Positions 1 to 64,000 of a stretch of DNA of 64,000 nt are shown here, piece after piece; the first letter of the stretch is position 1, and each line of letters begins with the position of its first letter. The DNA is taken from the NCBI RefSeq assembly GCF_964213995.1, contig NC_135812.1, forward strand, positions 62,186,001-62,250,000. Direction: 5' to 3'. The DNA comes from Mustelus asterias (taxonomy: Eukaryota). The notes beneath the pieces were generated by a model. That model was not told the origin of the DNA. It was given only the letters and a program-made list of their open reading frames with translations, and did no database searches. The position numbers and the translations under genes were made by a program.

Positions 1-730
1 TCTCACTTGCAGACTTTTTCTGATTTCCTTTGTCTTTTTCGGAAACTTATTTGTAGATTCGGAACCTTTGTGTTTCTGGTTTCTTGGTGTCTTTTCTGCT
101 CATTTCCCAGGGCTTGAAAATCTGTTTTTTCTGCACTGTTGTACACCATGGTTCATGGTTAAGGACAGCAGTCTTCATTATTGTCTGTTTCTGTGAAAGG
201 CCTTCAAACTGATATTGCCCTAGTTCTTAAAAGGACCCATTTTTTAGCACATTATCAACCAATGATCATCTGTTAAGCGTCTTGTAGATTACTGTAATGA
301 ACAACTCAACTCATCTGAGGGAGATAATGGACTCTAAGTAATTAGTAGTGGTGTGACTTTTCAATTCTCGGTATCCAAAGAAGTAGTCCAAATGACACGA
401 ATCTTTATTTTTGATTTAAACTCTTCATAGGACAGTTTAGCTAACTGCCTTATGCAAAAAAAATTTAACAAGCAACACAGCATTTAACAAAGAACTCGTG
501 AGGCACAGTAATTATCTTAAACACAGTTGTGCTTTCAACTGCTGGGTGGATTGGCAGGATACCGTGTAGGATTTTGAGTGTTTTCTCTGTTTTAATGAAT
601 TCAATTTTAATAACAACACAGGGCATCAAAAAAAGATTTTAAAATTAATCTTCAGTTCCATCTGGAAGGCTGAAAATGTTTTAGATAGTCTCAGGTTCCC
701 CAAGCATTCAGTTCCTATACAGACTTTGTA

Positions 731-2146
731 TAGCAGTGGGAATGTTAGCTGACTTTTCCTTTGTCTCACCCTGGGCAGTCGACTGAACATTCCTAACTTG
801 ATCTCAGCTGAAATTTGCCATCTCAGCTTTGGTCATGGAGTGAACGATGAACCTAGCTGGCTGGAATATGTCACTGGGCAGTGCATGTAGTCACTGATGG
901 TCAGCTCTCCCCCACTCCCAAAGATCCTTTAATAAAATCCATTTGTAGCGTTCAGCAAGGGTCAAGTGCAATAGTGTGAAACATGCTTAAGGCAAATTGG
1001 AAGGCTGTTTTATACCAGGCATGATCTTCTTTTCTATTGACTTCAAAACAGAATTGGGCACAGTGTAAAACAGACTGACCATCTCGCTTTTGACCTCTTT
1101 AGTTTTGTTGTGAAGAACAATTTCATCCTTATTGTCTTCAATGTCTCTATTCCTTTTAACTTTGATATTTCTACACCACAGATGTAGATATTTGGTATTT
1201 CTACATACAACTTTATCCATCCTAGCAAATTTTGGAGCTAAGTCCAATGTTCTTCCTGTCTTCCTTCTGCAACTTGTTCTACTTACTTTTACATTTGATG
1301 TCTTGCGTTGAATCTTTTAATTGTGTTTCATTAGGTTGCTCTCATAGAACCATAGAATCCCTACAGTGCAGAATAAGACCATCTGGCCCATTGAGTCTAC
1401 ACCGACTCTGAAAGAACATCCCACCCAGGCCCTTTCCTCTGTCCTAGACCTACAACCATGTGCATTTACCATGGCTAATTCCCCCTAACCAACAGATCTT
1501 GGGACGCCAAGGAACAATTTAGCATGGCCAATCCACCTAACCTGCAAATCTTTGGACTGTGAGAGGAAACCGGAGCACCCGGAGAAAACCTATGCAGACA
1601 AGGGGAGAACGTGCAAACTCCACAGAAAGTCACCCAAGGCCAGAATTGAACCCAGGTCCCTGGCGCTGTGAACCACTGTGCCATCGTGCTGCCCACGTTA
1701 GGTGGGCCAAAATACTACCTTGAGGAATAGAGACATTGAAGACAATAAGGATGAAATTGTTCTTCACAACAAAACTAAAGAGGTCAAAAGCGAGATGGTC
1801 AGTCTGTTTTACACTGTGCCCAATTCTGTTTTGAAGTCAATAGAAAAGAAGATCATGCCTGGTATAAAACAGCCTTCCAATTTGCCATAAGCATGTTTCA
1901 CACTATTGCACTTGACCCTTGCTGAACGCTACAAATGGATTTTATTAAAGGATCTTTGGGAGTGGGGGAGAGCTGACCATCAGTGACTACATGCACTGCC
2001 CAGTGACATATTCCAGCCAGCTAGGTTCCACGTTCACTCCATGACCAAAGCTGAGATGGCAAATTTCAGCTGAGATCAAGTTAGGAATGTTCAGTCGACT
2101 GCCCAGGGTGAGACAAAGGAAAAGTCAGCTAACATTCCCACTGCTA
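731..2146. repeat. 424-bp inverted duplication (arms 731-1154 and 1723-2146) with a 568-bp spacer
   Basis: The arms are reverse complements with only about 3 mismatches seen; ORFs 987..1247(-) and 1702..1890(+) give the same peptide. Confidence 0.95.
1343..1695 (-). mobile_element. HE1-type tRNA-derived V-SINE with CR1-like tail
   Basis: Reverse strand reads GGCAGCACGATGGCACAGTGGTT, then B box GGTTCAATTC, V-domain GGTTTTCTCCGGGTGCTCCGGTTTCCTC and tail CTGCACTGTAGGGATTCTATG. Confidence 0.9.
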
Positions 2147-2975
2147 ATTATCATCCTTCATCCTGTTTGCCTGCCTCCTTCCTACTACATCGAAGAATAG
2201 GGAGAAAATTCAGCTAACAAAAAGAGAGCACTCTGTTCACCAGGTTGATAATGAACCTTCAGCATAATACATGCAGAGCATCAATTGGCTTTTGTGGTCA
2301 ATGTGGATGACATTAATATAATAATTCCTTTAACTGTGAAGATCGGATGGCACAATGGGATTAGCATGTTGCCCTTCACCAGTGAGACCAGACAGACTTG
2401 ATGGGATGAAAGTATCTTCTCTCTCTGCTAGGTACAAATTTTTTACATGAAATTTTGCTTCTGATCAGTCTAACTCCGAATGGGCATGGGCATCTTTGGG
2501 CATTAATTAACAATGGTCTTCATAAAGGCTATTGTATGTAGGGACGTGGAGAAGTTCACACAGGAGCTGTTAGGGTGGTCTGGTGAGTTTGGGATTGAGG
2601 TATATTCTTGAGACAGAATGGGGAGAGCCTTAGTCTGCATCCAAACATGCCACTCCTCATTAGTGCAGTCGTACTCTACAGTAGTGACATCCTTTGTCAG
2701 AGAGTCATAGAGCTTTACAGCACAGAACGAGGCCCTTCGGCCCATCATGTCTGCACTGACCATCAAGCAGCTATCTATTCTAATCCCATTTTCCAGCACT
2801 TGGTCTGTAGCCTTGTATACTTTGGTGTTTCAAAGTGTTCATCATTTGCTTTGATCATTGCGGGAAAAAAACAACCCCGTCAATACCAACGAGCAGAGCC
2901 GAAGTCTAACAGCTAAACTCAACACAAACATTTATCCTCCATTTATTCTGATACTTTTTACATTTCCTCCTTCAG

Positions 2976-3127
2976 CCAGAAGAGCTGACGAATGCCCTGG
3001 AGATCAGCAATATCGTCTTCACCAGCCTGTTTGCATTGGAAATGCTTTTAAAGATTCTGGTATATGGGCCATTTGGATACATCAAGAACCCTTACAACAT
3101 TTTCGATGGAATCATTGTAGTCATCAG
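2976..3127 (+). CDS. CACNA1G: Cav3.1 T-type calcium channel coding exon (equivalent to human exon 10), domain II S2-S3
   Basis: ttcag|CCA...ATC AG|gtaaat; 152 nt; [50 protein letters not shown](S), recognisable Cav3 domain II sequence; ends in phase 2. Confidence 0.96.
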
Positions 3128-4893
3128 GTAAATTGTCATTAGTAAATGCAAAATGATTTCATTAAACAGTAAAATATCACACACAGGAATCTGTGCACTA
3201 AAAAAAGCATTAAAAATAATATGGACTATTGACTCACTATCATCCAATTTATATTAATGCACAAAGGCAAAACCTATCACCTTGTCTCTTTCTTTTGTGT
3301 GAACCTCATTCCCCTCTCCATTTTTCTCATCTTGCACATTCCTTTCCACCCTTTGTGTCATGGAGTCCAAATAATGCCACCCCTTCAGATAACCATGAGT
3401 GAAAGTTCCAATCATGAGCATCACATCAGGCTCTCTTTCAACTGGTGGAATCTTGTGGGGGCAGCAGGGGTCTCAGCCACAGCGTGGAGAGCCGGCAAGA
3501 GCCCTGCGTCGCCTCTTTTTGAGAAGACAGGTCAGCAGTGGGCCTTCCCTTGGGATCCAGGGGTCCCAGCAGTGGAGACCTGCCAAGGATTGCCGGTCAG
3601 TCAGAGGTTGGCAGCTCCTTTATAGTCAGCAGCGTCACAGGGGAGGTGGTAACTTCTGCCAACACAACACCCTGACAAAGGCTCCAATCTAGGAGGTACC
3701 CAAACACAGGTGAATGATGTGGTGAGGTGGGTGTGGAGTGGTGGGGTGGTTTGGCAGCAAGGGCAGAGGGGTGGTTTTCAGCAGGTCCCCCTTTCCTGAT
3801 GCCAGGACACTCAATCAGGTGTGGAGTGCCTTTGAACGAGGGATACCCCCTCCAGCAGAAGCCCGCAAGCAAACATGTCACGGTTCCGGAGTGGCAAGCC
3901 CCTGCCTCACCACTGCTGGGTGGCATCAGGGTGAGGCCCTTAAATCTGTCCACAAGCTGTGCCATTACAGATTTAATCAGGGCAGAGGCAGTCAGGTGGT
4001 GGAGTTGCCACATACCATCCTCTTTCACAATTAAATACCAGCCCCTCACCCCAGCACCGCCCAGCCCCACCCCACCACCCTGCTATGGGGAAGGTAAGAG
4101 ATTCTGTCCAAAGTATTTTTCCCTCTGTTGAATCTTCAATCACTAACTCCAAATTGACAAGTTAGTGTGATTCTGATTGGATGCCACAAAATACTGTAAA
4201 TCAAGAGCAACCCAGGAGTGGTGTGTGCTTTGCATGACTGTAGCGTGATGACACTGAATCTTACCTAACTACCAATACGATGACTGGGATTTTATCACCT
4301 CACTTGACTGAGACTGGAAATTCCCCTCCGAGGCCAATGGAGATTTCCGTTGTCGGACCCTCGCCCGCTCCGATTCCATGGCGGGCGAGGTGGTGGTGTC
4401 CCAGCGCATATATCTTATACATTTATATAATGCTGTTCTTTGTTTCTACTTGCTTTTCAATTAAACTTATTATTATTATATTGTGAGAAGCAAGGGACCA
4501 TATTGGAAATCAGTCACGAGATGAGGGAGGGTTAATTTACTGTTTTGGTAAAGGGAACCCTTACAGGACCAATGATGTCACATGCCGAATGTTGTCATGG
4601 CAGCTTCACCAAATAATGACTTTTTGTCAAACTAGATCAATTTCTCTTCCTGCAATCATCCCACTTGTGGTTTTAATTAATCCCATTTCAAAAACAGCTC
4701 CATAGTTTATCGGGAGTTAGATTGCCTTTCCTGCCCATTCCAGACATTGCATCTGAGAGTGTGACTTTCTGAAGTAAGCCCCAATTTCCTCCTGCACTTG
4801 TTGAGATTTCTGCCTGTTGTGAAGTTCAAGAGTTGAATGATATTTAATTGTAAACTCTCATACTAATTTGTCCTGCTCGTCACTGCTCCCCAG

Positions 4894-5079
4894 TGTGTGG
4901 GAAATTGTAGGTCAGCAGGGTGGAGGCCTCTCGGTGCTACGTACCTTCCGGCTGATGCGAGTGCTAAAGTTGGTACGGTTTATGCCAGCCCTGCAGCGCC
5001 AACTGGTGGTCCTGATGAAGACAATGGACAACGTTGCGACCTTCTGTATGCTGCTGATGCTTTTCATCTTCATCTTCAG
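4894..5079 (+). CDS. CACNA1G: Cav3.1 coding exon (exon 11 equivalent), domain II S3-S4 voltage sensor and S5
   Basis: ccccag|T...TTC AG|gtgagt; 186 nt; [61 protein letters not shown](S); S4 R/K periodicity; phase 2-2. Confidence 0.97.
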
Positions 5080-5189
5080 GTGAGTGGGAAGCAGTGTCCC
5101 CCATTCCTCACACAATAACTCAAGAGTCTATGTGCACCTGGGCTGCAAAACATCATTGGGGGAACAGGGTAGTGAGGAAAATCAGAATA

Positions 5190-5750
5190 TAAGAACTAGG
5201 AACAGGAGTAGGCCATTCAGCCCCTTGAGCCTGTTCCGCCATTCAATACGATCACGGCTGATCTCATCTCGGCCTCATCTCCACCTTCCTGCCCACTCCC
5301 CATAACCCTTCATCCTGCTATTAATTGACACCTGTATATCTGTCGCCTTAAATTTGTTTAGTGTTCGGCATTCTCTGCACTCTGGAGTAAAGAATTTCAC
5401 AGATTCACAACCCTTTAAGTGAAGTAATTCCTCCTCATTTCTGCCTTAACCTAAAACCATGGCCTCGCATACTAGAATGACCAACGAGGGAAAACATCCG
5501 CTCTATGTCTACCCTGCCAATCTCCTTTAGCATCTTATAAATCTCAATTAGATCTCCTCTTAGTCTTCTAAATTCCAGCAACTAAAGGCCTAAACTGCTC
5601 GGTCTCTCTTCAAAAGACAAGCCCTTCACCCCTGGAATCAATCTAGTGAACATTCTCTGAACCACCTCTAATACATTTACATCCTTCCTCAAGTAAGGAG
5701 ACCAAAACTGTGAGCAATACTCCAGATACAGTCTTACTGATGCCCTGTCA
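5190..5750 (-). mobile_element. CR1/HER1 LINE 3' fragment
   Basis: Minus ORF LEYCSQFWSPYLRKDVNVLEVVQRMFTRLIPG plus a CR1-type 3' UTR. Confidence 0.85.
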
Positions 5751-6589
5751 GATGGGGGGGTTATCACCACTAACAGAGTCTGCCTGAATTTCCTCCTGTC
5801 TGAATCAATGGACAGAAAATTGGGGCAGGTTCCCTTCCAGACATGCAGTCCTCCCTGCCTCATCTTCTTCTCCATGTTCTACCCAGACTATGCTTTATGC
5901 CAGGCCCATTCACTCATAAACTGAAAGTAATTGGCAAATTGGTTCAATAAGCAGCCCTTTTCTCGTGTAGTATAAATTGTTATGATTGTTTGAAATTTGG
6001 CATTCTTCTATTTATCTTGGTGAGTGCAAGACAAAAAGCTTCTGCAGCATCTCTCTTTTCAGTTATATTCAAATAAGTTGATCTTCCGTATCCATAAGAG
6101 GAGCAAACTCTTTAAGTCTTCATATCTCATGCAACGGAATAGATTGAAGTAGATTCACAATCAATAAACAATATTTTAACTCACTCAAAACCCATTCATT
6201 CACTTACAGTGTTAAAATAAGGCCCAAAGATTCGGATGCAAATACGTCAGGATGATTTTTGTTTCTATCGAAAGAAACAATTTGAGAGACGGGCATCACA
6301 GAGCAGAACACAGTCAATGTTGAAAGGTTTATGTAGGGAACACACTTACAGAAGTATATCAACCACCCCTCAAATCTGATCCACCATTCAATTAGATCAT
6401 GGTGGATTTGCCTCCGAGCTCCATTTAGCTGCCTTGTTTGCATATCCTTTATTAAAAATCTATCAAACCTCAGTTTAAATGTTATTTGTAGAACAGAATA
6501 TAGGATTATCCTGAAGTAAATTGAGAGGTGGCAATATATTTTGATTGGTGATTATCATGGGATTAAAGAACAGCTTCTGTTTTCCCTAT

Positions 6590-6900
6590 TCATTCATGGG
6601 ATGTGGGTGAAACTGCCTGGGCCTTCCCGAATTGCCCTTGAACTAAGGGCATTTAAGAGTCAGCCACGTTGTTGTGGGCCTGGAATCACACGTAAGCCAG
6701 ACCAGGTAAGAATGGAAGATTTTCTTCCCTAAAGGCCATTGTTTTTAGAACAATCAACAATGGTTTTAGTGGTCATCAAATTTTTATTGAATTAAAATTT
6801 CATTATCTGCCATGTTGGGATTCAAATCCAGGTCCCCAGACCTTTACCCTGGGACCCTGGATTACTAGGCCAGTGGGAATATCACTACACCAGCAGCTCC
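6590..6900 (-). mobile_element. tRNA-derived SINE (second family)
   Basis: Reverse complement of the family at 6915, 12492, 26640 and 61841 (shared CTTTAGGGAAG..AAATC and CTTACCTGGTCTGG blocks). Confidence 0.7.
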
Positions 6901-6914
6901 CTTAGATGTGAGGA

Positions 6915-7235
6915 GGCAGTGGTATTATCACTGGATTAATAATCCATAGTCCCAGGATCTGGGGACCCGGATTCAAATCCCACCATGGCAGATGTTGAAA
7001 TTTGAATTCAATAAAATTTGGAATTAAAAGTCTAATGATGACCATGAAACTCATCTGGTTCCCTAATGTCCTTTAGGGAAGGAAATCTTCTGCCCTTACC
7101 TAGTCTGGCCTACATGTGACTCCAGGTCCACAGCAATGTGGTTGACTCTCAAATGCCCGCTGAAATGGAGGGCAGTTTAGGGGTGGGCAATAAAATGCAG
7201 GTCCAGCCAGCAACCATCCCATAACATTTTTTTAA
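6915..7235 (+). mobile_element. tRNA-derived SINE (second family)
   Basis: A/B-box head GTGGTATTATCACTGG...GGATTCAAATCCCACCATGGCAG; body TAATGTCCTTTAGGGAAGGAAATC shared with other copies. Confidence 0.8.
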
Positions 7236-7399
7236 AAATAATGACAAGTATGGACAACAAAGTAATTTTTGGAGGGTAATGTGGATTTTTCCTGGGAGAT
7301 TCCCAAGGAGAAAGAAAGATGGATTGGGAGTAAAAGTAGGACAGGGGTAAATTTGCAAGTATCAATCTTCAGAATGATGGAAAGAACATATTACTTGCA

Positions 7400-7790
7400 T
7401 CCCAAAGTCAATTGAAGCAGTTTTGAACTGATGTTTGTAGTCACTATTATAATGTAGCTAATTAGCAGCTAATTTGCATAGAGCAAGGTTCCACAATTAG
7501 CATTGTGAGAAAGACCAGGCAGTCAGTTTTAGTGATATAGACAGGGGATAATTATTGGTCAGAAAACCAGGCAGAGCGTCCTGGATAGTAGTATCACAAG
7601 ATAATTTATGTGCAACTGAAAGAATGGATGCAACCTCAAATTTAATGTCTCAACTGAAACACAGCATCACCAGCAATGTAGCACTCACTCAGTCCAGCAC
7701 TGCACTGGTGTGTCATCAGCCTGGACTTGTGCTCAAGTTTCTGGAGTGGGATTTGAACCCTCAGACTCAGAGGCAAGAGTGCTATAAAAA
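7400..7790 (-). mobile_element. Degenerate Deu-domain SINE (SacSINE1-like)
   Basis: Reverse strand has GGGTTCAAATCCCACTCCAGAAACTTGAGCACAA...CAGTGCAGTGCTG, resembling the copies at 33125 and 34470. Confidence 0.6.
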
Positions 7791-8257
7791 TTTCCTATTC
7801 AGCACCCTAAGAATAAATTCACCTCAGAGGCACCCAACTATCCCAAAATCACTACTTCCTTGGTCTGACATCTCCCCTATGAGGTGCCTAAATGCTAAGA
7901 ATGTGTTTTAATTCTTTCTTGGGATGTGGAGATTGCTAGCAAGCCAACATTTATTGCCCATCTAGTCCAGTGACATTAGTACAGATCCACCATCTCTCCT
8001 TAAAATAGCTCATTCTATTCCAAGAGTGCTTCCTGTGACAGATTACAGAATTGATCCGATAGTCAACTGGGAAAAATGCATGGCTGCTCAGAACCTACAT
8101 GAAGTAAACGGGATTTGGGAAGGCACCGGAATGAACTTTGTAAAGTATCAGCTTTTTAATGTTGCCACCGTTGCCAACAATCCCAAAGTGTCTTTTAAAT
8201 CCTATAATTAAATACCCTTTCACTCCAATAATTATGTTATTCTGTTTTCCCTTACAG

Positions 8258-8372
8258 TATTCTGGGAATGCATCTTTTTGGCTGCAAGTTTGCATCAGAA
8301 AAAGAAGGAGACACTCTCCCTGACAGAAAGAACTTTGACTCACTTCTTTGGGCTATTGTAACCGTCTTCCAG
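8258..8372 (+). CDS. CACNA1G: Cav3.1 coding exon (exon 12 equivalent), domain II turret and P1 helix
   Basis: ttacag|T ATT...CAG|gtatag; 115 nt; [38 protein letters not shown]; phase 2-0. Confidence 0.96.
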
Positions 8373-8419
8373 GTATAGAACGTTATACTCAACCTTTAGC
8401 AATCACTGGGAAGAGTTCG

Positions 8420-9200
8420 ACTGAGCATGGTGCACAATTATGAGCATCGCACTTTCGGGAGGGAGGTTGAGATCTTGAGGAGGGCACAGTGGAGATTTAT
8501 GAGAATCATACCATGGGACGAAGAACTTGCGTTTTTTGGCAGAGAAACAATAGAAACTGATTGTTCCTGTTAGAACAGAGGAAGTTCACAGGAGATTTAA
8601 TCGAGGTATTCAACATTTTGAAGGATTTTAGTAATAAGGAGAAACTGTCCACACGGCCAGGTGGGTCAGGAGCTGGAGGAGAGAGATTTAAGAGAATTGG
8701 CAAATTAACCAGCGAGGTGGTGAGGAGATATTCTGCACTGAGTTTTATTGATCTGGAATGGACGTTTTAAACAGATTCAGTAATAACTTTCAAAAGTGTT
8801 ATGATGGTTCATCAGTAGAACTCCCTGTCGCCTAGTAGAACACGAGATCCCCTGTTAGGTGAGTGGAAGCTCACCCAATAGGAAAGGAGCAGCGAGGGGA
8901 TTTAAAACCAGCTGGCTCCACTCAGGCCAGCAGTCGATAGACACGGGGCTGACCTGTACTCTGGAGCCGCTAAGCGGCACTTTGAGCACTTTGTAAATAG
9001 ACGGTGATGGTGACGAAAGACTTGCCTCAATGAGATTATTACAAAGAGGACATTGGATATATAGTTAAAGGTGAAATACTTTCAAGGGCATGGGAAAAGA
9101 ACAGGGCAATGGGATTAATTGGACAATTATTTTAATGGGCCAGTACAAACACAATGGGTGAATGGTCTTCTCCTGTGCTGAATCAGTCTAGGATTCTAAT
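8420..9200 (+). mobile_element. CR1 LINE 3' fragment interrupted by the 8797-9043 insert
   Basis: Peptide LEQRKFTGDLIEVFNILKDF; CR1 3' UTR resumes after 9043. Confidence 0.75.
8797..9043 (+). mobile_element. Probable solo LTR
   Basis: TGTTAT...ATTACA termini, near-TSD aaag/aag, internal CCAAT, TATA-like ATTTAAAA and polyA-like AATAGA; splits a CR1 fragment. Confidence 0.6.
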
Positions 9201-9849
9201 AAAGTCCCCAGGGTTTAAGTGGACAAAAAGTTTCCTAATCTCCCACCAAGCGTTGCTGCAGAAATCTCCATTTTTCCTAATAAATTTTTTATGTCGATGA
9301 TTTGAAAAATATCATTGTTTTCATTCTTCGTAATGTTCTTCCCGGGCTACATACAGTATGAGAGATGTGAAAGAGTAACTCTCAATTTTGGAGTGTGGCA
9401 GAGATGACAGAACAATTGTCACATCGGTTCAGGATGCCCGTATAGGCTTGATTTTCCTTGCCCTTATGTGCTTACATCCTTGGACACTTCTCAACAACTC
9501 CTCTGGTTAGCACAGCTGACGTTGAGAAGTTAGAATGTGAAACATTACAGCATGGTACTAATCCCTTTCCAGTAAGAATTGGCCTGGATTTACAGGAGGG
9601 AGGTGGAAGGCTCATTGCTAATTGATTGATGAAGCATTCCAAGTACAACTGCTAATTATGTGCATAATACTCTGAGTTGGACAAGCCTGATTTCCTCTCG
9701 GAGTTCAGTCATAATCGTCACACTATGACACTGGCATCAATGCAGGAATTCAGCTAGTTTCCAGTTTTTGAACAATGCACATCTGTACTCGATTTTAACA
9801 TTCTCATCTTTGTGTTCAGGTCGTTATGTGATCTCTCCCCATCACTAAA

Positions 9850-10500
9850 ACATCCTTCAGACCATCAATCCCTGAGATCTCTGCACTCCTCCAATTTTGA
9901 CCTGTTGCATATCCCTGCTTTCAACAGTTCATCATTGCTGACCGTGCCTTCAATTACCTAGGCCTTAAACTCAGGCATTCCCTCCCTAAACCTTTCCATC
10001 TCTCTACCCCTCTGTCCTCATTTATCTTGATTGTCTTTCACCAAACCTTTGATCATTGATCCCTACAGTGCAGAAGCAGGCCATTCGGCCCATCGAGTCT
10101 GCTCTCCAACAGAGCATCCCATCCAAACCCTAACCCCATGTATTTACCCCATTAATCTCCCTAACCTACACATCCTGGGACACTAAGGGGCAATTTAGCA
10201 TGGCCAATCCACCTAACCTGCACATCTTTGGAGCGTGGGAGGAAACAGAAGAAAACCCATGCAGACATGGGGAGAACATGCAAACTCTGCACAGACAGTC
10301 ACCCAAGGCTGGAATTGAACCTGGGTCCCTGGTGCTGTGATGCAGCAGTGCTAACCACTGTGCCACCCCTTGATTAGCTGTCCTAATTTCTTATTGCGTA
10401 GCTTGGTGTCAAATTTTGTCAGATAACACTGCTGTAAAGCAACTTTGGATGTTTTTACTGATTTAAAGCTGATATATAAATGCTGAATGTTGTTGCATAT
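9850..10500 (+). mobile_element. L2-like LINE 3' fragment containing an inserted HE1 SINE
   Basis: Similar to the L2 fragment at 28730-29340 (GTGCCTTCA...CATTCCCTCCCTAAACCTTTCC); ends in a TGTTGTTG-type tail. Confidence 0.55.
10060..10367 (-). mobile_element. HE1-type V-SINE
   Basis: Reverse strand GGTGGCACAGTGGTTAGCACTGCTGC head, V domain and CR1-like tail. Confidence 0.9.
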
Positions 10501-10616
10501 TTCTTCTCATTTGTGAAAAATTAGCCCCTTTCTTCCGTGAACAAATATTATTATGGCTGTAATGAATATCTCATTAAATAAGTACAGTACCCCATCTTGA
10601 TTAATGTTGTGACAAT

Positions 10617-10751
10617 GTCCAGAATTCTCCGACCTCACCAATGGCTGGGATTCTCCAGTCTGCTGCAGTGAATGGAGATTTGGCTGAGCGCCAAATTCTG
10701 CGTTCTCACTGGCAGTGGTGGCAGGACTTGCGAGATCAAGGAATTCCAGCC
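10617..10751. mobile_element. Short MITE, subfamily A (PIF/Harbinger-like)
   Basis: Imperfect TIRs GTCCAGAATTC / GAATTCCAGCC, AAT on both flanks, internal GATTTGGC..GCCAAATT hairpin shared with other copies. Confidence 0.65.
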
Positions 10752-10839
10752 AATGTGTTTCTCTAGTATTATTCTGTTACGTGCAATTGCATGCAGAGGA
10801 TGCATTAATACTTTGAAAGGCTTCTTACATGGACTAGTC

Positions 10840-11114
10840 ATGATGTGGAGATGCCGGCATTGGACTGGGGTAGGCACAGTAAGAAGTCTCACAACACCAG
10901 GTTAAAGTCCAACAGGTTTATTTGGTAGCACGAGCTTTCGGAGCGCTGCTCCTTCGCATTCCAACCATTATCTTGTAAATTGAGTCTGTGCCTATACATG
11001 CCCTGTTTGTGCACCCAACTCTTCACTCACTTGATAAAGGTGCAGTGCTCCGAAAGCTCGTGCTACCAAATAAACCTGTTGCTCTTTAACCTGGTGTTGT
11101 GAGACTTCCTGCTG
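10840..11114 (-). mobile_element. Penelope-like element remnant: tail plus inverted pLTR
   Basis: 14-bp TSD TACATGGACTAGTC (10826-10839, 11115-11128); inverted arms of about 80 bp; degenerate hammerhead at 11028-11063. Confidence 0.85.
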
Positions 11115-12416
11115 TACATGGACTAGTCCCAACGGACATTTACACATTTCCATTTGAGGACTGTGTTCAGTGGATGAGGGGAGAATAACAGGAGGCTACC
11201 GCAGATATCAACTTTGTTTTGGGCAATAATCAAAGTCCAACAATCAACTGTACAATCCCTCAAGAGTGATGTGAGAAACAAGCAGCTTTATACCTCTCTA
11301 CATCAGCCAACTAAGGAGAAACCTTTCAGGAGCAGAAGTAATGGGTCTGGGGAGTGAAGTGTATGCAGTTATCTATCGAACTCTACTTGATGTAACTACA
11401 TATCAGTTTCATAAGTTGTAAAGCAATGGAAAATTGCCAACTTTGTTTCCACACAAGAACCTGGCCTAAGACCCATGTGGCAATGACTTTTGGCAGAGCT
11501 GCTAGATGTTATTGCTGTTGGATCACAAAGTTGCTTTGCATTTTAGAAATATTTTGCCAACTTTGAGCCAGCCTGTCGCCTATTGACCTATGGATTGTCC
11601 TTAGTAGAAGAATGTAGTAAACAAGTCGACTATACGACAACACTTTGATTTATATAGTGCCTTTAACATTGTAAAATGCCCCAAGGCGCTTCACCAAAGC
11701 TATGACTTGTTTTGGTAGAACTGGTGCACAGATGGTGACAATATTGCTCTGTAGAGCTGCCAATCTCCCACAAGCAAGAAGTAGAATCAAGTCATTTAAA
11801 AAAATCATTTCTCAAGGAAACAATTTCCATTTGCCTTCATTTTCCATCAGCCACCTGCCAGCGATTCACTTTTCATCCATTTCTAAAATATTGCTGGTCA
11901 ATTAAACCCTATGCAATACCCTGGATCCATCATTCTCAAAATCAGGGAGTTTATACAGTGAAAATTGGCAAGATTTAATCATGAAACAATCCTGTACTTT
12001 CCAATGTAGTTGATAATGGCCCTCGTCCAGCTTTAATAGCTACTTGGATCTAAACACTGACTCCCACGATCACCTGAATCAGCAAAGGACCAGCTGGCAT
12101 TCCTGATGACCATATAATCCGCACCCATAAGAGGTTTTTTTTGTTGTAAGGATGCCAAGTACAATCCAGAACAGTTGGAGCAGGTCTGAAACAGGAAGCT
12201 GCTGACTTGCATTGGCATCCCACTTACCCAGTCAAAAGTTTTTTCTGGGCAAGTGGGTCATGTTTGGCACCAAATTCTGGCCAAGCACCTAGACACTGGC
12301 ATCAGCTGCCAGGCAGGACTTAATAAAAGTAATGCTGCAACACCGGCCACAAAAACAGAACTGACTTGGGATGTTCACGGAAGCCTATCACCAGAGCGTC
12401 TAAGTATGTCAGTGGT

Positions 12417-12488
12417 CACAGTAAGTCGTCTCACAACACCAGGTTAAAGTCCAACAGGTTTATTTGGTAGCACGAGCTTTCGGAGCGT
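12417..12488 (-). mobile_element. Penelope-like pLTR fragment without tail
   Basis: 10-bp TSD TGTCAGTGGT (12407-12416, 12489-12498); CACAACACCAGGTTAAAGTCCAACAGGTTTATTTGGTAGC shared with the other copies. Confidence 0.8.
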
Positions 12489-12491
12489 TGT

Positions 12492-12850
12492 CAGTGGTGG
12501 CATAGTGGTATTGTCATTGGACTAGTAATCCAGGGATCCACTGGGGACCGGAGTTCGAATCCCACCATGGCAGATGGTGAAATTTAAATTCAATAAGAAT
12601 CTGAAATTAAAAGTCTAATCGTGACCACGAAACAATTGTCAATTGTTGTAAAAACCCTGGTTCATTAATGTCCTTTAGGGAAGGAAATCTGCTGTCCTTA
12701 TCTAGCCTGGCCTACATGTGACTCCAGATCCATAGCAATGTGACTGACTCTTAGATTCCTCTGAAATAGTTGCTCAGTTTAAGGGCAATTATGAATGGGT
12801 CACAAGTGCTGGCCCAGCCAGCGATGCCCACATCCTATGAATTAACTATT
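12492..12850 (+). mobile_element. tRNA-derived SINE (second family)
   Basis: TGGCATAGTGG A box, GAGTTCGAATCC B box, shared body. Confidence 0.8.
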
Positions 12851-13150
12851 TTAAAAGGCTGTTTTTCAAAGGTGCAAATGAAAGACCAATGCAGAACTGC
12901 ATGAATCTCATATAGGCTACAAGGGCCAATGGAGAATTATCAAATTGGCTAAAAACTTTGGAATGTTAACTGCCAACTCTCTATCACCCATTTTAAACTT
13001 TCAGACAGTCAAGGTGGATCCTATTGAGTCTTTTGTTCCTAAGCATAGAAATCACACTCCATATGGAACTAAGAATGCTAACAAAGGCTAACCAATAAGT
13101 TTTTATGACACTGCTGCAAGCCCAGACTGCTGCAGATCAAAACTGCCCTA

Positions 13151-13449
13151 GGGCAGCATGGTGGCACAGTGGTTAACACTGCTGCCTCACAGCGCTGGAG
13201 ACCCAGGTTCGATTCCCAGCTTGGGTCACACTCTGTGCGGAGTCTGCATGTTCTCCACGTGTCTGCATGGGTTTCCTCCGGGTGCTCCGGTTTCCTCCCA
13301 CAGTCTGAAACTCGTGCTGGTTAACTGCATTGGCCATGCTAACTTCTCCCTCAGTGTACCCGAACAGGCGCCAGAGTGTGGCGACTTGGGGATTTTCACA
13401 GTAACTTCATTGCAGTGTTAATGTACTTGTGACTAATAAATTAACTTTG
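13151..13449 (+). mobile_element. HE1-type V-SINE with alternative 3' tail
   Basis: HE1 head and V domain followed by GTGTACCCGAACAGGCGCC...TTCACAGTAACTTCATTGCAGTGTTAATGTA...AATAAA. Confidence 0.85.
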
Positions 13450-13494
13450 AATATAATTCCACAACCCAAAGAAAGGGAAGGAACTGCACTCAAA

Positions 13495-13630
13495 GGTTGG
13501 AATCTTACCACTGTTCACGCCGGCGGGACTCTCCTATCCCGCCACAGTAAACGGAGATTTGGCTGGCTGCCAAATTCTCCGACCTCGCTGCAGCGGGAGC
13601 GTGGGGTGAATGAGTGGTAAGATCGTGCCC
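13495..13630. mobile_element. Short MITE, subfamily A
   Basis: TIR core ATCTTACC / GGTAAGAT, AAA on both flanks, internal GATTTGGC..GCCAAATT. Confidence 0.65.
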
Positions 13631-13847
13631 AAAGTCTTGTGTTGTTGGTGCACTGAACATTTCTTCACTTGTTTGAAATACATGAATGCCTGAGCAGATG
13701 AAAATGTCTCTCGATTGTTTTATTTTCTAAGAGGATCTCGGGGTACAATAGCCCAGAAATATTTGATTAAGAGTATGAAGGAGGTGAATAAACGGAGTTG
13801 AGGCACAAATCAACCATGATCTAATTGAAAGAGGGAACAGTCTCAAT

Positions 13848-14186
13848 AGGCAACACAGCACTGCTGCCTCGCAGCTCCAGGTACCCAGGTTCAATTCCAA
13901 CCTTGGGTGACTGTGTGGAGTTTACACATTCTCCCCATGCCTGCATGGGTTTCAACCTGGTGCTCCGGTTTCCTCCCACAGTCCAAAGATGTGTTAGGTG
14001 TATTGGCCGTGCTAAATTGCCCCTTATTGTCCCAAGATGTGTAGGTTAGGTGGATTAGCCATGATAAATGTGTGGGATTACAGGGATAGGGCAGCAGAGA
14101 GGGACTGGGTAAGATACTGTCAGAGAGTTGTGTGGACTTGATGGGTCAAATGGCCTCTTCTGCACTGTAGGGATTCTATGATTCTA
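13848..14186 (+). mobile_element. HE1-type V-SINE
   Basis: Head, V domain and CTGCACTGTAGGGATTCTATGATTCTA tail. Confidence 0.85.
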
Positions 14187-14204
14187 AGGGGCTTAGTGGC
14201 CTAC

Positions 14205-14455
14205 TCACAACCCAAAGGGTTGTGAATCTGTGGAATTCCCTGTCCTGTGAAGCAGTTGAGGCTATCTCGTTGAATGTTTTTAAGGAAAAGATAGGTAGAA
14301 TTTTAAATAGTAAAGGGATCAAGGGTTATGGTGACTGGGTGGGTAAGTGGAGCTGAATCCACGAAAAGATCAGCCAAGATCTTATTGAATGGCGGAGCAG
14401 GCTCAAGGGGCCAAATGGCCTACGCCTGCTCCTAGTTCCTATGTTCTTATGTACT
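14205..14455 (+). mobile_element. CR1 LINE 3' end
   Basis: Matches 37580-37820 of the long CR1; ends in a (TTCTTATG)-type tail. Confidence 0.8.
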
Positions 14456-14666
14456 CCAGTTTCTATGGTCCAAAGTTCACAAAGGCCACTTCCCCTGAAT
14501 CTTACTCTAGCATATATATGTTGCCATAATTTATGGAGAAATGTTGATATACAAATAATTTGGTTGTCTACATACTGGGAATATGATGAACTGAGGACCA
14601 ATTGTGTGGTGCAATTTGAAATTTATTTGAGTTATTTCATTGTGGATTATTTTTTGTCTTCCACAG

Positions 14667-14822
14667 ATATTGACTCAAGAGGACTGGAACAAGGTCCTGT
14701 ACAATGGAATGGCCTCCACCTCTCCATTGGCTGCTCTATACTTCATTGCCCTCATGACATTTGGCAACTATGTTCTCTTTAACTTACTGGTTGCCATTTT
14801 GGTGGAAGGATTTCAGACTGAG
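14667..14822 (+). CDS. CACNA1G: Cav3.1 coding exon (exon 13 equivalent), domain II selectivity filter and S6
   Basis: ccacag|ATA...GAG|gtaaaa; 156 nt; [52 protein letters not shown]; the TQEDW glutamate is the domain II residue of the Cav3 EEDD filter. Confidence 0.97.
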
Positions 14823-15427
14823 GTAAAATAAGATGCGATGAATCTTTGAATGATGCATGAGTAATGGACAATGCCACCTGGTTTAATGCTGTATGTGATT
14901 TCTAATGTTCACTGGCATTCCCAGCTACCTGATAAATATGCAGCAGACAAGAAAACAAAGATAATGGGGGTCCTGTGTCACTTGAACAAAGGCAATGATA
15001 GAAAAGCATTGAATGTAAAGTTTCCATTCAAGGACCTGGGGGAGCAAGGCACTCTCAGCAGTCACCATTGAATTTGTTGACATTCAATTTTTAAAAAATT
15101 AAAAGTCATCAGTAACAATGCAATAAAATGCTCCATTAACATTCTATTAATTCCCATGTTCAAAACGGATATATAAAGTGGCTGTTAGACAGCATATTTG
15201 TTCCACTAAGACCATATGAGAAATTATAATTTAATAAATTATTCCCATTATAAGCTGTGATGTACCCCACTATATACCATGAAATACAATGGAAATCCCA
15301 TGATGCACTGTAATGTACGATGATATATTGTGAGTTACAGTTCCCGGGATCTTCCACCCCCCAAACCCGTGGCAGATTTGCAATCCTATCCCACATCGCT
15401 GCCCTGAATTGTGGCATTCCACACTCT

Positions 15428-15562
15428 GGTCGGAATTCTCCAGTCATTCACGCCCCACCACCACTGCAGCGAGGATGGAGAATTTTACACTCAGCCAAAT
15501 CTCCATTTACTGCAGCTGGACTGGACAATCCCGCTGGCGTGAACAACTGGAAAATGCTGGCC
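15428..15562. mobile_element. Short MITE, subfamily A
   Basis: GGTCGGAATTCTCCAG / CTGGAAAATGCTGGCC termini; body is the reverse complement of 10617-10751. Confidence 0.6.
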
Positions 15563-16482
15563 ACTCTGCTTGCTGTCAATAAAAAAATAATAGGTTTACC
15601 AGTAAAAACGCATTTATATGTCGGCACATTGTTAGCAACCCTGTCGCATTCTGCCTTGTAACAGGTTTATCTGGCATGAATTGCGGTGATCTGACAACTT
15701 AATCTGATGTTCTGGGGTAGTTATTCTGAAGTTTAAAATTGGCTGTACCTTAAATATTTGTCGGAATTGACACATCATTCTGAAACGCTGTGAAAAGTTA
15801 TCTGTACATTTAGTCACCCCCTTCGATTGTTTTCTTGAAAGTGCTGTTTGGAAGGCAGTAATGGGCAGGGTGCACAGTGTGTCCCCCTCAGTAACATTCT
15901 CCGGTTCTGCTCCTGTTTATGCAGACAGAGCTGCGTGACAGTTTCTAAGTGTTAAGGCTGTGATGTCAGTTGGTGCACCTTCTAACCTTCCTTTTATAGT
16001 AGCAAAGATTATGCAGCAATTCAGATGAATGCACTCTCCCTTTAGTGAGATCAGATTGCAGTTTGGACCACACTGGAATGAAGCTTGGATGTTTATTCCC
16101 TCGTGAGTTAATGCGGTGTCATTTGTTTTCTGCATGATCACCGATAAAATGTTTTCTTATGGAATTGATTTTGGATTTGAATTGTCAACCGATTGTGAAG
16201 TCTATTTCTAAATTCCTGTGCTTTTTTTTAATCATTGATTGATGGTTAGTCTTCATTGCTCTGCCCCAAATCCAGCCACATGGCCCTGTGTAATGAGATC
16301 ATGTATTATTCCAGGAACCCGTAACACTTTCAATTGGCAAATTTGAATTGTGCCCAAGGGAAAAAACAAAGCCAGGATAATTGGAAAAGTGCAAAGTTTT
16401 ATCCACATTCTGGGCTAGTTGATCTTCATTCTGGACTAGAGGAAGGCAAATTCTAGTTGACTGCTAGGATATGGAGGGGAAG

Positions 16483-16808
16483 AGCGACATGGTGGCACAG
16501 TGGTTAGCATTGCTGCCTCATAGCGTCAGGGACCCAGGTTCAATTTCAGCCTTGGGTGACTGTCTGTCTGGAGTTTGCACATTCTCCCCGTTACTGCATG
16601 GGTTTCCTCCGGGTGCTCCAGTTTCCTCCCGCAGTCCAAAGATGTGCGAGTTAAATGGATTGGCCATGCTAAATTGCTTGCTAGTGTCAGGAAGATTAGC
16701 AGGGTTAATACATGTAGTTACCCGGATAGGGCCTTGGTGGGATTGTTGTTGTTGCAGGCTCGATGAGCCGAATGGCCACCTCCTATACTGTAGAGATTCT
16801 ATGATTCT
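16483..16808 (+). mobile_element. HE1-type V-SINE
   Basis: GGTGGCACAGTGGTTAGC head, V domain, GATTCTATGATTCTA tail. Confidence 0.9.
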
Positions 16809-16904
16809 AAGAATTGTCACTTGAATACTACCCACTGAATCCCAGCTAGCAGGTAGGGTACAGGTAAGAACTAGAGCAGGTGTTATATGTTTTTGTTGCC
16901 TTTA

Positions 16905-17592
16905 ATAGAGTCATAGAGGTTTGCAGCACTGAAAAAGGCCCTGCAGCCCATCACATCTGCGCCGATTAAAAACAAACCATCTAACTATTCTAATCTCATT
17001 TTCCAGCACTTGGCCCATAGCCCTATATGCTTTAGTATCACAAGTGCACATCTAAATACTTTTTACTTATTATGAGGGTCTCTATCTCTACCACCCTTTC
17101 AGGCAGTGAGTTCCAGATTCCCACCATCCTTTGGGTGAAAAAGGTTTTCCTCACATCCCCTCTAAGCCTCCTGTCCCTTACCTTAAATCTATGTCCCTTG
17201 GTCATTAATCCTTCCACCAAGAGGAAAAGTTTCTTCCTGTCCACTCTATGCCCCTCATAATTTTATACATCTCAACCATGTCCCCCTTCAGTCTCCTCTG
17301 CCCCAAGGAAAACAACCCCAGTCTACCCAATCTCTCTTCATAACTAAAACTCTCCAGCCCAGGCAACATCCTGGTAAATCTCCTCTCCACCCTTTCCAGT
17401 GCTATCACATCCCTCCTATAATGTGGATTCCAGAACTGCGTGCAATAACCTAACTGTGGCCTCACCAATGTTTTATAGAGTTCCAGCATAACCTCCCTGC
17501 TCTTAAACTCTATGCTTTGGCTAATAAAGGCAAGTATACCATATGTCTTCTTAACCGCTTTATCCACCTGTTCTGCTACCTTAAGGGACTAG
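16905..17592 (-). mobile_element. CR1/HER1 LINE 3' fragment
   Basis: Minus ORFs LYKTLVRPQLGYCTQFWNPHYRRD and FFTQRMVGIWNSLP. Confidence 0.9.
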
Positions 17593-17652
17593 TGTACAGT
17601 ATTTCAAGGTAATAAGCTTTAAATGTTAAACTTGGAAAGATGAGAACTCCTA

Positions 17653-17780
17653 AGTCAGAATTTTACCACCCTGCCCACCATGGGAATTGAGGCGGGCAAT
17701 GGGCGGACAATGGGAAGGTCCCATCGACCTCGGGTGGGATTTTACAGCTTCGGGACAAGCACAGCCATAAAATTTTGCCC
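17653..17780. mobile_element. Short MITE, subfamily B
   Basis: GAATTTTA / TAAAATTT..GCCC termini; GACCTCGGGTGGGATTTTAC core shared with 47589 and 60591. Confidence 0.6.
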
Positions 17781-17899
17781 TTTCTGTTTAACTTGCCATG
17801 CTGCCTTGCACACAAGGAGGACCAGTTTGAACTGGTTCTGTTAAACATCATGTCTGTCGCTAGCGCAGCTGCAATACGTAGTCCCATAGAATGCTTACA

Positions 17900-19070
17900 C
17901 ATAGAGTCATAGTCATAGAGTCATAGAGGTTTACAGCATGGAAACAGGCCCTTCGGCCCAACTTGTCCATGCTGCCCAATTTTTTACCACTAAGCTAGTC
18001 CCAATTGCTGCGTTTGGCCCATATCCCTCTATACCCATCATACCCATGTAACTATCTAAATGCTTTTTAAAAGACAAAATTGTACCACCTCTACCAGTGC
18101 CTCTGACAGGTCATTCCAGACACTCACCACCCCCTGTGTGAAAAGAACTGCCCTTCTGGACCCCTTTGTATCTCTCCCCTCTCACCTTAAACTCTTAGTT
18201 GGTTAACACTGCTGCTTCACAGTGCCAGGGACCCAGGTTCAATTGCGGCCTCGGGTCACTGTCTGTGTGGAATTTGCACTTTCTCCCCGTGTTTGTATGG
18301 GTTTCCTCTGGGTGCTCCAGTTTCCTCCAAAGATGTGCGGGTTAGGTTGATTGGCAATGCTAAATTGACCCTAGTGTCGGGGATTAGCAGGGTAAATGTG
18401 TGGGGATGCGGGAGTAGGGCCAGGGTGGGATTGTGGTCGGTGCAGGCTCGATGGGGCGAATGGCCTCCTTCTGCACTGTAGGAATTCGATGGTTAAACCT
18501 ATGCCCTCTAGTTTTAGACTCTCCTACCTTTGGGAAAAGATGTTGACTACCTAGCTGATCTATGCCCCTCATTATTTTATAGACCTCTATAAGATCATCC
18601 CTGAGCCTCCTACACTCCAGGGAAAGAAGTCCCAGTTTATCCAGCCTCTCCTTATAACTCAAGCCATCAAGTCCCAGTAGCATCCTAGTAAATCTTTTAT
18701 GCACTCTTTCTAGTTTAATAATATCCTTTCAATATAAGGTGACCAGAACTGTACACAGTATTCCAAGTGTGGCCTTACCAATGTCTTGTACAACTTCAAC
18801 AAGATGTCTCAACTTCTGTACTCAATGTTCTGACCAATGAAACCAAGCATGCCGAATGCCTTCTTTACCACCCTGTCCATCTGTGACTCCACCTTTAAGG
18901 AGCTATGAACCTGTACTCCTCGATCTCTTTGTTCTATAACTCTCCCCAATGCCCTACCATTAAGTGAGTTGGTCCTGTCCCAATTCGATCTACCAAAATG
19001 CATCACCTCACATTTATCTAAATTAAACTCCATATGCCATCCATCGGCCCACTGGCCCAACTGATCAGGA
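17900..19070 (-). mobile_element. CR1/HER1 LINE 3' fragment with a nested HE1 SINE
   Basis: Minus ORFs WHMEFNLDKCEVMHFGR and RRLRDDLIEVYKIMRG; (CTATGACT)n tail near 17900. Confidence 0.9.
18199..18492 (+). mobile_element. HE1-type V-SINE inserted in CR1
   Basis: HE1 head, V domain and tail; flanked by TTAAAC on both sides. Confidence 0.85.
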
Positions 19071-22000
19071 CATAATAATTAGGTCCTAGCTACAGATATT
19101 TACAGGTAATGCAACAATATACAACAGTGAGCCTTGGTGCTACTGTGCTAGCCAATGAGTTGGAGTTGAGGCAAGTGTGAGCTATGGTACAGCAAACAGA
19201 GTCTATTTTATGGCAACAATCCTATTTATTCAGCAATGAGTGGAGGATAGTTATGTACCACAAATCCAGCCTGGAAAATTAAACCCAGTCACTTATAGCA
19301 TTGCCAGCTCCAGGCATGACTGAGAAGGGACTAAACCAATCATCTCCATTCTGACTGGGACTCCGAGCTTCCACTATATGCAGCTCTTAAGAAAGCTTTT
19401 GACTGTCATAGAGTGGCTGTCACACGTTGGGCTGTTTGAATAGGCGACTGTCTAGGCTCACGCTACTTGCCTGAGATCTCGGGAGATATGGGATCATACC
19501 CAGAGTGTGTCACCTGAGGAGAGAAAATGATCAAAACAAACCCTTGCTGTTGAGCACTGATTTCCTTTAATCTGCAAGAATGGTTCAATGTTGCCGAGAT
19601 AGATTGGATCTGGCTTTGGTTCTGAGATTCACGGCCTCACTAATTCTGAATGCCATAATCAGGTTTCAAAAATGATTTTTGGAAGGCAACAGATTTTTAT
19701 TAACGTTGATACCTATTAAACAGCTGGAAATTCCAATGCCTTAAAGATAAAACAATCGATGCCGGTGTTTCTGCATCTTTTTCAAAGGTAGACCATGAAT
19801 GTTCCTGATTCAGTGGCACTCTAATGAAGAATAACCAAAACAGCCTCTGGTGGTTAGGACTGCAATCTGCTACATTAGGACACATCAATTTTTGAGTATT
19901 TCACATTATCAGGCAACCGTCCACTTTTGATGGGACTATTCATCTTGAATAATTAGTTTTTGGCTGTGAGTTTAAGCTGGATATGTTGGTTACAAATGAT
20001 TGGAAGTAGCGTTAAAATCAAACTATAGCTATCCAGTTCCACACTCTCGCCCTAGGCACAGAGGTCTACAACCTGCAGCTCCAGAGCTGCATGCAGCTCA
20101 TTAAGGATTCATGGGGCCTCTGACCTTGCTCTATCGAATCAATTTTAATGATCATTAACTGGCATGTTTAGTTTTTTTTTAAACTTTCATTAAAATTATG
20201 CTCATGAGAAACTTTCATTCAATTAACATTTTGGTTAAAAACTTTTAAAATGTTGAAATGTGTCTGTCTTGTCTTATGTTATTATTGGCATTTCAGCGAC
20301 ACGTTGCACTCTTAAGTTCTTGTGTTTTTGACTAAATTGAAAATAGCTCTCCTTGCTGTTAAGGTGCCCTAGCACCTCTCCTGGGCACCAACTTCAGTGG
20401 GGGAGGGGTTTACAGAAGGGTGTGGTATTGTCAAAAAGATAGAATATCAGTAATACCGTGGACTTTGCCAGCCAGTTTTGTCACATTCTCTTATTCCTAA
20501 CATGGCCTGGGACAATGCCAGTTTGAAGTAAGGAAAATGGTGAGAGGCAGTATGAACTAAATGGGGCAATTTTAAAGGAGGTACAGAAATGGACAACCAC
20601 ACCAACCCCACTTTTTTTTTAACAAATCTTAGCTCAAGAAATATTGCCATTCTCCTCAGGTTAAGAAAATGATCGTTGCAAAGCATTGACTGGGTCTGGC
20701 TTATTTCAAAGTTGGTGCAATTGCTGTCAGTGATTCTCCAATTTTGTCCGTACCCACCCCGCTGCAAGGCCAAAACTTCATTCACTGCAGCGGCACTGGA
20801 GAATCCCAGCCGCCATCGAGATTAGAGGCTTTTCGCCATGATCGCTGAGCAGGTTCCGACAATTGGAAAATAGCCCCACACCCAGCTGATCACTAAGTGA
20901 GTTAGAATCATTTTGAGATCTGATCATGGGAGGAGTAGACAACATACTCAATAATGTGTTTAAATTTTTCTATGGTGACATGCTGTTCTGTGCAAGACAA
21001 AATTTTCTCCCATTTGCCTCACCCCTCATTCCTGGTTAGGGCAACCCAAAAGGGAGGATTGCCCATTCTCAGCGCTATTGCCAGCAGAATATGTTCATTT
21101 TATCCCGAGAGAAAATCGTTCGGCTCTCTACCACTTCAGTCACATCTGACATTCAAATTTGGCCATAAGTGGTCAGTTCATGCCTGGGCCTTTACATGGA
21201 CCACTTACTGTTGGCTCCTTCCCAAGCAGATGGTAAATCTACAGAGGGTGTGGTAGCTGGGGGTGGGGCAGTGACATTCACCACCATACATGCTGGGGTG
21301 TCTGTTGGCTGTCATGGAGCAGTTTTAAAGCTTTCTGTGGTGGAATTATGATATTGAATATAGCATTGGAGCAGGACAGGAGCACTGAAAGTCAAGAAAG
21401 AAATAGAGCTACACCAGCAACAACAAGAAAAAAAACGTTTTAAAGATGTAATTAATCATAGCCACTGAACTCGAGCCTTTTATGTGACCAAACTATAATC
21501 TGTCTCTTCAAAACAACTGGCTTTCTAAGTCACCTGTTTGTAATCTGCAAATAGGTAAAAGGAGAATAAAATTGATGTGGTCTAATTAGCAATGATAGAG
21601 CATGTTAACAATATAGAGTGGTAAATACCTGGGAATAATCATGGGTTTATAATCTAATTAAGGCATTCTGATGAGAATCTGTATGAGATGAATGGAGGCG
21701 GATGGCCCAGAACCTGAAACCAGGACTGAATAACAGCCTTGAGGCCACTCCCTAGTATCTGGTACATTTTTTCATAACATGTACTGTTTGAATCCTACCA
21801 GAGAGGTTTAATTTTGCTTCCAACGTGTTGCAGCAGTGGGGGTTAATCAATGCACAATGTCGCTGATGTGAAATGTTGTCGACAAAGGAAATTCATGGGT
21901 TCTGAGATCACAGCTGTAGGTTTACTCTAAATATATTCTGGAGTTGACTAGCATTTCCAGAACATATTACACAAAGCAGAATCAGTGCTTTCTCTTGACA

Positions 22001-24676
22001 AGAACCATTTTAATCTACATCTGAAGTCTTTCACTCCCAACCCTTTACCACCCATTGGTGATCACTTTTATATTTGTTATCTGTATATCTGTGACCATAG
22101 TTATTAGTTACCATTAATGCCAATTAAATTGAATTTTGCAAATCTTAGAAAGCTGTTAGCTTCTTGTTAGTAAGAGAGGGCCCAGTTGATTGGCTTTACC
22201 TGAATGTAAGTCACCAATGGTGGTCACTGTTCCATTTGGATTGAGTTGGAGCAACCAACAAAACAGAGCTATAATAATCTTCCACGATTACGGATTCATA
22301 TCTGTACCTCCACAAAGTTATATTGTACTAGTATGATCAAAGTTGTCAAACATTGACTTGGGGAGATGTTCAACTGTTCCAAAAAACACTATTTCACCCA
22401 AAGTATTTATTCAGGTCTACAGTAAGATGGTTCTTGCCAGAGTGCTGGGAAACTCTGTGCATTGGAAGTGATTGTTACAGTGTAATTTTGGGTCACTCAC
22501 CTTATCCAAGCCATTTCCATTTTTCATTGAAAGTTCTTCACTTGAGCAAATTGACAGTTATGCTATATTTATTTCTCCAGACTGTCAATGATTTACACTA
22601 CAGAAACATTTTGTTATGTTTAGTGCATGGCTTTGCTAACAATGCTGGCTGCTAGGTAGAAGCAATAGTCTGAAAGTTACTTACTTTGGCTACTGCATGA
22701 AATTTGGGGGAGAACCCTTTGTATGTTGGGTGCACAGATCCTGTATGGAATACAGGTGGCTTCTCCCCTCTATCCTGCTTTCAGCCTCCAACGGCTGTTG
22801 TTTCTGCTCAAGCGTTTGGTATTTGTTGGTGGCTTTGCTGCTTTGACAGAAGGTGCCATGTATAGTGTGTGAAGTGACTGGCTGTTTGTGTGCTATCACA
22901 TAGTAAATTAAGTTACTTGACTTGTACACTGTGAGGCACTTTGGATGTCCTCTGGAAAGCTAATCAGTTACTGTTGACAGTGTTACTCTTGGGCATAAGT
23001 GTCAACTTGTCAGAAGTATCCCATGTTGTCTTATACCACTGGTGAAGAAAAGCCATTTGTTTTGATTCTGTCATCCCGTGCACTGCATCAGACATGTCCC
23101 CTCCACTATCTCTTTTTAGAAGATATTCTCCACAGTGTCACTGCTACCCCCTGTCTTTTGCTTTGTAAGTCATAGTTCCCCGATGTTTGTTCCTTATTAT
23201 ATTAAAGATGCAAGTTGTTGTTGTTATCACTGACAGCACCTCTCTGTATTGGTTCCTTTTGTCTCTCTTTTCTCACTCCCCCTTTTCTCTCTCACTTTCC
23301 TACAGCACCACTTTCATTCAATTTATTTGCTGTAAAATTTCAAAATGCAATTGCAGCATTTTGATTTACCACCAGACAGCCGACATCTCCAGCTCTCTTG
23401 AAGAGGAGTCATTGTTCACAGCCTTCAGTGACTAATCTAGTAGAATATTAACCCTGACCTCAGAAATTATGTATATATATATGTATTTGATGCTCAGATA
23501 TGAGTTATTGACATTCATTGATACTCATTGTTCTTCCTGCATTTTAATTGGGTTATCCATTTCTCCAAATCTGCTGATAAATTGTTCTAGGTGCTCATGA
23601 TACATTAAACAATCAGTGTAACACTGAGCCACGTTGCAATATTGAGACATCTGAATTCCTTTTTTAGATACAGTAGAGCCCTCTAAAGATAATTTTCATT
23701 TTGGCAATAAGTACAGATGTAATTGGTAGTTTTATTTTATCAGAGAGGTTATCAGATCAGGAAAATTCTTCTGTCTTCAACTGGATATTTCTTGAAACAC
23801 TTTTCAGAAGTTAATTCACTTACCAACATCCTCTTAAACTTTTTTCTTGAATTTGCACCCGTTAAGTGATAATTATACTCGACAAATGGAACATTTCAGT
23901 CACCTAGCGTCAACAGTTAGATACAGAATTCTTACTCTGTCCTGACAGCGTAACCTTACTGCAACAGTACAATATTTTTCTGCCTCTTGCGCCATGACCT
24001 CCCTGAGTGAGGTTGCTGTCAATTAAAGCCAAATTGATGTCACTTAGTTCTGCAGACTCACTCCACTGGGAATTCAGATGATTCTGCATTTTAATAATTT
24101 CACTCACAGATAAGCAGTGAAATAAACTCCAAGGATAACTAAACGAAACTCTGTCAATACGACAGCAAGTAACAGGCCCTTGATGGCATTACTGTATCCC
24201 TTACAAAATAATGGCTCCAAGAACAAATATAGAAGGGGGCATTTTATCTTGTTCCATATACCTCACATTGGCTTTGACTTCAAATGAATTCCAGAAGTCT
24301 ATATCAATCTGGCTTGGACATCTATTACAAGGTGGCCAAACTAAATCATTGTCATTTTGTTCATGAAAGAAACCAAATATTCAAGTTGCTTATTACTGCA
24401 AATTTCTGGCAGTAATAAGATATACAATCTATCTGGTTGTATCATTCTTTCAAGTATGATATATCCTGCATTAGTAATATTAGTTACCACGATATTATTG
24501 CGTAATGCAAACTGCTGCTAACCTCAGTGCAAATGTTTGAAACAAATAATGATTGTTTTGAACCTTTTTTTCTTCTTCAATTAACTATGTTTTTCTTTCA
24601 AAGTGTCTGAAATATTTAAGTTGAACTTATTTCAGTCACCTCACTCACTGCCGTCGCCGTGTTTGTTTCACTTCAG

Positions 24677-24745
24677 GAGGTCCAGAAGCGGGAGGACGCG
24701 AGTGGGCAGTTAAGCTGTATTCAGCTGCCTGTCGACTCGTCTGGG
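24677..24745 (+). CDS. CACNA1G: Cav3.1 cassette exon 14 (69 nt, 23-aa insert in the II-III linker)
   Basis: cttcag|GAG...GGG|gtaggt; [23 protein letters not shown], close to the mammalian exon 14 peptide as recalled ([23 protein letters not shown]); phase 0-0; supports CACNA1G over CACNA1H/I. Confidence 0.93.
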
Positions 24746-25304
24746 GTAGGTAACTGTTCACCATGAATCACACACCTGAGACATTTCTAAAGTAAAACAG
24801 CACAGATGGGTGGGGGGAGTGGGCTGGGGGGGAAGCAAAGTTTGGCAACCTCGTGGGCTGCTTTTATAAGAAGGAATTGTGTTTGTCTGCTTATTGATTT
24901 CTTTTTCTCATATACAGTCCCTTAATAGGTCTGAGTGAACACTTAGTCATTCCCTCTGACTGCGAAGCCAGCCGAGGATTGACTTTTCTTTCTCCATTGA
25001 AGACAGATCCCTTTGCAGGGTTCCTTTCAGAGATTTTCTTCTTAGACAGACTGAGGATCAATGTCAAAGAAGTATTTTTCTTTGAGGTTGAATGATCATA
25101 TTTCTGAATTTGATTTGAATGTGCAACCAAAATATATTTACCAATAGATCAGTATCAATGACAGAAAGGTGCTATGTTCTCTGTTTTTTTGAATCGGTGT
25201 TTCAATATTCATTGTGATGGCCACCTCAAGGGCAAAAACCATTTGAAATGGTTAGTCTGCAGTTTTATTCCCTCTAGCACACAAAATAGAGAGAATAGCT
25301 AGAA

Positions 25305-26070
25305 TTTTGTGAGTTGAATTATGAGGACCGGTTATATAACCTTGGCATGTGTCCCTTTGGGTATGGAATGGGTGATCTAATCAAGGTGCTTGAAATGTTA
25401 AACAACTTCAATAATCTGGTTGCAGTTTGGTAGAGAACCAAGAACCAGGATGCATAATCTTAAAATTAGAGATAGGCTATTCAGGAGTTGTTGTTGTTTC
25501 CTTCCCGCACCTAGGGTGCACAAGGCAGACTTTCCCATTGCAAGATTTTTCCTGGAATAGATCGCTAGTCTTTCACCAGGAGCTGATAGCTTGAGGGGCG
25601 CCGCTCCACACCAACTGTGGCTGACCAGGAATCTCTCCCACTCTTACCACATGTCTTTGGCATGTGTTGGATGGATTTTGCAGGTTGAAACTCAACCTGT
25701 TTGGCTGCATTTTGAATGTGCCTTCCTTGGCCATCAGGTCCTGGGGTGGGACTCGAACCTGGCACTTCTGGCCCAGAGGGAGGGACATTGCCCACTGTGC
25801 CACAAGACTTCCTCCATTCAGGAGTGGAATTAGGAAAAAACTTTTTCTGAGGAGGAGGGACCATAGAAATATTGAATTATTTTCCTTAGACTGCTGGGAA
25901 AATTGGAGCTTCCAAGGCTGAGATTGATAGATTTTTGTAGGGTAAGGGTATCAAGAGATAGGAAGCTAAGCCAGGTAAATTAAATTAAGGCACAGATCAG
26001 ACAAGATCTAACTGAATGGCAGACTAGGGTCAAGAGGCTGAATGACCGATGGCTCTTCCTATGTTCTATT
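25305..26070 (+). mobile_element. Degenerate CR1 3' fragment split by a minus-strand SINE
   Basis: GGGTGATCTAATCAAGGTG...CATAATCTTAAAATTAGAG on the left; GATTGATAGATTTTTG...AAGGGTATCAAG on the right. Confidence 0.6.
25485..25815 (-). mobile_element. tRNA-derived SINE (third family)
   Basis: Reverse strand TGGCACAGTGG A box, GGTTCGAGTCCC B box, (CAA)n tail; TTCAGGAGT on both flanks. Confidence 0.65.
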
Positions 26071-26639
26071 AAGATGCTGTCCCTATGATACTTGTGATTT
26101 CTTGTAGATGTATTTGATGACAACATAAGGGTGAACGCAACCACAGCTTCAGTGTCTCAAAGTCGGCAACATTGGGACTGAGTCCATGTCAGATTTTGGT
26201 TCTTGCCAGTTTTCAGGTTGGGGGACCCAGGCTGGATCGGGTTGAGTAGTTCAGGCTGGGTCAGGTCGAGCTAGTTTGAGTAGGGTCAGGGGTCACTTGG
26301 AACACTTGGTGCTTGGGAAAAGACTGTTGTGCGGTGTGGCTAACTAGTCTGTTGTATCACCCATGCCAATGCAGCACCTAGCTGAACAAATTAAAATTCA
26401 ACATAACAACTTATAAAAATTGTCCAGTTTTAGACACTCTGGTTTTCAGATAGCCAGATTTGAGACACTGTCCATTTAGAAGAGGGAATATAGAAAGATA
26501 AATTATACCAGCATATCAAGTGGCAGGAACCAGATTTACCACAAGCTCCGAGACTAGAGCCTGGCACAGAATTGGATATGAAGCAATGTGTCCTTTACTC
26601 TACCCCATTAACATATCATATTATATCTGTAGAACTGGG

Positions 26640-26990
26640 GAGATGGCGGCACAGTGGTAGTGTCACCAAACTACTAATCCAGAGGCCCAGGTTAATGCTG
26701 GGTTCAAATTCCACCATGTCATCTGGTAGAATTGAAATTCAATTAATAAAAAATAATCTGGAAATATAAAGCTAGACTCTGTAATGGCGACCATTAAGCT
26801 ATCAATGATTGTCATTTAAAAAACCCATCATGTTCGCTAATGTCCTTTAGGGAAGGAAATCTGCCATCTTTACCTGGTCTGACCTATATCTGATCCAAAC
26901 CCACAGCAATGTGGTCGTCTCTTAATTGCCCTCTTTGAGCTGCCATTCCGTTCAAGGAAAATTTGGGAATACAGCAATGTACATTGCTTG
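26640..26990 (+). mobile_element. tRNA-derived SINE (second family)
   Basis: GGCACAGTGGTAG...GGTTCAAATTCCACCATG head and shared body. Confidence 0.75.
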
Positions 26991-27029
26991 AGATGAATAG
27001 TGTGGATAGATTTCAGGGGAAGCTCCTTT

Positions 27030-27590
27030 TCCTTCTTGTTCATCCTCCCAGGGCGAAGATGACCGCACTCGTCATCTGTGGTGTTCGATAGGGTTCTGAT
27101 GGTGACTGCTAAGGCAGCCCTGCGCACCCGGAAGGTTCTACTGCAAGTAGGACAGGGTCAGCAGATGATTGAGTTGTTAGATTGGGATTTCCTCTGATGC
27201 ATTTTGTCCCTGCCTCTGACATACATTTGCTTTCGAATGAGGCCACACGGTGCCAGATGCAGTGATCCTGGGCAAGCCTCCCCCAGGACCTGAAGTTGAT
27301 ATCAAAACTCCTAAATGAATCCTTCAGAGTGTCCCTGTAGCACTTCTTTTGACCGCCATAAGCATGCACCACAGACTCGAGCTCTCAACAGAAGATTTGC
27401 TTTGTTTAGTGAATATTTATCTAGCATTCTGGTTGCAGAATCAGCCCAACTCAATTGTGACTGTCTCAGAATGATGCAAATGCTCGGCAATGCCAGCTCG
27501 GGTGAGCATCTCAGTGTCCGGTATTGTGTCCTGCCATTTGATCTTCAGCAACTTCCGGAGGCCACTCTGGTGAAAATGTATTGGGAAATT
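27030..27590 (-). mobile_element. RTE-clade LINE 3' fragment
   Basis: Minus peptide GGQKKCYRDTLKDSFRSFDINFRSWGRLAQDHCIW resembles the RTE ORF C-terminus (GGQKKRYKDTLK...WE.LA.DR..W). Confidence 0.75.
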
Positions 27591-28729
27591 AGATAAGTAC
27601 AGGAGGGAGAAAATAATAGAAGGATCTGATGGTGAAATAGGATGAGCTGGGGTGGACTATAGGCACCGCATAAAAGAGTTGGGCCAAATGGCCTGTTTGT
27701 TGGTGTAAATTCTATTTAGTATGAAATGACAACATTGTAACCAATCTTTCTCAAAAGGTGAGTGACTTAATCTCAGTGCCAAAAGTAATACTTTGTTTTT
27801 CCACCTTCTGTCCATCTCTGCCTTATTTCGGTCAGCACCCGTCTCTAAATTTAAAAATTAAGCACTCTGTAGAGACAGTTTTTCTCAGAAAGATTAATGT
27901 CACTTTAATAGTAATGTCATGTTGTTAATGACAATGAGAAACAGAGTTTGTTCAAATGGGTCCATTTACCTAATCACCCTGATGTGACCTTTCTGATCAA
28001 ATAGCAAATCTAAGTTTGGATCCTCTGGAGAAGTGCTGCACCCAGTTCAACAGTTCACCAGATGCTGACAAGCTTATCACTGATTCTGTGATACCATCTT
28101 TTATCAGAGGTTCTAGGAATGTTGAAGGCTGAAGTTTTGACTTTACATTGGACTCCAAAAAAATAAAATCCCTTTCTGTTCTACCAGATTAAACATATCT
28201 GCACCAGATTGGTGAATGTGAACAGATTGTTATGATTGAAAGTTTGATAGACAGAATGGTTCCTATGAAAGTTGGCACAATTGGCGGGTGAGAGACTGGT
28301 CTGTATTTATCAAGATCTGATTTCCATCTCCTTTGATGTGAAAAGTGCGATATTTGCTGATTTTCACACAAATGGGACAGTTCTGCTTGACAGCCAATCT
28401 GAATAAATGAGCTTGGAGAGTCTGCAGGGTTGCCCAGCATCTATCCTTGGCCCCATCATTTTCTTTGTCTACATGTAGCCCCTTTGTGATAGCATCCACA
28501 GGCATAGGGTCAGCCTTCCATGACCTTGCTGGAACATGCTGTTCCACCCATCCCGACCCCGCTGAGCTGTCAGACTACTCATTCTATCTCCAGTCACCAA
28601 GGAATCCACAATTTCCTCCAGTTAAATATGGGGAGGACAGAAGGCCCCACCATAAACTCAGTACCTTCACCCTTACCACAGCCACTGTCTTAGGCTGAAC
28701 AAGACAATGCACTTTTAACACATTTTCAA

Positions 28730-29340
28730 CCATAAGTTGAACTGCCGAACCCATATATATCCATCACAAAGATTATTTCCACCTCCATAACAAGGCACAT
28801 TTCTATCCCTGCCTCAGTCAGTCTGCTGCCAAAAACCTCAGCTATGCTTTTGGTACTGACAAGCTTGATGGCTCCAGTGATCTCTTAACTCTCTCCCCTT
28901 ACATCCTCCACCCTCTATAAACCTCAGCTTAACTAAAAGTCTGATGCCTATTCCCAATCTCACAACAAATCAGACTTGTACCCCATCCCTGTCAACTCAA
29001 ATAGGCTTGCAATTTCCCAACCCCTGAAATATAAAATTCTCTGCATTATATTTGATCCTTTAATGGCCTTTCCCTTCCTATCTCTGGAACCTCATCCACC
29101 CTTTTATGCTCCCTAGGACTCTCTCTTCTCCTCATTCTGGACTGACTCTGAACCTCCTCTCCCTTTGCTCAGCATTGGCACTTGTGCCCTCAGCCACCTC
29201 AGCCTCATGCTCAGGAATTCCCTCCCTAGACCTTTCCACATCTTCTGCTCCTCCTCTAAGACATCCCTTAAAGCCCCCCACTTTGGCCCAGTTCATAGTC
29301 ATCCTTCAGCCCCCATTTTTATCTGATTGTGAAGAGCTTT
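28730..29340 (+). mobile_element. Degenerate L2-clade LINE 3' fragment
   Basis: TATTTCCACCTCCATAAC...TATGCTTTTGGTACTGACAAGCTTGAT resembles the L2 YFHLRNI...HAFVTSRLD segment. Confidence 0.6.
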
Positions 29341-29649
29341 GTATATTTTTCTCAAAGAAAATAGTCCATAAATTCATAGAATTGGTGATTTATTGAAATT
29401 GGTATAGATTAGGAATATAAACATATGCTGAAACTGGGTAATTTGGACAACAAGAGCAAGCCTTCCCAGTGATGTTCACATCCCAAGAACAGTTTATTTT
29501 TTAAAAAAAGGACATTAAAAGCATTACTTCTCTGAAGGTATCAGTTTTTAGAATAGTTTATAAAGAGAGCTTCTGGGGACAAACCTAGGTTTAAGATTGA
29601 AATGGACAAGGTATCATCAGTTATAACAGGGTTACTTGGACCAACAGTC

Positions 29650-29960
29650 TTTTTCTGACAGAAAAGCAGAGTGTTGGAAAAGCTGAACAAATCCAGCAAC
29701 ATCTGTGGAAAGAGAAATGCAGAATTAACACACGGATTTTCCATGTCCCTGCGGCGTGTTCCACGGCAGCGGAAGCAGCCCACCATTGGCCAGAAGATCC
29801 CACCGTTGTTAGCGAGGTTTCCCATTCTATGCACCCCCCACTGCCCGGAAACCTGCAGTGGGGGTTCACCGTTGGCAGGGCCAGAAGATCCCGCTGACGA
29901 GAACAGACAGAAAATTCCGGCAAACGTTTTGAGTCCAAAGGACTCTTCTTCGGAACATGG
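29650..29960 (-). mobile_element. Second Penelope-type pLTR remnant with a degenerate hammerhead, split by a MITE (about 29732-29921)
   Basis: Reverse strand GTT-CCGAAGA-A-GAGTCC-TTT-GGACTC-AAAA-CGTT, then after the MITE TTCTCTTTCCACAGATGTTGCTGG. Confidence 0.55.
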
Positions 29961-30385
29961 AAGAGTCTTTTCTGTGTTTCAAATCTTTTAAAGTCAATGC
30001 TTCCCTTCCTTGACCCAGGCAACCATAACACCTCCACCATCTCCTCCCACCACACCTCCATCTCACCAAATATCTCTTGACCTCTCCACTGCCTCTATGT
30101 TGCCAGACTGCTTGTCTATATGCAATCACGGAGGAGCCTCGATGTGATTGATGGCATTGCTCTAGTTCAGTGACACCCTTGACACCTGATCTTGAAGTTC
30201 AAATGAAACTCCAAGGAGTATGAAGCCCGACATCAGTAATCATTTTGAATGTATTCCTTAGAGCACATTTATGAATTGAAAAGATCAAAGTAGATTTTAG
30301 ACTTCTATCCCTGATAACTGATTCCAGCACTCTGTCAGGGATAGGCTTCCCTGTAGTTATCACTTCTTTCTCATTTAGGATAATG

Positions 30386-30518
30386 GGGCACGATCTTACC
30401 ACCTGTTCATGCTATGCCTCCACTGTAGCGAGGTGGGAGAATTTGGCAGCCAGCCAGCCAAATCTCCATCCACTGCGGTGGGATGGGAAAATCCCACCGG
30501 CGTGAACAGTGGAAAGAT
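30386..30518. mobile_element. Short MITE, subfamily A
   Basis: GGGGCACGATCTTACC start; reverse-complement similarity to 13495-13630. Confidence 0.6.
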
Positions 30519-31734
30519 AATATTTCTAATTTTTAACAAATACCACAGTGTCCAGGGGAATTGTGGATCTGTTTGCTATCGGATCCCAATCTTCTTCTGT
30601 TTCATCTTGCAATAAGACCTTGCAATTGGCCTTGCTTTCAAGCTAGCAGTGTGAAGATAGTCCTCACAGTTGTGACTGAAATACATGCTGAGAAACATTC
30701 TTATTTTATTCCAATGTGTTAATAGGTACATTTTGGCTACATGGTATGCCCTCCGCTCCTACTGCTTTACCCAAGAGAGAACAGAGAACAAGTAAGAAAT
30801 TAGATGGAAGAGAAAGGATTATTTTTTTATGTTGTCATAAATTGCCCAGGCCATTTTACAACAGGCTATGAAACAAAACTGGCATTTCAAAGCAGATAGC
30901 AAGTCAGAGGGTAGTGCAGGATGTTCCAAACTGTACAACAGTGATTGGAAAAAAGGTATCAAGGGAGAATTTTGGATTGTAGTAAACATTTCTCCTGACC
31001 TATTAGCGTAGGCAGCATTATGCAAACCAGTCCTTCCTTTCACAGCAAAGAATAACATCGCCTTAGCCACCTGAATGATTGTCAGTCACCAAGAATACTT
31101 CATTCTTTTCTTCATGACTTACAAAATGATCTTATTGGTCTATGATTACAAAAGAACCTGAAGAGATACAGGTTGTTTGTACATTTGTTGCAGTCTTGCC
31201 TGCCCATCATGTTCTAGACATTTGTGGTCATTGAGTGGCTTGAGGTCCTCCATAATCACAGGTAACTCCAAAAGAAAAGAAGGAAGTATCAAGTATAGAG
31301 GTCCGGCTCGAAGTATTCGGATTAATCACATTTACCTCAATCATTAAAGTTGACTAAATAATTATCTTACACATTCTAGTACAAGAGGCATCAATTGAAA
31401 TGAACTGAGAGAGAATGTAGAGACATTTGGAGTATGTTTTGGAAAACTCAAGTCGCATGAGCAGTGTAGGGAACAGTTTGATTCTCTCATTTCCCCATTC
31501 CTGACCAATTGACACTTGTGTCCTGTACCCATCATGCTTTTGTTCCATTTCTTCTTCTACCTGGACCACAGCAGGGTTCTGCCGACTCGACACAGTCTTC
31601 TCCGAGCACTCACATTTCCTGTGCATACCTTCCAAGTCCTTTAGAACATAAAGGAATGAGCAGTTATATTACAGAATTAGTTTTCCTGGAATGAACTGAA
31701 ATTTTCTTTCATGAACTCTTTTGTTTTTGTTCAG

Positions 31735-31761
31735 AAAGTCGACCAGAAACAAAAACCTCAG
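31735..31761 (+). CDS. Candidate 27-nt in-frame microexon (KVDQKQKPQ) of CACNA1G
   Basis: ctcttttgtttttgttcag|AAAGTCGACCAGAAACAAAAACCTCAG|gtaaat; phase 0-0, stop-free, in a repeat-poor stretch; no transcript evidence available. Confidence 0.5.
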
Positions 31762-33124
31762 GTAAATAATTTAGACCTAGTGCATTCCTTGCCTGCTTGC
31801 CAGCTAAATATAGATGATAGGCTGATGATGACTGGATTGTTGGCTTGTTGCTGCCATGGTGTTGTGGCACTATAGGCATAGAGAGAATCTTGGCGCTCTT
31901 GGGTGTCTGTCAGTTTCTGGTTTGCTACTTTATTCTGTCGCAGCTCTTGTTGGGCTCTGGGTCTGAAATCCTACATCTCTTTGCTTGCTCTCATGTTTAG
32001 ATTACAATAGGCCAAAAGTCACAACCTCCCCCCGTGTCTTTTAATTGTTGCAACAATTATTACAACAAGCAGCCATATGCTATTTATTGTCTACGAAGAA
32101 ATTACAGTTTTGCTTGGCGGAGAGGCACATAGGACGTGGGTCAGCATTCACAACTGTTTAAGGTGTTAGCCTGAATTCACAATGAAGCCTCAAGTCTGGA
32201 GCCAACCCTGTACAACATGCTCCACAAGGAATGCAGATTGGCAAATGAAGATTTTTTTGCAACATGAACTAAATCAGTCCATAAATAAACCTGGTCCATT
32301 GGAGAAGCGAGCAATAGATCATTGGTTGCAATGTTTGTTGGTTAAATCACGCAATATCTCAAACTGAGACCCCAAAGGAGTTGAATTTGGTTATTTTGGG
32401 CCCAAATCCACTGGCATTTTAGATTCATTGATGCCTATCCTTTATAAAAAGTGATGAGTGCACAGAGAGTTACACTTCCTGTTCATGATCAATGGCATTA
32501 TCTATATTCTATCATTGTAATGATTTGATAAGTGTCAAAACTAAAGATGATTTTTCGATTAAAAAAACATTTTCTCAATGACACACATCTCCCCCCTTAT
32601 TTAACTGTTAATGATCTAACAATAGAGTCGGTTACAATGTGATCTAAAGGATGTGAGTGGTGAGCTTGGTGATGAGGTGGTTGGAGAGCTCACTGCACCT
32701 TTACAGCTCACATTCTGACACTTGCACTCCTGTGTATAATTCCAGAGCTTCAATCAATAAAAGTATACGAAAGAAAATGTGTAAAATATTTCCCATTTCA
32801 AGGTGTTGTTATCTAGCTTTACAGCATGATAGGATGCAAAGTGAGTGCAGATGGGAAAGATAGCATGAAGCCAAGCTGCTATGCTGCGATGTGCATGCAC
32901 AGTCTGAAACTTCCTCGCTACGTTTGAGGACCTAGAAAGTCTATCCTTTGATATATAATGAGCGCAAGTGAATGATGGAGCAGATTAATTCTTGTTCAAG
33001 CTTTAGTGTACCGATTTAAACAGCATGGATTCTTTCTGTAGTTTTATCCTCAGTACACACTCTGATATAAAGCTGAATCCAACCATTTTTAAAGCAGCTG
33101 TCCATTATCATTTGACCATGGGAT

Positions 33125-33560
33125 GTCAGCTATAGCTCTGTTGGAAGCCCTCACTTCACAAACTGAAGATTATAGGTTCACGTCCCACCGCAGAGACTTG
33201 TGTACAAAAGATCAAGTTTGACACCGGTGCAGTGTTGAGGGAGAGCTGCACTGTTGGAGGTTTTGTCTTTTAGGTGAGATGCTAAACTGAAGCCTCCTCT
33301 ATCTGTCAAGTGGGTGTAAAAGATCTCTGCACTGTTTCAAGAACGAACAGTGAGGGGCGGGGGGGGGAGTACCCAGTGTCCTGTTCAATATTTATTCCTC
33401 AAGCAATTTCTCTAAAACAAATCATTATCACATCGCTATTCGGGAGATTGTAACTGTGTGCAACTTGGGTGCCGTGTTTCCCACATTACAACAATGCCTA
33501 CACTTTAAAACATTTTCTGAAGTCCTGAGGTCATGAAAGGCATACATGAAGATCTTCATT
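33125..33560 (+). mobile_element. Deu-domain SINE (SacSINE1-like)
   Basis: B box GGTTCACGTCCCAC, Deu-like TGCAGTGTTGAGGGAGAGCTGCACTGTTGGAGG...GTAAAAGATC, L2-like tail. Confidence 0.7.
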
Positions 33561-36043
33561 TTTATGTTAGCCAAGATACAGGGAAGCACTATAAACTCTG
33601 CCTTCTCAACCAAATTCTGTTTTTGTTTTATATTTTCTGAGGTGCAGAGCACAGTGAACGGAAACACAAAATGCCACAATGGTTCCGAAGTTTATTCCAC
33701 ACTGCTGTGGTTATAGGCTGAGTGGCTGGCTCTCCCAACATTACCTGATCTATGGATGATGAGTGCAAATGGTTTTCACTCGAACTACTGACTAGTGAGG
33801 GTCGGGGAGGGGGGTCCTGTGCTGGCTCACTATATGGGTGGAAAGCTGCCAACACCTCCATTTTGCCACACATCTTTGAGATGGTTGTGCCAGAAGTAAC
33901 ATCTGCTAGAAGACACACTAAATTGTGATGCTAGAAGAAGAGGTTATTAAGACGAGGAGATGCAAGTATCGAAAATGAGCAGCTCAGAAGAAAGGTGGTG
34001 TAGCACCAGGAGAGAGGAGAGGGAAGAACTAACATCATCCAACTAGTCCTGTTAATGTGAGGTTTCTTGCTGAATGACACAGTTAGAAAGTCACATTATG
34101 GCCCCCGCCCCTAGTGTCAGTATGCGTGGCTCAAGAACATCTAAATAGTTAAGTGGCATGGGTGGAGGAGACAACAGTAATCTTTACAAAATGTGGAAAC
34201 ATTTAATGCAGACATTTAATTTCATTGTAGTCATTTTCTCAGTCTTCAAAAAAGCTATTTGAACCTTACTCCACAGAGATAATCCCTAATCGACAATAAA
34301 TTAAACCTCAGAAAAAGTGAGTCAAGATGCTACAATTGATAGTAAGAATCAAATAAAATGAAAAAAAGGTTACAGTGGGTTGATACATTTTACGTTCTGC
34401 AAGATGTTTGCTTTTCAACCGGAATTTTGCCTAACTGATAAATAAACTGCCTGCTGTGCTTCAACGGGTGGCATTCTCTCCCAAGCTACATCAGAAGCTT
34501 GTGGATTCAAGTCTCAGAACAGAGATTCAAGTACAAAATCCAGGCTTACTATTTAGAGCAGTACTGAGGGAGTGCAATGCTGTCTTCCTGACAAGATGTT
34601 AAACTGACTGTCCTACTGGGTGTAAAAGATTCCATGGTGCTATATCAAAGAAGGGCTGAGATTTCTGACCAATATTTATCCTTCAACAAACATTAATGAA
34701 AGGTTATGAAATGGATACAGAACTGGCTTGGCCATAGAAGACAGAGGGTTGCAGTAGAGGAGTACTTTTCTGAATGGAAGGCTGTGACTAGCGGTGTTCC
34801 ACAGGGATCAGTTCTGGGACCTTTGTTGTTTGTAATATATATATATAAATGATTTGGAGGAAAATGTAGCTGGTCTGATTTGTAAGTTCGCAGATGACAC
34901 AAAAATTGGTGGAGTTGCGGATAGTGAAGAGGATTGTTAGAGGATACAGCAAGATATAGACCGGTTGGAGACTTGGGCAGAGAAATGGCCCAAATCTCCT
35001 GATAGAGTTTAATCCGGAAAAAATGCATTTTGGAAAGCCTAATGCATGTAGAAATTATACAGTAAATGGAGAACCCTTAGGTGTATTGACAGGCAGAGAG
35101 ATCTGGGCATATATGTCCGCAATCTCTCAAAATGGCAACGCAGCTGGATAAGGTAGTCAGGAAAGCATACGGCATGCTTGCCCTCATCGGTCGAGACATT
35201 GAGTATAAAAACTGGCAGGTCATGCTGCAGCTGTACAGAACCTTAGTTAGGCCTTATTTAGAATATTGTGTACAATTCTGGTCGCCACATTACCAGAGGG
35301 GTGTGGATGCTTTGGAGAGGGTACAGAAGAGGTTTACCAAGATGTTGCCTGGTCTGGTGGGTATTAGCTACGAGGAGAGTTGGATAAACTGGGTTTGTTC
35401 TCACTGGAACGACGGAGGTTGAGGGGTGACCTGATAGAGATTTACTAGATTATGACAGGTATGACAGATAATGAGACAGATAAAATTAATGATCTTCTTG
35501 TGAGGGATCCTCTTGGAATGAGTGATCACAATATGGTTGAATTTCTAATACAAATGGAGGGTGAGAAAGTAGGGTCCCAAACCAGTGTTCTCTGCTTGAA
35601 CAGAGGGGAGTACAATAGGATGAGGGCAGAATTGGCTAATGTAGACTGGGAGCGCAGACTAGTTGGTAGGACAGCTGAGCAACAGGGGCGGATTTCTAAG
35701 GAGATTTTTCTCAGTACTCAGCAAAAATATATTCCTGTGATAAAGAAGGAATGTAAGAAAAGGGATAACCAGCCATGGATAACTAAGGAGAGTATTAAAT
35801 TAAAAACCGATGCGTACAGAGTGGCCAAAACTAGTGGGGAATTAGAAGATTGGGAAAGCTTTAAAAAACAACAAAGAACTACTAAGAAAGCGATAAAGAA
35901 AGGAAAGCTAGATTATGAAACTAAACTAGCACAAAATATAAAAACTGATAGTAAAAGTTTTTACAAATATATAAAAAGGAAAAGAGTAGCTAAAGTAAAT
36001 GTTCGACCCTTAGAAGACGAGAAGGGGGATTTAATAATGGGAA

Positions 36044-37741
36044 ATGAGGGAAACGGCCGAGGCCTTAAACAAGTTTTTTGTGTCGGTCTTCACGGTAGAG
36101 GACACAAATAGCTTACCGAAAATTGACGGTCGTGGGACTGTAGGGGGTGAGGTCCTTAAAACGATTACTATTACTAAAGAGGTAGTGCTTGGTAGGCTAA
36201 TGGGACTAAAGGTAGACAAGTCCCTGAGCCCGGATGGAATGCATCCCAGGGTACTGAAAGAAATGGCAGAAGTAATAGCAGATGCGTTGGTTGTAATTTA
36301 TCAAAATTCGCTGGACTTTGGGGAAGTGCCGGCTGATTGGAAAACAGCTAATGTGACGCCACTGTTTAAAAAAGGAGGTAAACAAAAGGCGGGTAACTAC
36401 AGGCCAGTTAGCTTAATGTCTGTAGTTGGGAAATTGCTGGAATCCATCATTAAAGAAGAAATAGCAGGACACCTGGAAAAAAATGGTTCGATCAAGCAGA
36501 CGGAGCATGGATTCATGAAGGGAAAGTCGTGTTTGACGAATTTACTGGATTTTTATGAAGATGTTAAGAGTGCGGTTGACAGAGGGGATGTGGTGTTTTT
36601 GGATTTCCAGAAGGCGTTCGATAAGGTGCCTCACAAAAGGTTGCTGCAGAAGATTAAGGTACACGGAGTTGGGGGTAAAGCGTTAGCGTGGATTGAGGAT
36701 TGGCTATCTAACAGAATAGTCCAACGCCGGCATCTCCACATCATATCTAACAGGAAGCAGAGAGTTGGAATAAATGGGTGCTTTTCTGGTTGGCAGACTA
36801 GTGGCGTGCCGCAGGGATCAGTGCTGGGGCCTCAACTGTTTACCATATACATAGACTATCTGGAGGAGGGGACCGAGTGTAGGGTAACAAAGTTTGCAGA
36901 TGACACAAAGATGAGTGGGAAAGCGAATTGCGTGGAGGATGCGGAAATTCTGCAGAGAGATTTGGATAGGCTAAGTGAGTGGGCGAGGATCTGGCAGATG
37001 GAGCATAACGTTGACAAGTGTGAGGTTATCCACTTTGGAAGGAATAATAGTAAAATGGACTATTATTTAAATGGTGAAAAATTACAACATGCTCCTATGC
37101 AGAGGGACCTGGGGGTCCTTGTGCATGAATCGCAGAAACTCAGTTTGCAGGTGCAGCAGGTGATCAAGAGGGCAAATGGAATGTTGGCCTTTATTGCAAA
37201 GGGGATGGAGTATAAAAGCAGGGAGGTCTTGCTGCAATTGTACAAAGTACTGGTGAGGCCGCAACTGGAGTACTGTGTACAATTTTGGTCCCCTTGTTTG
37301 CGAAAGGATATATTGGCCTTGAAGGGAGTACAGAGAAGTTTCACCAGGTTGATACCGGAGATGAGGGGGTTATCTTATGAGGAGAGATTGAGTAGATTGG
37401 GCCTGTACTCGTTGGAGTTTAGAAGGCTGAGGGGAGATCTTATAGAGACATATAAGATAATGAAGGGGCTAGACAGGGTAGAGGCAGAGAGATTCTTTCC
37501 ACTTAGAAAGGAAACAAGAACTAGCCTCAAAATAAGGGGGAGTCAGTTTAGAACAGAGTTGAGGAGGAACTTCTTCTCTCAGAGGGTAGTGAATCTCTGG
37601 AATTCTCTGCCCATTGAAGCAGTGGAGGCTACCTCGTTAAATATGTTTAAGACAAAGGTAGATAAATTTCTGATCAATAAGGGAATTAAGGGTTATGGGG
37701 AGCGGGTAAGTGGAACTAAACCACTATCAGATCAGCCATGA
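36044..37741 (+). pseudogene. CR1 ORF2 reverse transcriptase reading frame (565 aa, defective copy)
   Basis: Motifs NYRPVSL, FLDFQKAFDKV, SGVPQGSVLGP and KFADDTK. Confidence 0.9.
36715..36743 (+). mobile_element. 29-nt Penelope-like tail-only insertion
   Basis: AATAGTCCAACGCCGGCATCTCCACATCA between perfect 10-bp TSDs TATCTAACAG (36705-36714, 36744-36753). Confidence 0.9.
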
Positions 37742-38792
37742 TCTTATTGAATGGCGGGGCAGGCTCGAGGGGCTAGATGGCCTACTCCTGCTCCTATTTC
37801 TCATGTTCTTATGTTCTTATGACTGGCATGGACAGAGTGGATAGTCAGATGCTCTTTCCTAGGGTAGAAAAGTCAAGTACTAGAGGGCATAGGTTTAAGG
37901 GGTGTGGGGAAAAGTTTAGAGGAGATGTGCGAGGCAGGTGTTTTTACATAGAGGATGATGAATGTCTAGAATGCGCTGCCCGGGGAGGTGGTGGGAGCAG
38001 ATACGATAGTGGCATTTAAGGGGCAACTAGACGAATACATGAATAGGACAGGAATGGAAGGATACAGACTCTGTATGTGCATATGGTTTTAGTTTAGGCA
38101 GGCATCATGATCGGCGCAGGCTTGGAGGGCCAAAGGGCCTGTTCCTGTGCTGTACTTTTCTTTGTTCTTTGTTATTTGGTTATTATCACATTGCTGTTTG
38201 TGGGAGCTTGCTGTGCACAAATTGGCTGTCGTGTTTTCTCCATTGCAGCAGTGACTACACTTTGCAGAAGCATTTAATCAGCTGTAAAGTGCTTTGGGAC
38301 TTGCTGAGGTTGTGAAAGATGCCATTCAAATGGAATTCTTTATGATGATAAACCTGTCTTACTGACATAAAGAATGTGTGAGACACTTGGCTTTCTGGAA
38401 GAGCTAAAGAGACAGGTGATGCAAAAGAGGAAAAATATAGACACTGGAGTTTTTTTTAAAGTTGCGTTATCATCTTGGGGTTAACAAGAAGCACTTTGTG
38501 CCGCATGAGGAGCTGCTCACAATAAGCATGCTGTAATAATTGTTGCACGGCTGAAGTTAAAATCCATTTCAAAGATTAAAATCAAACTACTTAATGCCTT
38601 TTTCAAAGATGTTTTTCCAATAATCGAGGTAAGGACCTTAATAGTTTTATTCACATTTATTAAATTGCATTTTCTTCTAAGAGTTTAATTTAGCAATGAT
38701 GACTGACAGTGACTGGGAACACTGGGATTGTGCCTGAATTTGGCACCATTCTGTGTCTGTAACTTAAAGCCTCCATTTCATTTTCGCTCAAG

Positions 38793-38886
38793 GGAGACAT
38801 ATCAAAGTCCGACTCCGAGGCCGATTTTTTTTGCCAGAGCCTTGAAGATGACAGTGGAAGCAAAAAGGATCTTCAAAACACCACCT
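38793..38886 (+). CDS. CACNA1G: Cav3.1 coding exon (exon 15 equivalent), II-III linker
   Basis: ctcaag|GGA...ACC T|gtaagt; 94 nt; GDISKSDSEADFFCQSLEDDSGSKKDLQNTT, similar to mammalian GDANKSESEPDFFSPSL; phase 0-1. Confidence 0.9.
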
Positions 38887-38964
38887 GTAAGTTCAGCTGC
38901 TACGTCCATTAAGTTTGAAGTAGAGACAGATATTTGAGTGGGTGCTTTGGGTATATGAAACATG

Positions 38965-39365
38965 ATGACAGAATCGTGACAGTGCAGAAGGAGGCCATTT
39001 AGCCCATGAAGTCTGCACTAGCTTTCTGAAAGAGCATTCAACCTAGTCCCACTCCTTTGTCTTATCCCGTATCCTTGCACATTCTTTTCAGATAGCAATC
39101 CAATTCCCTTTTGAATACCTCAATCAAACCTACCTCCACCACCGTCTCAGGAAGTTTGTTCCAGACTCCAACCGCCCTCTGAGTGAAAACATTTTTTTCA
39201 CATAATTTCTACCGTTTTTGCCAATTATATTGAATCTGTGCCCCCTGGTTCTTTATGTACTCATGAGAGAGAGCAGTTTCTCACAATTTACTCTGTCCAT
39301 ACCCTTGAAGCTATTGAATACCTCTTATAAAGTCTCCTCTCAGCCTTCTTTTCTCTGAGGAAAGT
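38965..39365 (-). mobile_element. CR1 3' fragment
   Basis: CAGTGCAGAAGGAGGCCATT tail signature; reverse strand AGAAGGCTGAGAGGAGACTTTATAAGAGG. Confidence 0.7.
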
Positions 39366-40474
39366 GGCAGCTGTGCAAACCCACATTTTTTTGATCGCCA
39401 CCTATAAAAGACAGTTTTTTAACATGATTCAAATGTAGGTTATTGCATTCAAAAATTGACGTGGACCTCCACTTAAACTGGCAGGAGATCCTGTATGTAA
39501 CTTGAACTCCTGAGACATCTATTTATACATTTTATTGGTATACATAAAGTAAACAAAAATGCAGGACATCCCAGAAAAGTTGAATTCCTGTCTTCATAAT
39601 TTTTTTAATGAGACTTTTATGTCAGAATTTGTGATGATAAAATTCTACAGCCCTGTTTGGCATTCTGATCCTCTACCCTGCTTGGAGTTCTCTACTCCAA
39701 GTCTAGACCCACAGTCCTGCTCATTCCTGCATCTTTCTGGTCCCACCAATGCGCCAAATCTTTTGCCATATTAATGGACAGGTGCACTGTCCAGGACAAA
39801 TCACTAAAGACAGACTCCATGACGCTCCATGCCACCAGTGGGATTCAACTTCTGAGCTATTGCCTGTCACCATGGAAGAGTTGGATAGGCAACTGTGTTT
39901 GCCATTGTCCAACTACTGAGTGAATGATGGCACACGGCAGAATCTACATCGCCTTGAGCCACTCTGTAACAGCCCTAGTGGCTGGTTACAAAGCGGTTTT
40001 CACCTAGGACTAAGCGTATGTTTTGTGATAGATTGGTTAAGGGATGGAACATTACTACTGATTTTCCTCAATGCCTGTGGACAAAAAAGAACTCAGGCAA
40101 AGTACCCACCATCTTACATGAAAGCTCCACCTAGAGGAAGGATAGGCTTTCCAACTCTGGTTGGACATATTCCTGGAGTCCTATTACATGAATTCCTGTC
40201 TTGAACCACCCTTCCCCCTCATTCCCACCATTGGTCACAGCATAAGCCTACTCTCATGACACAACATCTTCCCACAGCCAATCAGAATGCAAACAAACTC
40301 TCCGTTCCCTGATTGGATAAGCCTCAATTGTCAGTCAAACAGCTTTTTCTCCCCATATTTGATATTTTTATAACTAATGCACAAAAGGCATTCAAAGAAA
40401 ATGCCAATTATTTTTAATGCGCTTGTGGTTTTTCTTCTGTGGTTTTGCTTCCAACAGCATTCCTGGAGATTCAG

Positions 40475-40823
40475 GAATCATAGAATCCCTACAATGCAGA
40501 AGGTGACCATTCAGCCCATCGAGTCAGCACTGACTTTCCAACAGATCATCCCACCAAAGTTCTATCCCCTAGTCCCATGTATTTACCCCACTAATCCCCC
40601 TTAACTATACATCTTGGGACACTAAGGGAGAATTTAGCATGGCCAATCCACCTAATCTGAACATCTTTTGGACTGTGGGAGGAAACCGGAGCACCCGAAG
40701 GAAACCACGTAGACACGGGGAGAACGTGCAAACTCCGCACAGACAATCACCCAAAGCCATAATTGAACTCGGGTCCTTGGCACTGTGAGGCAGCAGTGCC
40801 AACCACAGTGCCACCGTGCTGCC
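40475..40823 (-). mobile_element. HE1-type V-SINE
   Basis: Reverse strand GGCAGCACGGTGGCACTGTGGTTGGC head, V domain and tail. Confidence 0.9.
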
Positions 40824-41012
40824 AAGGGACCTGAGGGACTCAATGCCTCAGAGAATTTTGCCCATAATTTTTCAAAAATTTCAACAAGGCGCTAATGCCA
40901 GTCTTGTGCCAATGAGCTGAAATGTTCAAAAGGAAGGGGAAAGAACAGATTAAATTGCAGCTGTCAGGGGGTCAGGACCAATATACTTTAACATCACTTT
41001 TGTCATCAACAG

Positions 41013-41200
41013 TGGTGGCCGTGAATGGTCATGTGGACGTCAAAACCAATCTGACGCCACCGCTCATCATCCATACCAATGCCACACCAATGCCAACGCC
41101 AAAGGGGATGCTTTGCGGGGATTCTGCCCATTTGTACAATGAGTCCCGCAGAGGAAGCAACGTATCGATTGATCCCAACTACTATGAACAAAGATCACCG
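41013..41200 (+). CDS. CACNA1G: Cav3.1 coding exon (exon 16 equivalent), II-III linker
   Basis: caacag|TG GTG...CCG|gtgagt; 188 nt; contains the conserved PPLIIHTNATPMPTPK and ends EQRSP; phase 1-0. Confidence 0.92.
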
Positions 41201-42109
41201 GTGAGTCCTTTTGTATTTTCTCTGATCTGAAGCAGATGTTTTGGCTTTATATTTTCAATACCACTTGATTTGTTCACGTTGCCTCTTTGCAGCTTGAGGA
41301 ATGCTGCAATAAATCCTTTCCCCTGTGCTGGAGACATTATGGGTCCACACCATTTGTTTGGAAATGACTCTGTCGCATTGGTCACTGATTCTGTCACAGA
41401 CACACTGGCCAGAAAATTTAACCAGAGTCGTTCCCACCCCTGCTTCCATTGCTGTGACTATACCAGAGCAACGTTACTGTGACAGAATGGGGATAGCTTG
41501 GAAATAATCTGCAATCGTTTCCCCTTTCCTCCCTCCTCCTTTATTGAAGTCACTGCATTAACTTGAGCAGAGATGGTCCTCCTAATACCTCACTCAAATA
41601 GTGAGACCAGATACTGAATGGTTATAAACCATTCAAATAGGGGCATGCCACACAGACAAAAATAACCCAATTTATAATGTTCTATATCCTTGTGACAGTA
41701 GCTCTGTTGATGTGGACTCAGTGCTCAATAACTCAGACACGATGAGTGAAGTTTTAATCAGGGTGGGATTGGGAAGTGCAAGCTAATTCCAAGTCTTGGA
41801 CCCATACCTCATGCTTTGAACATGCCCACCGCTATTTTCCAAACTTCAACCAATCAAAGGGCAGGGGAAGGATCACCATCCAATCAGGGCTTCCACCACT
41901 GGACAACCGATGTTGGTCTTCCAACACTCAGAGATGGACAGCCCCATTGGTTGAGATGAGAGTTATCGATGTGAGGAAACAGACAATGAGGGACACAAGC
42001 AGCTAGGTTTATTTTATATTTTTAAGTACCATGGCCACCGGGTCGAGAAGATCCCACCGCTGACCAATGGCAGGCCACCTCCTGCACCGAAAACCTCACC
42101 CAAAATATG

Positions 42110-42440
42110 GGCTGACAGTGCAGTGCTGCACTGTTGGTGGTGCGGTTTTTCAGGTGCAACATTAAACCTGAAGCTCTGTCTGTCCTCTCATGAATGTAAA
42201 AGATTCCCCAACACTAATTCCAAGGAGGAAAACGGAAACTATCCCAGGTGTGTTGGTCAATGTTTATCACTAAAACTGGTGATCTGGTCAGCATCTCATT
42301 GCTGTTCTCAGTGTGATATTTGGAAGCTGTGATTCTTTACGGTATAACAGTGACTGCAGTTAAAAGAATCATTTTATTTTGGCTGTAAAGCACTTGGGGC
42401 ATCCTGACATTGTTAAAGGCACTATAGAAAGGCTTCCTTC
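42110..42440 (+). mobile_element. Degenerate Deu-domain SINE fragment
   Basis: GTGCTGCACTGTTGG...GTAAAAGATTCC...CTGTAAAGCACTTGGGG, similar to 33125. Confidence 0.55.
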
Positions 42441-42534
42441 CAACCGGACCTCCTGCCCTCCATCCTTCCCTCCCTCATCATCCCTTTCTCCATTATGCAA
42501 ACAATAATTAATGCAATGTCCTTTTGATCTCTAT

Positions 42535-43170
42535 CACAAAATCACTAAATTGTTACAGCACTGAAAATTATTCAGTCTATTGTGTGTGTACCAGTTCTCT
42601 GAATGAGTGATTCTCCCAGTGCCATTTCTCCACCTTCTCTCTGCAACCTTTTCTGATAATGATCCAATTCCTTTGTGAATGCCTTGATTGAACCTGCCTG
42701 CAGCACATTCCAGATCCCAACCACTCATCTTAAATTTGTTCATAATCCTTCCACCAATGGGAACAACTTCTCCCTCTCTCCCCTTTTTAGACTCCTCATA
42801 ATTCTGAACATCTCTATCAAATCTCCTCTCAACCTTCTCTTCTCTGCGGAGAACAGCCCCAACCTCTCCCATCTCTCTGCGTAACTGAAGTTCCTCATCC
42901 CTGGGGCCATTCTCCAGAATCTTTTCTGCACCCTCTCTAATGCTTTAACATCTTTCCTATGGTGTGGTGTGTAGAACTGCACACAACACTCCACCTGAGA
43001 CCGAACCAATGTTCTACACAAGTTTACCAGAACCCTGCTCTTGTACTCTATCCCCCTAATAGTAAAGCCTAGGATGCTGCATGCTTTATTTACCTCTCTC
43101 TCAACTTGTCCTGCCACCTTCAATGATTTAAGCACATACACACCCAGCTCACTCTCTTTCTGCACTACTG
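42535..43170 (-). mobile_element. CR1 LINE 3' fragment
   Basis: Minus ORF RTLVRSQVECCVQFY...ALERVQKRF...RRLRGDLIEMFRIM. Confidence 0.85.
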
Positions 43171-43353
43171 TAACAATAGTAACAATGAATAATATTCTGG
43201 CCCTGTCCTCTTATTGAATGAGTTAGGCCTTACTAGGAGTACAAAGCCCAAGATCAATAAGAGCTCTCCAGCATCTTCCTTAAGTTCCCATTCTGAGCCT
43301 GGACTGTTGGTCAGGTATATTGGTCTTTTAATTCAGTGCTTCTTTTCTTTCAG

Positions 43354-43800
43354 ACCAGTGCACGTAGCTCCCCCTACGCTCCCTGGAGTACAGCCAGCAG
43401 CTGGAACAGCCGGCGTTCCAGCTGGAACAGCCTTGGCCGCGCTCAAAGCCTGAAACGCAAGCATCAGTCGGGCGAGCGCAAGTCCCTCCTCTCGGGCGAC
43501 GGCAAAGAGAGTTCCGACGAAGGTGATGGGTCGGAGGATGAGAGAACCAGTCGAGCCGGTAGCAGGAAGGGGTCAACCTCTCAGCGCATAGAGTCTCTGG
43601 AGATTAAGGGTTCTTTTGACATTCCCGACACTCTCCAGGTACCTGGTCTTCACAGATCTCCCAGCATCCATAGCAGCAGGATCCCACCAATGGATCGTCA
43701 GGACTGTAACGGTAAAACCTCCCCAGCTGCCGCGCCTCACCAGGTCCACGTGGATGAACAGAGAGCTGAGCTTGAACATACTGAGGATGAAATTGATACG
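43354..43800 (+). CDS. CACNA1G: Cav3.1 coding exon (exon 17 equivalent), II-III linker
   Basis: tttcag|ACC...ACG|gtgagt; 447 nt; TSARSSPYAPWS...SRRSSWNSLGRAQSLKR...SGERKSLLSG...SFDIPDTLQVPGLHR...QDCNGK; phase 0-0. Confidence 0.95.
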
Positions 43801-44177
43801 GTGAGTGACACCAGTGACTGAAAAATACAAGAAACCAATCTGCAGCTGCTTCCTCTCAAGTGGCTTTCAAATGAATTCTACTTCTGTGGACTGCAGGGAA
43901 ACAATGAAAGAAATTGCATCCATTTTCTGCTCAGGAATGTTCACTGAGAGCGAGAAAGCTCAGGTTAGAGTGAAACCGTGAATAACCACAGTGGGAGTCT
44001 GAGAGTGAGAAAGGTCAGACATTGATAGAAGTCAGCTGCACATTATACTTGAATATTTTCTCTGGGACAAGAGTTTGGACCTGGTGTGAACAGAAGGAAT
44101 GGATGTTCTCTCACACTGTTTCCCTACAGGTTGCTTTGTCACTACTCTCTCCTCTAGCCCAGACTGACAATGAGCAA

Positions 44178-44388
44178 TATCATACAATCCCTACGGTGCA
44201 GAAGGAGGCCATTCAGCGCAACAAGTCTGGACCAACTCTCCGTCAGAGCATTTTACCCAGGCTTCTCCCCCGCCACCCTCTATCCTATCCCTGTAACCCT
44301 ATGTAATTACCCTGCTAATCCCCTTAACCTACTCATCTATGGACACTAAGGAGCAATTCAGCATGGCCAATCTGCCTAACCTGCACAT
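44178..44388 (-). mobile_element. 5'-truncated HE1-type SINE
   Basis: Tail and CATGGCCAATCTGCCTAACCTGCAC segment only. Confidence 0.75.
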
Positions 44389-45074
44389 GGAAATGCTGAG
44401 GGGAAGCCCCCTTTTTTTAACTACCCTTTCCATTTGCTTCGCTATCTCCAGCTCTCCTCTTCATTCTCTCTTGTCCCCCACCTTCTCGTCTCCAGCTTTT
44501 CCCTCTTATCTTCTTCTCTATATTTCACCCCCAGACTCCCACCGTGGTTATTCATGGTTTCACTCTGACCTGAGCTTTCTCGCTCTCAGTGAACATTCCT
44601 GAGCAGAAAATGGATGCAATTTCTTTCATTGTTTCCCTGCAGTCCACAGAAATATAATAAATTTAAAAACCACTTGAGAGGAAGCAGATGTAGATGGTTA
44701 GGATAATCAAATAAATCAGACAGCTCTCCAAAAGCAAACACATTAACAGCAAGGCATGTTCGGTGAGTTTGCCCGCATGTGCTTTGCAGCAGATGTTTCC
44801 ACATCAGAAACAATTTGTTAGAATCTGGATCATTCAGTGCGTTAAAAACTTATTTGGGAGTTTGAATTCCTGATTAAATCCATTATAAAGACTTGTACTA
44901 TATCTGCACTTAATTGCAAGAGGGTTGGCTATGGTTATTATTGCTTTGTTGCTGCAAAAGGGAAGCACATTGAATACTGATCTTTGTAGTGAAACTTGCT
45001 GTTTTCGGTGACAGAAATGAAACCAAATCTGAAATTCGACAATCGGACTGACACGTGCGAACTTGTTTCCACAG

Positions 45075-45175
45075 AGTAAACGAGCACGGTTGCGGGCGTG
45101 GATTCAAGCCAAGTTGCCACCCTGTATCAGGGAGCGTGAGGGCTGGTCTCTCTACCTCTTCCCACCACAGTCCAA
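45075..45175 (+). CDS. CACNA1G: Cav3.1 coding exon (exon 18 equivalent), end of the II-III linker
   Basis: ccacag|AGT...TCC AA|gtaagc; 101 nt; [33 protein letters not shown](K), matching the Cav3.1 RAWIRARLP...WSAYIFPPQS segment; phase 0-2. Confidence 0.94.
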
Positions 45176-45306
45176 GTAAGCAACTAAAAACGATGGACCT
45201 TATGCTGTTGAATAAAAGAAATGAATTTCCAGAAGCCCACTGGAAATGTTTAATATTTTTGTTGCAAGAGCAGAATAATGAGGTTAGAAAAATAGCAGAT
45301 CGTTGA

Positions 45307-45648
45307 GGGCAGCACGGGAGCACAGTGGTTAGCACTGCTGCCTCACAGCTCCAGGAACCTGGGTTCGATTCTTGGCTTGGGTAACTGTCTGTGTGGAGTT
45401 TGCGCGTTCTTCCCATATCCGTGTGGGTTTCCTCCAGGTGCTCCGGTTTCCTCCCACAGTCCAAAGATGTGTGGGTTAGGTTGATTGGCCATGCTAAATT
45501 TGCCCCTTAGTGTCCCGGGATGTGTAGGTTAGAGGGATTAATGGGGTAAATATGTGGGGTTACGGGGATAGGGCCTGGGTGGGATTGTTGTCGGTGTAGA
45601 TTCGATGGGCCAAATGGCCTCCTTCTGCACTGTAGGATTCTATGATTG
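45307..45648 (+). mobile_element. HE1-type V-SINE, full length
   Basis: GGGCAGCACGG...GGTTCGATTC...CTGCACTGTAGGATTCTATGATT. Confidence 0.92.
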
Positions 45649-46789
45649 ACCCTTCCCCCACCCAACACGGTCACACAAATTGCACTTATGTAGTAACTTT
45701 AATGTTGGAAAGGATCCCAGAGAGTTCCACAGGAATATACTCGAGCAAAATCCAACAGCAAGCCACAAATGCCAACGTGAGAGTAAATGACCAGAGGTCT
45801 GGATTTGCAGACATTGAGACTAGACAGCTGGTGAGCTTCAGAGAAGAAGTTCCAGCGCTTTGGGCCTTGGTAGCTGAAAACACCACCATCAGTGGTGGAG
45901 GGTTTAAAAGCAGGGATGCTGGAGTTAGTGGAATACAGATACCTCAGCCAAGAACTTCCAATCTCTGGATTGTAATACTCTAGAGATACCCTTCAAGGTG
46001 CACTGGGGGATCCCATGGAAGTCCCCATGCACTGACTATGTGGGAAATGTCCTGGGGGTTTGGACTTCTGGGCAATGCGCCGAGACCCATCCAAAGATCT
46101 TGAGTTAAAGTCAGAGACTTTGGATGGTTCCGATTTACCTGAATAGCTACCCAGAAAAAGTTAGAAGGATGAAAACTCTCGAGTAACTATATTACCCTGA
46201 CTCCCCAGTGGACCACCAACTATCTTCCTGACCATCAGCTCGCACCCCCATCCCCCCGACTACCCTCCCCCAACCTCATTACGCCATCGAAGCCCAACTA
46301 CTTCCCTCATCACCCAACTGCCCCCACCCGACTACTCTCCCCAACCCCACGACGACTTCAGTCCAATTACACCCACCATAGTAATACCAGCCCTGACCCC
46401 CTGCACACTCTAATCCTCATCCATTTACCTGTCACCCTACCCCCTCACCCACCCATCCTGTCTGAAGAAAGAATTCCCAGATCAGGGGTACTCCACATTC
46501 CTGAGAAGGCCCGGTTCGGAAGTCTGGGTGAAGAATGCAGAGCTGTGGTGTGAGGTGATGAATGGGAGCTGAGTGGCAATCTGACGGTGACTGACACTCC
46601 TGGGAAGATTCGGCCCCTCAGGGAGTTCTAGGTCTGAAGGAGATTACAGAGGTCGGGAGGGATAAAACCCTCAGAGGGATTTGAAAACAAAAATTAAAAT
46701 TTTTAAATGTAGGCCTTGCTTAACTAAGAGCCAATGGAGGTCAGCAAGCACTGGGGCCATGTGTGAACAGGATTTGGTGCAACTTCTTA

Positions 46790-47071
46790 AGTTTTTATTT
46801 ACTTTTATTTATTAGGCACAAGTAAGGCTTACATTAACACTGCAATTAAGTTACTGTGAAATTCCCCTAGTCGCCACACTACGGCGCTTGTTTGGGTCAA
46901 TGCACCTAACCAGCACGTCTTTCAGACTGTGGGAGGAAACCGGAGCACCCGGAGGAAATCCACGCAGACACAGGGAGAACGTGCAAACTCCACACAGTGA
47001 CCCAAGCCGGGAATCGAACCCGAGTCCCTGGTGCTGTGAGGCAGCAGTGCTAACCACTGTGCCGCCCCGGC
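46790..47071 (-). mobile_element. HE1-type V-SINE with alternative 3' tail
   Basis: Reverse strand HE1 head, then AACAAGCGCCGTAGTGTGGCGACTAGGGGAATTTCACAGTAACT...AATAAATAAAAG. Confidence 0.88.
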
Positions 47072-47267
47072 TTTAACTTAAGAACTTAGAACTCAGGCAA
47101 TAGAGTTTTGATAACCTAAAGTTGACAGAGGGTAGAATTCTGGAGGCCAGTGAGGGGTGTATTAGGATGAGGGTTCAGCAGCAGAGGAGCTGAGGCAAGG
47201 ATAGAGTCAGGCGATGTTGCAGAGATGAAAATAGATGGTGTTAGTGACAAAGCAGATATATGATTAA

Positions 47268-47428
47268 AATTCATCTTGGTTCCCCCGGTAACCGTCGTCG
47301 CAAACCTCTGGCCTCTTCCGCGGCTGGGATTCTCCAGTCCCGCTGCAGTGAATGAAGTTTTGGCTGGAATGCCAAATTCTCCATTCTCGCTGGCAGTGGT
47401 GGCGGACACGACTGGAGAATCCTGCCCC
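47268..47428. mobile_element. Short MITE, subfamily A
   Basis: GGCTGGGATTCTCCAGTCCCGCTGCAGTGAATG core as in 10617; ends GAGAATCCTGCCCC. Confidence 0.6.
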
Positions 47429-47588
47429 TATTGGCATCAATGGTGAGATTTATGGGATAGTCACCCTTTTACCTGGGCATTGTACCAATGTGCAGACTGC
47501 AATATAATCACGGTTTCACTGATTTGAAAACAACTTCAATTTTGAATGGCAGACAAACATCTTAAGGATTGTGAGCTGCAGCCATACA

Positions 47589-47716
47589 GGGGCGAATGTT
47601 ACGGCCCTGCCCGCCACGGGAATTGGAGCAGCCAAGGGACGGACCATGGAAAGGTCCGTTGACCTCGGGTGGGTTTTTTGGGTTTCAGGGCAGTGTGGCC
47701 AGAAAATACTGTCCAT
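47589..47716. mobile_element. Short MITE, subfamily B
   Basis: CCGCCACGGGAATTG...GGTCCGTTGACCTCGGGTGGG core shared with 60591. Confidence 0.6.
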
Positions 47717-48424
47717 AACAATTTTTTAATAGACTCAGGAGCTAAATTTTGAAAAGATCCCAGACAATTATTTTTAACAATCATTGATAAGCCAAAACAG
47801 CAGAGTCAGCATTCACAGACATCATAAACCTTGAGCAGTCCTGGGCAGCTTAATTGACATTGTTTTTATCTCTGAGGTTGTGGGTTCAAATCCCACTCCA
47901 GAGAGTTAGGCCAGAATTATATGCTTTTATATGTTCCCAAATCCCCAGGAATGTGCTGATAGGTGGGGTTCCATAAAATTAGGTAGTATGCAGGGGTCTC
48001 AGACCTGGCGCCTACCTGCCTCCACTGCTACATTACCAGCAGTGGAATAGGTGGCAAGAAGCATGTCCACCCTCATGCCAATGCGGGCCCTTAAGTGACC
48101 AACTATTTATTATTTTACCTGCCCACACAACATGGTAAATTCTGGCAAACTAGCTGCAGGCTCTGGGTGGGGGGTCCATCCTGCTTGGGTACCCTGCCTG
48201 ACTGATCCTGGCATAGCCTCCCCAACCCACTTTTATATCTGGCCTCCATGCTGCCCCTCGTGGGGACTGCCTGAAGTACCAAAAGTGGCCACTGCTTCCA
48301 GTGGCGCTCCTGGGACAGGAGGCATAAGTCACTCCCTTCGCCACTTAACAGCCTGACTGCCATAAAGTCAAGTCATGGCATCCTCACCCTGTGGAGGTGA
48401 GCCCACCCCTGACCTTTCAGCCAG

Positions 48425-48679
48425 AGTAAGAAGTCTAACAACACCAGGTTAAAGTCCAACAGGTTTATTTGGTAGCAAAAGCCACTAGCATTCGGAACAG
48501 GCTGTTCCTTCATCAGGTGGGTGGGAGTTCTGATCAGAACTCCCACCCACCTGACGAAGGAACAGCCTGTTCCGAAAGCTAGTGGCTTTTGCTACCAAAT
48601 AAGCCTGTTGGACTTTAACCTGGTGTTGTTAGACTTCTTACTGTGTTTACCCCAGTCCAACGCCAGCATCTCCACATCA
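48425..48679 (+). mobile_element. Penelope-like fold-back insertion: 218-bp palindrome plus 37-nt tail
   Basis: Palindrome 48425-48642 centred on TGATCA, 3 mismatches; TSD TGAC(C)TTTCAGCCAGAG (48410-48426, 48680-48695). Confidence 0.9.
48547..48585 (+). ncRNA. Minimal type I hammerhead ribozyme motif
   Basis: CCAC-CTGACGA-A-GGAACA(GCC)TGTTCC-GAAA-GC-TA-GTGG: stem I, conserved core, stem II, palindromic AGCT stem III, UH site. Confidence 0.75.
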
Positions 48680-49574
48680 TGACTTTCAGCCAGAGGGCAG
48701 GCCCACCGCCTCCATGAAAAATTTGGGCCTTGAACACACATTCTAGGCTGTAATTCTAATACCAGCACTGGGGGAGTCAGTTGTCTTTTCACTGAGATTT
48801 TAAACTATGGTCCTATCTGTCCTCACATGTGGATGTCAAAGATCCAATAACACTTGGTGTTATATGATGCATACAGATCTTTAAGGGTGTAATAATTTCA
48901 TTTTCTAATTCAGCCTCTAGTTTAGAACAAAGGGGGATGTTGTGATATGATGTGCATGGACCTTCAAGGGTACATTTCTGAAACTACTGTCAATCACTAC
49001 CCTTTTTGACAGAGGATGTGATATATTAATCCCATGACTCTGTACTCAGTATACAGCAGCAATAGTCAAGATCAGATGTGCCTCTCAGTCTCCCAGTGAA
49101 CATTATCTGTATATAGTCTTACCTTCTAGTAAAGAAAATCCACATTATTGTTTTCTAAATCCTTCTCACATGATTGGTACATTTACATTAAATAGAAGAA
49201 TGTAATAGCACTCTTCAAAGATGAGCAGGGAAGTTTTCCCTGATATCCTGGCCAATATTTATCCCCCAACCAGTATCTAAATCAGAAGATCCAGTCATTT
49301 ATTTCATCAATGTTTATGCTATCTGTAGACTCTGGCTGACTGTTTCCTACATTACAACAGTGACTACTCTTGAAAAGCACCAATTCGATATATTATGCTT
49401 TGGGATGTAATGAGATTATGAAGGACACCGTGTAAATGCAAGTATTTCATTTGTTTATCCGTTTACATGTACCCAGTGCTCTGCTCTGACCACTGGCAGT
49501 CCTATTCTTCACTCCCTGCTCAGTATCACTTGAATGAAGGTGCACCAATTCCTCAAATAGGCAACTGCAGCACT

Positions 49575-49613
49575 AAAGGACTGTAACAGAGGACTGTAAC
49601 AAAGGACTGTAAC
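49575..49613. repeat. 13-bp tandem repeat x3
   Basis: AAAGGACTGTAAC AGAGGACTGTAAC AAAGGACTGTAAC. Confidence 0.9.
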
Positions 49614-50153
49614 AATGCAGTCACAGAAAAAAAACTCATCTGTAACCCTGAGAAATCCAGCACACATTCTGCTGGTGACTCAGTGCAAATTCAAAATGTG
49701 AATATGTGGATCTGGAAATGCTGGCAGAATACATGGGAAGGTAGGAATGCAGAGAGCCACAGAAGACTGTCCCTCTGGATTGGTATAGGGTTTAGTCACT
49801 CATTGTCCTTTTCAAATCTTTAACCAATTCACCTTTGAATTAGTTAGTATTAAACCTGCTTCCACCCGCCAACCTTCTAGATAGTACTTTCCAGTGAGCA
49901 ACATCTTGCTGACCATTTCATTTCCTGATGTTGCCCCTGGTTCCCTAGCCAAATATATAAAGTTTGTGTCCTCCGGTTACTGATTCCTCTGCTATTGGGA
50001 ACAGTTTCTCCTTATTTATTCTCATCAAAACCCTGCAAGATTATGAATCTATCGAGTTAGATAATGTCTGTTCAGATGGGTCACCAGTTGTGAGGTGATG
50101 ATGCACGTGTATTTGTCCCATGTAAATGGTAAATGGATATTTTTCTTTTTCAG

Positions 50154-50277
50154 GATCCGTCTCATTTGCAGCAAAATTATTTCGCACAAGATGTTCGACC
50201 ACATTGTTCTGGTCATTATCTTCCTGAACTGCATTACTATTGCCATGGAGAGACCAAAGATTGATCCTAAGAGTGCA
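50154..50277 (+). CDS. CACNA1G: Cav3.1 coding exon (exon 19 equivalent), domain III S1
   Basis: tttcag|G ATC...GCA|gtaggt; 124 nt; [41 protein letters not shown]; phase 2-0. Confidence 0.96.
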
Positions 50278-51169
50278 GTAGGTTTTATTTCTCCTACTCA
50301 GTTTTTACTTGATTTGTATGATTATAATGCCTATGAGTAATTTATGAAGGGTTAGAATACTAAGATTTATAATGTGGGATGAACTGGAATTGGTCGCCTG
50401 GTCCTTCATAAAGTCTGCTGAAACGTGTACTTTAAAAATGAACTGGAAAGGTAATAGCAAATCAGAAATAGTCGGCGGTTGAAGAATCACCGGTGTGCCA
50501 CTTTTGATCTGGCTTCATCTGAGATTTGGGCTGAATTTTTGCACACCCTCCTCCTCCGCTAACCCTGAAGTTGGAAACAGAATTGGGCATGGTGGGGCTG
50601 GGGGGAATGATGAAGCAAATGCTTGCAACAGTCAGCTTGAGAGTGTTGTACCCAGTGCCAGCCATTTTAGAGGAGGTGTGTTTCGGACTCAGGGAGGCCA
50701 CTTCTATCCAGGAGGCATTCAGGCAACCAGGCTTGTGAAGAGCCTTGTTCAAGGTAAGTTTGAGAGGACGATTGGAGTCTTTCAGTTGGCCTCCTGTCTC
50801 CCAATGCGACAGCAGAGTTAAAATGCCTAGAGACAGATAGCGAGCAGAAAACTAAGTTGCTCAGGCACCTGGCAGCCCTATGGGCCTTCACCGCATGCCT
50901 GGGTATTGGCACAGCCAACCACCATCCTATTGAGCTATAGAGTCTCCCCACAACCCCATGGTGGTCTGGCTGCTATTTGTTTTTTTATTATATTTTTATA
51001 TATGTTGCTGACAGGGCACCCTCCCAGTTACTTACCTTTTATTTCAATCTGAAGCTGGGAAGGCCTGTAATTGGCCCCTTAGCTTCACGAGCCTGTCCTC
51101 CACCCTTAATTGGACATGGAACCCGTCTCTATGACAATTAAGGGCTCACCCATGTGAAAATCTTAACTT

Positions 51170-51410
51170 TAATGGGGTCTCCCATTTAAGACAAAGATGA
51201 GGAGGAATTTCATCTCTGAGGGTCAGTAGTGTTTGGAATTCTGTTCCTCAACAAGCACTGGAGGCTGAGTCGTTGGATAAATTCAGGGGTGAGTTTGACA
51301 GATTTTTGATAGGGGGCTGGAAGAAAAGTGAAGCTAAAGCCACAATCAGAAGATCCTATCAAATGACGGAGAAGGCTTGAGTGCCTATTCCTGCTCTTAT
51401 TTCTTATGTT
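51170..51410 (+). mobile_element. CR1 3' end
   Basis: GATGAGGAGGAATTTC...TTCCTGCTCTTATTTCTTATGTT. Confidence 0.7.
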
Positions 51411-52066
51411 TAAGCTGTTTTCCCTCAGACGTTGGTTTCTGACCTAAAGGCAAACCTGAATGCTGTTTCCCGCCTCCTTTGTGGAAATTCAGACCCATGG
51501 ATATTGTAAGACTTTTAAACAGGGTGATTCACTTCACCCTATGATCTGGACTTTGTACTAAGCATCAATGACATGAAACATACTTTGGATACAATTTCCA
51601 CTTTCTGTGGGAAATGTTTATTAAGCCACTGAGCAATAGTATGTGCTTACACCGATTGCTTAGTTAGATCCACATGCAGGAGCTCATTTCCAGGTGGTCA
51701 TTCTGCTGAACACATTCTTCTGCAAGACTTCCATGACTGCCAAGTGACACTTCCCTGGCTGTAGCAGCAATGCGCTTGTGAGCTACAGCTTTATTCGCCC
51801 ATTTTGACCCTGGTCCCTTTACCTATAAGAAAATATCTTATCAATCCCACCATGGCAAGACCAACTACATGTGGTTATTTCCTGCTCTGAGCCACAGCAC
51901 TGGTTGTTCTGGTCAAGCAGTGTCTCTTTTTGTCAACATGAAAGCAGAGTTGTATGAAAGGAGAGAAGGTTAGCATTCCCCATAAGAATGGAAGGGACCC
52001 TAGTGGCCTTACAACACAAAATGGTTATGGCATTGCCATATACTTAGTGGCATCTAATCATGGTTG

Positions 52067-52400
52067 CCGGCACAGTGGTTAGCACTGCTGTCTCACAGCT
52101 CCAGGGAAATGGTTTCGATTCCAGCCTTGGGTGACTGTCTGTGTGGAGATTGCATGTTGTCCCCGTGTCTGTGTGGTGCTCCAGTTTCCTCCAAAAGATG
52201 TGCAGGTTAGGTGGATTGGCCATGGTAAATTGTCCTGAGGTGTCCCAAGATGCGTAAGTTAGATGGATTCGCCATGGTAAATGTGTGGAGTTATGGAGAT
52301 ACGGCGAGGGAGAGGGCCTGGGTAAGATACTCTGTCAGAGAATCAGTGCAGACTCAATGGGCCAAGTAGCCTCTTCTGTACTGTAGGGATTCTATGGTTC
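52067..52400 (+). mobile_element. HE1-type V-SINE
   Basis: GGCACAGTGGTTAGCACTGCTG head and CTGTAGGGATTCTATG tail. Confidence 0.88.
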
Positions 52401-52519
52401 AATGATCACCCCATGATTTTGACACAATCGACTTCTGTTGTCTGCTATGGTCAGTGTTGTGACACCACATTAAGGGTTCAAATGAAGTAGTTGTGAGGAT
52501 GAAAAAGTAAGTAAAGGCT

Positions 52520-53438
52520 AGGGGCCGGATTTTCACCATCGAGGCAGGATACTCGAGTCAGGAAATTTCTGAACTTGGCAGACCCAGTTGTATTAAAGGT
52601 TGTTAGGCCCTTAAGTCTTCACCCCTCACACCCCTTCATGCACCCACCTACTTCCCATGCCACATCCCGAGGCAATCTATGAACTAGAACAATAGAAACA
52701 AATAGCCAGACATACGTTTCTCCAGATAGCCTCATTATGAATGCATGACTAAGCTCCAAGACTCATTAATGGATTAGCTCCACCTAACTTCAAAGGTGTT
52801 TGCTTTGATTGATTGACATCTGTACTAGGTTATAATAAGTTATTCTTTCTTTGAACAGTTTCTTTCAATGTCTGTATATTTAGTTGGAAAGGATTGAAGT
52901 GAGCTAGTTATTGATACTATAATCAGTATGTCTGACCTGAATGACACTTCTATAGAATTGTAAGAGCAGCAGTTGCTTTTGAAGCAGATTTTTGAATGGG
53001 AGTATGAAGGGGCCTTGGGGGTCATGGAAGAGGGAATGGGGTTTTGGATGTGGCTTGATGACATGGAGTTGCCTTGCCTGGTGGGAGCAGGGAGGGCGGG
53101 AGGGCATGGAGGCAGCATTGAGGGCATGGATAAGACCTGTTAAAATGGTTATTGAATCGAGACAATGGCTCACATCTGCTCTGAATGGTTGTAAACTACG
53201 TGTCCTTGAAATGCTGGCCTGACTGCGCAAACATTGCAGGAGGGTATGAGATTCCCACCCCAGTAAGGATCCAGCCAGGTAGGGAGTGCAGGGTGTGGGC
53301 TCACTACCTGTACCCTTATCTCATGCTGGCGAAAATTGCCGCATTGGGAATGGGGGCGGGAATCCAAGAATCAGGGCCCACCTACCATTTTTAAGGGTCT
53401 CCGGAATCTGCCCAACTCCGCACAAATCCAACCCCAGG
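52520..53438. mobile_element. Possible longer non-autonomous DNA transposon related to the MITEs
   Basis: GGGGCCGGATTT / AAATCCAACCCC imperfect termini; non-coding interior. Confidence 0.4.
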
Positions 53439-54319
53439 GCTAAAGCATTGTAGTATATTGTTAACATAGCACTTAGCTGTTGGCAATTGCCAATTACTTA
53501 ATAAACTTGCAATAATGGCGTGATTCTTGATTCTTCTGGTATGAAAGCCTGTTGCTTTTAAGGGGATGAAGATTACTCTATTGTACTCATAACTATAACT
53601 ACCAGCAAACTGAACACAAGCTGACTTATTTTACTTTTGACCATGCCTCACTCTCTACTCACGCAATCTTTCATCCCCTGTCAATCTACACTTTCTTTCC
53701 ACCATCATTTCATCCCTTACCAAGCTGACTTCTTTCATATCATTTCTATTAGACAGTTACGAATAGATTCTTGATCCTATGAACAGGATAATGCTTAACA
53801 CACTTGTGTGACATTCCTCTGTGCAGTAGCCTGGGTTGCATACTAAAAGAACAGATTGAGTATTAAAGGTTAATCCACTAACATTACGAATGCTAACGTC
53901 TCCGTTATATTCCTTACTGTGTCATACGGGAGATCATTGATAGATCATTGATAGCCCATGGGCTTTGTGGAATATGAGCATCTTCATTGAGCGAGCAGAG
54001 GCTCACCCAATGAGAAGTGGACAGCAGGAGCTTATAAACCTGCTGCCCAACTTGCACCGGCATTATAGGTCCCGAGGTGTAGACTGTCTAGCTGTTAGCC
54101 GCAGGTGCAGTCCTTCTCTTTGGTACACAATAGAGGTTCTTTGGTGATAGGAAACTAGTGTCTGGCTGAAGTACCAAAGATACTCAGTACTTTAGAACTT
54201 TTTCCCAACTCAAACTGAAGGGTGAGGATTGGAGGAAGATGAAAGGTAGGCTTTAATTTTACATACCAGTTGGAATATTCACATGGGAAAGAAGACATTT
54301 ACTGGGCTTGGGGCAAAGA

Positions 54320-54552
54320 CAGTAAGAAGTTTGACAACACCAGGTTAAGGTCCAACAGGTTTATTTGGTAGCAAAAGCCACACAAGCTTTCGAGGCTCTG
54401 AGCCCCTTCTTCAGGTGCTTCACCTGAAGAAGGGGCTCAGAGCCTCGAAAGCTTGTGTGGCTTTTGCTACCAAATAAACCTGTTGGACTTTAACCTGGTG
54501 TTGTCAAACTTCTTACTGTGTTTACCCCAGTCCAACGCCGGCATCTCCACAT
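54320..54552 (+). mobile_element. Penelope-like fold-back insertion: 98-bp arms, 3-nt loop, tail
   Basis: Arms 54320-54417 and 54421-54518 with 1 mismatch; 13-bp TSD CTTGGGGCAAAGA (54307-54319, 54553-54565). Confidence 0.92.
54421..54457 (+). ncRNA. Minimal type I hammerhead ribozyme motif (mirrored on the - strand at 54381-54417)
   Basis: CAC-CTGAAGA-A-GGGGCT(CAG)AGCCTC-GAAA-GC-TT-GTG. Confidence 0.72.
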
Positions 54553-54939
54553 CTTGGGGCAAAGAACAGGGAATTGGAACTGATTGGATAGCCCTATCAA
54601 TGAGCTGGCGTGGACTTGATGGGCTGAATAGCCTCATTCTGCGCTGTGAGATTGTATGAATAAGAGGAAGTAACAGAATTACAGTAATAAAATTAGGAGA
54701 GATATTAGAAGGAAAAAGATGACTGAGGCAGGACTAACTTCTAGGCTATAATCCCAATGGCATCACACATATTTACCAGCCTGGGTCTTGTCCAATTCCT
54801 TGTTTCCATCAACTGGGAAATTGCAGAGTGACTTCCCAGTTTGACATATGTTTACATTCTTAAAACTAAGAACAAAAAAGGAAGAAATTTATCTTTTTAA
54901 ATAATCAGAAAACGTTGGTTACGAGGCTGTTTTTGTTCA

Positions 54940-57040
54940 GTTATAAAATAGTACCAACACAGAAAGAAACCATGCACTGGAAGGGCAATCTAGTTAATCT
55001 CATGCCCCAGCTCTTTCTCCCTGGCCCTACATTTTTTTTCTCATTCGAGTATTTATCCAATTCCCTTTTGAAAACTGCAACTGAATCTTTTTCCACCACT
55101 TTATCAGGCAATGCACAGAAATTCGAATCACTCATTGTGCAAAAATTGGAGCAGTAGGCCATTAGGCCCATCAACCTTGCTCCTCCATTCAAACAGATCT
55201 TGGCTGATCATTTACCTCAATGCCATTCTCTTAATATCCCTTGATCTCATTAGTATCCAGAAATTTGTTCATTTCTGTCTTGAAGATGTTCAATGATTGA
55301 GCTTCCATAGCCCTCTGGGTAGAAAATTCCAAAGATTCACCACCCTCTGAGTGAAGAAATTCCTCTTAATCTCAATCTTAAATAGGCTGCTGCTTATTCT
55401 GTATCCCCTGGTTTGAGACCCAGGAGAAGCATCCTATCCACATCTTGCTTGTCACACCCTGTAACAATTTTGTAAGTTTCAATTGCATCACCTTCAAAAT
55501 TCTAGGGGAGACAGGCCCACTTTCCTCAATCGCTCCTCATAAAACAATCCCTCCATCCCAGGGATTAGTCTGGTGACCTTCATTGTGCTCCCTCTATGGC
55601 AAGCATATCATTCCTTAGATAGGGAGACCAAAACTGAAAACAGTACTCCTGATGCAGTCTCGCCAAGGCTCTATACATTTGCAGCAAGACATCTTGACTC
55701 CTGTACTCAAATCCCCTTGAGATAAAGGCCAACATATCATTTGGCTTCCTAATTGCTTACTGCAGCTACATGCTAGCTTTCAGTGACTCATGAACAAGGA
55801 CATCAGGTCCCTTTGGACATCAGCACTTCCTAACCTCTCCATTTAAGAAATACTCTGCAGTTCCGTTTTTCCTACCAAAGTAAATAACTTCACACTTATT
55901 CACATTATATTCCATCAGCCATTTTCTTGTCCATTCACTTAACCTTTCATATCCCCTTGAAGCCTCCTTGCATCTTCCTCCCAACTCACATTCCCGCCTA
56001 GTTTTGTGTCATCAGCATGTTTGGAAATGTTACATTTGCTTGACACATCCAAATCATTTATAACTCTACCCTCTCGTACCCTTCAGCCTTCAGAAACAGT
56101 TTCTCTTGTTTGCTAACCCAATCTCCACTTAGCCTTCTCTGCTCCAAAGAGAACAATCCCATCTTTAGCCACCTCATTTATTTCTTTTGAATGAGTCAAA
56201 TTCTGTGAACATCTTTAACATCAAACAGGGGAGCTGACAAATTGGAGATAGATAAATAAAGAGATGTAATTTAGTATGCTAATGAGTATAGGCATAGAAA
56301 CATAGGAACAGGCTAGGCCATTCGGCCCCTCAAACATGCTCCGTTATTCAATAAGATGGTAGTTGATCTGATTGTGGCCTCAACATCACTTTCCTGCCTG
56401 ACCCCCATAAACCCTGGCTCCCTTGTTGATCAAAAATCTGTTTTTCTCAACCCTTAACATTTTCAGTTACCCAGCCTCCCCTTCTGTCTGGGGAAGAGAA
56501 CTTCAAACACCGATGATTGGCTGAAAGAAGAAATTCCTCCTCCTTATCTTTGTCTTAAATCATTATTTTATGTACCCCTAAGTTCTAGATTCCACCATGA
56601 CAGGAATCATCCTCTCAGCATCTACCCTCTCAAGCCCCTTTCAGAACCTTTCATGATTCCATAAGATCACCTCTCGTTCTTCAAAACTCCAATGAGTATA
56701 GTCACAACCTGTTCAACGTTTCCTCATAAGAAATGGGAGCGTGAGTAGGCCATTCAGCCCTTCAAGCCTGCTCCAGCATTCAATGAGATCATGGCTCATA
56801 AGACCATAACATGTAGGAGCAGAAGTTGGCCATTCGGCCCATCAAGTCCGCTCTGCCATTCAATGAGATCATGACTAATCTGATATGATCTTCTATTTCA
56901 AGACCATTTTCCTGCACTATCCCCGTATCCCTTGATGCTTTTAATATGCAGAAACTTATCGACCTCTGCCTGAATATACTCAATGCCTGAGCCTCCACTG
57001 CAACCTGGAGCAGAGAATTCCAAAGATTCACAACCCTGTA
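54940..57040 (-). mobile_element. Cluster of stacked CR1 3' fragments
   Basis: Repeated GTAGGCCATT(C)AGCCC/GGCCC tail signatures near 55150, 56310, 56745 and 56825; minus peptide NLWNSLLQVAVEA. Confidence 0.8.
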
Positions 57041-57636
57041 AGTAAAGAGTAATTAATCAACTGCCCACATTTAGTAATATTAGTGACGATCTTATCTTCA
57101 TTGTATGTGTGTGAGCAGCAAAGTGTCAACTGAGAAGAGGAGACAGATACATGTTGGCTGCCAGTGGGTTAAAGAGAAGCTTGGTCATTGTCCTGAGATT
57201 TGACAACCATATGCAGTTGTTCAAGATCTGAGCCCAAAGTTTGTAATGGATTCATAACACCTATTCTACAACAAATCCTGAAATGTCCATGTAGGTTACA
57301 GTCCATGCATCTACAGTTTTACCAAATTATTATTATACAATTAATGCAATAATTAAAATATCACTTTTATTGAAGATGTTTTACTTATTTATGGCAACAG
57401 TGCTGGAGGGGATTGTATACAAGGTGATGTTTTATTGCTGGGCTTATTACCATTTTGTTAAAATTCAATTACTGTTCTCTGGCAGACATTTAAATAAAGT
57501 GAGAGGGGAAAGATATGCTGTGAAAAGAGAGGAAAGAAATAGCTCTGCTATCAGAAAGGATGAGAGAGCCAACCAGATAAAGCTGGCACTGTGCTACAGC
57601 TTGCCAAAGCCAATTACATTTATTGCCAGTGCTGTA

Positions 57637-57755
57637 ATATGAACAGGGCTCCCTGAGTAACTCTGGGGTCAGCTTTGTTATATGAACAGGGCTCCCTGAG
57701 TAAATCTGGGATCAGCTGTCATATGAACAGAGCTCCCTGAGTAACTCTGGGGTCA
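57637..57755. repeat. 41-43-bp minisatellite x3
   Basis: ATATGAACAGGGCTCCCTGAGTAACTCTGGGGTCA starting at 57637, 57680 and 57721. Confidence 0.92.
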
Positions 57756-59359
57756 ATGCTGGAAAGTTGAAAGACGACACTTTTATTGTCACTGCTGTAA
57801 ATCTCCTCCGCCAGATGTAAATGGGTCAAAGTGAGCAGCTCCATCATGTTGCAGATACATAAAAAGCATCCTTCAGCGGAATTGCTGCATCACGCTACAG
57901 TATGTATGTGGAATTGGATAGATCTGTGCTAAAGCTCTATGATTGACACAGAGGGTGTTAGACAGAATATGCCATGGATCCACATGAGAAATTAGATTGC
58001 GCTATTGCTGCACAGTGCAAATAGGTTATTAACCAAGCCTGCAATATTGCTCCATGGGTACATACCCACAGTACCAGATAATCACACAGATATTTCCCTG
58101 CAGTTTAATCAGAGCATTAGACAGACTGGCAATACCACCTCAGTATAAGCTTTACATCTGGCATTAAACAGGTCCCGCCCAATTAACATTACCTTAACAT
58201 TGATCTGAGTACGTCATGTGTGATGAGATCCCGGATCTTGTTAACAATCCTTGCTTTTTCTCACAGTGGAATCCTGGCGTTCTGAGGTAAACACTCCATT
58301 GCTTCCTTTGACCTACAATTGAAAAGTCAGCTCTGATATTTTCATGCTGGCCAGCACAAATATACTAGTGTTTTTTTTGAAGTTGTCCATGGGCTGCTGA
58401 AAATGCCCATGGGTTGCATCTGTACTTACTACTTCATATTTTGTTTGTGCAGTCAACATTCTCTGATCTCTGGCCCATTGTGTAAATAAAGAACATGTGA
58501 AAAAGCTGAAGTTTAACTAAACATTCTGATGGCTTTTTAATTTGGTATTTGCATGTGAGAGACACACACACAGGGCAAAGTTTTTCTTTTCAGCAAATAT
58601 ACTTTATTCTTGAAATGGGTGAAAGTACTGTGAACAACCATTCAAATTTGACATTACGTAAAGTGTACTGCAATCCAGCTTTCTGTCAGTTACAGGCTGT
58701 CACACTTTGAGGTGCCATACTACACCTAGAATTACAGGTTTTTTACAATATCTGCTTGCATTTCATGTCAAACATTCACTGGTGCATGCAGCCTGAGGGG
58801 TTTCGCACAGGTTTCAGTCCCGCATTGAAAGATGGCTGGAGGCCTTAGGCTGTGGCCTTTCTTACACTTCTGGATCTTGGAATATGCAAGTCTGCAACTT
58901 TCATTCAAGGACAACTCACTGCATTGGAAGACCAGCAGATTTTAGGCAGACTAAAGCGAGCCTTTCACCTTTGATGGTCCTGCAGCAGGAGTTAACGTTT
59001 GTGTCAGTGTACCTCCCTGGGAACAGCCCAAGGGTGCTGTGTAGCAGAACTGCGCAGGATGAACCTCAACAAAACCATCGCATCTCTCCCCGTTTCTTTA
59101 CAATGGCAGATTCCAGAAAGAGGTGGGCGACCATCTGTTCCCCATTCGAAGACGGCGTGCGGTGGTGGAGTCTCCAGGTGCACATGATGGATCTGACAGA
59201 AAAGGCCCTTCTAACCACCAGCCAGTCTACATCTTGCTGCTTGTTGAAAAGCCCTGAAAATGAGGCATTTTGCCAAATTGTAGTCACAGAATAGATACCG
59301 CTGAGGGAAACCAAGATATTCATGCTGCAGAAAGGAATGACCCTCCAATTGTCATTTCT

Positions 59360-59606
59360 TCCAGGGACCCGGGATTGATTCCCAGCTTGGGCCACTGTCT
59401 GCACGTTCTCCCCGTGTCTGCTTGGGTATCCTCCGGATTCTCCAGTTTCCTCCCAAAGATGTACTGGTTAAGTGCGTTGACCATGCTAAATTCTCCCTCA
59501 GTGTACCCGAACAGGCGCCGGAGTGTAGTGACTAGGGGATTTTCAGAGTAACTTCATTGTCATATTAATATAAGCTTACTTATGACACTAATAAGTAAAC
59601 TTTAAA
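59360..59606 (+). mobile_element. Truncated HE1-type SINE with alternative tail
   Basis: V domain then GTGTACCCGAACAGGCGCCGGAGTGT...AGTAACTTCATTG. Confidence 0.8.
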
Positions 59607-60590
59607 CAGTAGCAGGATTGCTAATCAGAAGGCACAGATCTGTGATCATTAACAAAAGAATCAAAGGGGCATTCAGGAGATTTTGTTTTAGGCAGCATGT
59701 TTGTTATAATCTGTAATGCGCTACCTGAGAGGCTGGAGAGAGCGATTCAATAATAAACAGCAGTGACAATAATAAGCTTCCTAAGTGTGGGGAGATTGCA
59801 GTCCAGTCTGTGCCAATGGCTCAGTTTTCTCACTGTTATGATACTTAGTTATTTTCTGGGAAAGTCGTGGCCCTAGTTTATAGTTGAGGTCATCCTCAGG
59901 TTGGGAAAGCAGCAAGTGTGATGGGCCAAACAGTCTCTTCTTTTTCCAAACTCTCTTCATGGGCATTCTTTAGCATCAGTGCGGTTACAAATTTAGAATG
60001 TCAAATCTGAGTAGCAGTCTGCTGAATGAATGTGACTGATTTAGCCCAGTGTTACACCAGTCCATCAGGAACCACTTTTGAGTGGCCTTGATGGAATGAC
60101 TGCCATAGCTCACGCCCTATGATTCAGTATGCTATCCCCTTTAATAAGACCTAATGTGGAACATGCAAAGGGAAAATTATTGGCCTTGCGATTCATTGAC
60201 TTCCCTCCAGCTTATAGTTCAACAGCAGCATTTCCCTGGAAATTCCTCTAATACTTCCCTTGGTGTTTTGAGGGGAATTCTCCATGGTCTGCACGCAAGT
60301 GTCTGATAGTTTGCCAGACTGCTGAAGTCTGTCAATGCCCTTACACAGCGCACTGGATTAGGAAGCCAAGAAGTAATTGCTTGCAGCTGAAGGTTTTCTC
60401 GTGCAAGCAAAACTTTGATGAAACTGTTCATCAGCTCCTTTTTCTGTTACAGGATGAGATCCGAGCTTCAAAAATCTAAAGGACTCTGTTGCACAGCATT
60501 TTCCTCAACACCCTCCACCCCCATCCTCCTGCAAACCGTCCTTCTCTCTAGCTCTGAAGAATGGTCACGTGGACTCGAAATCTTAACTCT

Positions 60591-60706
60591 GGGTGGAATT
60601 TTCCCATCCCTCCCGCCACGGGAATTGTAGTGGACCGTGCAAAGGTCCATTGACCTCGGGTGGGATTTTACAGCCTTGGGGCGAGCGAGGCTGGAAAATC
60701 CCACCC
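60591..60706. mobile_element. Short MITE, subfamily B (PIF/Harbinger-like)
   Basis: 14-bp TIR GGGTGGAATTTTCC / GGAAAATCCCACCC (13/14 match), TCT on both flanks. Confidence 0.75.
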
Positions 60707-61670
60707 TCTATTTTCTCTCTTTTTTTTGTTTCAGATTCCTGCATCCGCAGTATTTTGCTATTTTAAGTGCTCTGTAAAGCTGGGGGAAGTTGCACACTCA
60801 CTGAGGGGGATTTTAAAATGCAGCTCAATGTGGAACAGGACACTGGGGTCCAAACTAGTGCATGCAGCAGCAACATCAGAACAGGACTTGCACTGAATGG
60901 CATCAAAATGAGTCCAAACCATGAAGGAGGAATAAGCTGCATACGTTTAATTTCAGCTTATTTCTTCAGCCCATCCTGTATTGTGAAGGATCGGCATCAG
61001 AAACTCCTATCGTCAGCATGCTTCAATGGTTCCAGCTAGCTCCTGCCTTTTCCCAAAGCTTTTATAAGCCGCTCTCCTGCATTATGTTCTTACATTCTTC
61101 ACGGAAGAACTGCTTATTGAATCAACTGGAAAAAAAATATTTTCTTTAAAAACTGCTACAGTAGCAGGAAGGCGACAGTAATCACAGAGTGAAGCTGGGC
61201 TTGAAATAAGTAAAGTTGGCAAGTGATGGGGGCAGCCTTCGAGTCATGAATTTACAATCTAAGCATTTTGCTACATCCTGTTGTTATTAAACTGACAGCC
61301 AGTCACAAAGAGCTGTTTCCCTTGTCACCATGGTGATAATTCAATCATTGGGGCTAGGATTTGGGACCACCACATAAAGCAGGCGAAATTGAGCTCCGGG
61401 CTGGGGAACTTTGGAACCGGGAGCCTGGGAATCTCTCGGCAATTCCTTACCCCAAGTGAAATTTGGAGTAAAGTAGCTCATGATCACTTTGTCCCATCAT
61501 TATTATGGTTAGCCTGAACATTTCTGCTTACGATATCAGCCTGATGCATTCAGAAGCATTCCTCTGATATTTTGTTGCTATCATTAAACTGATTATTTAA
61601 ACACAAACGGATATTGTATCAGTGAGCATTGCATTTATTCACTGTGGTACCTAGTTGTCTATTAGAAGTT

Positions 61671-61803
61671 GGGGGCGGGATTTTCCATTCCCGCCAGCAG
61701 CAGGATAAGCCTGCTTGGGCAAGACAAAAATTGGGAGAGCAGTCAGTCTTCCCATCCCGCCCGCAGCGATGCCTGATGCTGGTCAGACCGGAAAATCCCA
61801 CCC
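61671..61803. mobile_element. Short MITE
   Basis: GGGCGGGATTTTCC / GGAAAATCCCACCC termini. Confidence 0.65.
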
Positions 61804-61840
61804 GTGTTGTCTTGAGTATTTTTTTTCACGAACACAGATC

Positions 61841-62220
61841 TTTGGCATAGTGGTAATATCAATGGATTGGTTATCCAGAAACCTAACCTAATGCTCTGGG
61901 GACATGGGTTCAAATCCCACCAGGGCAGCCGGTGGAATTTAAATGCAGTTAAGAAAATCTGGAATCTAAAGCTCGTCTCGGTGCTGGTGACCATGACAGT
62001 GTTGTCATAAAAGCCCATCTGGCTCACTAATGTCCTTTAGGGAAGGAAATCTGCCATCCTTACCCGGTCTGGCCTACATGTGACTCATAACCCATAGCAA
62101 TGTGGTTGATTCTTAAATGCCCCCTGAAATGGCCGAGCAAGCCACTCAGTTCCAAGGTAGTTAGAGCTGGGCAACAAATGCTGGAGCAGCCAGTGACATC
62201 CACATCCCCTAAAAGATTAA
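61841..62220 (+). mobile_element. tRNA-derived SINE (second family)
   Basis: TGGCATAGTGG A box, GGGTTCAAATCCCAC B box, shared body. Confidence 0.8.
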
Positions 62221-62606
62221 TTATTAACAGGCAGGAAAAGACCGACTGGTGCATCAAGCCCACCTCACACCATGACAACCCAAACATTGTGGCTAAATAT
62301 TCCCTTTCTCTTCCAGTTGCATATTCCGTGATAGCAACATTGGGACTGGATTTTTAGGCCCTGATGGGTCGAGTATGGTGGAGCAGGAATTTTGATCACT
62401 GGCCCACTTGCTAATTCCCCAGTTCCAGCCTATCCATTGTTTTCATTTCGCAAAAGTTGGGGGTGACAAGGGGGTACAAGGCTACCTACCCACAAAGGAC
62501 TGGTAACCACTTAATTATGGCTTGAGGCCAATCGTCAGACGCCACCCCCAGACCTCCTGAGGTACCAGAAACTAAGCCAGCTGTCCGAAGCTAGTTGTTT
62601 CAGCTG

Positions 62607-63090
62607 TGATGTGGAGATGCCGGCGTTGGACTGGGGTGAACACAGTAAGAAGTCTCACAACACCAGGTTAAAGTCCAACAGGTTTATTTGGTAGCAAATA
62701 CCATAAGCTTTCAGAGCGCTGCTCCTTCGTCAGATGGAGTGGAAATGTGCTCTCAAACAGTGCACAGCGACACAAAATCAAGTTACAGAATACTGATTAG
62801 AATGCGAATCCCTACAGCCAGCCAGGTCTTAAAGGTACAGACAATGTGGGTGGAGGGAGCATTAAACACAGGTTAAAGAGATGTGTATTGTCTCCAGACA
62901 GAACAGCTAGTGAGATTCTGCAAGTCCAGGAGGCAAGCTGTGGGGGTTACTGATAATGTGACATAAATCCAACATCCCGGTTTAGGCCGTCCTCATGTGC
63001 GCGGAACTTGGCTATCAGTTTCTGCTCAGCGACTCTGCGCTGACGTGTGTCGTGAAGGCTGCCTTGGAGAACGCTTACCTGAAGATCCTA
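62607..63090 (-). mobile_element. 5'-truncated Penelope-like retroelement (ORF C-terminus, hammerhead, tail)
   Basis: TSD TTTCAGCTGTGA (62598-62609, 63091-63102); minus frame 63087-62947 DLQVSVLQGSLHDTRQRRVAEQKLIAKFRAHEDGLNRDVGFMSHYQ*, with the E...GLN pattern of a GIY-YIG C-terminus. Confidence 0.85.
62701..62737 (-). ncRNA. Minimal type I hammerhead ribozyme motif
   Basis: Reverse strand CCAT-CTGACGA-A-GGAGC(AGC)GCTCT-GAAA-GC-TT-ATGG. Confidence 0.75.
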
Positions 63091-63271
63091 TTTCAGCTGT
63101 GACAGACCAGTGCCTCAGGCTTTGAGATGATTCTCTGTCTGCCTCTGCTCCAGTCTTGCCCCCATCCTAAAATACATTAAAATTGACAACAGCAACAAAA
63201 ATGCTTGCTGAAGGCCTCATAAAAGAAAGTAAAGCAAAACTACATCGAGAAATATAAAGAGAGAAGCGAGT

Positions 63272-63430
63272 TAGAATAGAATCCCTACAGTGCAGAAGGA
63301 GGCCATTTGGCCCATCGAGCCTGCACTGATCAACAATCCCACCCAAGCCCTATCCCCGTAACCCCACATATTTACCCTGCTAATCCCCCTGACACTAAGG
63401 GTCAATTTAGCATAGCCAATCCACCTAACC
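63272..63430 (-). mobile_element. HE1 SINE 3' fragment
   Basis: AGAATCCCTACAGTGCAGAAGGAGGCCAT...CCAATCCACCTAACC. Confidence 0.8.
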
Positions 63431-63843
63431 GGCTAATCGCCTAACTAGTTCTACCAACTTGAACTATGCACTGGCAAGTAAGGGCCAGAATCTAAAATAT
63501 CACAACAGCAGTGTCCAATTCTACTAAAAATGTTGGTTCTCTTGATCAAACGTAGAAATGATGAATACTCTTCCAGAGTGAGGCAGTTCTGGAATTCGAC
63601 CAGTGAAAAATGATTAACAAGTGATAAACAGCATTAAGTCCGACTGGTGTTTGTTTAAAGAGTGGGGAAGTGGGGAAAGTCCCATCAAGTGAACTGTCAG
63701 ACTAAAACAATCAAGAGACCATCACAACGTTTGAGAAAGACTGTAAGCTTTTCAGTTGTCATGCATTTGGATGAGAAGATTAGTCAGTGTAAAAAAGAGT
63801 AAGAGTTAATATAACTGAAGAAATGTTCCTCTATCTATTGAGT

Positions 63844-64000
63844 AGGCACCATGGGTGGCACAGTGGTTAGCACTGCTGCCTCACAGCACCAGGGACCTGG
63901 GTTCGATTTCTGGCTTGGATCACTGTCTGTGTGGAGTTTGCATATTCTCCCTGTGTCTGCGTGGGTTTCCTCCGGGTGCTCCGGTTTCCTCCCAGTCTGA
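63844..64000 (+). mobile_element. HE1-type V-SINE, cut by the window end
   Basis: GGTGGCACAGTGGTTAGCACTGCTGCCTCACAG head and V domain. Confidence 0.88.

What the first reader, a model, noticed from the sequence alone, without database searches (positions are those of the whole stretch)
10840..63090. Six insertions of one Penelope-like family form a series of integration outcomes
All six copies have 10-17-bp TSDs but differ in structure: tail only (36715-36743), arm only (12417-12488), fold-back plus tail (48425-48679, 54320-54552), inverted arms with spacer plus tail (10840-11114), and simple 5' truncation with a GIY-YIG-like C-terminus (62607-63090). In every inverted copy the inverted arm starts at the same (C)AGTAAG point, about 37 nt from the 3' end, while the fold-back point varies. 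Inverted pLTRs and a short tail are established Penelope features. Inference: there are two fixed priming or template-jump positions, the tail end and the AGTAAG boundary, and this family could reveal the poorly understood PLE integration mechanism.
Basis: partly seen in the sequence, partly recalled or inferred. Interest (0 to 1): 0.7.

Follow-up and report, generated by a model that had tools for sequence, protein, structure and literature searches.

The report
Penelope element primed from both ends
These six inserts are stumps of a very abundant Penelope-type jumping gene that prefers a mirror-symmetric DNA site and, when it lands back to back, almost always leaves one end with and one without its short tail, which likely means its enzyme cuts both strands and copies its RNA from both cut ends at two different start points.

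Summary
Real. All six copies have exact 10-14-bp TSDs. The parent is a 3.0-kb element with an 892-codon ORF (telomerase-like RT, CX4CxxC linker, CCHH GIY-YIG; Neptune/Nematis type) and a minimal hammerhead; 114,062 exact arm matches genome-wide. Element ends fall in two ~12-nt windows flanking the 37-nt tail, not at single bases. Of 135 TSD-bounded inverted insertions, 132 pair one tail end with one tail-less end, one is tail/tail, two apparent tail-less pairs are mis-paired neighbours. The target is palindromic, (C)TG-N16-CA(G), with a 12-nt stagger (48/83 sites vs 1.3 expected; 27/47 held out). Either arm may be longer (28 vs 25); both target ends show microhomology to the RNA; arm junctions look end-joined. 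Best model: twin target-primed reverse transcription from one symmetric cut, probably a dimer on one RNA. Two start sites flanking the tail are published in vitro for Anolis Poseidon, one-sided tails are known, and this scan noted two-ended priming in other shark genomes. I did not find the palindromic target or the near-obligate pairing in the papers searched.

The parts
10826..10839 (+). left TSD of copy 1 (14 bp exact; repeat at 11115-11128)
10840..10956 (-). copy 1, tail-bearing arm (tail plus about 79 nt)
12417..12488 (-). copy 2, non-inverted tail-less arm; TSD 12407-12416 / 12489-12498 (10 bp)
36715..36743 (+). copy 3, tail-only insertion in a LINE-like repeat; TSD 36705-36714 / 36744-36753 (10 exact, 12 with one mismatch); target is TG-N16-CA; 21 paralogous empty sites
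48427..48682 (.). copy 4, inverted: tail-less arm on - (115 nt), tail arm on + (115 nt plus tail), joined at a palindrome; TSD 48414-48426 / 48683-48695 (13 bp); target TG-N17-CA
54320..54552 (.). copy 5, inverted: tail-less arm on - (97 nt), tail arm on + (98 nt plus tail); TSD 54307-54319 / 54553-54565 (13 bp); target TG-N16-CA
62607..63090 (-). copy 6, 5'-truncated, tail-ended; TSD 62598-62609 / 63091-63102 (12 bp, 3 nt shared with the tail end)
62947..63087 (-). C-terminal 46 codons of the GIY-YIG endonuclease
62700..62742 (-). minimal hammerhead motif in the pseudo-LTR of copy 6 (core CTGANGA ... GAAA, palindromic AGCT in place of helix III); predicted cut about 61 nt upstream of the boundary
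   Evidence: descriptor from PMC4209133
62607..62643 (-). 37-nt tail; in full-length tandems it lies directly before the ORF's ATG

Best explanation
The six inserts are 5'-truncated copies of one Penelope-like element whose landing sites are enriched for palindromic (C)TG-N16-CA(G) and whose inverted copies carry one tail end and one tail-less end, likely because its enzyme, probably as a dimer, cuts both strands 12 nt apart and primes reverse transcription from both 3' ends at two RNA sites flanking the tail. Shown: two end windows; near-obligate pairing; symmetric target with TSD edges 2 nt inside TG/CA; microhomology of both target ends to the RNA; either arm longer; microhomology or inserted bases at the arm junction. 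Inferred: 3' overhangs (from TPRT logic and the TSD); dimer; both strands copied from one RNA (the tail-primed RT would displace the first cDNA); joining of the two antisense cDNAs by polymerase-theta-like end joining, each then serving as template for the other's second strand. When one side fails, a simple tail-ended, tail-less or tail-only copy results, which accounts for all six window structures.
For: Pairing: 83 of 84, 45 of 47 held out (the other two are neighbouring normal insertions mis-paired), 4 of 4 in random tiles; independence predicts about half. Target: both half-sites in 48 of 83 vs 1.3 expected, 27 of 47, 59 of 111 non-redundant; in 12-bp-TSD sites T 75/86 and G 78/86; genome-wide TG 12,064 vs CA control 2,608 at the predicted place. 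Primer-RNA microhomology 1.57 and 1.35 nt vs 0.56 and 0.60 permuted, 65 sites. Tail-less arm longer in 28, tail arm in 25, within 10 nt in 30 of 83, extremes 3028/33 and 72/3907; reciprocal products 10:7 at one junction hot spot. Both sites occur alone: 16 tail-less and 18 tail-ended simple copies, 3 of the 16 starting with reversed tail-end scraps. One RNA: arms co-terminate (25 of 51 within 10 nt vs 4.1; 6 of 37 long pairs vs 1.2) and share rare variants (50/118, 11/14, 4/13 vs 2-4% control). Junctions: 9 of 10 insert-free have >=2 nt homology vs 16% null, 14 of 24 carry inserts. In vitro, Poseidon cuts and extends both strands, starts at two sites flanking the tail and is predicted to dimerise (PMC11167929).
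Against: Genomic footprints only; no biochemistry for this clade. Equal arms and shared variants are also predicted by fold-back of one cDNA, and shared variants by two RNAs from one source or by gene conversion. One genuine tail/tail insertion exists. Before the 9-bp cut-off, 9 of 93 pairs had 7-8-bp repeats and were dropped; 3 of them were tail-less at both ends; without any TSD filter 72 of 82 adjacent head-to-head pairs were mixed, 5 tail-less/tail-less, 2 tail/tail, 3 unclassed. The motif is a preference: only 2 of the 6 window copies have exact TG-N16-CA and 11 of 34 simple copies have neither half. The two start positions within their windows are uncorrelated (r -0.07), so the spacing is not rigid. 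PMC11167929 reports no strand difference in start site, an ATT preference and no homology at the primer for Poseidon.
Confidence: 0.65

Rival explanations
1. Two primings occur, but only one cDNA becomes long; it folds back, is copied back towards the start site and anneals to the short cDNA on the other target end. The shorter arm is a copy of the first cDNA, not of the RNA.
For: Excess of equal arms, junctions at local hairpins or palindromes, near-identical arms and shared rare variants.
Against: Arms differing by up to 3-4 kb in either direction need very large loops; 14 of 24 exact junctions carry inserts, and 12 of 20 tested inserts match nearby sequence better than shuffles, as in joining of two free ends.
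Confidence: 0.2
2. Self-priming on an antisense transcript (PMC3846280) or an extrachromosomal hairpin DNA is resolved by the endonuclease at the two tail boundaries (PMC8557442) and then integrated.
For: Explains a tail on either side and palindromic junctions; proposed in print for PLEs.
Against: End positions follow microhomology to each target overhang and recur when the same host-repeat site is hit again, as priming predicts; aborted tail-end scraps sit on the free target end; Poseidon primes on sense RNA in vitro (PMC11167929).
Confidence: 0.1
3. Single priming at the tail end, fold-back, arrest at AGTAAG and a template jump to the other target end (one reading of the first reader's inference), or hairpin mini-elements that move as units.
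For: Fits window copies 4 and 5 taken alone; one junction recurs in many copies.
Against: Tail-less arm longer in 28 of 83; 16 simple copies are tail-less; the recurring junction occurs in both reciprocal forms with different ends.
Confidence: 0.05

Closest known systems
EN+ Penelope-like elements, Neptune/Nematis type (PMC8557442, passages; PMC3846280, parts 1-4 of 5)
   Same: One ORF with TERT-like RT and C-terminal CCHH GIY-YIG, CX2-5CxxC linker, partial tandems, inverted 5'-truncated copy, 30-40-nt tail often on one end only, TSDs, minimal hammerhead.
   Different: Passages read describe microsatellite or AT-rich targets and ascribe the tail to endonuclease resolution or self-priming; here the target is a spaced palindrome and the one-sided tail is near-obligate and symmetric with respect to arm length.
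Poseidon from Anolis carolinensis, in vitro (PMC11167929, parts 1-2 of 4; figure supplements gave only labels)
   Same: Two internal RT start sites flanking the tail, both strands cut and extended, predicted dimer.
   Different: Other clade; ATT preference; priming said to be non-homologous; no coupling of one start site to each end reported; there the tail lies inside the ORF, here directly before the ATG.
LINE-1 twin priming (PMC10760644 and PMC11702581, passages)
   Same: Both target ends prime, discrete TSD, microhomology at the second priming site and at the inversion junction.
   Different: In L1 the second primer lands at a variable internal site next to where the first cDNA ended, so arms barely overlap; here both sites are fixed windows about 37 nt apart, both arms copy the same RNA stretch, and inversion is the majority outcome (60 inverted vs 25 simple; sample favours two-arm copies).

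Membership tests
EN+ Penelope-like element | single ORF with telomerase-like RT | tested here: met
   892-codon ORF in L033; PF00078 E 1.9e-9; DKG and YxDD conserved; top fold matches are telomerases (Z 16.8, rmsd 3.7, 308 aligned)
EN+ Penelope-like element | C-terminal GIY-YIG endonuclease with CCHH and catalytic R, H, E, N | tested here: met
   PF01541 E 2.5e-4, 21.7 bits, just under the 22.6 cut-off; model 789-885 matches I-TevI catalytic domain Z 10.8, rmsd 1.8, 91 aligned; Y793, C797, C801, Y806, G808, R817, H821, H837, H843, E867, N882 conserved
EN+ Penelope-like element | partial tandem / pseudo-LTR, inverted 5' copy, optional 30-40-nt tail, TSD | tested here: met
EN+ Penelope-like element | minimal hammerhead motif in the pseudo-LTR | tested here: met
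   core descriptor in 322 of 448 anchors with helix I and II pairing kept across subfamilies; Rfam gave no hammerhead match; cleavage not testable
Neptune/Nematis clades | CX2-5CxxC linker between RT and EN | tested here: met
   C754, C759, C762 conserved in 64-67 of 73 rows; definition from PMC8557442
Neptune clade specifically | RT phylogeny with named references | not tested
   no named Neptune or Nematis reference was on hand
Penelope/Poseidon clade | absence of the CX2-5CxxC linker | tested here: not met
   linker present
Twin priming (L1 type) | both target ends primed with microhomology, discrete TSD, end-joined junction | tested here: met
   (sequence signatures only)
Twin priming (L1 type) | [quoted passage not shown] | tested here: not met
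   both sites fixed, arms overlap fully
Dimeric endonuclease model | protein homodimer making a symmetric cut | not testable with these tools
   the complex predictor was not available; only the symmetric target bears on it

The most novel reading that the evidence does not exclude
Penelope-like elements integrate by programmed twin priming: a dimeric RT-endonuclease recognises a spaced palindrome like a restriction enzyme, makes a 12-nt staggered double-strand cut, and holds one RNA so that its two active sites sit at the two ends of the 37-nt tail; two antisense cDNAs are made from the same RNA and joined to each other, which replaces ordinary second-strand priming and explains the tail, the inverted pseudo-LTR and the TSD with one geometry.
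Probability: 0.4. Interest if true: 0.8.

Novelty: new variant of a known kind. Interest (0 to 1): 0.62.

Why it matters
PLE integration is stated to be unresolved in the papers read (PMC8557442, PMC11167929). This family supplies what a direct test needs: a defined target (CTG-N16-CAG, 12-nt stagger), two mapped RNA start windows, an open ORF and a very young subfamily, plus tens of thousands of natural products. If the model holds, twin priming, an occasional and still unvalidated route for LINE-1, is the normal route for a whole class of retroelements, and a sequence-preferring double-strand cut plus end joining is a frequent event in shark genomes.

Tried and rejected
17-bp TSD and a non-element spacer: rejected. 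Single-base fixed start points: rejected, windows about 12 nt wide. Hammerhead cut as the AGTAAG boundary: rejected, the predicted cut lies 61-63 nt upstream; hammerhead cut as a fixed 5' end: not seen, full-length copies start anywhere from 0 to about -1500 and only 7 of 114 arm ends fall at 56-65. Other motif spacings N14, 15, 17, 18 scored lower than N16. Target of copy 1 as an old tail: 7% of random stretches score as well, left open. Empty sites: paralogous empty sites found only for copy 3 (21); no related genome is held. Rfam search: no hammerhead. No solved PLE protein by sequence. A genome-wide count of tail/tail pairs by gapped pattern could not be run, so pairing rests on samples. 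Dimer prediction: tool not available, no verdict. Literature searches without a description of a palindromic PLE target or PLE twin priming: (listings) and passages; the 2004 endonuclease paper was not held and the 2005/2006 PLE reviews and Repbase reports were not seen, so the motif may be in print there.
Full report
Observation. The six stretches are in the window as described and belong to one family. Exact TSDs are 14, 10, 10, 13, 13 and 12 bp, against 4 of 2000 random pairs with 10 bp or more. The 17-bp value is not supported, and the 'spacer' of copy 1 is further element sequence, so its tail-less arm is the longer one. For copy 3, 21 paralogous copies of the host repeat carry the duplicated bases once.

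Parent. A genome search with copy 6 led to L033, a 3018-nt unit with an open frame of 892 codons from the ATG. [quoted passage not shown] The closest named homologues are shark proteins at 79-93%. The 37-nt tail lies directly before the ATG of the next tandem unit; full-length copies are partial tandems with variable 5' ends. A minimal hammerhead core lies 60-95 nt upstream of the boundary in 322 of 448 anchors. There are 114,062 exact matches to a 30-nt arm pattern and 49,529 to an arm-plus-tail pattern.

Ends. With the last base of CTTACT as 0, 323 anchors in 1.26 Mb end at or before +10 (145), at +32..+51 (144), between (6) or read through into the ORF (28). Measured from motif-defined cuts (74 sites) the windows are -7..+5 and +34..+47, uncorrelated with each other. 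So there are two preferred windows rather than two bases.

Pairing. Among head-to-head pairs bounded by a TSD of 9 bp or more, 83 of 84 were one tail end plus one tail-less end and one was tail/tail; 9 of 93 pairs with 7-8-bp repeats were dropped, 3 of them tail-less on both sides. Held-out loci found with tail-free queries plus random tiles gave 45 of 47; the two exceptions are neighbouring ordinary insertions in a duplicated minisatellite. Further random tiles gave 4 of 4. Independent choice would give about half. The first set was enriched for arm-containing and full-length loci, which does not favour mixed pairs over tail/tail.

Target. Rebuilt empty sites show C-T-G two bases outside each TSD edge on both strands: (C)TG-N2-[N12]-N2-CA(G). 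Both half-sites occur in 48 of 83 sites (1.3 expected), 27 of 47 held out, 59 of 111 after removing repeated host sites, 17 of 34 simple copies and 2 of the 6 window copies. TSDs are 12 or 13 bp in 57 of 83. Genome-wide, TG stands at the predicted distance from a tail-less arm 12,064 times against 2,608 for CA. A two-fold symmetric target with fixed stagger is what a dimeric nuclease would leave (inference).

Priming. The target bases next to each element end match the continuation of the element more than permuted pairs do (1.57 and 1.35 nt vs 0.56 and 0.60; 65 of the 74 sites; none of 5000 permutations reached it). Identical host-repeat sites hit at different loci often give the same ends. 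Both windows also occur alone, in 18 tail-ended (one an internal-tandem artefact) and 16 tail-less simple copies; 3 of the 16 begin with reversed scraps of the tail end, one of them repeated, as aborted priming on the second target end would leave. Tail-only copies like copy 3 are rare: it was the only TSD-bounded one found.

Arms and junction. The tail-less arm is longer in 28, the tail arm in 25, and they are within 10 nt in 30 of 83 insertions not picked by junction; one hot spot gives both reciprocal products, 10:7. This excludes single priming with fold-back as the only route. Arm lengths are coupled (25 of 51 within 10 nt vs 4.1; 6 of 37 long pairs vs 1.2) and arms share rare variants far above control, which points to one RNA, though fold-back, one source locus or conversion would also do this. 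Of 24 exactly parsed junctions 14 carry inserts and 9 of the other 10 have 2-5 nt homology (16% by chance); 12 of 20 inserts match nearby sequence better than shuffles, some perhaps through alignment ambiguity at palindromes. That resembles theta-mediated end joining (general knowledge; not tested).

Mechanism. Most likely (0.65): symmetric cut with 12-nt 3' overhangs; one end primes at the tail's 3' end, the other at its 5' boundary; two antisense cDNAs of variable length are joined to each other and filled in. Failure of one side gives the simple, arm-only and tail-only forms. Rivals: two primings with fold-back of the long cDNA (0.2); antisense self-priming or endonuclease-resolved hairpin DNA (0.1); single priming with template jump or mobile hairpins (0.05).

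Comparison. PMC11167929 (parts 1-2 of 4 read; supplements gave only figure labels) shows in vitro that Anolis Poseidon cuts and extends both strands, starts at two sites flanking the tail and is predicted to dimerise, but reports an ATT preference, no strand difference and no primer homology. PMC8557442 (passages) and PMC3846280 (parts 1-4 of 5) describe inverted copies and a tail often on one end and propose endonuclease resolution or self-priming. PMC4209133 (part 1 of 4) defines the minimal hammerhead. L1 twin priming (PMC10760644, PMC11702581, passages) has the same logic but a variable second site and non-overlapping arms. Searches showed no palindromic PLE target or PLE twin-priming model; older reviews, the 2004 endonuclease paper (not held) and Repbase reports were not seen. 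This scan's earlier notes reached the two-ended idea in other shark genomes; look-ups for a target motif returned none. The dimer predictor was not available.

Verdict. A real, new member of a known class, whose insertions document a likely variant of twin priming and a palindromic target not found in the literature searched. Interest 0.62.

Noticed in passing
window 731-2146: 424-bp inverted arms, 99% identical, around a 568-bp common repeat; arms not seen elsewhere in the fetched DNA, no TSD, no similarity to this element. Unexplained.
   Followed up: partly
window 43833-44699 and 6647-7158: Further inverted pairs (171-bp arms 92%; 70% palindrome) without TSD.
   Followed up: partly
L119-L130 (3097-nt unit subfamily): Copies on different contigs are about 100% identical over kilobases, so this subfamily is very young.
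   Followed up: partly
element positions about -80 to -110: Arm 5' ends pile up at and just upstream of the hammerhead core (31 of 114 at 80-109), possibly an RT stall.
   Followed up: partly
window 10780-11170: The target of copy 1 loosely resembles an old tail/boundary; not significant (7% of random stretches score as well).
   Followed up: yes
G000 C1:2067416 and C5:95578323; C1:405502 and C1:1278613: The same site in a host repeat carries insertions of very different length with the same or nearly the same ends; independent hits or carriage by the host repeat not resolved.
   Followed up: partly
L088 / L115 (G000 C6:1912748): The single tail/tail insertion: full-length unit plus short inverted arm, 13-bp TSD, TG-N16-CA target.
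   Followed up: partly

Follow-up and report, generated by a model that had tools for sequence, protein, structure and literature searches.

To our knowledge, maps of T-type channel splicing come almost entirely from human and mouse, in which exon 14 is the sole cassette reported at the site considered here. This exon has been listed among the modulators of gating; the 23-aa insertion that it contributes to the II-III loop has been named insertion e (PMC7503748, in the portion used here), and its skipping is described as region-specific in a part of a study on mouse cerebellum (PMC2696442). In the snail, Cav3 exon 25c consists of 9 aa and shifts gating, according to the excerpt of PMC3376122. 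Microexons have been defined as cassettes of 3-27 nt, and MBNL has been described to enhance exons from the downstream intron (both from the same excerpt of PMC4978528). Microexons dependent on SRRM3/4 carry a UGC in 74-79% of cases, and their pyrimidine tract is set back from the AG (bioRxiv 2024.09.17.613571, as excerpted). Our analysis of a shark locus makes it rather likely that an alternatively spliced CACNA1G microexon adds nine hydrophilic residues at the start of the II-III linker, as a probable length spacer tuning Cav3.1 gating.

The window, that is, the whole stretch of 64,000 nt analysed here, contains CACNA1G exons 10-19, and these ten exons were mapped in order by translation and tblastn. 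Exon numbering follows the mammalian scheme, as in the original prediction made on this DNA. On the forward strand, translation and tblastn place exon 13 at 14667..14822, the end of which we take to lie just past helix IIS6, exon 14 (the 69-nt cassette encoding the 23 aa of insertion e) at 24677..24745 and exon 15 at 38793..38886, while tblastn places exon 16 at 41013..41200. Exon 17 (43354..43800) was the query that fixed the identity of the gene: its best named matches are alpha-1G, with 84% identity to a Chiloscyllium model against 51% to Latimeria alpha-1H. Judged by its sequence, the gene is CACNA1G (Cav3.1), coding for alpha-1G rather than alpha-1H or alpha-1I. A tblastn search gave no further channel exon in the final 13.7 kb (50278-64000), so that the next intron extends beyond the window end. 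Elsewhere in the window, the long open frames at 35449-36108, 36895-37817 and 17198-17588 are multi-copy and have the look of retrotransposon fragments.

Between exons 14 and 15, the forward strand holds 27 nt (31735..31761) between an AG and a GT, with no stop codon and in a frame-keeping phase (0-0), which encode KVDQKQKPQ; we annotate them as a microexon on the basis of sequence, insert match and splice-site score. The splice signals named in the original prediction are in place: a U-rich tract abutting a CAG acceptor within the region of the 3' splice site (31681..31734), the nine codons themselves, and a closing CAG followed by a 5' splice site GTAAAT (31762..31767, donor score 10.8). The 3' splice-site region includes an AG-free zone of ~54 nt, and no UGC occurs within 93 nt. 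The donor hexamer is, as had been claimed, common to exon 10 (2976-3127), and the proposed phase 0-0 fit agrees with exons 13 and 14 ending, and exon 15 beginning, in phase 0. The surrounding zone is indeed repeat-poor, with neither self-BLAST nor tandem repeats over ~4 kb (30519-34736), and the stretch has one match in a search of the 3.68-Gb genome; a repeat origin of the segment is thus ruled out. Readings of 3 nt and 45 nt from the same acceptor were rejected for their weak donors.

The search for KVDQKQKPQ-like inserts in chondrichthyan isoforms that had been called for was successful. Both flanking exons are present in 25 of 30 cartilaginous-fish Cav3.1 models; in 6 of these exon 13 is joined to exon 15, another 15 insert exon 14 and nothing else, and in the remaining 4 exon 14 is followed by nine further residues. 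The four inserts, each after exon 14, are KDEEEHRPQ in Chiloscyllium punctatum X1 (XP_072414330.1), KVKQEQRPQ in Heterodontus francisci X6 (XP_067914016.1), KVEEEHGPQ in Stegostoma (XP_048410857.1) and KVKVGQEPQ in the stingray Hemitrygon akajei X1 (XP_072882846.1). KVDQKQKPQ is identical to them at 3-6 of 9 residues, and cartilaginous-fish inserts are identical to each other at 3-7 of 9 and to bird inserts at 2-4 of 9. Isoforms with and without the insert occur within one species, namely C. punctatum (X1 versus X3) and Hemitrygon (X1 versus X2), P0121 and P0253 being the forms without it. Since the inserts are too divergent from one another, copying by protein homology is unlikely. Given the way in which RefSeq isoforms are built, the relatives' inserts are likely to be backed by transcripts.

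For scoring splice sites, the ten mapped exons of the window served to train a matrix; the set being small, the scores are rough. By this measure 31735-31761 comes first (23.6 against 17.5 for the next) when all 1,038 AG..GT segments that are 3-51 nt long and free of stops are compared across the introns from exon 13 to exon 15; its acceptor score of 12.8 and its donor score lie within the range of the training exons (6.1-14.0 and 6.5-11.5, respectively). Compared with the four cartilaginous-fish inserts, KVDQKQKPQ ranks first among 8,549 stop-free nine-codon windows of the exon 14-15 intron (25.0 against 14.8), a ranking that imposed no splice-site requirement, and again first among 60 open AG-27-GT candidates, where the next scores 9.5. 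Since the splice score and the peptide score draw on different information, the same 27 bases were chosen twice. The segment is very likely a real in-frame cassette microexon, and the 27-nt exon is very probably spliced in Mustelus asterias. The second-ranked short candidate (17.5), a 3-nt AG-NNN-GT at 17103-17105 with a good tract and a GTGAGT donor, probably arose by chance, because none of the collected proteins has an extra 1 or 24 residues at this junction.

A junction-targeted protein search (898 matches from 940 candidates, with the best 120 taken, cluster representatives only and a cut-off of 46 bits) gave 110 new proteins. Among the matches listed, 108 of these combine exon 14 with an insert of 9 residues; 106 are bird proteins, from 33 species by a hand count of the names, and 2 are from turtles (Chelonia and Emydura). 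With exon 15 (31 aa) as query, a search of cluster representatives gave no match, the query being too short. The turtle and bird inserts, of the KGKLGVQEQ type, likewise run from K to Q over 9 residues at the same junction. Altogether, 133 of 438 collected proteins have an insert, 128 with exon 14 and 5, all from birds, without it. Several bird species have models of isoforms both with and without the insert, and all four combinations of exon 14 and the microexon occur in bird models. The proposal that the microexon combines with exon 14 is therefore supported, by these bird models as well as by the 4 of 25 cartilaginous-fish models. The further proposal that exon 13 may be joined directly to the microexon holds for five bird models and for none of the 25 cartilaginous-fish models. 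In some bird models (e.g., P0010, P0019 and P0024) the exon 15-16 junction is shorter, which may reflect an alternative acceptor or a modelling error.

The original prediction knew of no such exon in mammalian CACNA1G, and indeed none of the 16 mammal models in which both flanking exons are present has the insert. In 6KZP, the human chain has exon 13 joined to exon 15, and the mouse exon 13-17 amplicon, in the part of PMC2696442 used here, came only in forms of 623 and 692 bp (without and with exon 14, respectively), with no extra 27-nt form. The microexon has likely been lost in mammals. The suggested search in fishes succeeded for the cartilaginous fishes but not for teleosts (0 of 21 models, the longest carp and Megalobrama isoforms, X1, included). 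The insert was also absent from 3 coelacanth, 1 bichir, 4 alligator and 15 ratite models and from the lepidosaur models examined, and all these counts are to be read bearing in mind that optional exons get missed in thinly annotated species. An insert is worth ~18 bits in bird pairs, and models from placentals, carp and coelacanth reach 38-50 when it is absent; consequently, insert-bearing versions of these should pass the 46-bit cut-off, and none did. The ratites (P0371 and P0386-P0399, from ostrich, emu, kiwi and cassowary) lack the insert, unlike turtles and other birds, through either loss or an annotation gap. Exon 14, for its part, has 22 residues in ray-finned (teleost and bichir) models versus 23 in sharks, coelacanth and tetrapods.

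As to regulation, the original prediction pointed to YCAY motifs upstream of the exon and a YGCY cluster downstream. YCAY is the NOVA motif; its upstream count is at chance level (8 in 250 nt versus a window mean of 4.9, with 16% of windows reaching 8) and only 2 occur downstream, so that neither the upstream cluster nor NOVA-type regulation could be upheld. YGCY, the MBNL motif, occurs 9 times in the 250 nt downstream against a mean of 2.9, a value reached by 0.9% of windows; the cluster is thus present, but the motif was chosen after the sequence was seen and, as 1 of 40 motif-by-region counts, the excess fails correction for the 40. The motifs lie at +29 to +225, three of them in tandem at +29 to +40, and five flanking exons have 2-4 downstream YGCY each. 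The cluster is the only signal of note among the motif counts, and from it we annotate a candidate MBNL-type element at 31790..31989 on the forward strand. We tentatively propose that MBNL, rather than SRRM3/4, would promote inclusion of the microexon by acting on this downstream cluster.

We consider it unlikely that the exon is instead a usual SRRM3/4-dependent neural microexon. Its 27 nt, the preserved frame and the neuronal channel gene would all suit such an exon, as would the AG-free zone, and 21-26% of SRRM3/4-dependent microexons have no UGC in the excerpted data (bioRxiv 2024.09.17.613571). However, the lack of a UGC in the 93 nt before the acceptor, with the nearest at -113, does not make for a typical SRRM3/4 exon. 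Moreover, the pyrimidine tract touches the AG and the acceptor score lies within the range of real exons, and cacna1g is absent from two supplement files of a zebrafish srrm3 study (PMC13281805), although teleosts may lack the exon altogether.

Turning to function, with inclusion nine polar residues would follow immediately on exon 13 or, where exon 14 is used, on its 23 residues, and by likeness to exon 14 this nine-residue spacer may alter Cav3.1 gating. The insert is 9 residues long in every case, its net charge lies between -2 and +2, and no residue other than the first K and the last Q is invariant. Such a pattern, in which length and ends are kept and the interior changes fast, suggests a spacer just after helix IIS6, in a linker that is expected to be disordered, and the shark inserts fit a spacer better than a binding motif. 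In birds, on the other hand, the insert hardly varies, and its sequence as such may have a role there. We give even odds, arguing by analogy, to the microexon acting as a spacer that affects gating or the accessibility of regulatory sites located farther down the linker.

The main rival to a gating effect is near-neutrality: the exon would be real, yet a low-level, tolerated, frame-keeping insert in a loose linker, with no selected effect. This may draw on the sequence of relatives. The stretch 30900-32700 is covered by contigs of two other organisms, here called X17 and X18; X17 aligns in one piece with 45 differing letters (~97.5% identical over 1,801 nt). Among the 40 of 43 changed places listed for X17, the AG and GT are unchanged and no indel falls near the exon, and the two differences inside the exon both change a residue (K5E and P8L, worked out by hand), in keeping with a fast-changing peptide. 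X18 covers the exon as well, and no indel is listed close to it. X12 has no match in this stretch, and X14, which is near-identical to the window and may come from its source, was left out of the comparison. In the flanks, the listed X17 differences number 12 in 31485-32011, where 12.6 are expected, and 3 against 8.8 in 31367-31734 (P 0.025, for a region picked post hoc); intron conservation around the exon is not clearly raised. In addition, 21 of the 25 cartilaginous-fish models are without the insert, as are the mammal, teleost and coelacanth models examined.

Against near-neutrality, the exon has kept its length, phase and position across sharks, ray, turtles and birds in spite of its variable peptide. 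Moreover, 105 of the 106 bird inserts among the matches listed, as well as later ones, are one peptide or little different from it, and in strength the splice sites equal those of constitutive exons. In our judgement, an exon without selected effect is rather improbable. Two further places in the alignments deserve a mention. The 236 nt at 31367-31602, upstream of the exon, have no listed X17 difference and are possibly a conserved element, a post hoc choice that is not evident in the piece-level counts of X18. At 32044-32048, ~280 nt downstream, both X17 and X18 have ~10 or more additional bases, which the window lineage has probably lost.

We consider it quite likely, from the comparison of the peptides, that the shark exon shares its origin with the turtle and bird exon. 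Their intron, length, phase and first residue agree, and the combination of a first K with a last Q occurs in none of 315 control AG-27-GT peptides. Compared over their full length, shark and turtle/bird inserts resemble each other more than 98-99% of the controls do, and the stingray insert, which shares 4 of 9 residues with each of the three turtle/bird types, is the sole bridge between the groups. The contrary reading, that the cartilaginous-fish and turtle/bird exons arose separately in the same intron, has its own arguments. Apart from the stingray, the interior seven residues are alike only at chance level (19-29% of the 315 controls match the bird inserts as well), and the terminal Q follows from the CAG donor. 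The insert is also missing from the coelacanth, bichir, alligator, lepidosaur and ratite models, although models built for species with little RNA data overlook optional exons. On balance, two origins seem improbable to us.

In its fullest form, a common origin would make this an ancient jawed-vertebrate Cav3.1 microexon, which cartilaginous fishes, turtles and neognath birds would have retained and mammals and teleosts lost. Under the control of MBNL and not of SRRM3/4, it would form with exon 14 a four-state length switch, helix IIS6 being followed by 0, 9, 23 or 32 residues, and so provide gating variants that mammals lack. We regard this whole as doubtful.

Lastly, it is very improbable that in this species the segment is silent or resembles an exon by chance, for although a search of sequencing runs with exon 17 gave no RNA-recorded run among the matches listed, the segment holds the top rank in two independent tests (splice score and insert match) and its signals are intact both in the window and in X17.

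The exon is already part of automatic models from at least four cartilaginous fishes, two turtles and many birds. The original prediction had called it undescribed, which agrees with the literature searched, where we found no published description and no match to the bird peptide as a phrase; nevertheless, RefSeq predicted isoforms contain the insert, and the exon is therefore not unseen. Subscription journals, VastDB or the supplement of PMC12871342 could hold a description. The chicken exon may be among the 347 microexons counted in the part of that chick preprint used here (PMC12871342), and CACNA1G is absent from four supplement files of PMC8187152. If true, a second cassette in sharks, turtles and birds doubles the variants of the proximal II-III linker, and the microexon offers an example of length outlasting sequence. 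The surprise is limited, as databases already contain the exon and microexons in channel linkers are common.

Compared with known systems, the closest counterparts are the inserts of the Heterodontus, Chiloscyllium, Stegostoma and Hemitrygon models, which share junction, length and phase with the window exon and likewise have K first and PQ last; they come from automatic models only, and differ from the window peptide in interior residues and net charge. The KGKLGVQEQ-type insert of birds and turtles shares the junction, the length, the first K and the last Q, and in birds it is likewise alternative with or without exon 14. Its interior is identical to that of the window peptide at 0-1 of 7 residues, and it is near-invariant within birds whereas the shark versions vary widely. 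SRRM3/4 microexons are 27 nt or less and frame-keeping, as here; unlike them, the shark exon has no nearby UGC, a strong abutting tract and a poorly conserved peptide, and is unseen in mammals. Cav3 exon 25c (7-9 aa) is also a short insert in a cytoplasmic linker, but it arises from a tandem donor site in the III-IV linker, whereas the shark microexon is a cassette in the II-III linker. Exon 14 is, like the microexon, an in-frame cassette and sits at the same place in the II-III loop; it is 69 nt long, and its sequence, unlike that of the microexon, is strongly conserved all the way from sharks to mammals.

Follow-up and report, generated by a model that had tools for sequence, protein, structure and literature searches.

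The window, a 64,000-nucleotide stretch of Mustelus asterias DNA (contig NC_135812.1, positions 62,186,001 to 62,250,000), holds two exons of a + strand gene whose best match is human CACNA1G (E 9e-34 and 2e-25), together with six insertions of one Penelope element, all six of which possess target duplications. The features are as follows, with bounds of the first exon approximate and pLTR denoting the pseudo-LTR of the element.

10836-11119, insertion D: inverted pair, 14-bp target duplication
11028-11063, + strand, decayed hammerhead D: core TTGATAA, nt17 = C
12417-12490, - strand, stub of the same Penelope element: truncated inside stem II, 10-bp target duplication
36718-36744, + strand, tail-only stub of the same Penelope element: within a LINE, 10-bp target duplication
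43350-43810, + strand, CACNA1G-like exon (II-III linker)
48422-48689, insertion A: inverted 5'-truncated pLTR copy (48422-48533), sense pLTR copy (48534-48645), tail to ~48689; 13-bp target duplication at 48414 and 48683
48482-48520, - strand, mirror hammerhead A': one mismatch, GAAA to GAAT
48547-48585, + strand, hammerhead A: right arm of the inverted insertion, cut predicted after 48581
50155-50279, + strand, CACNA1G-like exon (domain III S1), between hammerheads A and B
54309-54556, insertion B: 109-bp inverted arms plus tail; 13-bp target duplication at 54307 and 54553
54381-54417, - strand, mirror hammerhead B': core intact
54421-54457, + strand, hammerhead B: cut predicted after 54454
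62607-63087, - strand, insertion C: solo 5'-truncated copy, 12-bp target duplication
62701-62737, - strand, hammerhead C: antisense to the gene, nt17 at 62705

The + strand hammerhead copies (A, B and D) each make up one half of an almost perfect inverted repeat, an arrangement that had gone unnoticed in the earlier, sequence-only reading of this DNA. The arms are 96% identical in insertion A (48422-48533/48534-48645), 97% in insertion B (54309-54417/54421-54529) and 87% in insertion D (10862-10954/11037-11129), while insertion C carries the last ~45 codons of an RT/GIY-YIG ORF, a pLTR and a tail. Because their target duplications are intact and their arms remain 96-97% identical, insertions A and B appear to be young. 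Copy A is 99% identical to dispersed copies, and contigs of a related organism (organism B) join 48417 directly to 48687; by this comparison, which covers copy A in one sample of one related organism, copy A is a lineage-specific insertion.

Hammerhead motifs in the window

A loose hammerhead core pattern matched 12 times in the window as compared with 4.5 +/- 2.1 times in shuffles, and none of 100 shuffles reached 12. The sequence-only reading had claimed three intact motifs and one decayed motif, all of which were found where it had placed them, and its predicted cut sites after 48581 and 54454, where nt17 is A and T, respectively, are supported as predictions, as is a stem III consisting of the palindrome AGCT; mirror hammerhead B' is a fourth intact motif absent from that reading. 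Stem I had been given as CCAC/GTGG or CCAT/ATGG, which is correct for A (CCAC/GTGG) and C (CCAT/ATGG) but not for B, where it is just 3 bp (CAC/GTG). Hammerhead A further possesses the core CTGACGA, a 6-bp stem II and GAAA-GCT, whereas the 6-bp stem II of B includes one G-U, and hammerhead C has a 5-bp stem II and T as nt17. Between core positions 9 and 10.1, all window motifs carry an additional A. The G-U closing pair in hammerhead C looks like CpG decay of the family G-C, with this pair being G-C in 160 and G-T in 16 of 177 copies across the family.

An Rfam search had been proposed as a check, and the hammerhead models do not detect these motifs: a scan of the window at E up to 10 returned eight matches with no hammerhead family among them. 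Matches to mir-607/879/711 at 54372-54466 lie below gathering scores and merely reflect the long hairpin, and a loose core match at 60554-60580, which has neither AGCT, element flank nor a clean stem II, was rejected as chance.

Parent element and variation across the family

We conclude with high confidence that the window motifs are minimal type I hammerheads in the pLTR of an abundant Neptune-like Penelope retrotransposon, and that the CACNA1G copies are truncated and likely inert. The earlier attribution to Penelope pLTRs is upheld by window copy C and by another copy of the element (L371), whose architecture is pLTR, RT/GIY-YIG ORF, pLTR, with 123-bp direct repeats bearing hammerheads 3,007 bp apart on both sides of the ORF pieces, plus an inverted truncated copy. 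The L371 ORF, read from a copy broken into pieces, matches RVT_1 (E 4e-9, above cut-off) and GIY-YIG (E 4e-4, with 20.9 bits lying below the 22.6 cut-off), and its region falls in an Atlas top cluster (0.95) of which 48% of members have GIY-YIG. The tail of the element ends at the ATG of the ORF (L370). The L027, L026 and L008 translations reveal a CX4CXXC linker ahead of the GIY-YIG motif, and as a CX2-5CxxC linker in this position is a Neptune/Nematis trait (PMC8557442), this motif, rather than a tree, suggests membership of that clade.

Exact matches to intact cores number at least 70,025 in the genome (7,958 + 62,067; reversed control 0), with ~16,000 copies in the hammerhead B subfamily as estimated from the share of intact rows among those listed. 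An unselected 400-kb sample held 18 intact-core arms, 11 of them with an inverted partner, and because this amounts to 2.9 per 64 kb, the four motifs of the window are ordinary.

Covariation was measured by counts with shuffle and slide controls. Across 177 parsed copies, stem I pair 1 is C-G in 104, U-A in 52, U-G in 6 and C-A in 5, and stem II pair 4 is G-C in 139 and A-U in 26. Among 12 recurrent variants, 95% of stem cells pair and both sides have changed in 4 of 10 pairs, whereas slid controls showed 27-48% paired and at most one pair changed on both sides; shuffles matched the pairs changed on both sides in 31/500 cases and the further pair types in 439/500. These counts are not independent events, because the subfamilies are related. 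The compensatory stem changes of the sequence-only reading are real and two-sided, but they are no peculiarity of CACNA1G, being inherited subfamily traits in thousands of copies elsewhere, and hammerhead families full of such changes have been described before (PMC4209133).

The family helices measure 3-4 bp (helix I) and 5-6 bp (helix II), with AGCU as helix III, and the recurrent variants differ at N7, nt17, loop II and paired bases while the catalytic core is unchanged. Across 189 copies the extra A between 9 and 10.1 is present in 188, the G10.1-C11.1 pair is G-C in 174 and G-T in 15, and nt17 is T in 96, A in 82, C in 10 and G in 1, such that the claim that nt17 is never G holds among recurrent variants but not in single copies (G in 3/177 and 1/189).

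Stems might instead covary by DNA-level template switching at small inverted repeats, with the ribozyme vestigial even in master elements, and in keeping with this, the family often shows fold-back junctions at short palindromes, the flanking pLTR is conserved as much as the hammerhead core, and core mutants of an anole element were without effect on insertion in vitro (PMC11167929). We consider this improbable, as recurrent variants spare the catalytic core and avoid G at nt17, the one-sided G-U intermediates at stem II pair 3 (A-U, G-U, G-C) are not predicted by template switching, and the predicted cut has an excess of 5' ends (see below). As to the inserted copies, mismatches in 34 off-centre copies, a neutral-decay sample selected by core as well as flank similarity, fell on 5/374 core sites versus 11/1,020 flank sites; with the core as mutable as the flank and copy A missing in organism B, the copies show no host selection as far as sequence comparison reaches.

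Predicted folding and the intronic setting

Folding predictions, which are for equilibrium with co-transcriptional folding and editing outside the model, gave stem I and II pair probabilities of 0.0000 for the sense copies in native context and an opening cost of 61-68 kcal/mol in context versus 4-9 for an isolated arm. Hammerheads A and B are predicted to be sequestered in ~110-bp hairpins with the upstream antisense arm, which at both sites precedes the sense hammerhead and so is transcribed just before it, and all five sense arms in 84 kb have such an upstream inverted partner. It is this predicted pairing with an antisense partner of their own that makes the sense copies likely inert, and the head-to-head format would account for introns harbouring tens of thousands of self-cutting motifs without damage. 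In every pair tested, the fold of lowest predicted energy was one other than the active dimer (AA -21.3 vs MFE -34.6 kcal/mol), and therefore activity would need help.

These predictions bear on the earlier suggestion that the two sense copies complement each other, by which A and B would pair in the CACNA1G pre-mRNA and a heterodimeric hammerhead would cut the transcript. Both are sense to the gene and 5.9 kb apart, and on paper an A+B dimer is feasible, joined by AGCU as a 4-bp stem III and with 3 and 4 bp in its cross stems I, but its bare-motif fold (-17.7 kcal/mol) is weaker than two monomers (-21.9), and each copy is predicted to be locked at >60 kcal/mol. In addition, the exon at 50155-50279 separates A from B, which hence lie in different introns, copy A is missing in organism B, and dimers of the minimal class cleave poorly in vitro (PMC4209133). 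We therefore regard such pairing as very unlikely, and with predicted hairpin locks, different introns and an ordinary density, a special role in CACNA1G finds no support. Domestication of one or more of these hammerheads for host regulation has a precedent in amniotes (PMC6155905), but intact target duplications and arm identity mark the insertions as young, copy A is near-identical to dispersed copies with its site empty in organism B, and the sole solo intact copy in the window (C) runs antisense to the gene, leaving this reading with scarcely any credibility.

Truncated 5' ends, a proposed life cycle and known systems

Evaluating truncated copies across the family, 35 of 56 5' ends lay within 0-2 nt of the predicted cut as compared with a null of about 28%. 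The first 5'-end test was ~27% contaminated by the 54421-type subfamily as judged by eye. Cut-site ends amount to ~4-5% of family copies, fewer than the pile-up upstream of the ribozyme. A replicate in the GTGGCTTTT group gave a first sample in which ~77/100 rows were intact 54421-type copies (by eye), swamping the 5' ends, and a second sample, biased to fold-backs in one register, in which 7/15 clear rows started exactly at the subfamily cut (by eye, with fold-backs set aside), though ~2 of these 7 could be other subfamilies by chance. In run X1, joints ending at 48582 were among the best-supported of the rows listed, as were joints at 48602-48622, and the former are not counted as evidence.

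On balance, we lean slightly towards the view that ~4-5% of family copies, some thousands, were reverse-transcribed from RNA cut in vivo by its own minimal ribozyme. Previous work found low in vitro activity and no in vivo evidence for minimal hammerheads (PMC4209133), and no RNA-seq ends at the cut of the anole element (PMC11167929). If our view is true, it would point to metazoan minimal hammerheads of Penelope-like elements (PLEs) firing in cells during transposition, and a 5'-end peak tracking the cut site across subfamilies, which in the 54421 type lies 2 nt further from the shared flank, would make in-cell cutting testable from assemblies alone.

A life cycle can be proposed in which the ribozyme is kept under selection in active master elements. 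Within a single transcript of such an element, two pLTR copies would pair via the AGCU palindrome and be cut after nt17, a dimer cleavage in which the element's protein would probably help, as it reportedly does in the anole (PMC11167929). Reverse transcription would begin near the ORF start codon, in the tail, run back through the pLTR and stop early, after which inserted copies would decay neutrally. Less certainly, a minority of templates may already be cut before reverse transcription, which would account for the surplus of 5' ends there.

Among known systems, minimal hammerheads of PLEs (Cervera and De la Pena 2014, PMC4209133), which occur in the Xena, Poseidon and Neptune elements of fish and cleave weakly, as dimers, are alike in type I topology, long helix II, short helix I, the extra nucleotide between 9 and 10.1, G10.1-C11.1, palindromic 15.2-16.2, compensatory-change families, mostly solo truncated copies and nearby opposite-strand pairs. 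Their boxes CUGANGA, GAAA and U16.1-H17 are found here too, as is the pLTR location (L371, copy C). Helix II is 5-6 bp here as compared with 7-8 bp in Schistosoma, and at least 70,025 copies compare with ~4,000 in coelacanth and ~9,000 in Xenopus, under differing search rules; that study does not list the Mustelus asterias genome in the text covered here, and its supplement file 2 contains neither 'shark' nor 'Callorhinchus'. From EN+ elements of Neptune/Nematis type (PMC8557442, PMC3846280) we found no structural difference; both share C-terminal GIY-YIG, the CX2-5CxxC linker, pLTR-ORF-pLTR, an inverted 5'-truncated copy, a one-sided 30-40 bp tail and 10-14 bp target duplications.

The PAc Poseidon element of Anolis (Frangieh et al. 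2024, PMC11167929) similarly carries its hammerhead close to the ORF start within the pLTR and has a tail marking the region where reverse transcription starts, but its ORF starts inside the ribozyme whereas here ~95 nt separate the cut from the downstream ATG, which sits at the tail end, and genomic 5' ends are enriched here at a cut where PAc has no RNA-seq ends. Non-LTR retrozymes, reported in one chondrichthyan (bioRxiv 10.64898/2026.07.22.740005), likewise have type I hammerheads derived from PLE pLTRs, but as head-to-tail tandem units, whereas window copies are head-to-head pairs or solo stubs. Amniote intronic hammerheads (RECK and others; PMC6155905) are also type I and inside introns, but are canonical and conserved across species, whereas the window copies are young repeats with A missing in a relative. 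Taken together, the findings remove the idea of a channel-regulating ribozyme pair, and what they contribute to an already described class is a vertebrate family of very high copy number.

Hammerhead motifs and the insertions that carry them

The sequence-only reading had described three intact hammerhead motifs and one decayed one, and a check of the sequence bore out their coordinates, stems, nt17 bases and predicted cut positions.

Hammerheads in the window and one longer element copy
48547-48585, + strand: hammerhead A, predicted cut after 48581 (nt17)
54421-54457, + strand: hammerhead B, predicted cut after 54454 (nt17)
62701-62737, minus strand: hammerhead C
11028-11063, + strand: hammerhead D, decayed
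62607-63087, minus strand: element copy with the end of the ORF

Matches to the core pattern were enriched in the window (12 vs 4.5 +/- 2.1 in shuffles), and the Rfam hammerhead models, proposed as a check, gave no match there at E up to 10. The naming of the gene also fits, the two exons tested being best matched by human CACNA1G on the + strand. Hammerheads A and B each form the right arm of a near-perfect inverted repeat (112 nt at 96% and 109 nt at 97%, respectively), D is likewise a right arm, and mirror motifs are present in the left arms, the one at 54381-54417 on the minus strand being intact. Because target duplications of 10-14 bp flank all six element fragments in the window, each inverted pair represents a single insertion. 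Across the window plus 10 kb on each side, 5/5 sense arms had an inverted partner, and the sole solo intact copy was antisense to the gene.

These arms are copies of the pseudo-LTR (pLTR) of a Penelope retrotransposon whose RT and GIY-YIG coding pieces lie 5' of the motif in related loci. One locus elsewhere (L371) holds the whole plan, with 123-bp direct repeats and hammerheads 3,007 bp apart flanking a broken RT/GIY-YIG ORF, together with an inverted truncated copy; at another (L370) the ORF start codon is the end of the tail. A CX4CXXC linker in the element's translations points to the Neptune/Nematis type, judging from the available portion of PMC8557442, which with that of PMC3846280 describes an architecture of inverted truncated copies, one-sided tails and target duplications. 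At four further loci (L154, L201, L216 and L273) the tail takes in another 80-120 nt from the start of the ORF before switching back to pLTR sequence, junctions that suggest template jumps from later start points.

Exact patterns found 7,958 and 62,067 intact-core copies in the genome, counts that miss the subfamily typified by hammerhead B (54421-type), which made up about 77/100 by eye among the first 100 of 21,503 matches to one pattern. Forty evenly placed 10-kb stretches held 31 arms, of which 19 were paired head to head; 18 cores were intact, 11 of them in paired arms, giving 2.9 intact cores per 64 kb vs 4 in the window. The motifs are real, of a known class and at ordinary density.

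Intronic copies in the CACNA1G pre-mRNA

The proposal that A and B might complement each other as a dimer in one pre-mRNA is rejected on the basis of a predicted hairpin lock, a relatively weak dimer fold, an intervening exon and an empty site for A. The antisense arm precedes the sense arm in the pre-mRNA and is therefore transcribed first, and folding in context gave a probability of zero to stem I and to stem II, in A as well as in B, with 61-68 kcal/mol predicted for freeing them vs 4-9 for an isolated arm. Even when the motifs were folded on their own, a dimer of A and B (-17.7 kcal/mol) was less stable than two monomers (-21.9 kcal/mol). In a related organism (organism B), contigs from two runs of one sample, with flanks ~93% alike, connect 48417 directly to 48687, the empty site for copy A, while runs of organism A span both junctions of the insertion. 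A second indel difference lies near copy A, at 48174-48278, with ~54 bases in the organism B contigs vs 105 in the window.

The hammerhead copies are likely inert in CACNA1G. The ~110-bp hairpins of A and B (48422-48645 and 54309-54529) are plausible substrates of double-stranded-RNA editing or dicing, and it is this, in place of self-cleavage, that the host would meet.

Exon and other features of the window
50155-50279: CACNA1G exon between A and B
51947-52069, + strand: U6atac match, 83.5 bits (gathering 33, E 1e-18)
35449-37741, + strand: broken LINE-type ORF, RVT_1 E 7e-30
731-1154 / 1723-2146: inverted repeat, 424 nt, 99% complementary
43838-44008 / 44525-44695: inverted repeat, 171 nt, 92%

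The U6atac match, likely a retrocopy, is without a terminal U run and adjoins a copy of the short repeat that is most frequent in the window. A tail-only Penelope stub (36718-36744) is nested in the LINE-type ORF. The 424-nt repeat has a short repeat copy between its arms, and the searches run gave it no membership in the hammerhead family. The 171-nt repeat begins ~30 nt past exon 43350-43810, and its long hairpin, near the splice donor, could affect splicing.

5' ends of genomic copies at the predicted cut

Copies with a 5' end from 9 nt upstream to 4 nt downstream of the cut were selected by pattern (3,405 matches), and nearly all of the first 100 matches yielded 92 distinct arms at 90 loci, all on one contig. 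After excluding 7 arms with internal deletions or indels and 29 with 0-1 matching bases, a class inflated by other subfamilies and by fold-backs inside the anchor, 35 of 56 arms started 0, 1 or 2 nt upstream of the cut (8, 17 and 10; p about 1e-7), against 27-29% expected from a uniform null that allows for chance homology; the position was set in advance and the 3-nt width chosen after a first look. The excess persisted with one arm per locus (33/52) and for copies joined to unique DNA (15/27, p 0.002-0.003). Among GTGG-type copies, which have no A/T run there, 11/17 started at the cut itself or at the base before it.

We lean slightly towards ribozyme cleavage as what this excess records. 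Against it, the modal end lies one base upstream of the cut, and ATT is preferred by the endonuclease of the anole element (PAc Poseidon, PMC11167929). Other hot spots also weigh against cleavage, such as a T run 5-7 nt downstream (about a third of downstream-pattern rows, by eye), as do roughly five times more ends in the upstream zone. Per-base end rates, rough and corrected for the selecting block, were ~0.5% at 27-15 nt upstream, 1.8% at the cut, 0.36% elsewhere in the interval selected around the cut, 0.6% at 5-17 nt downstream and 0.43% at 20-24 nt downstream.

About a quarter of copies reaching the ribozyme end within the 13 nt that immediately precede stem I (45-33 nt upstream of the cut, ~2.0% per base), where true truncations made up 18/28 by script and ~52/100 by eye. 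This pile-up is possibly the element's transcription start.

Stem covariation and comparison with known Penelope hammerheads

Among 177 copies parsed from 460 anchors in the loci sampled, many picked as truncated, stem I pair 1 was C-G in 104, U-A in 52, U-G in 6, C-A in 5 and other in 10, and stem II pair 4 was G-C in 139, A-U in 26 and other in 12. Twelve recurrent 39-nt variants (of 24 seen at least twice, excluding 37-nt ones and one indel variant) had 95% of cells paired and two-sided change in 4/10 pairs, compared with 27-48% and at most one pair in slid controls; that number of two-sided pairs was equalled in 31/500 shuffles. The claimed compensatory changes hold in that stem pairs do change on both sides, but they are a handful of subfamily-inherited events, not independent counts. 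Across the 12 variants the catalytic core is constant while N7 and nt17 vary, a pattern pointing to likely selection on master elements. In off-centre copies with the main geometry (34 of 87), mismatches at core sites (5/374) and at flank sites (11/1,020), both similarity-filtered, fit what neutral decay would give.

Beyond the element plan, insertion marks, abundance, covariation and empty site, all directly observed, sense copies are predicted to be sequestered in hairpins. By analogy with the accessible parts of PMC4209133 and PMC11167929, a hammerhead dimer would cleave tandem transcripts, a protein would assist, and reverse transcription may start internally, at the tail.

Our literature search, which for most hits covered the listing alone, found no report of a 5'-end footprint at the cut; subscription papers or supplements may mention one, or describe an example from a cartilaginous fish. 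The consulted text of a retrozyme preprint (bioRxiv 10.64898/2026.07.22.740005) includes one chondrichthyan with hammerhead-bearing retrozymes. The features of the window's hammerheads are already known from PMC4209133, whose available sections describe Penelope families rich in compensatory changes, with an extra nucleotide, G10.1-C11.1 and a palindromic helix III, and also list opposite-strand pairs and low dimer activity.
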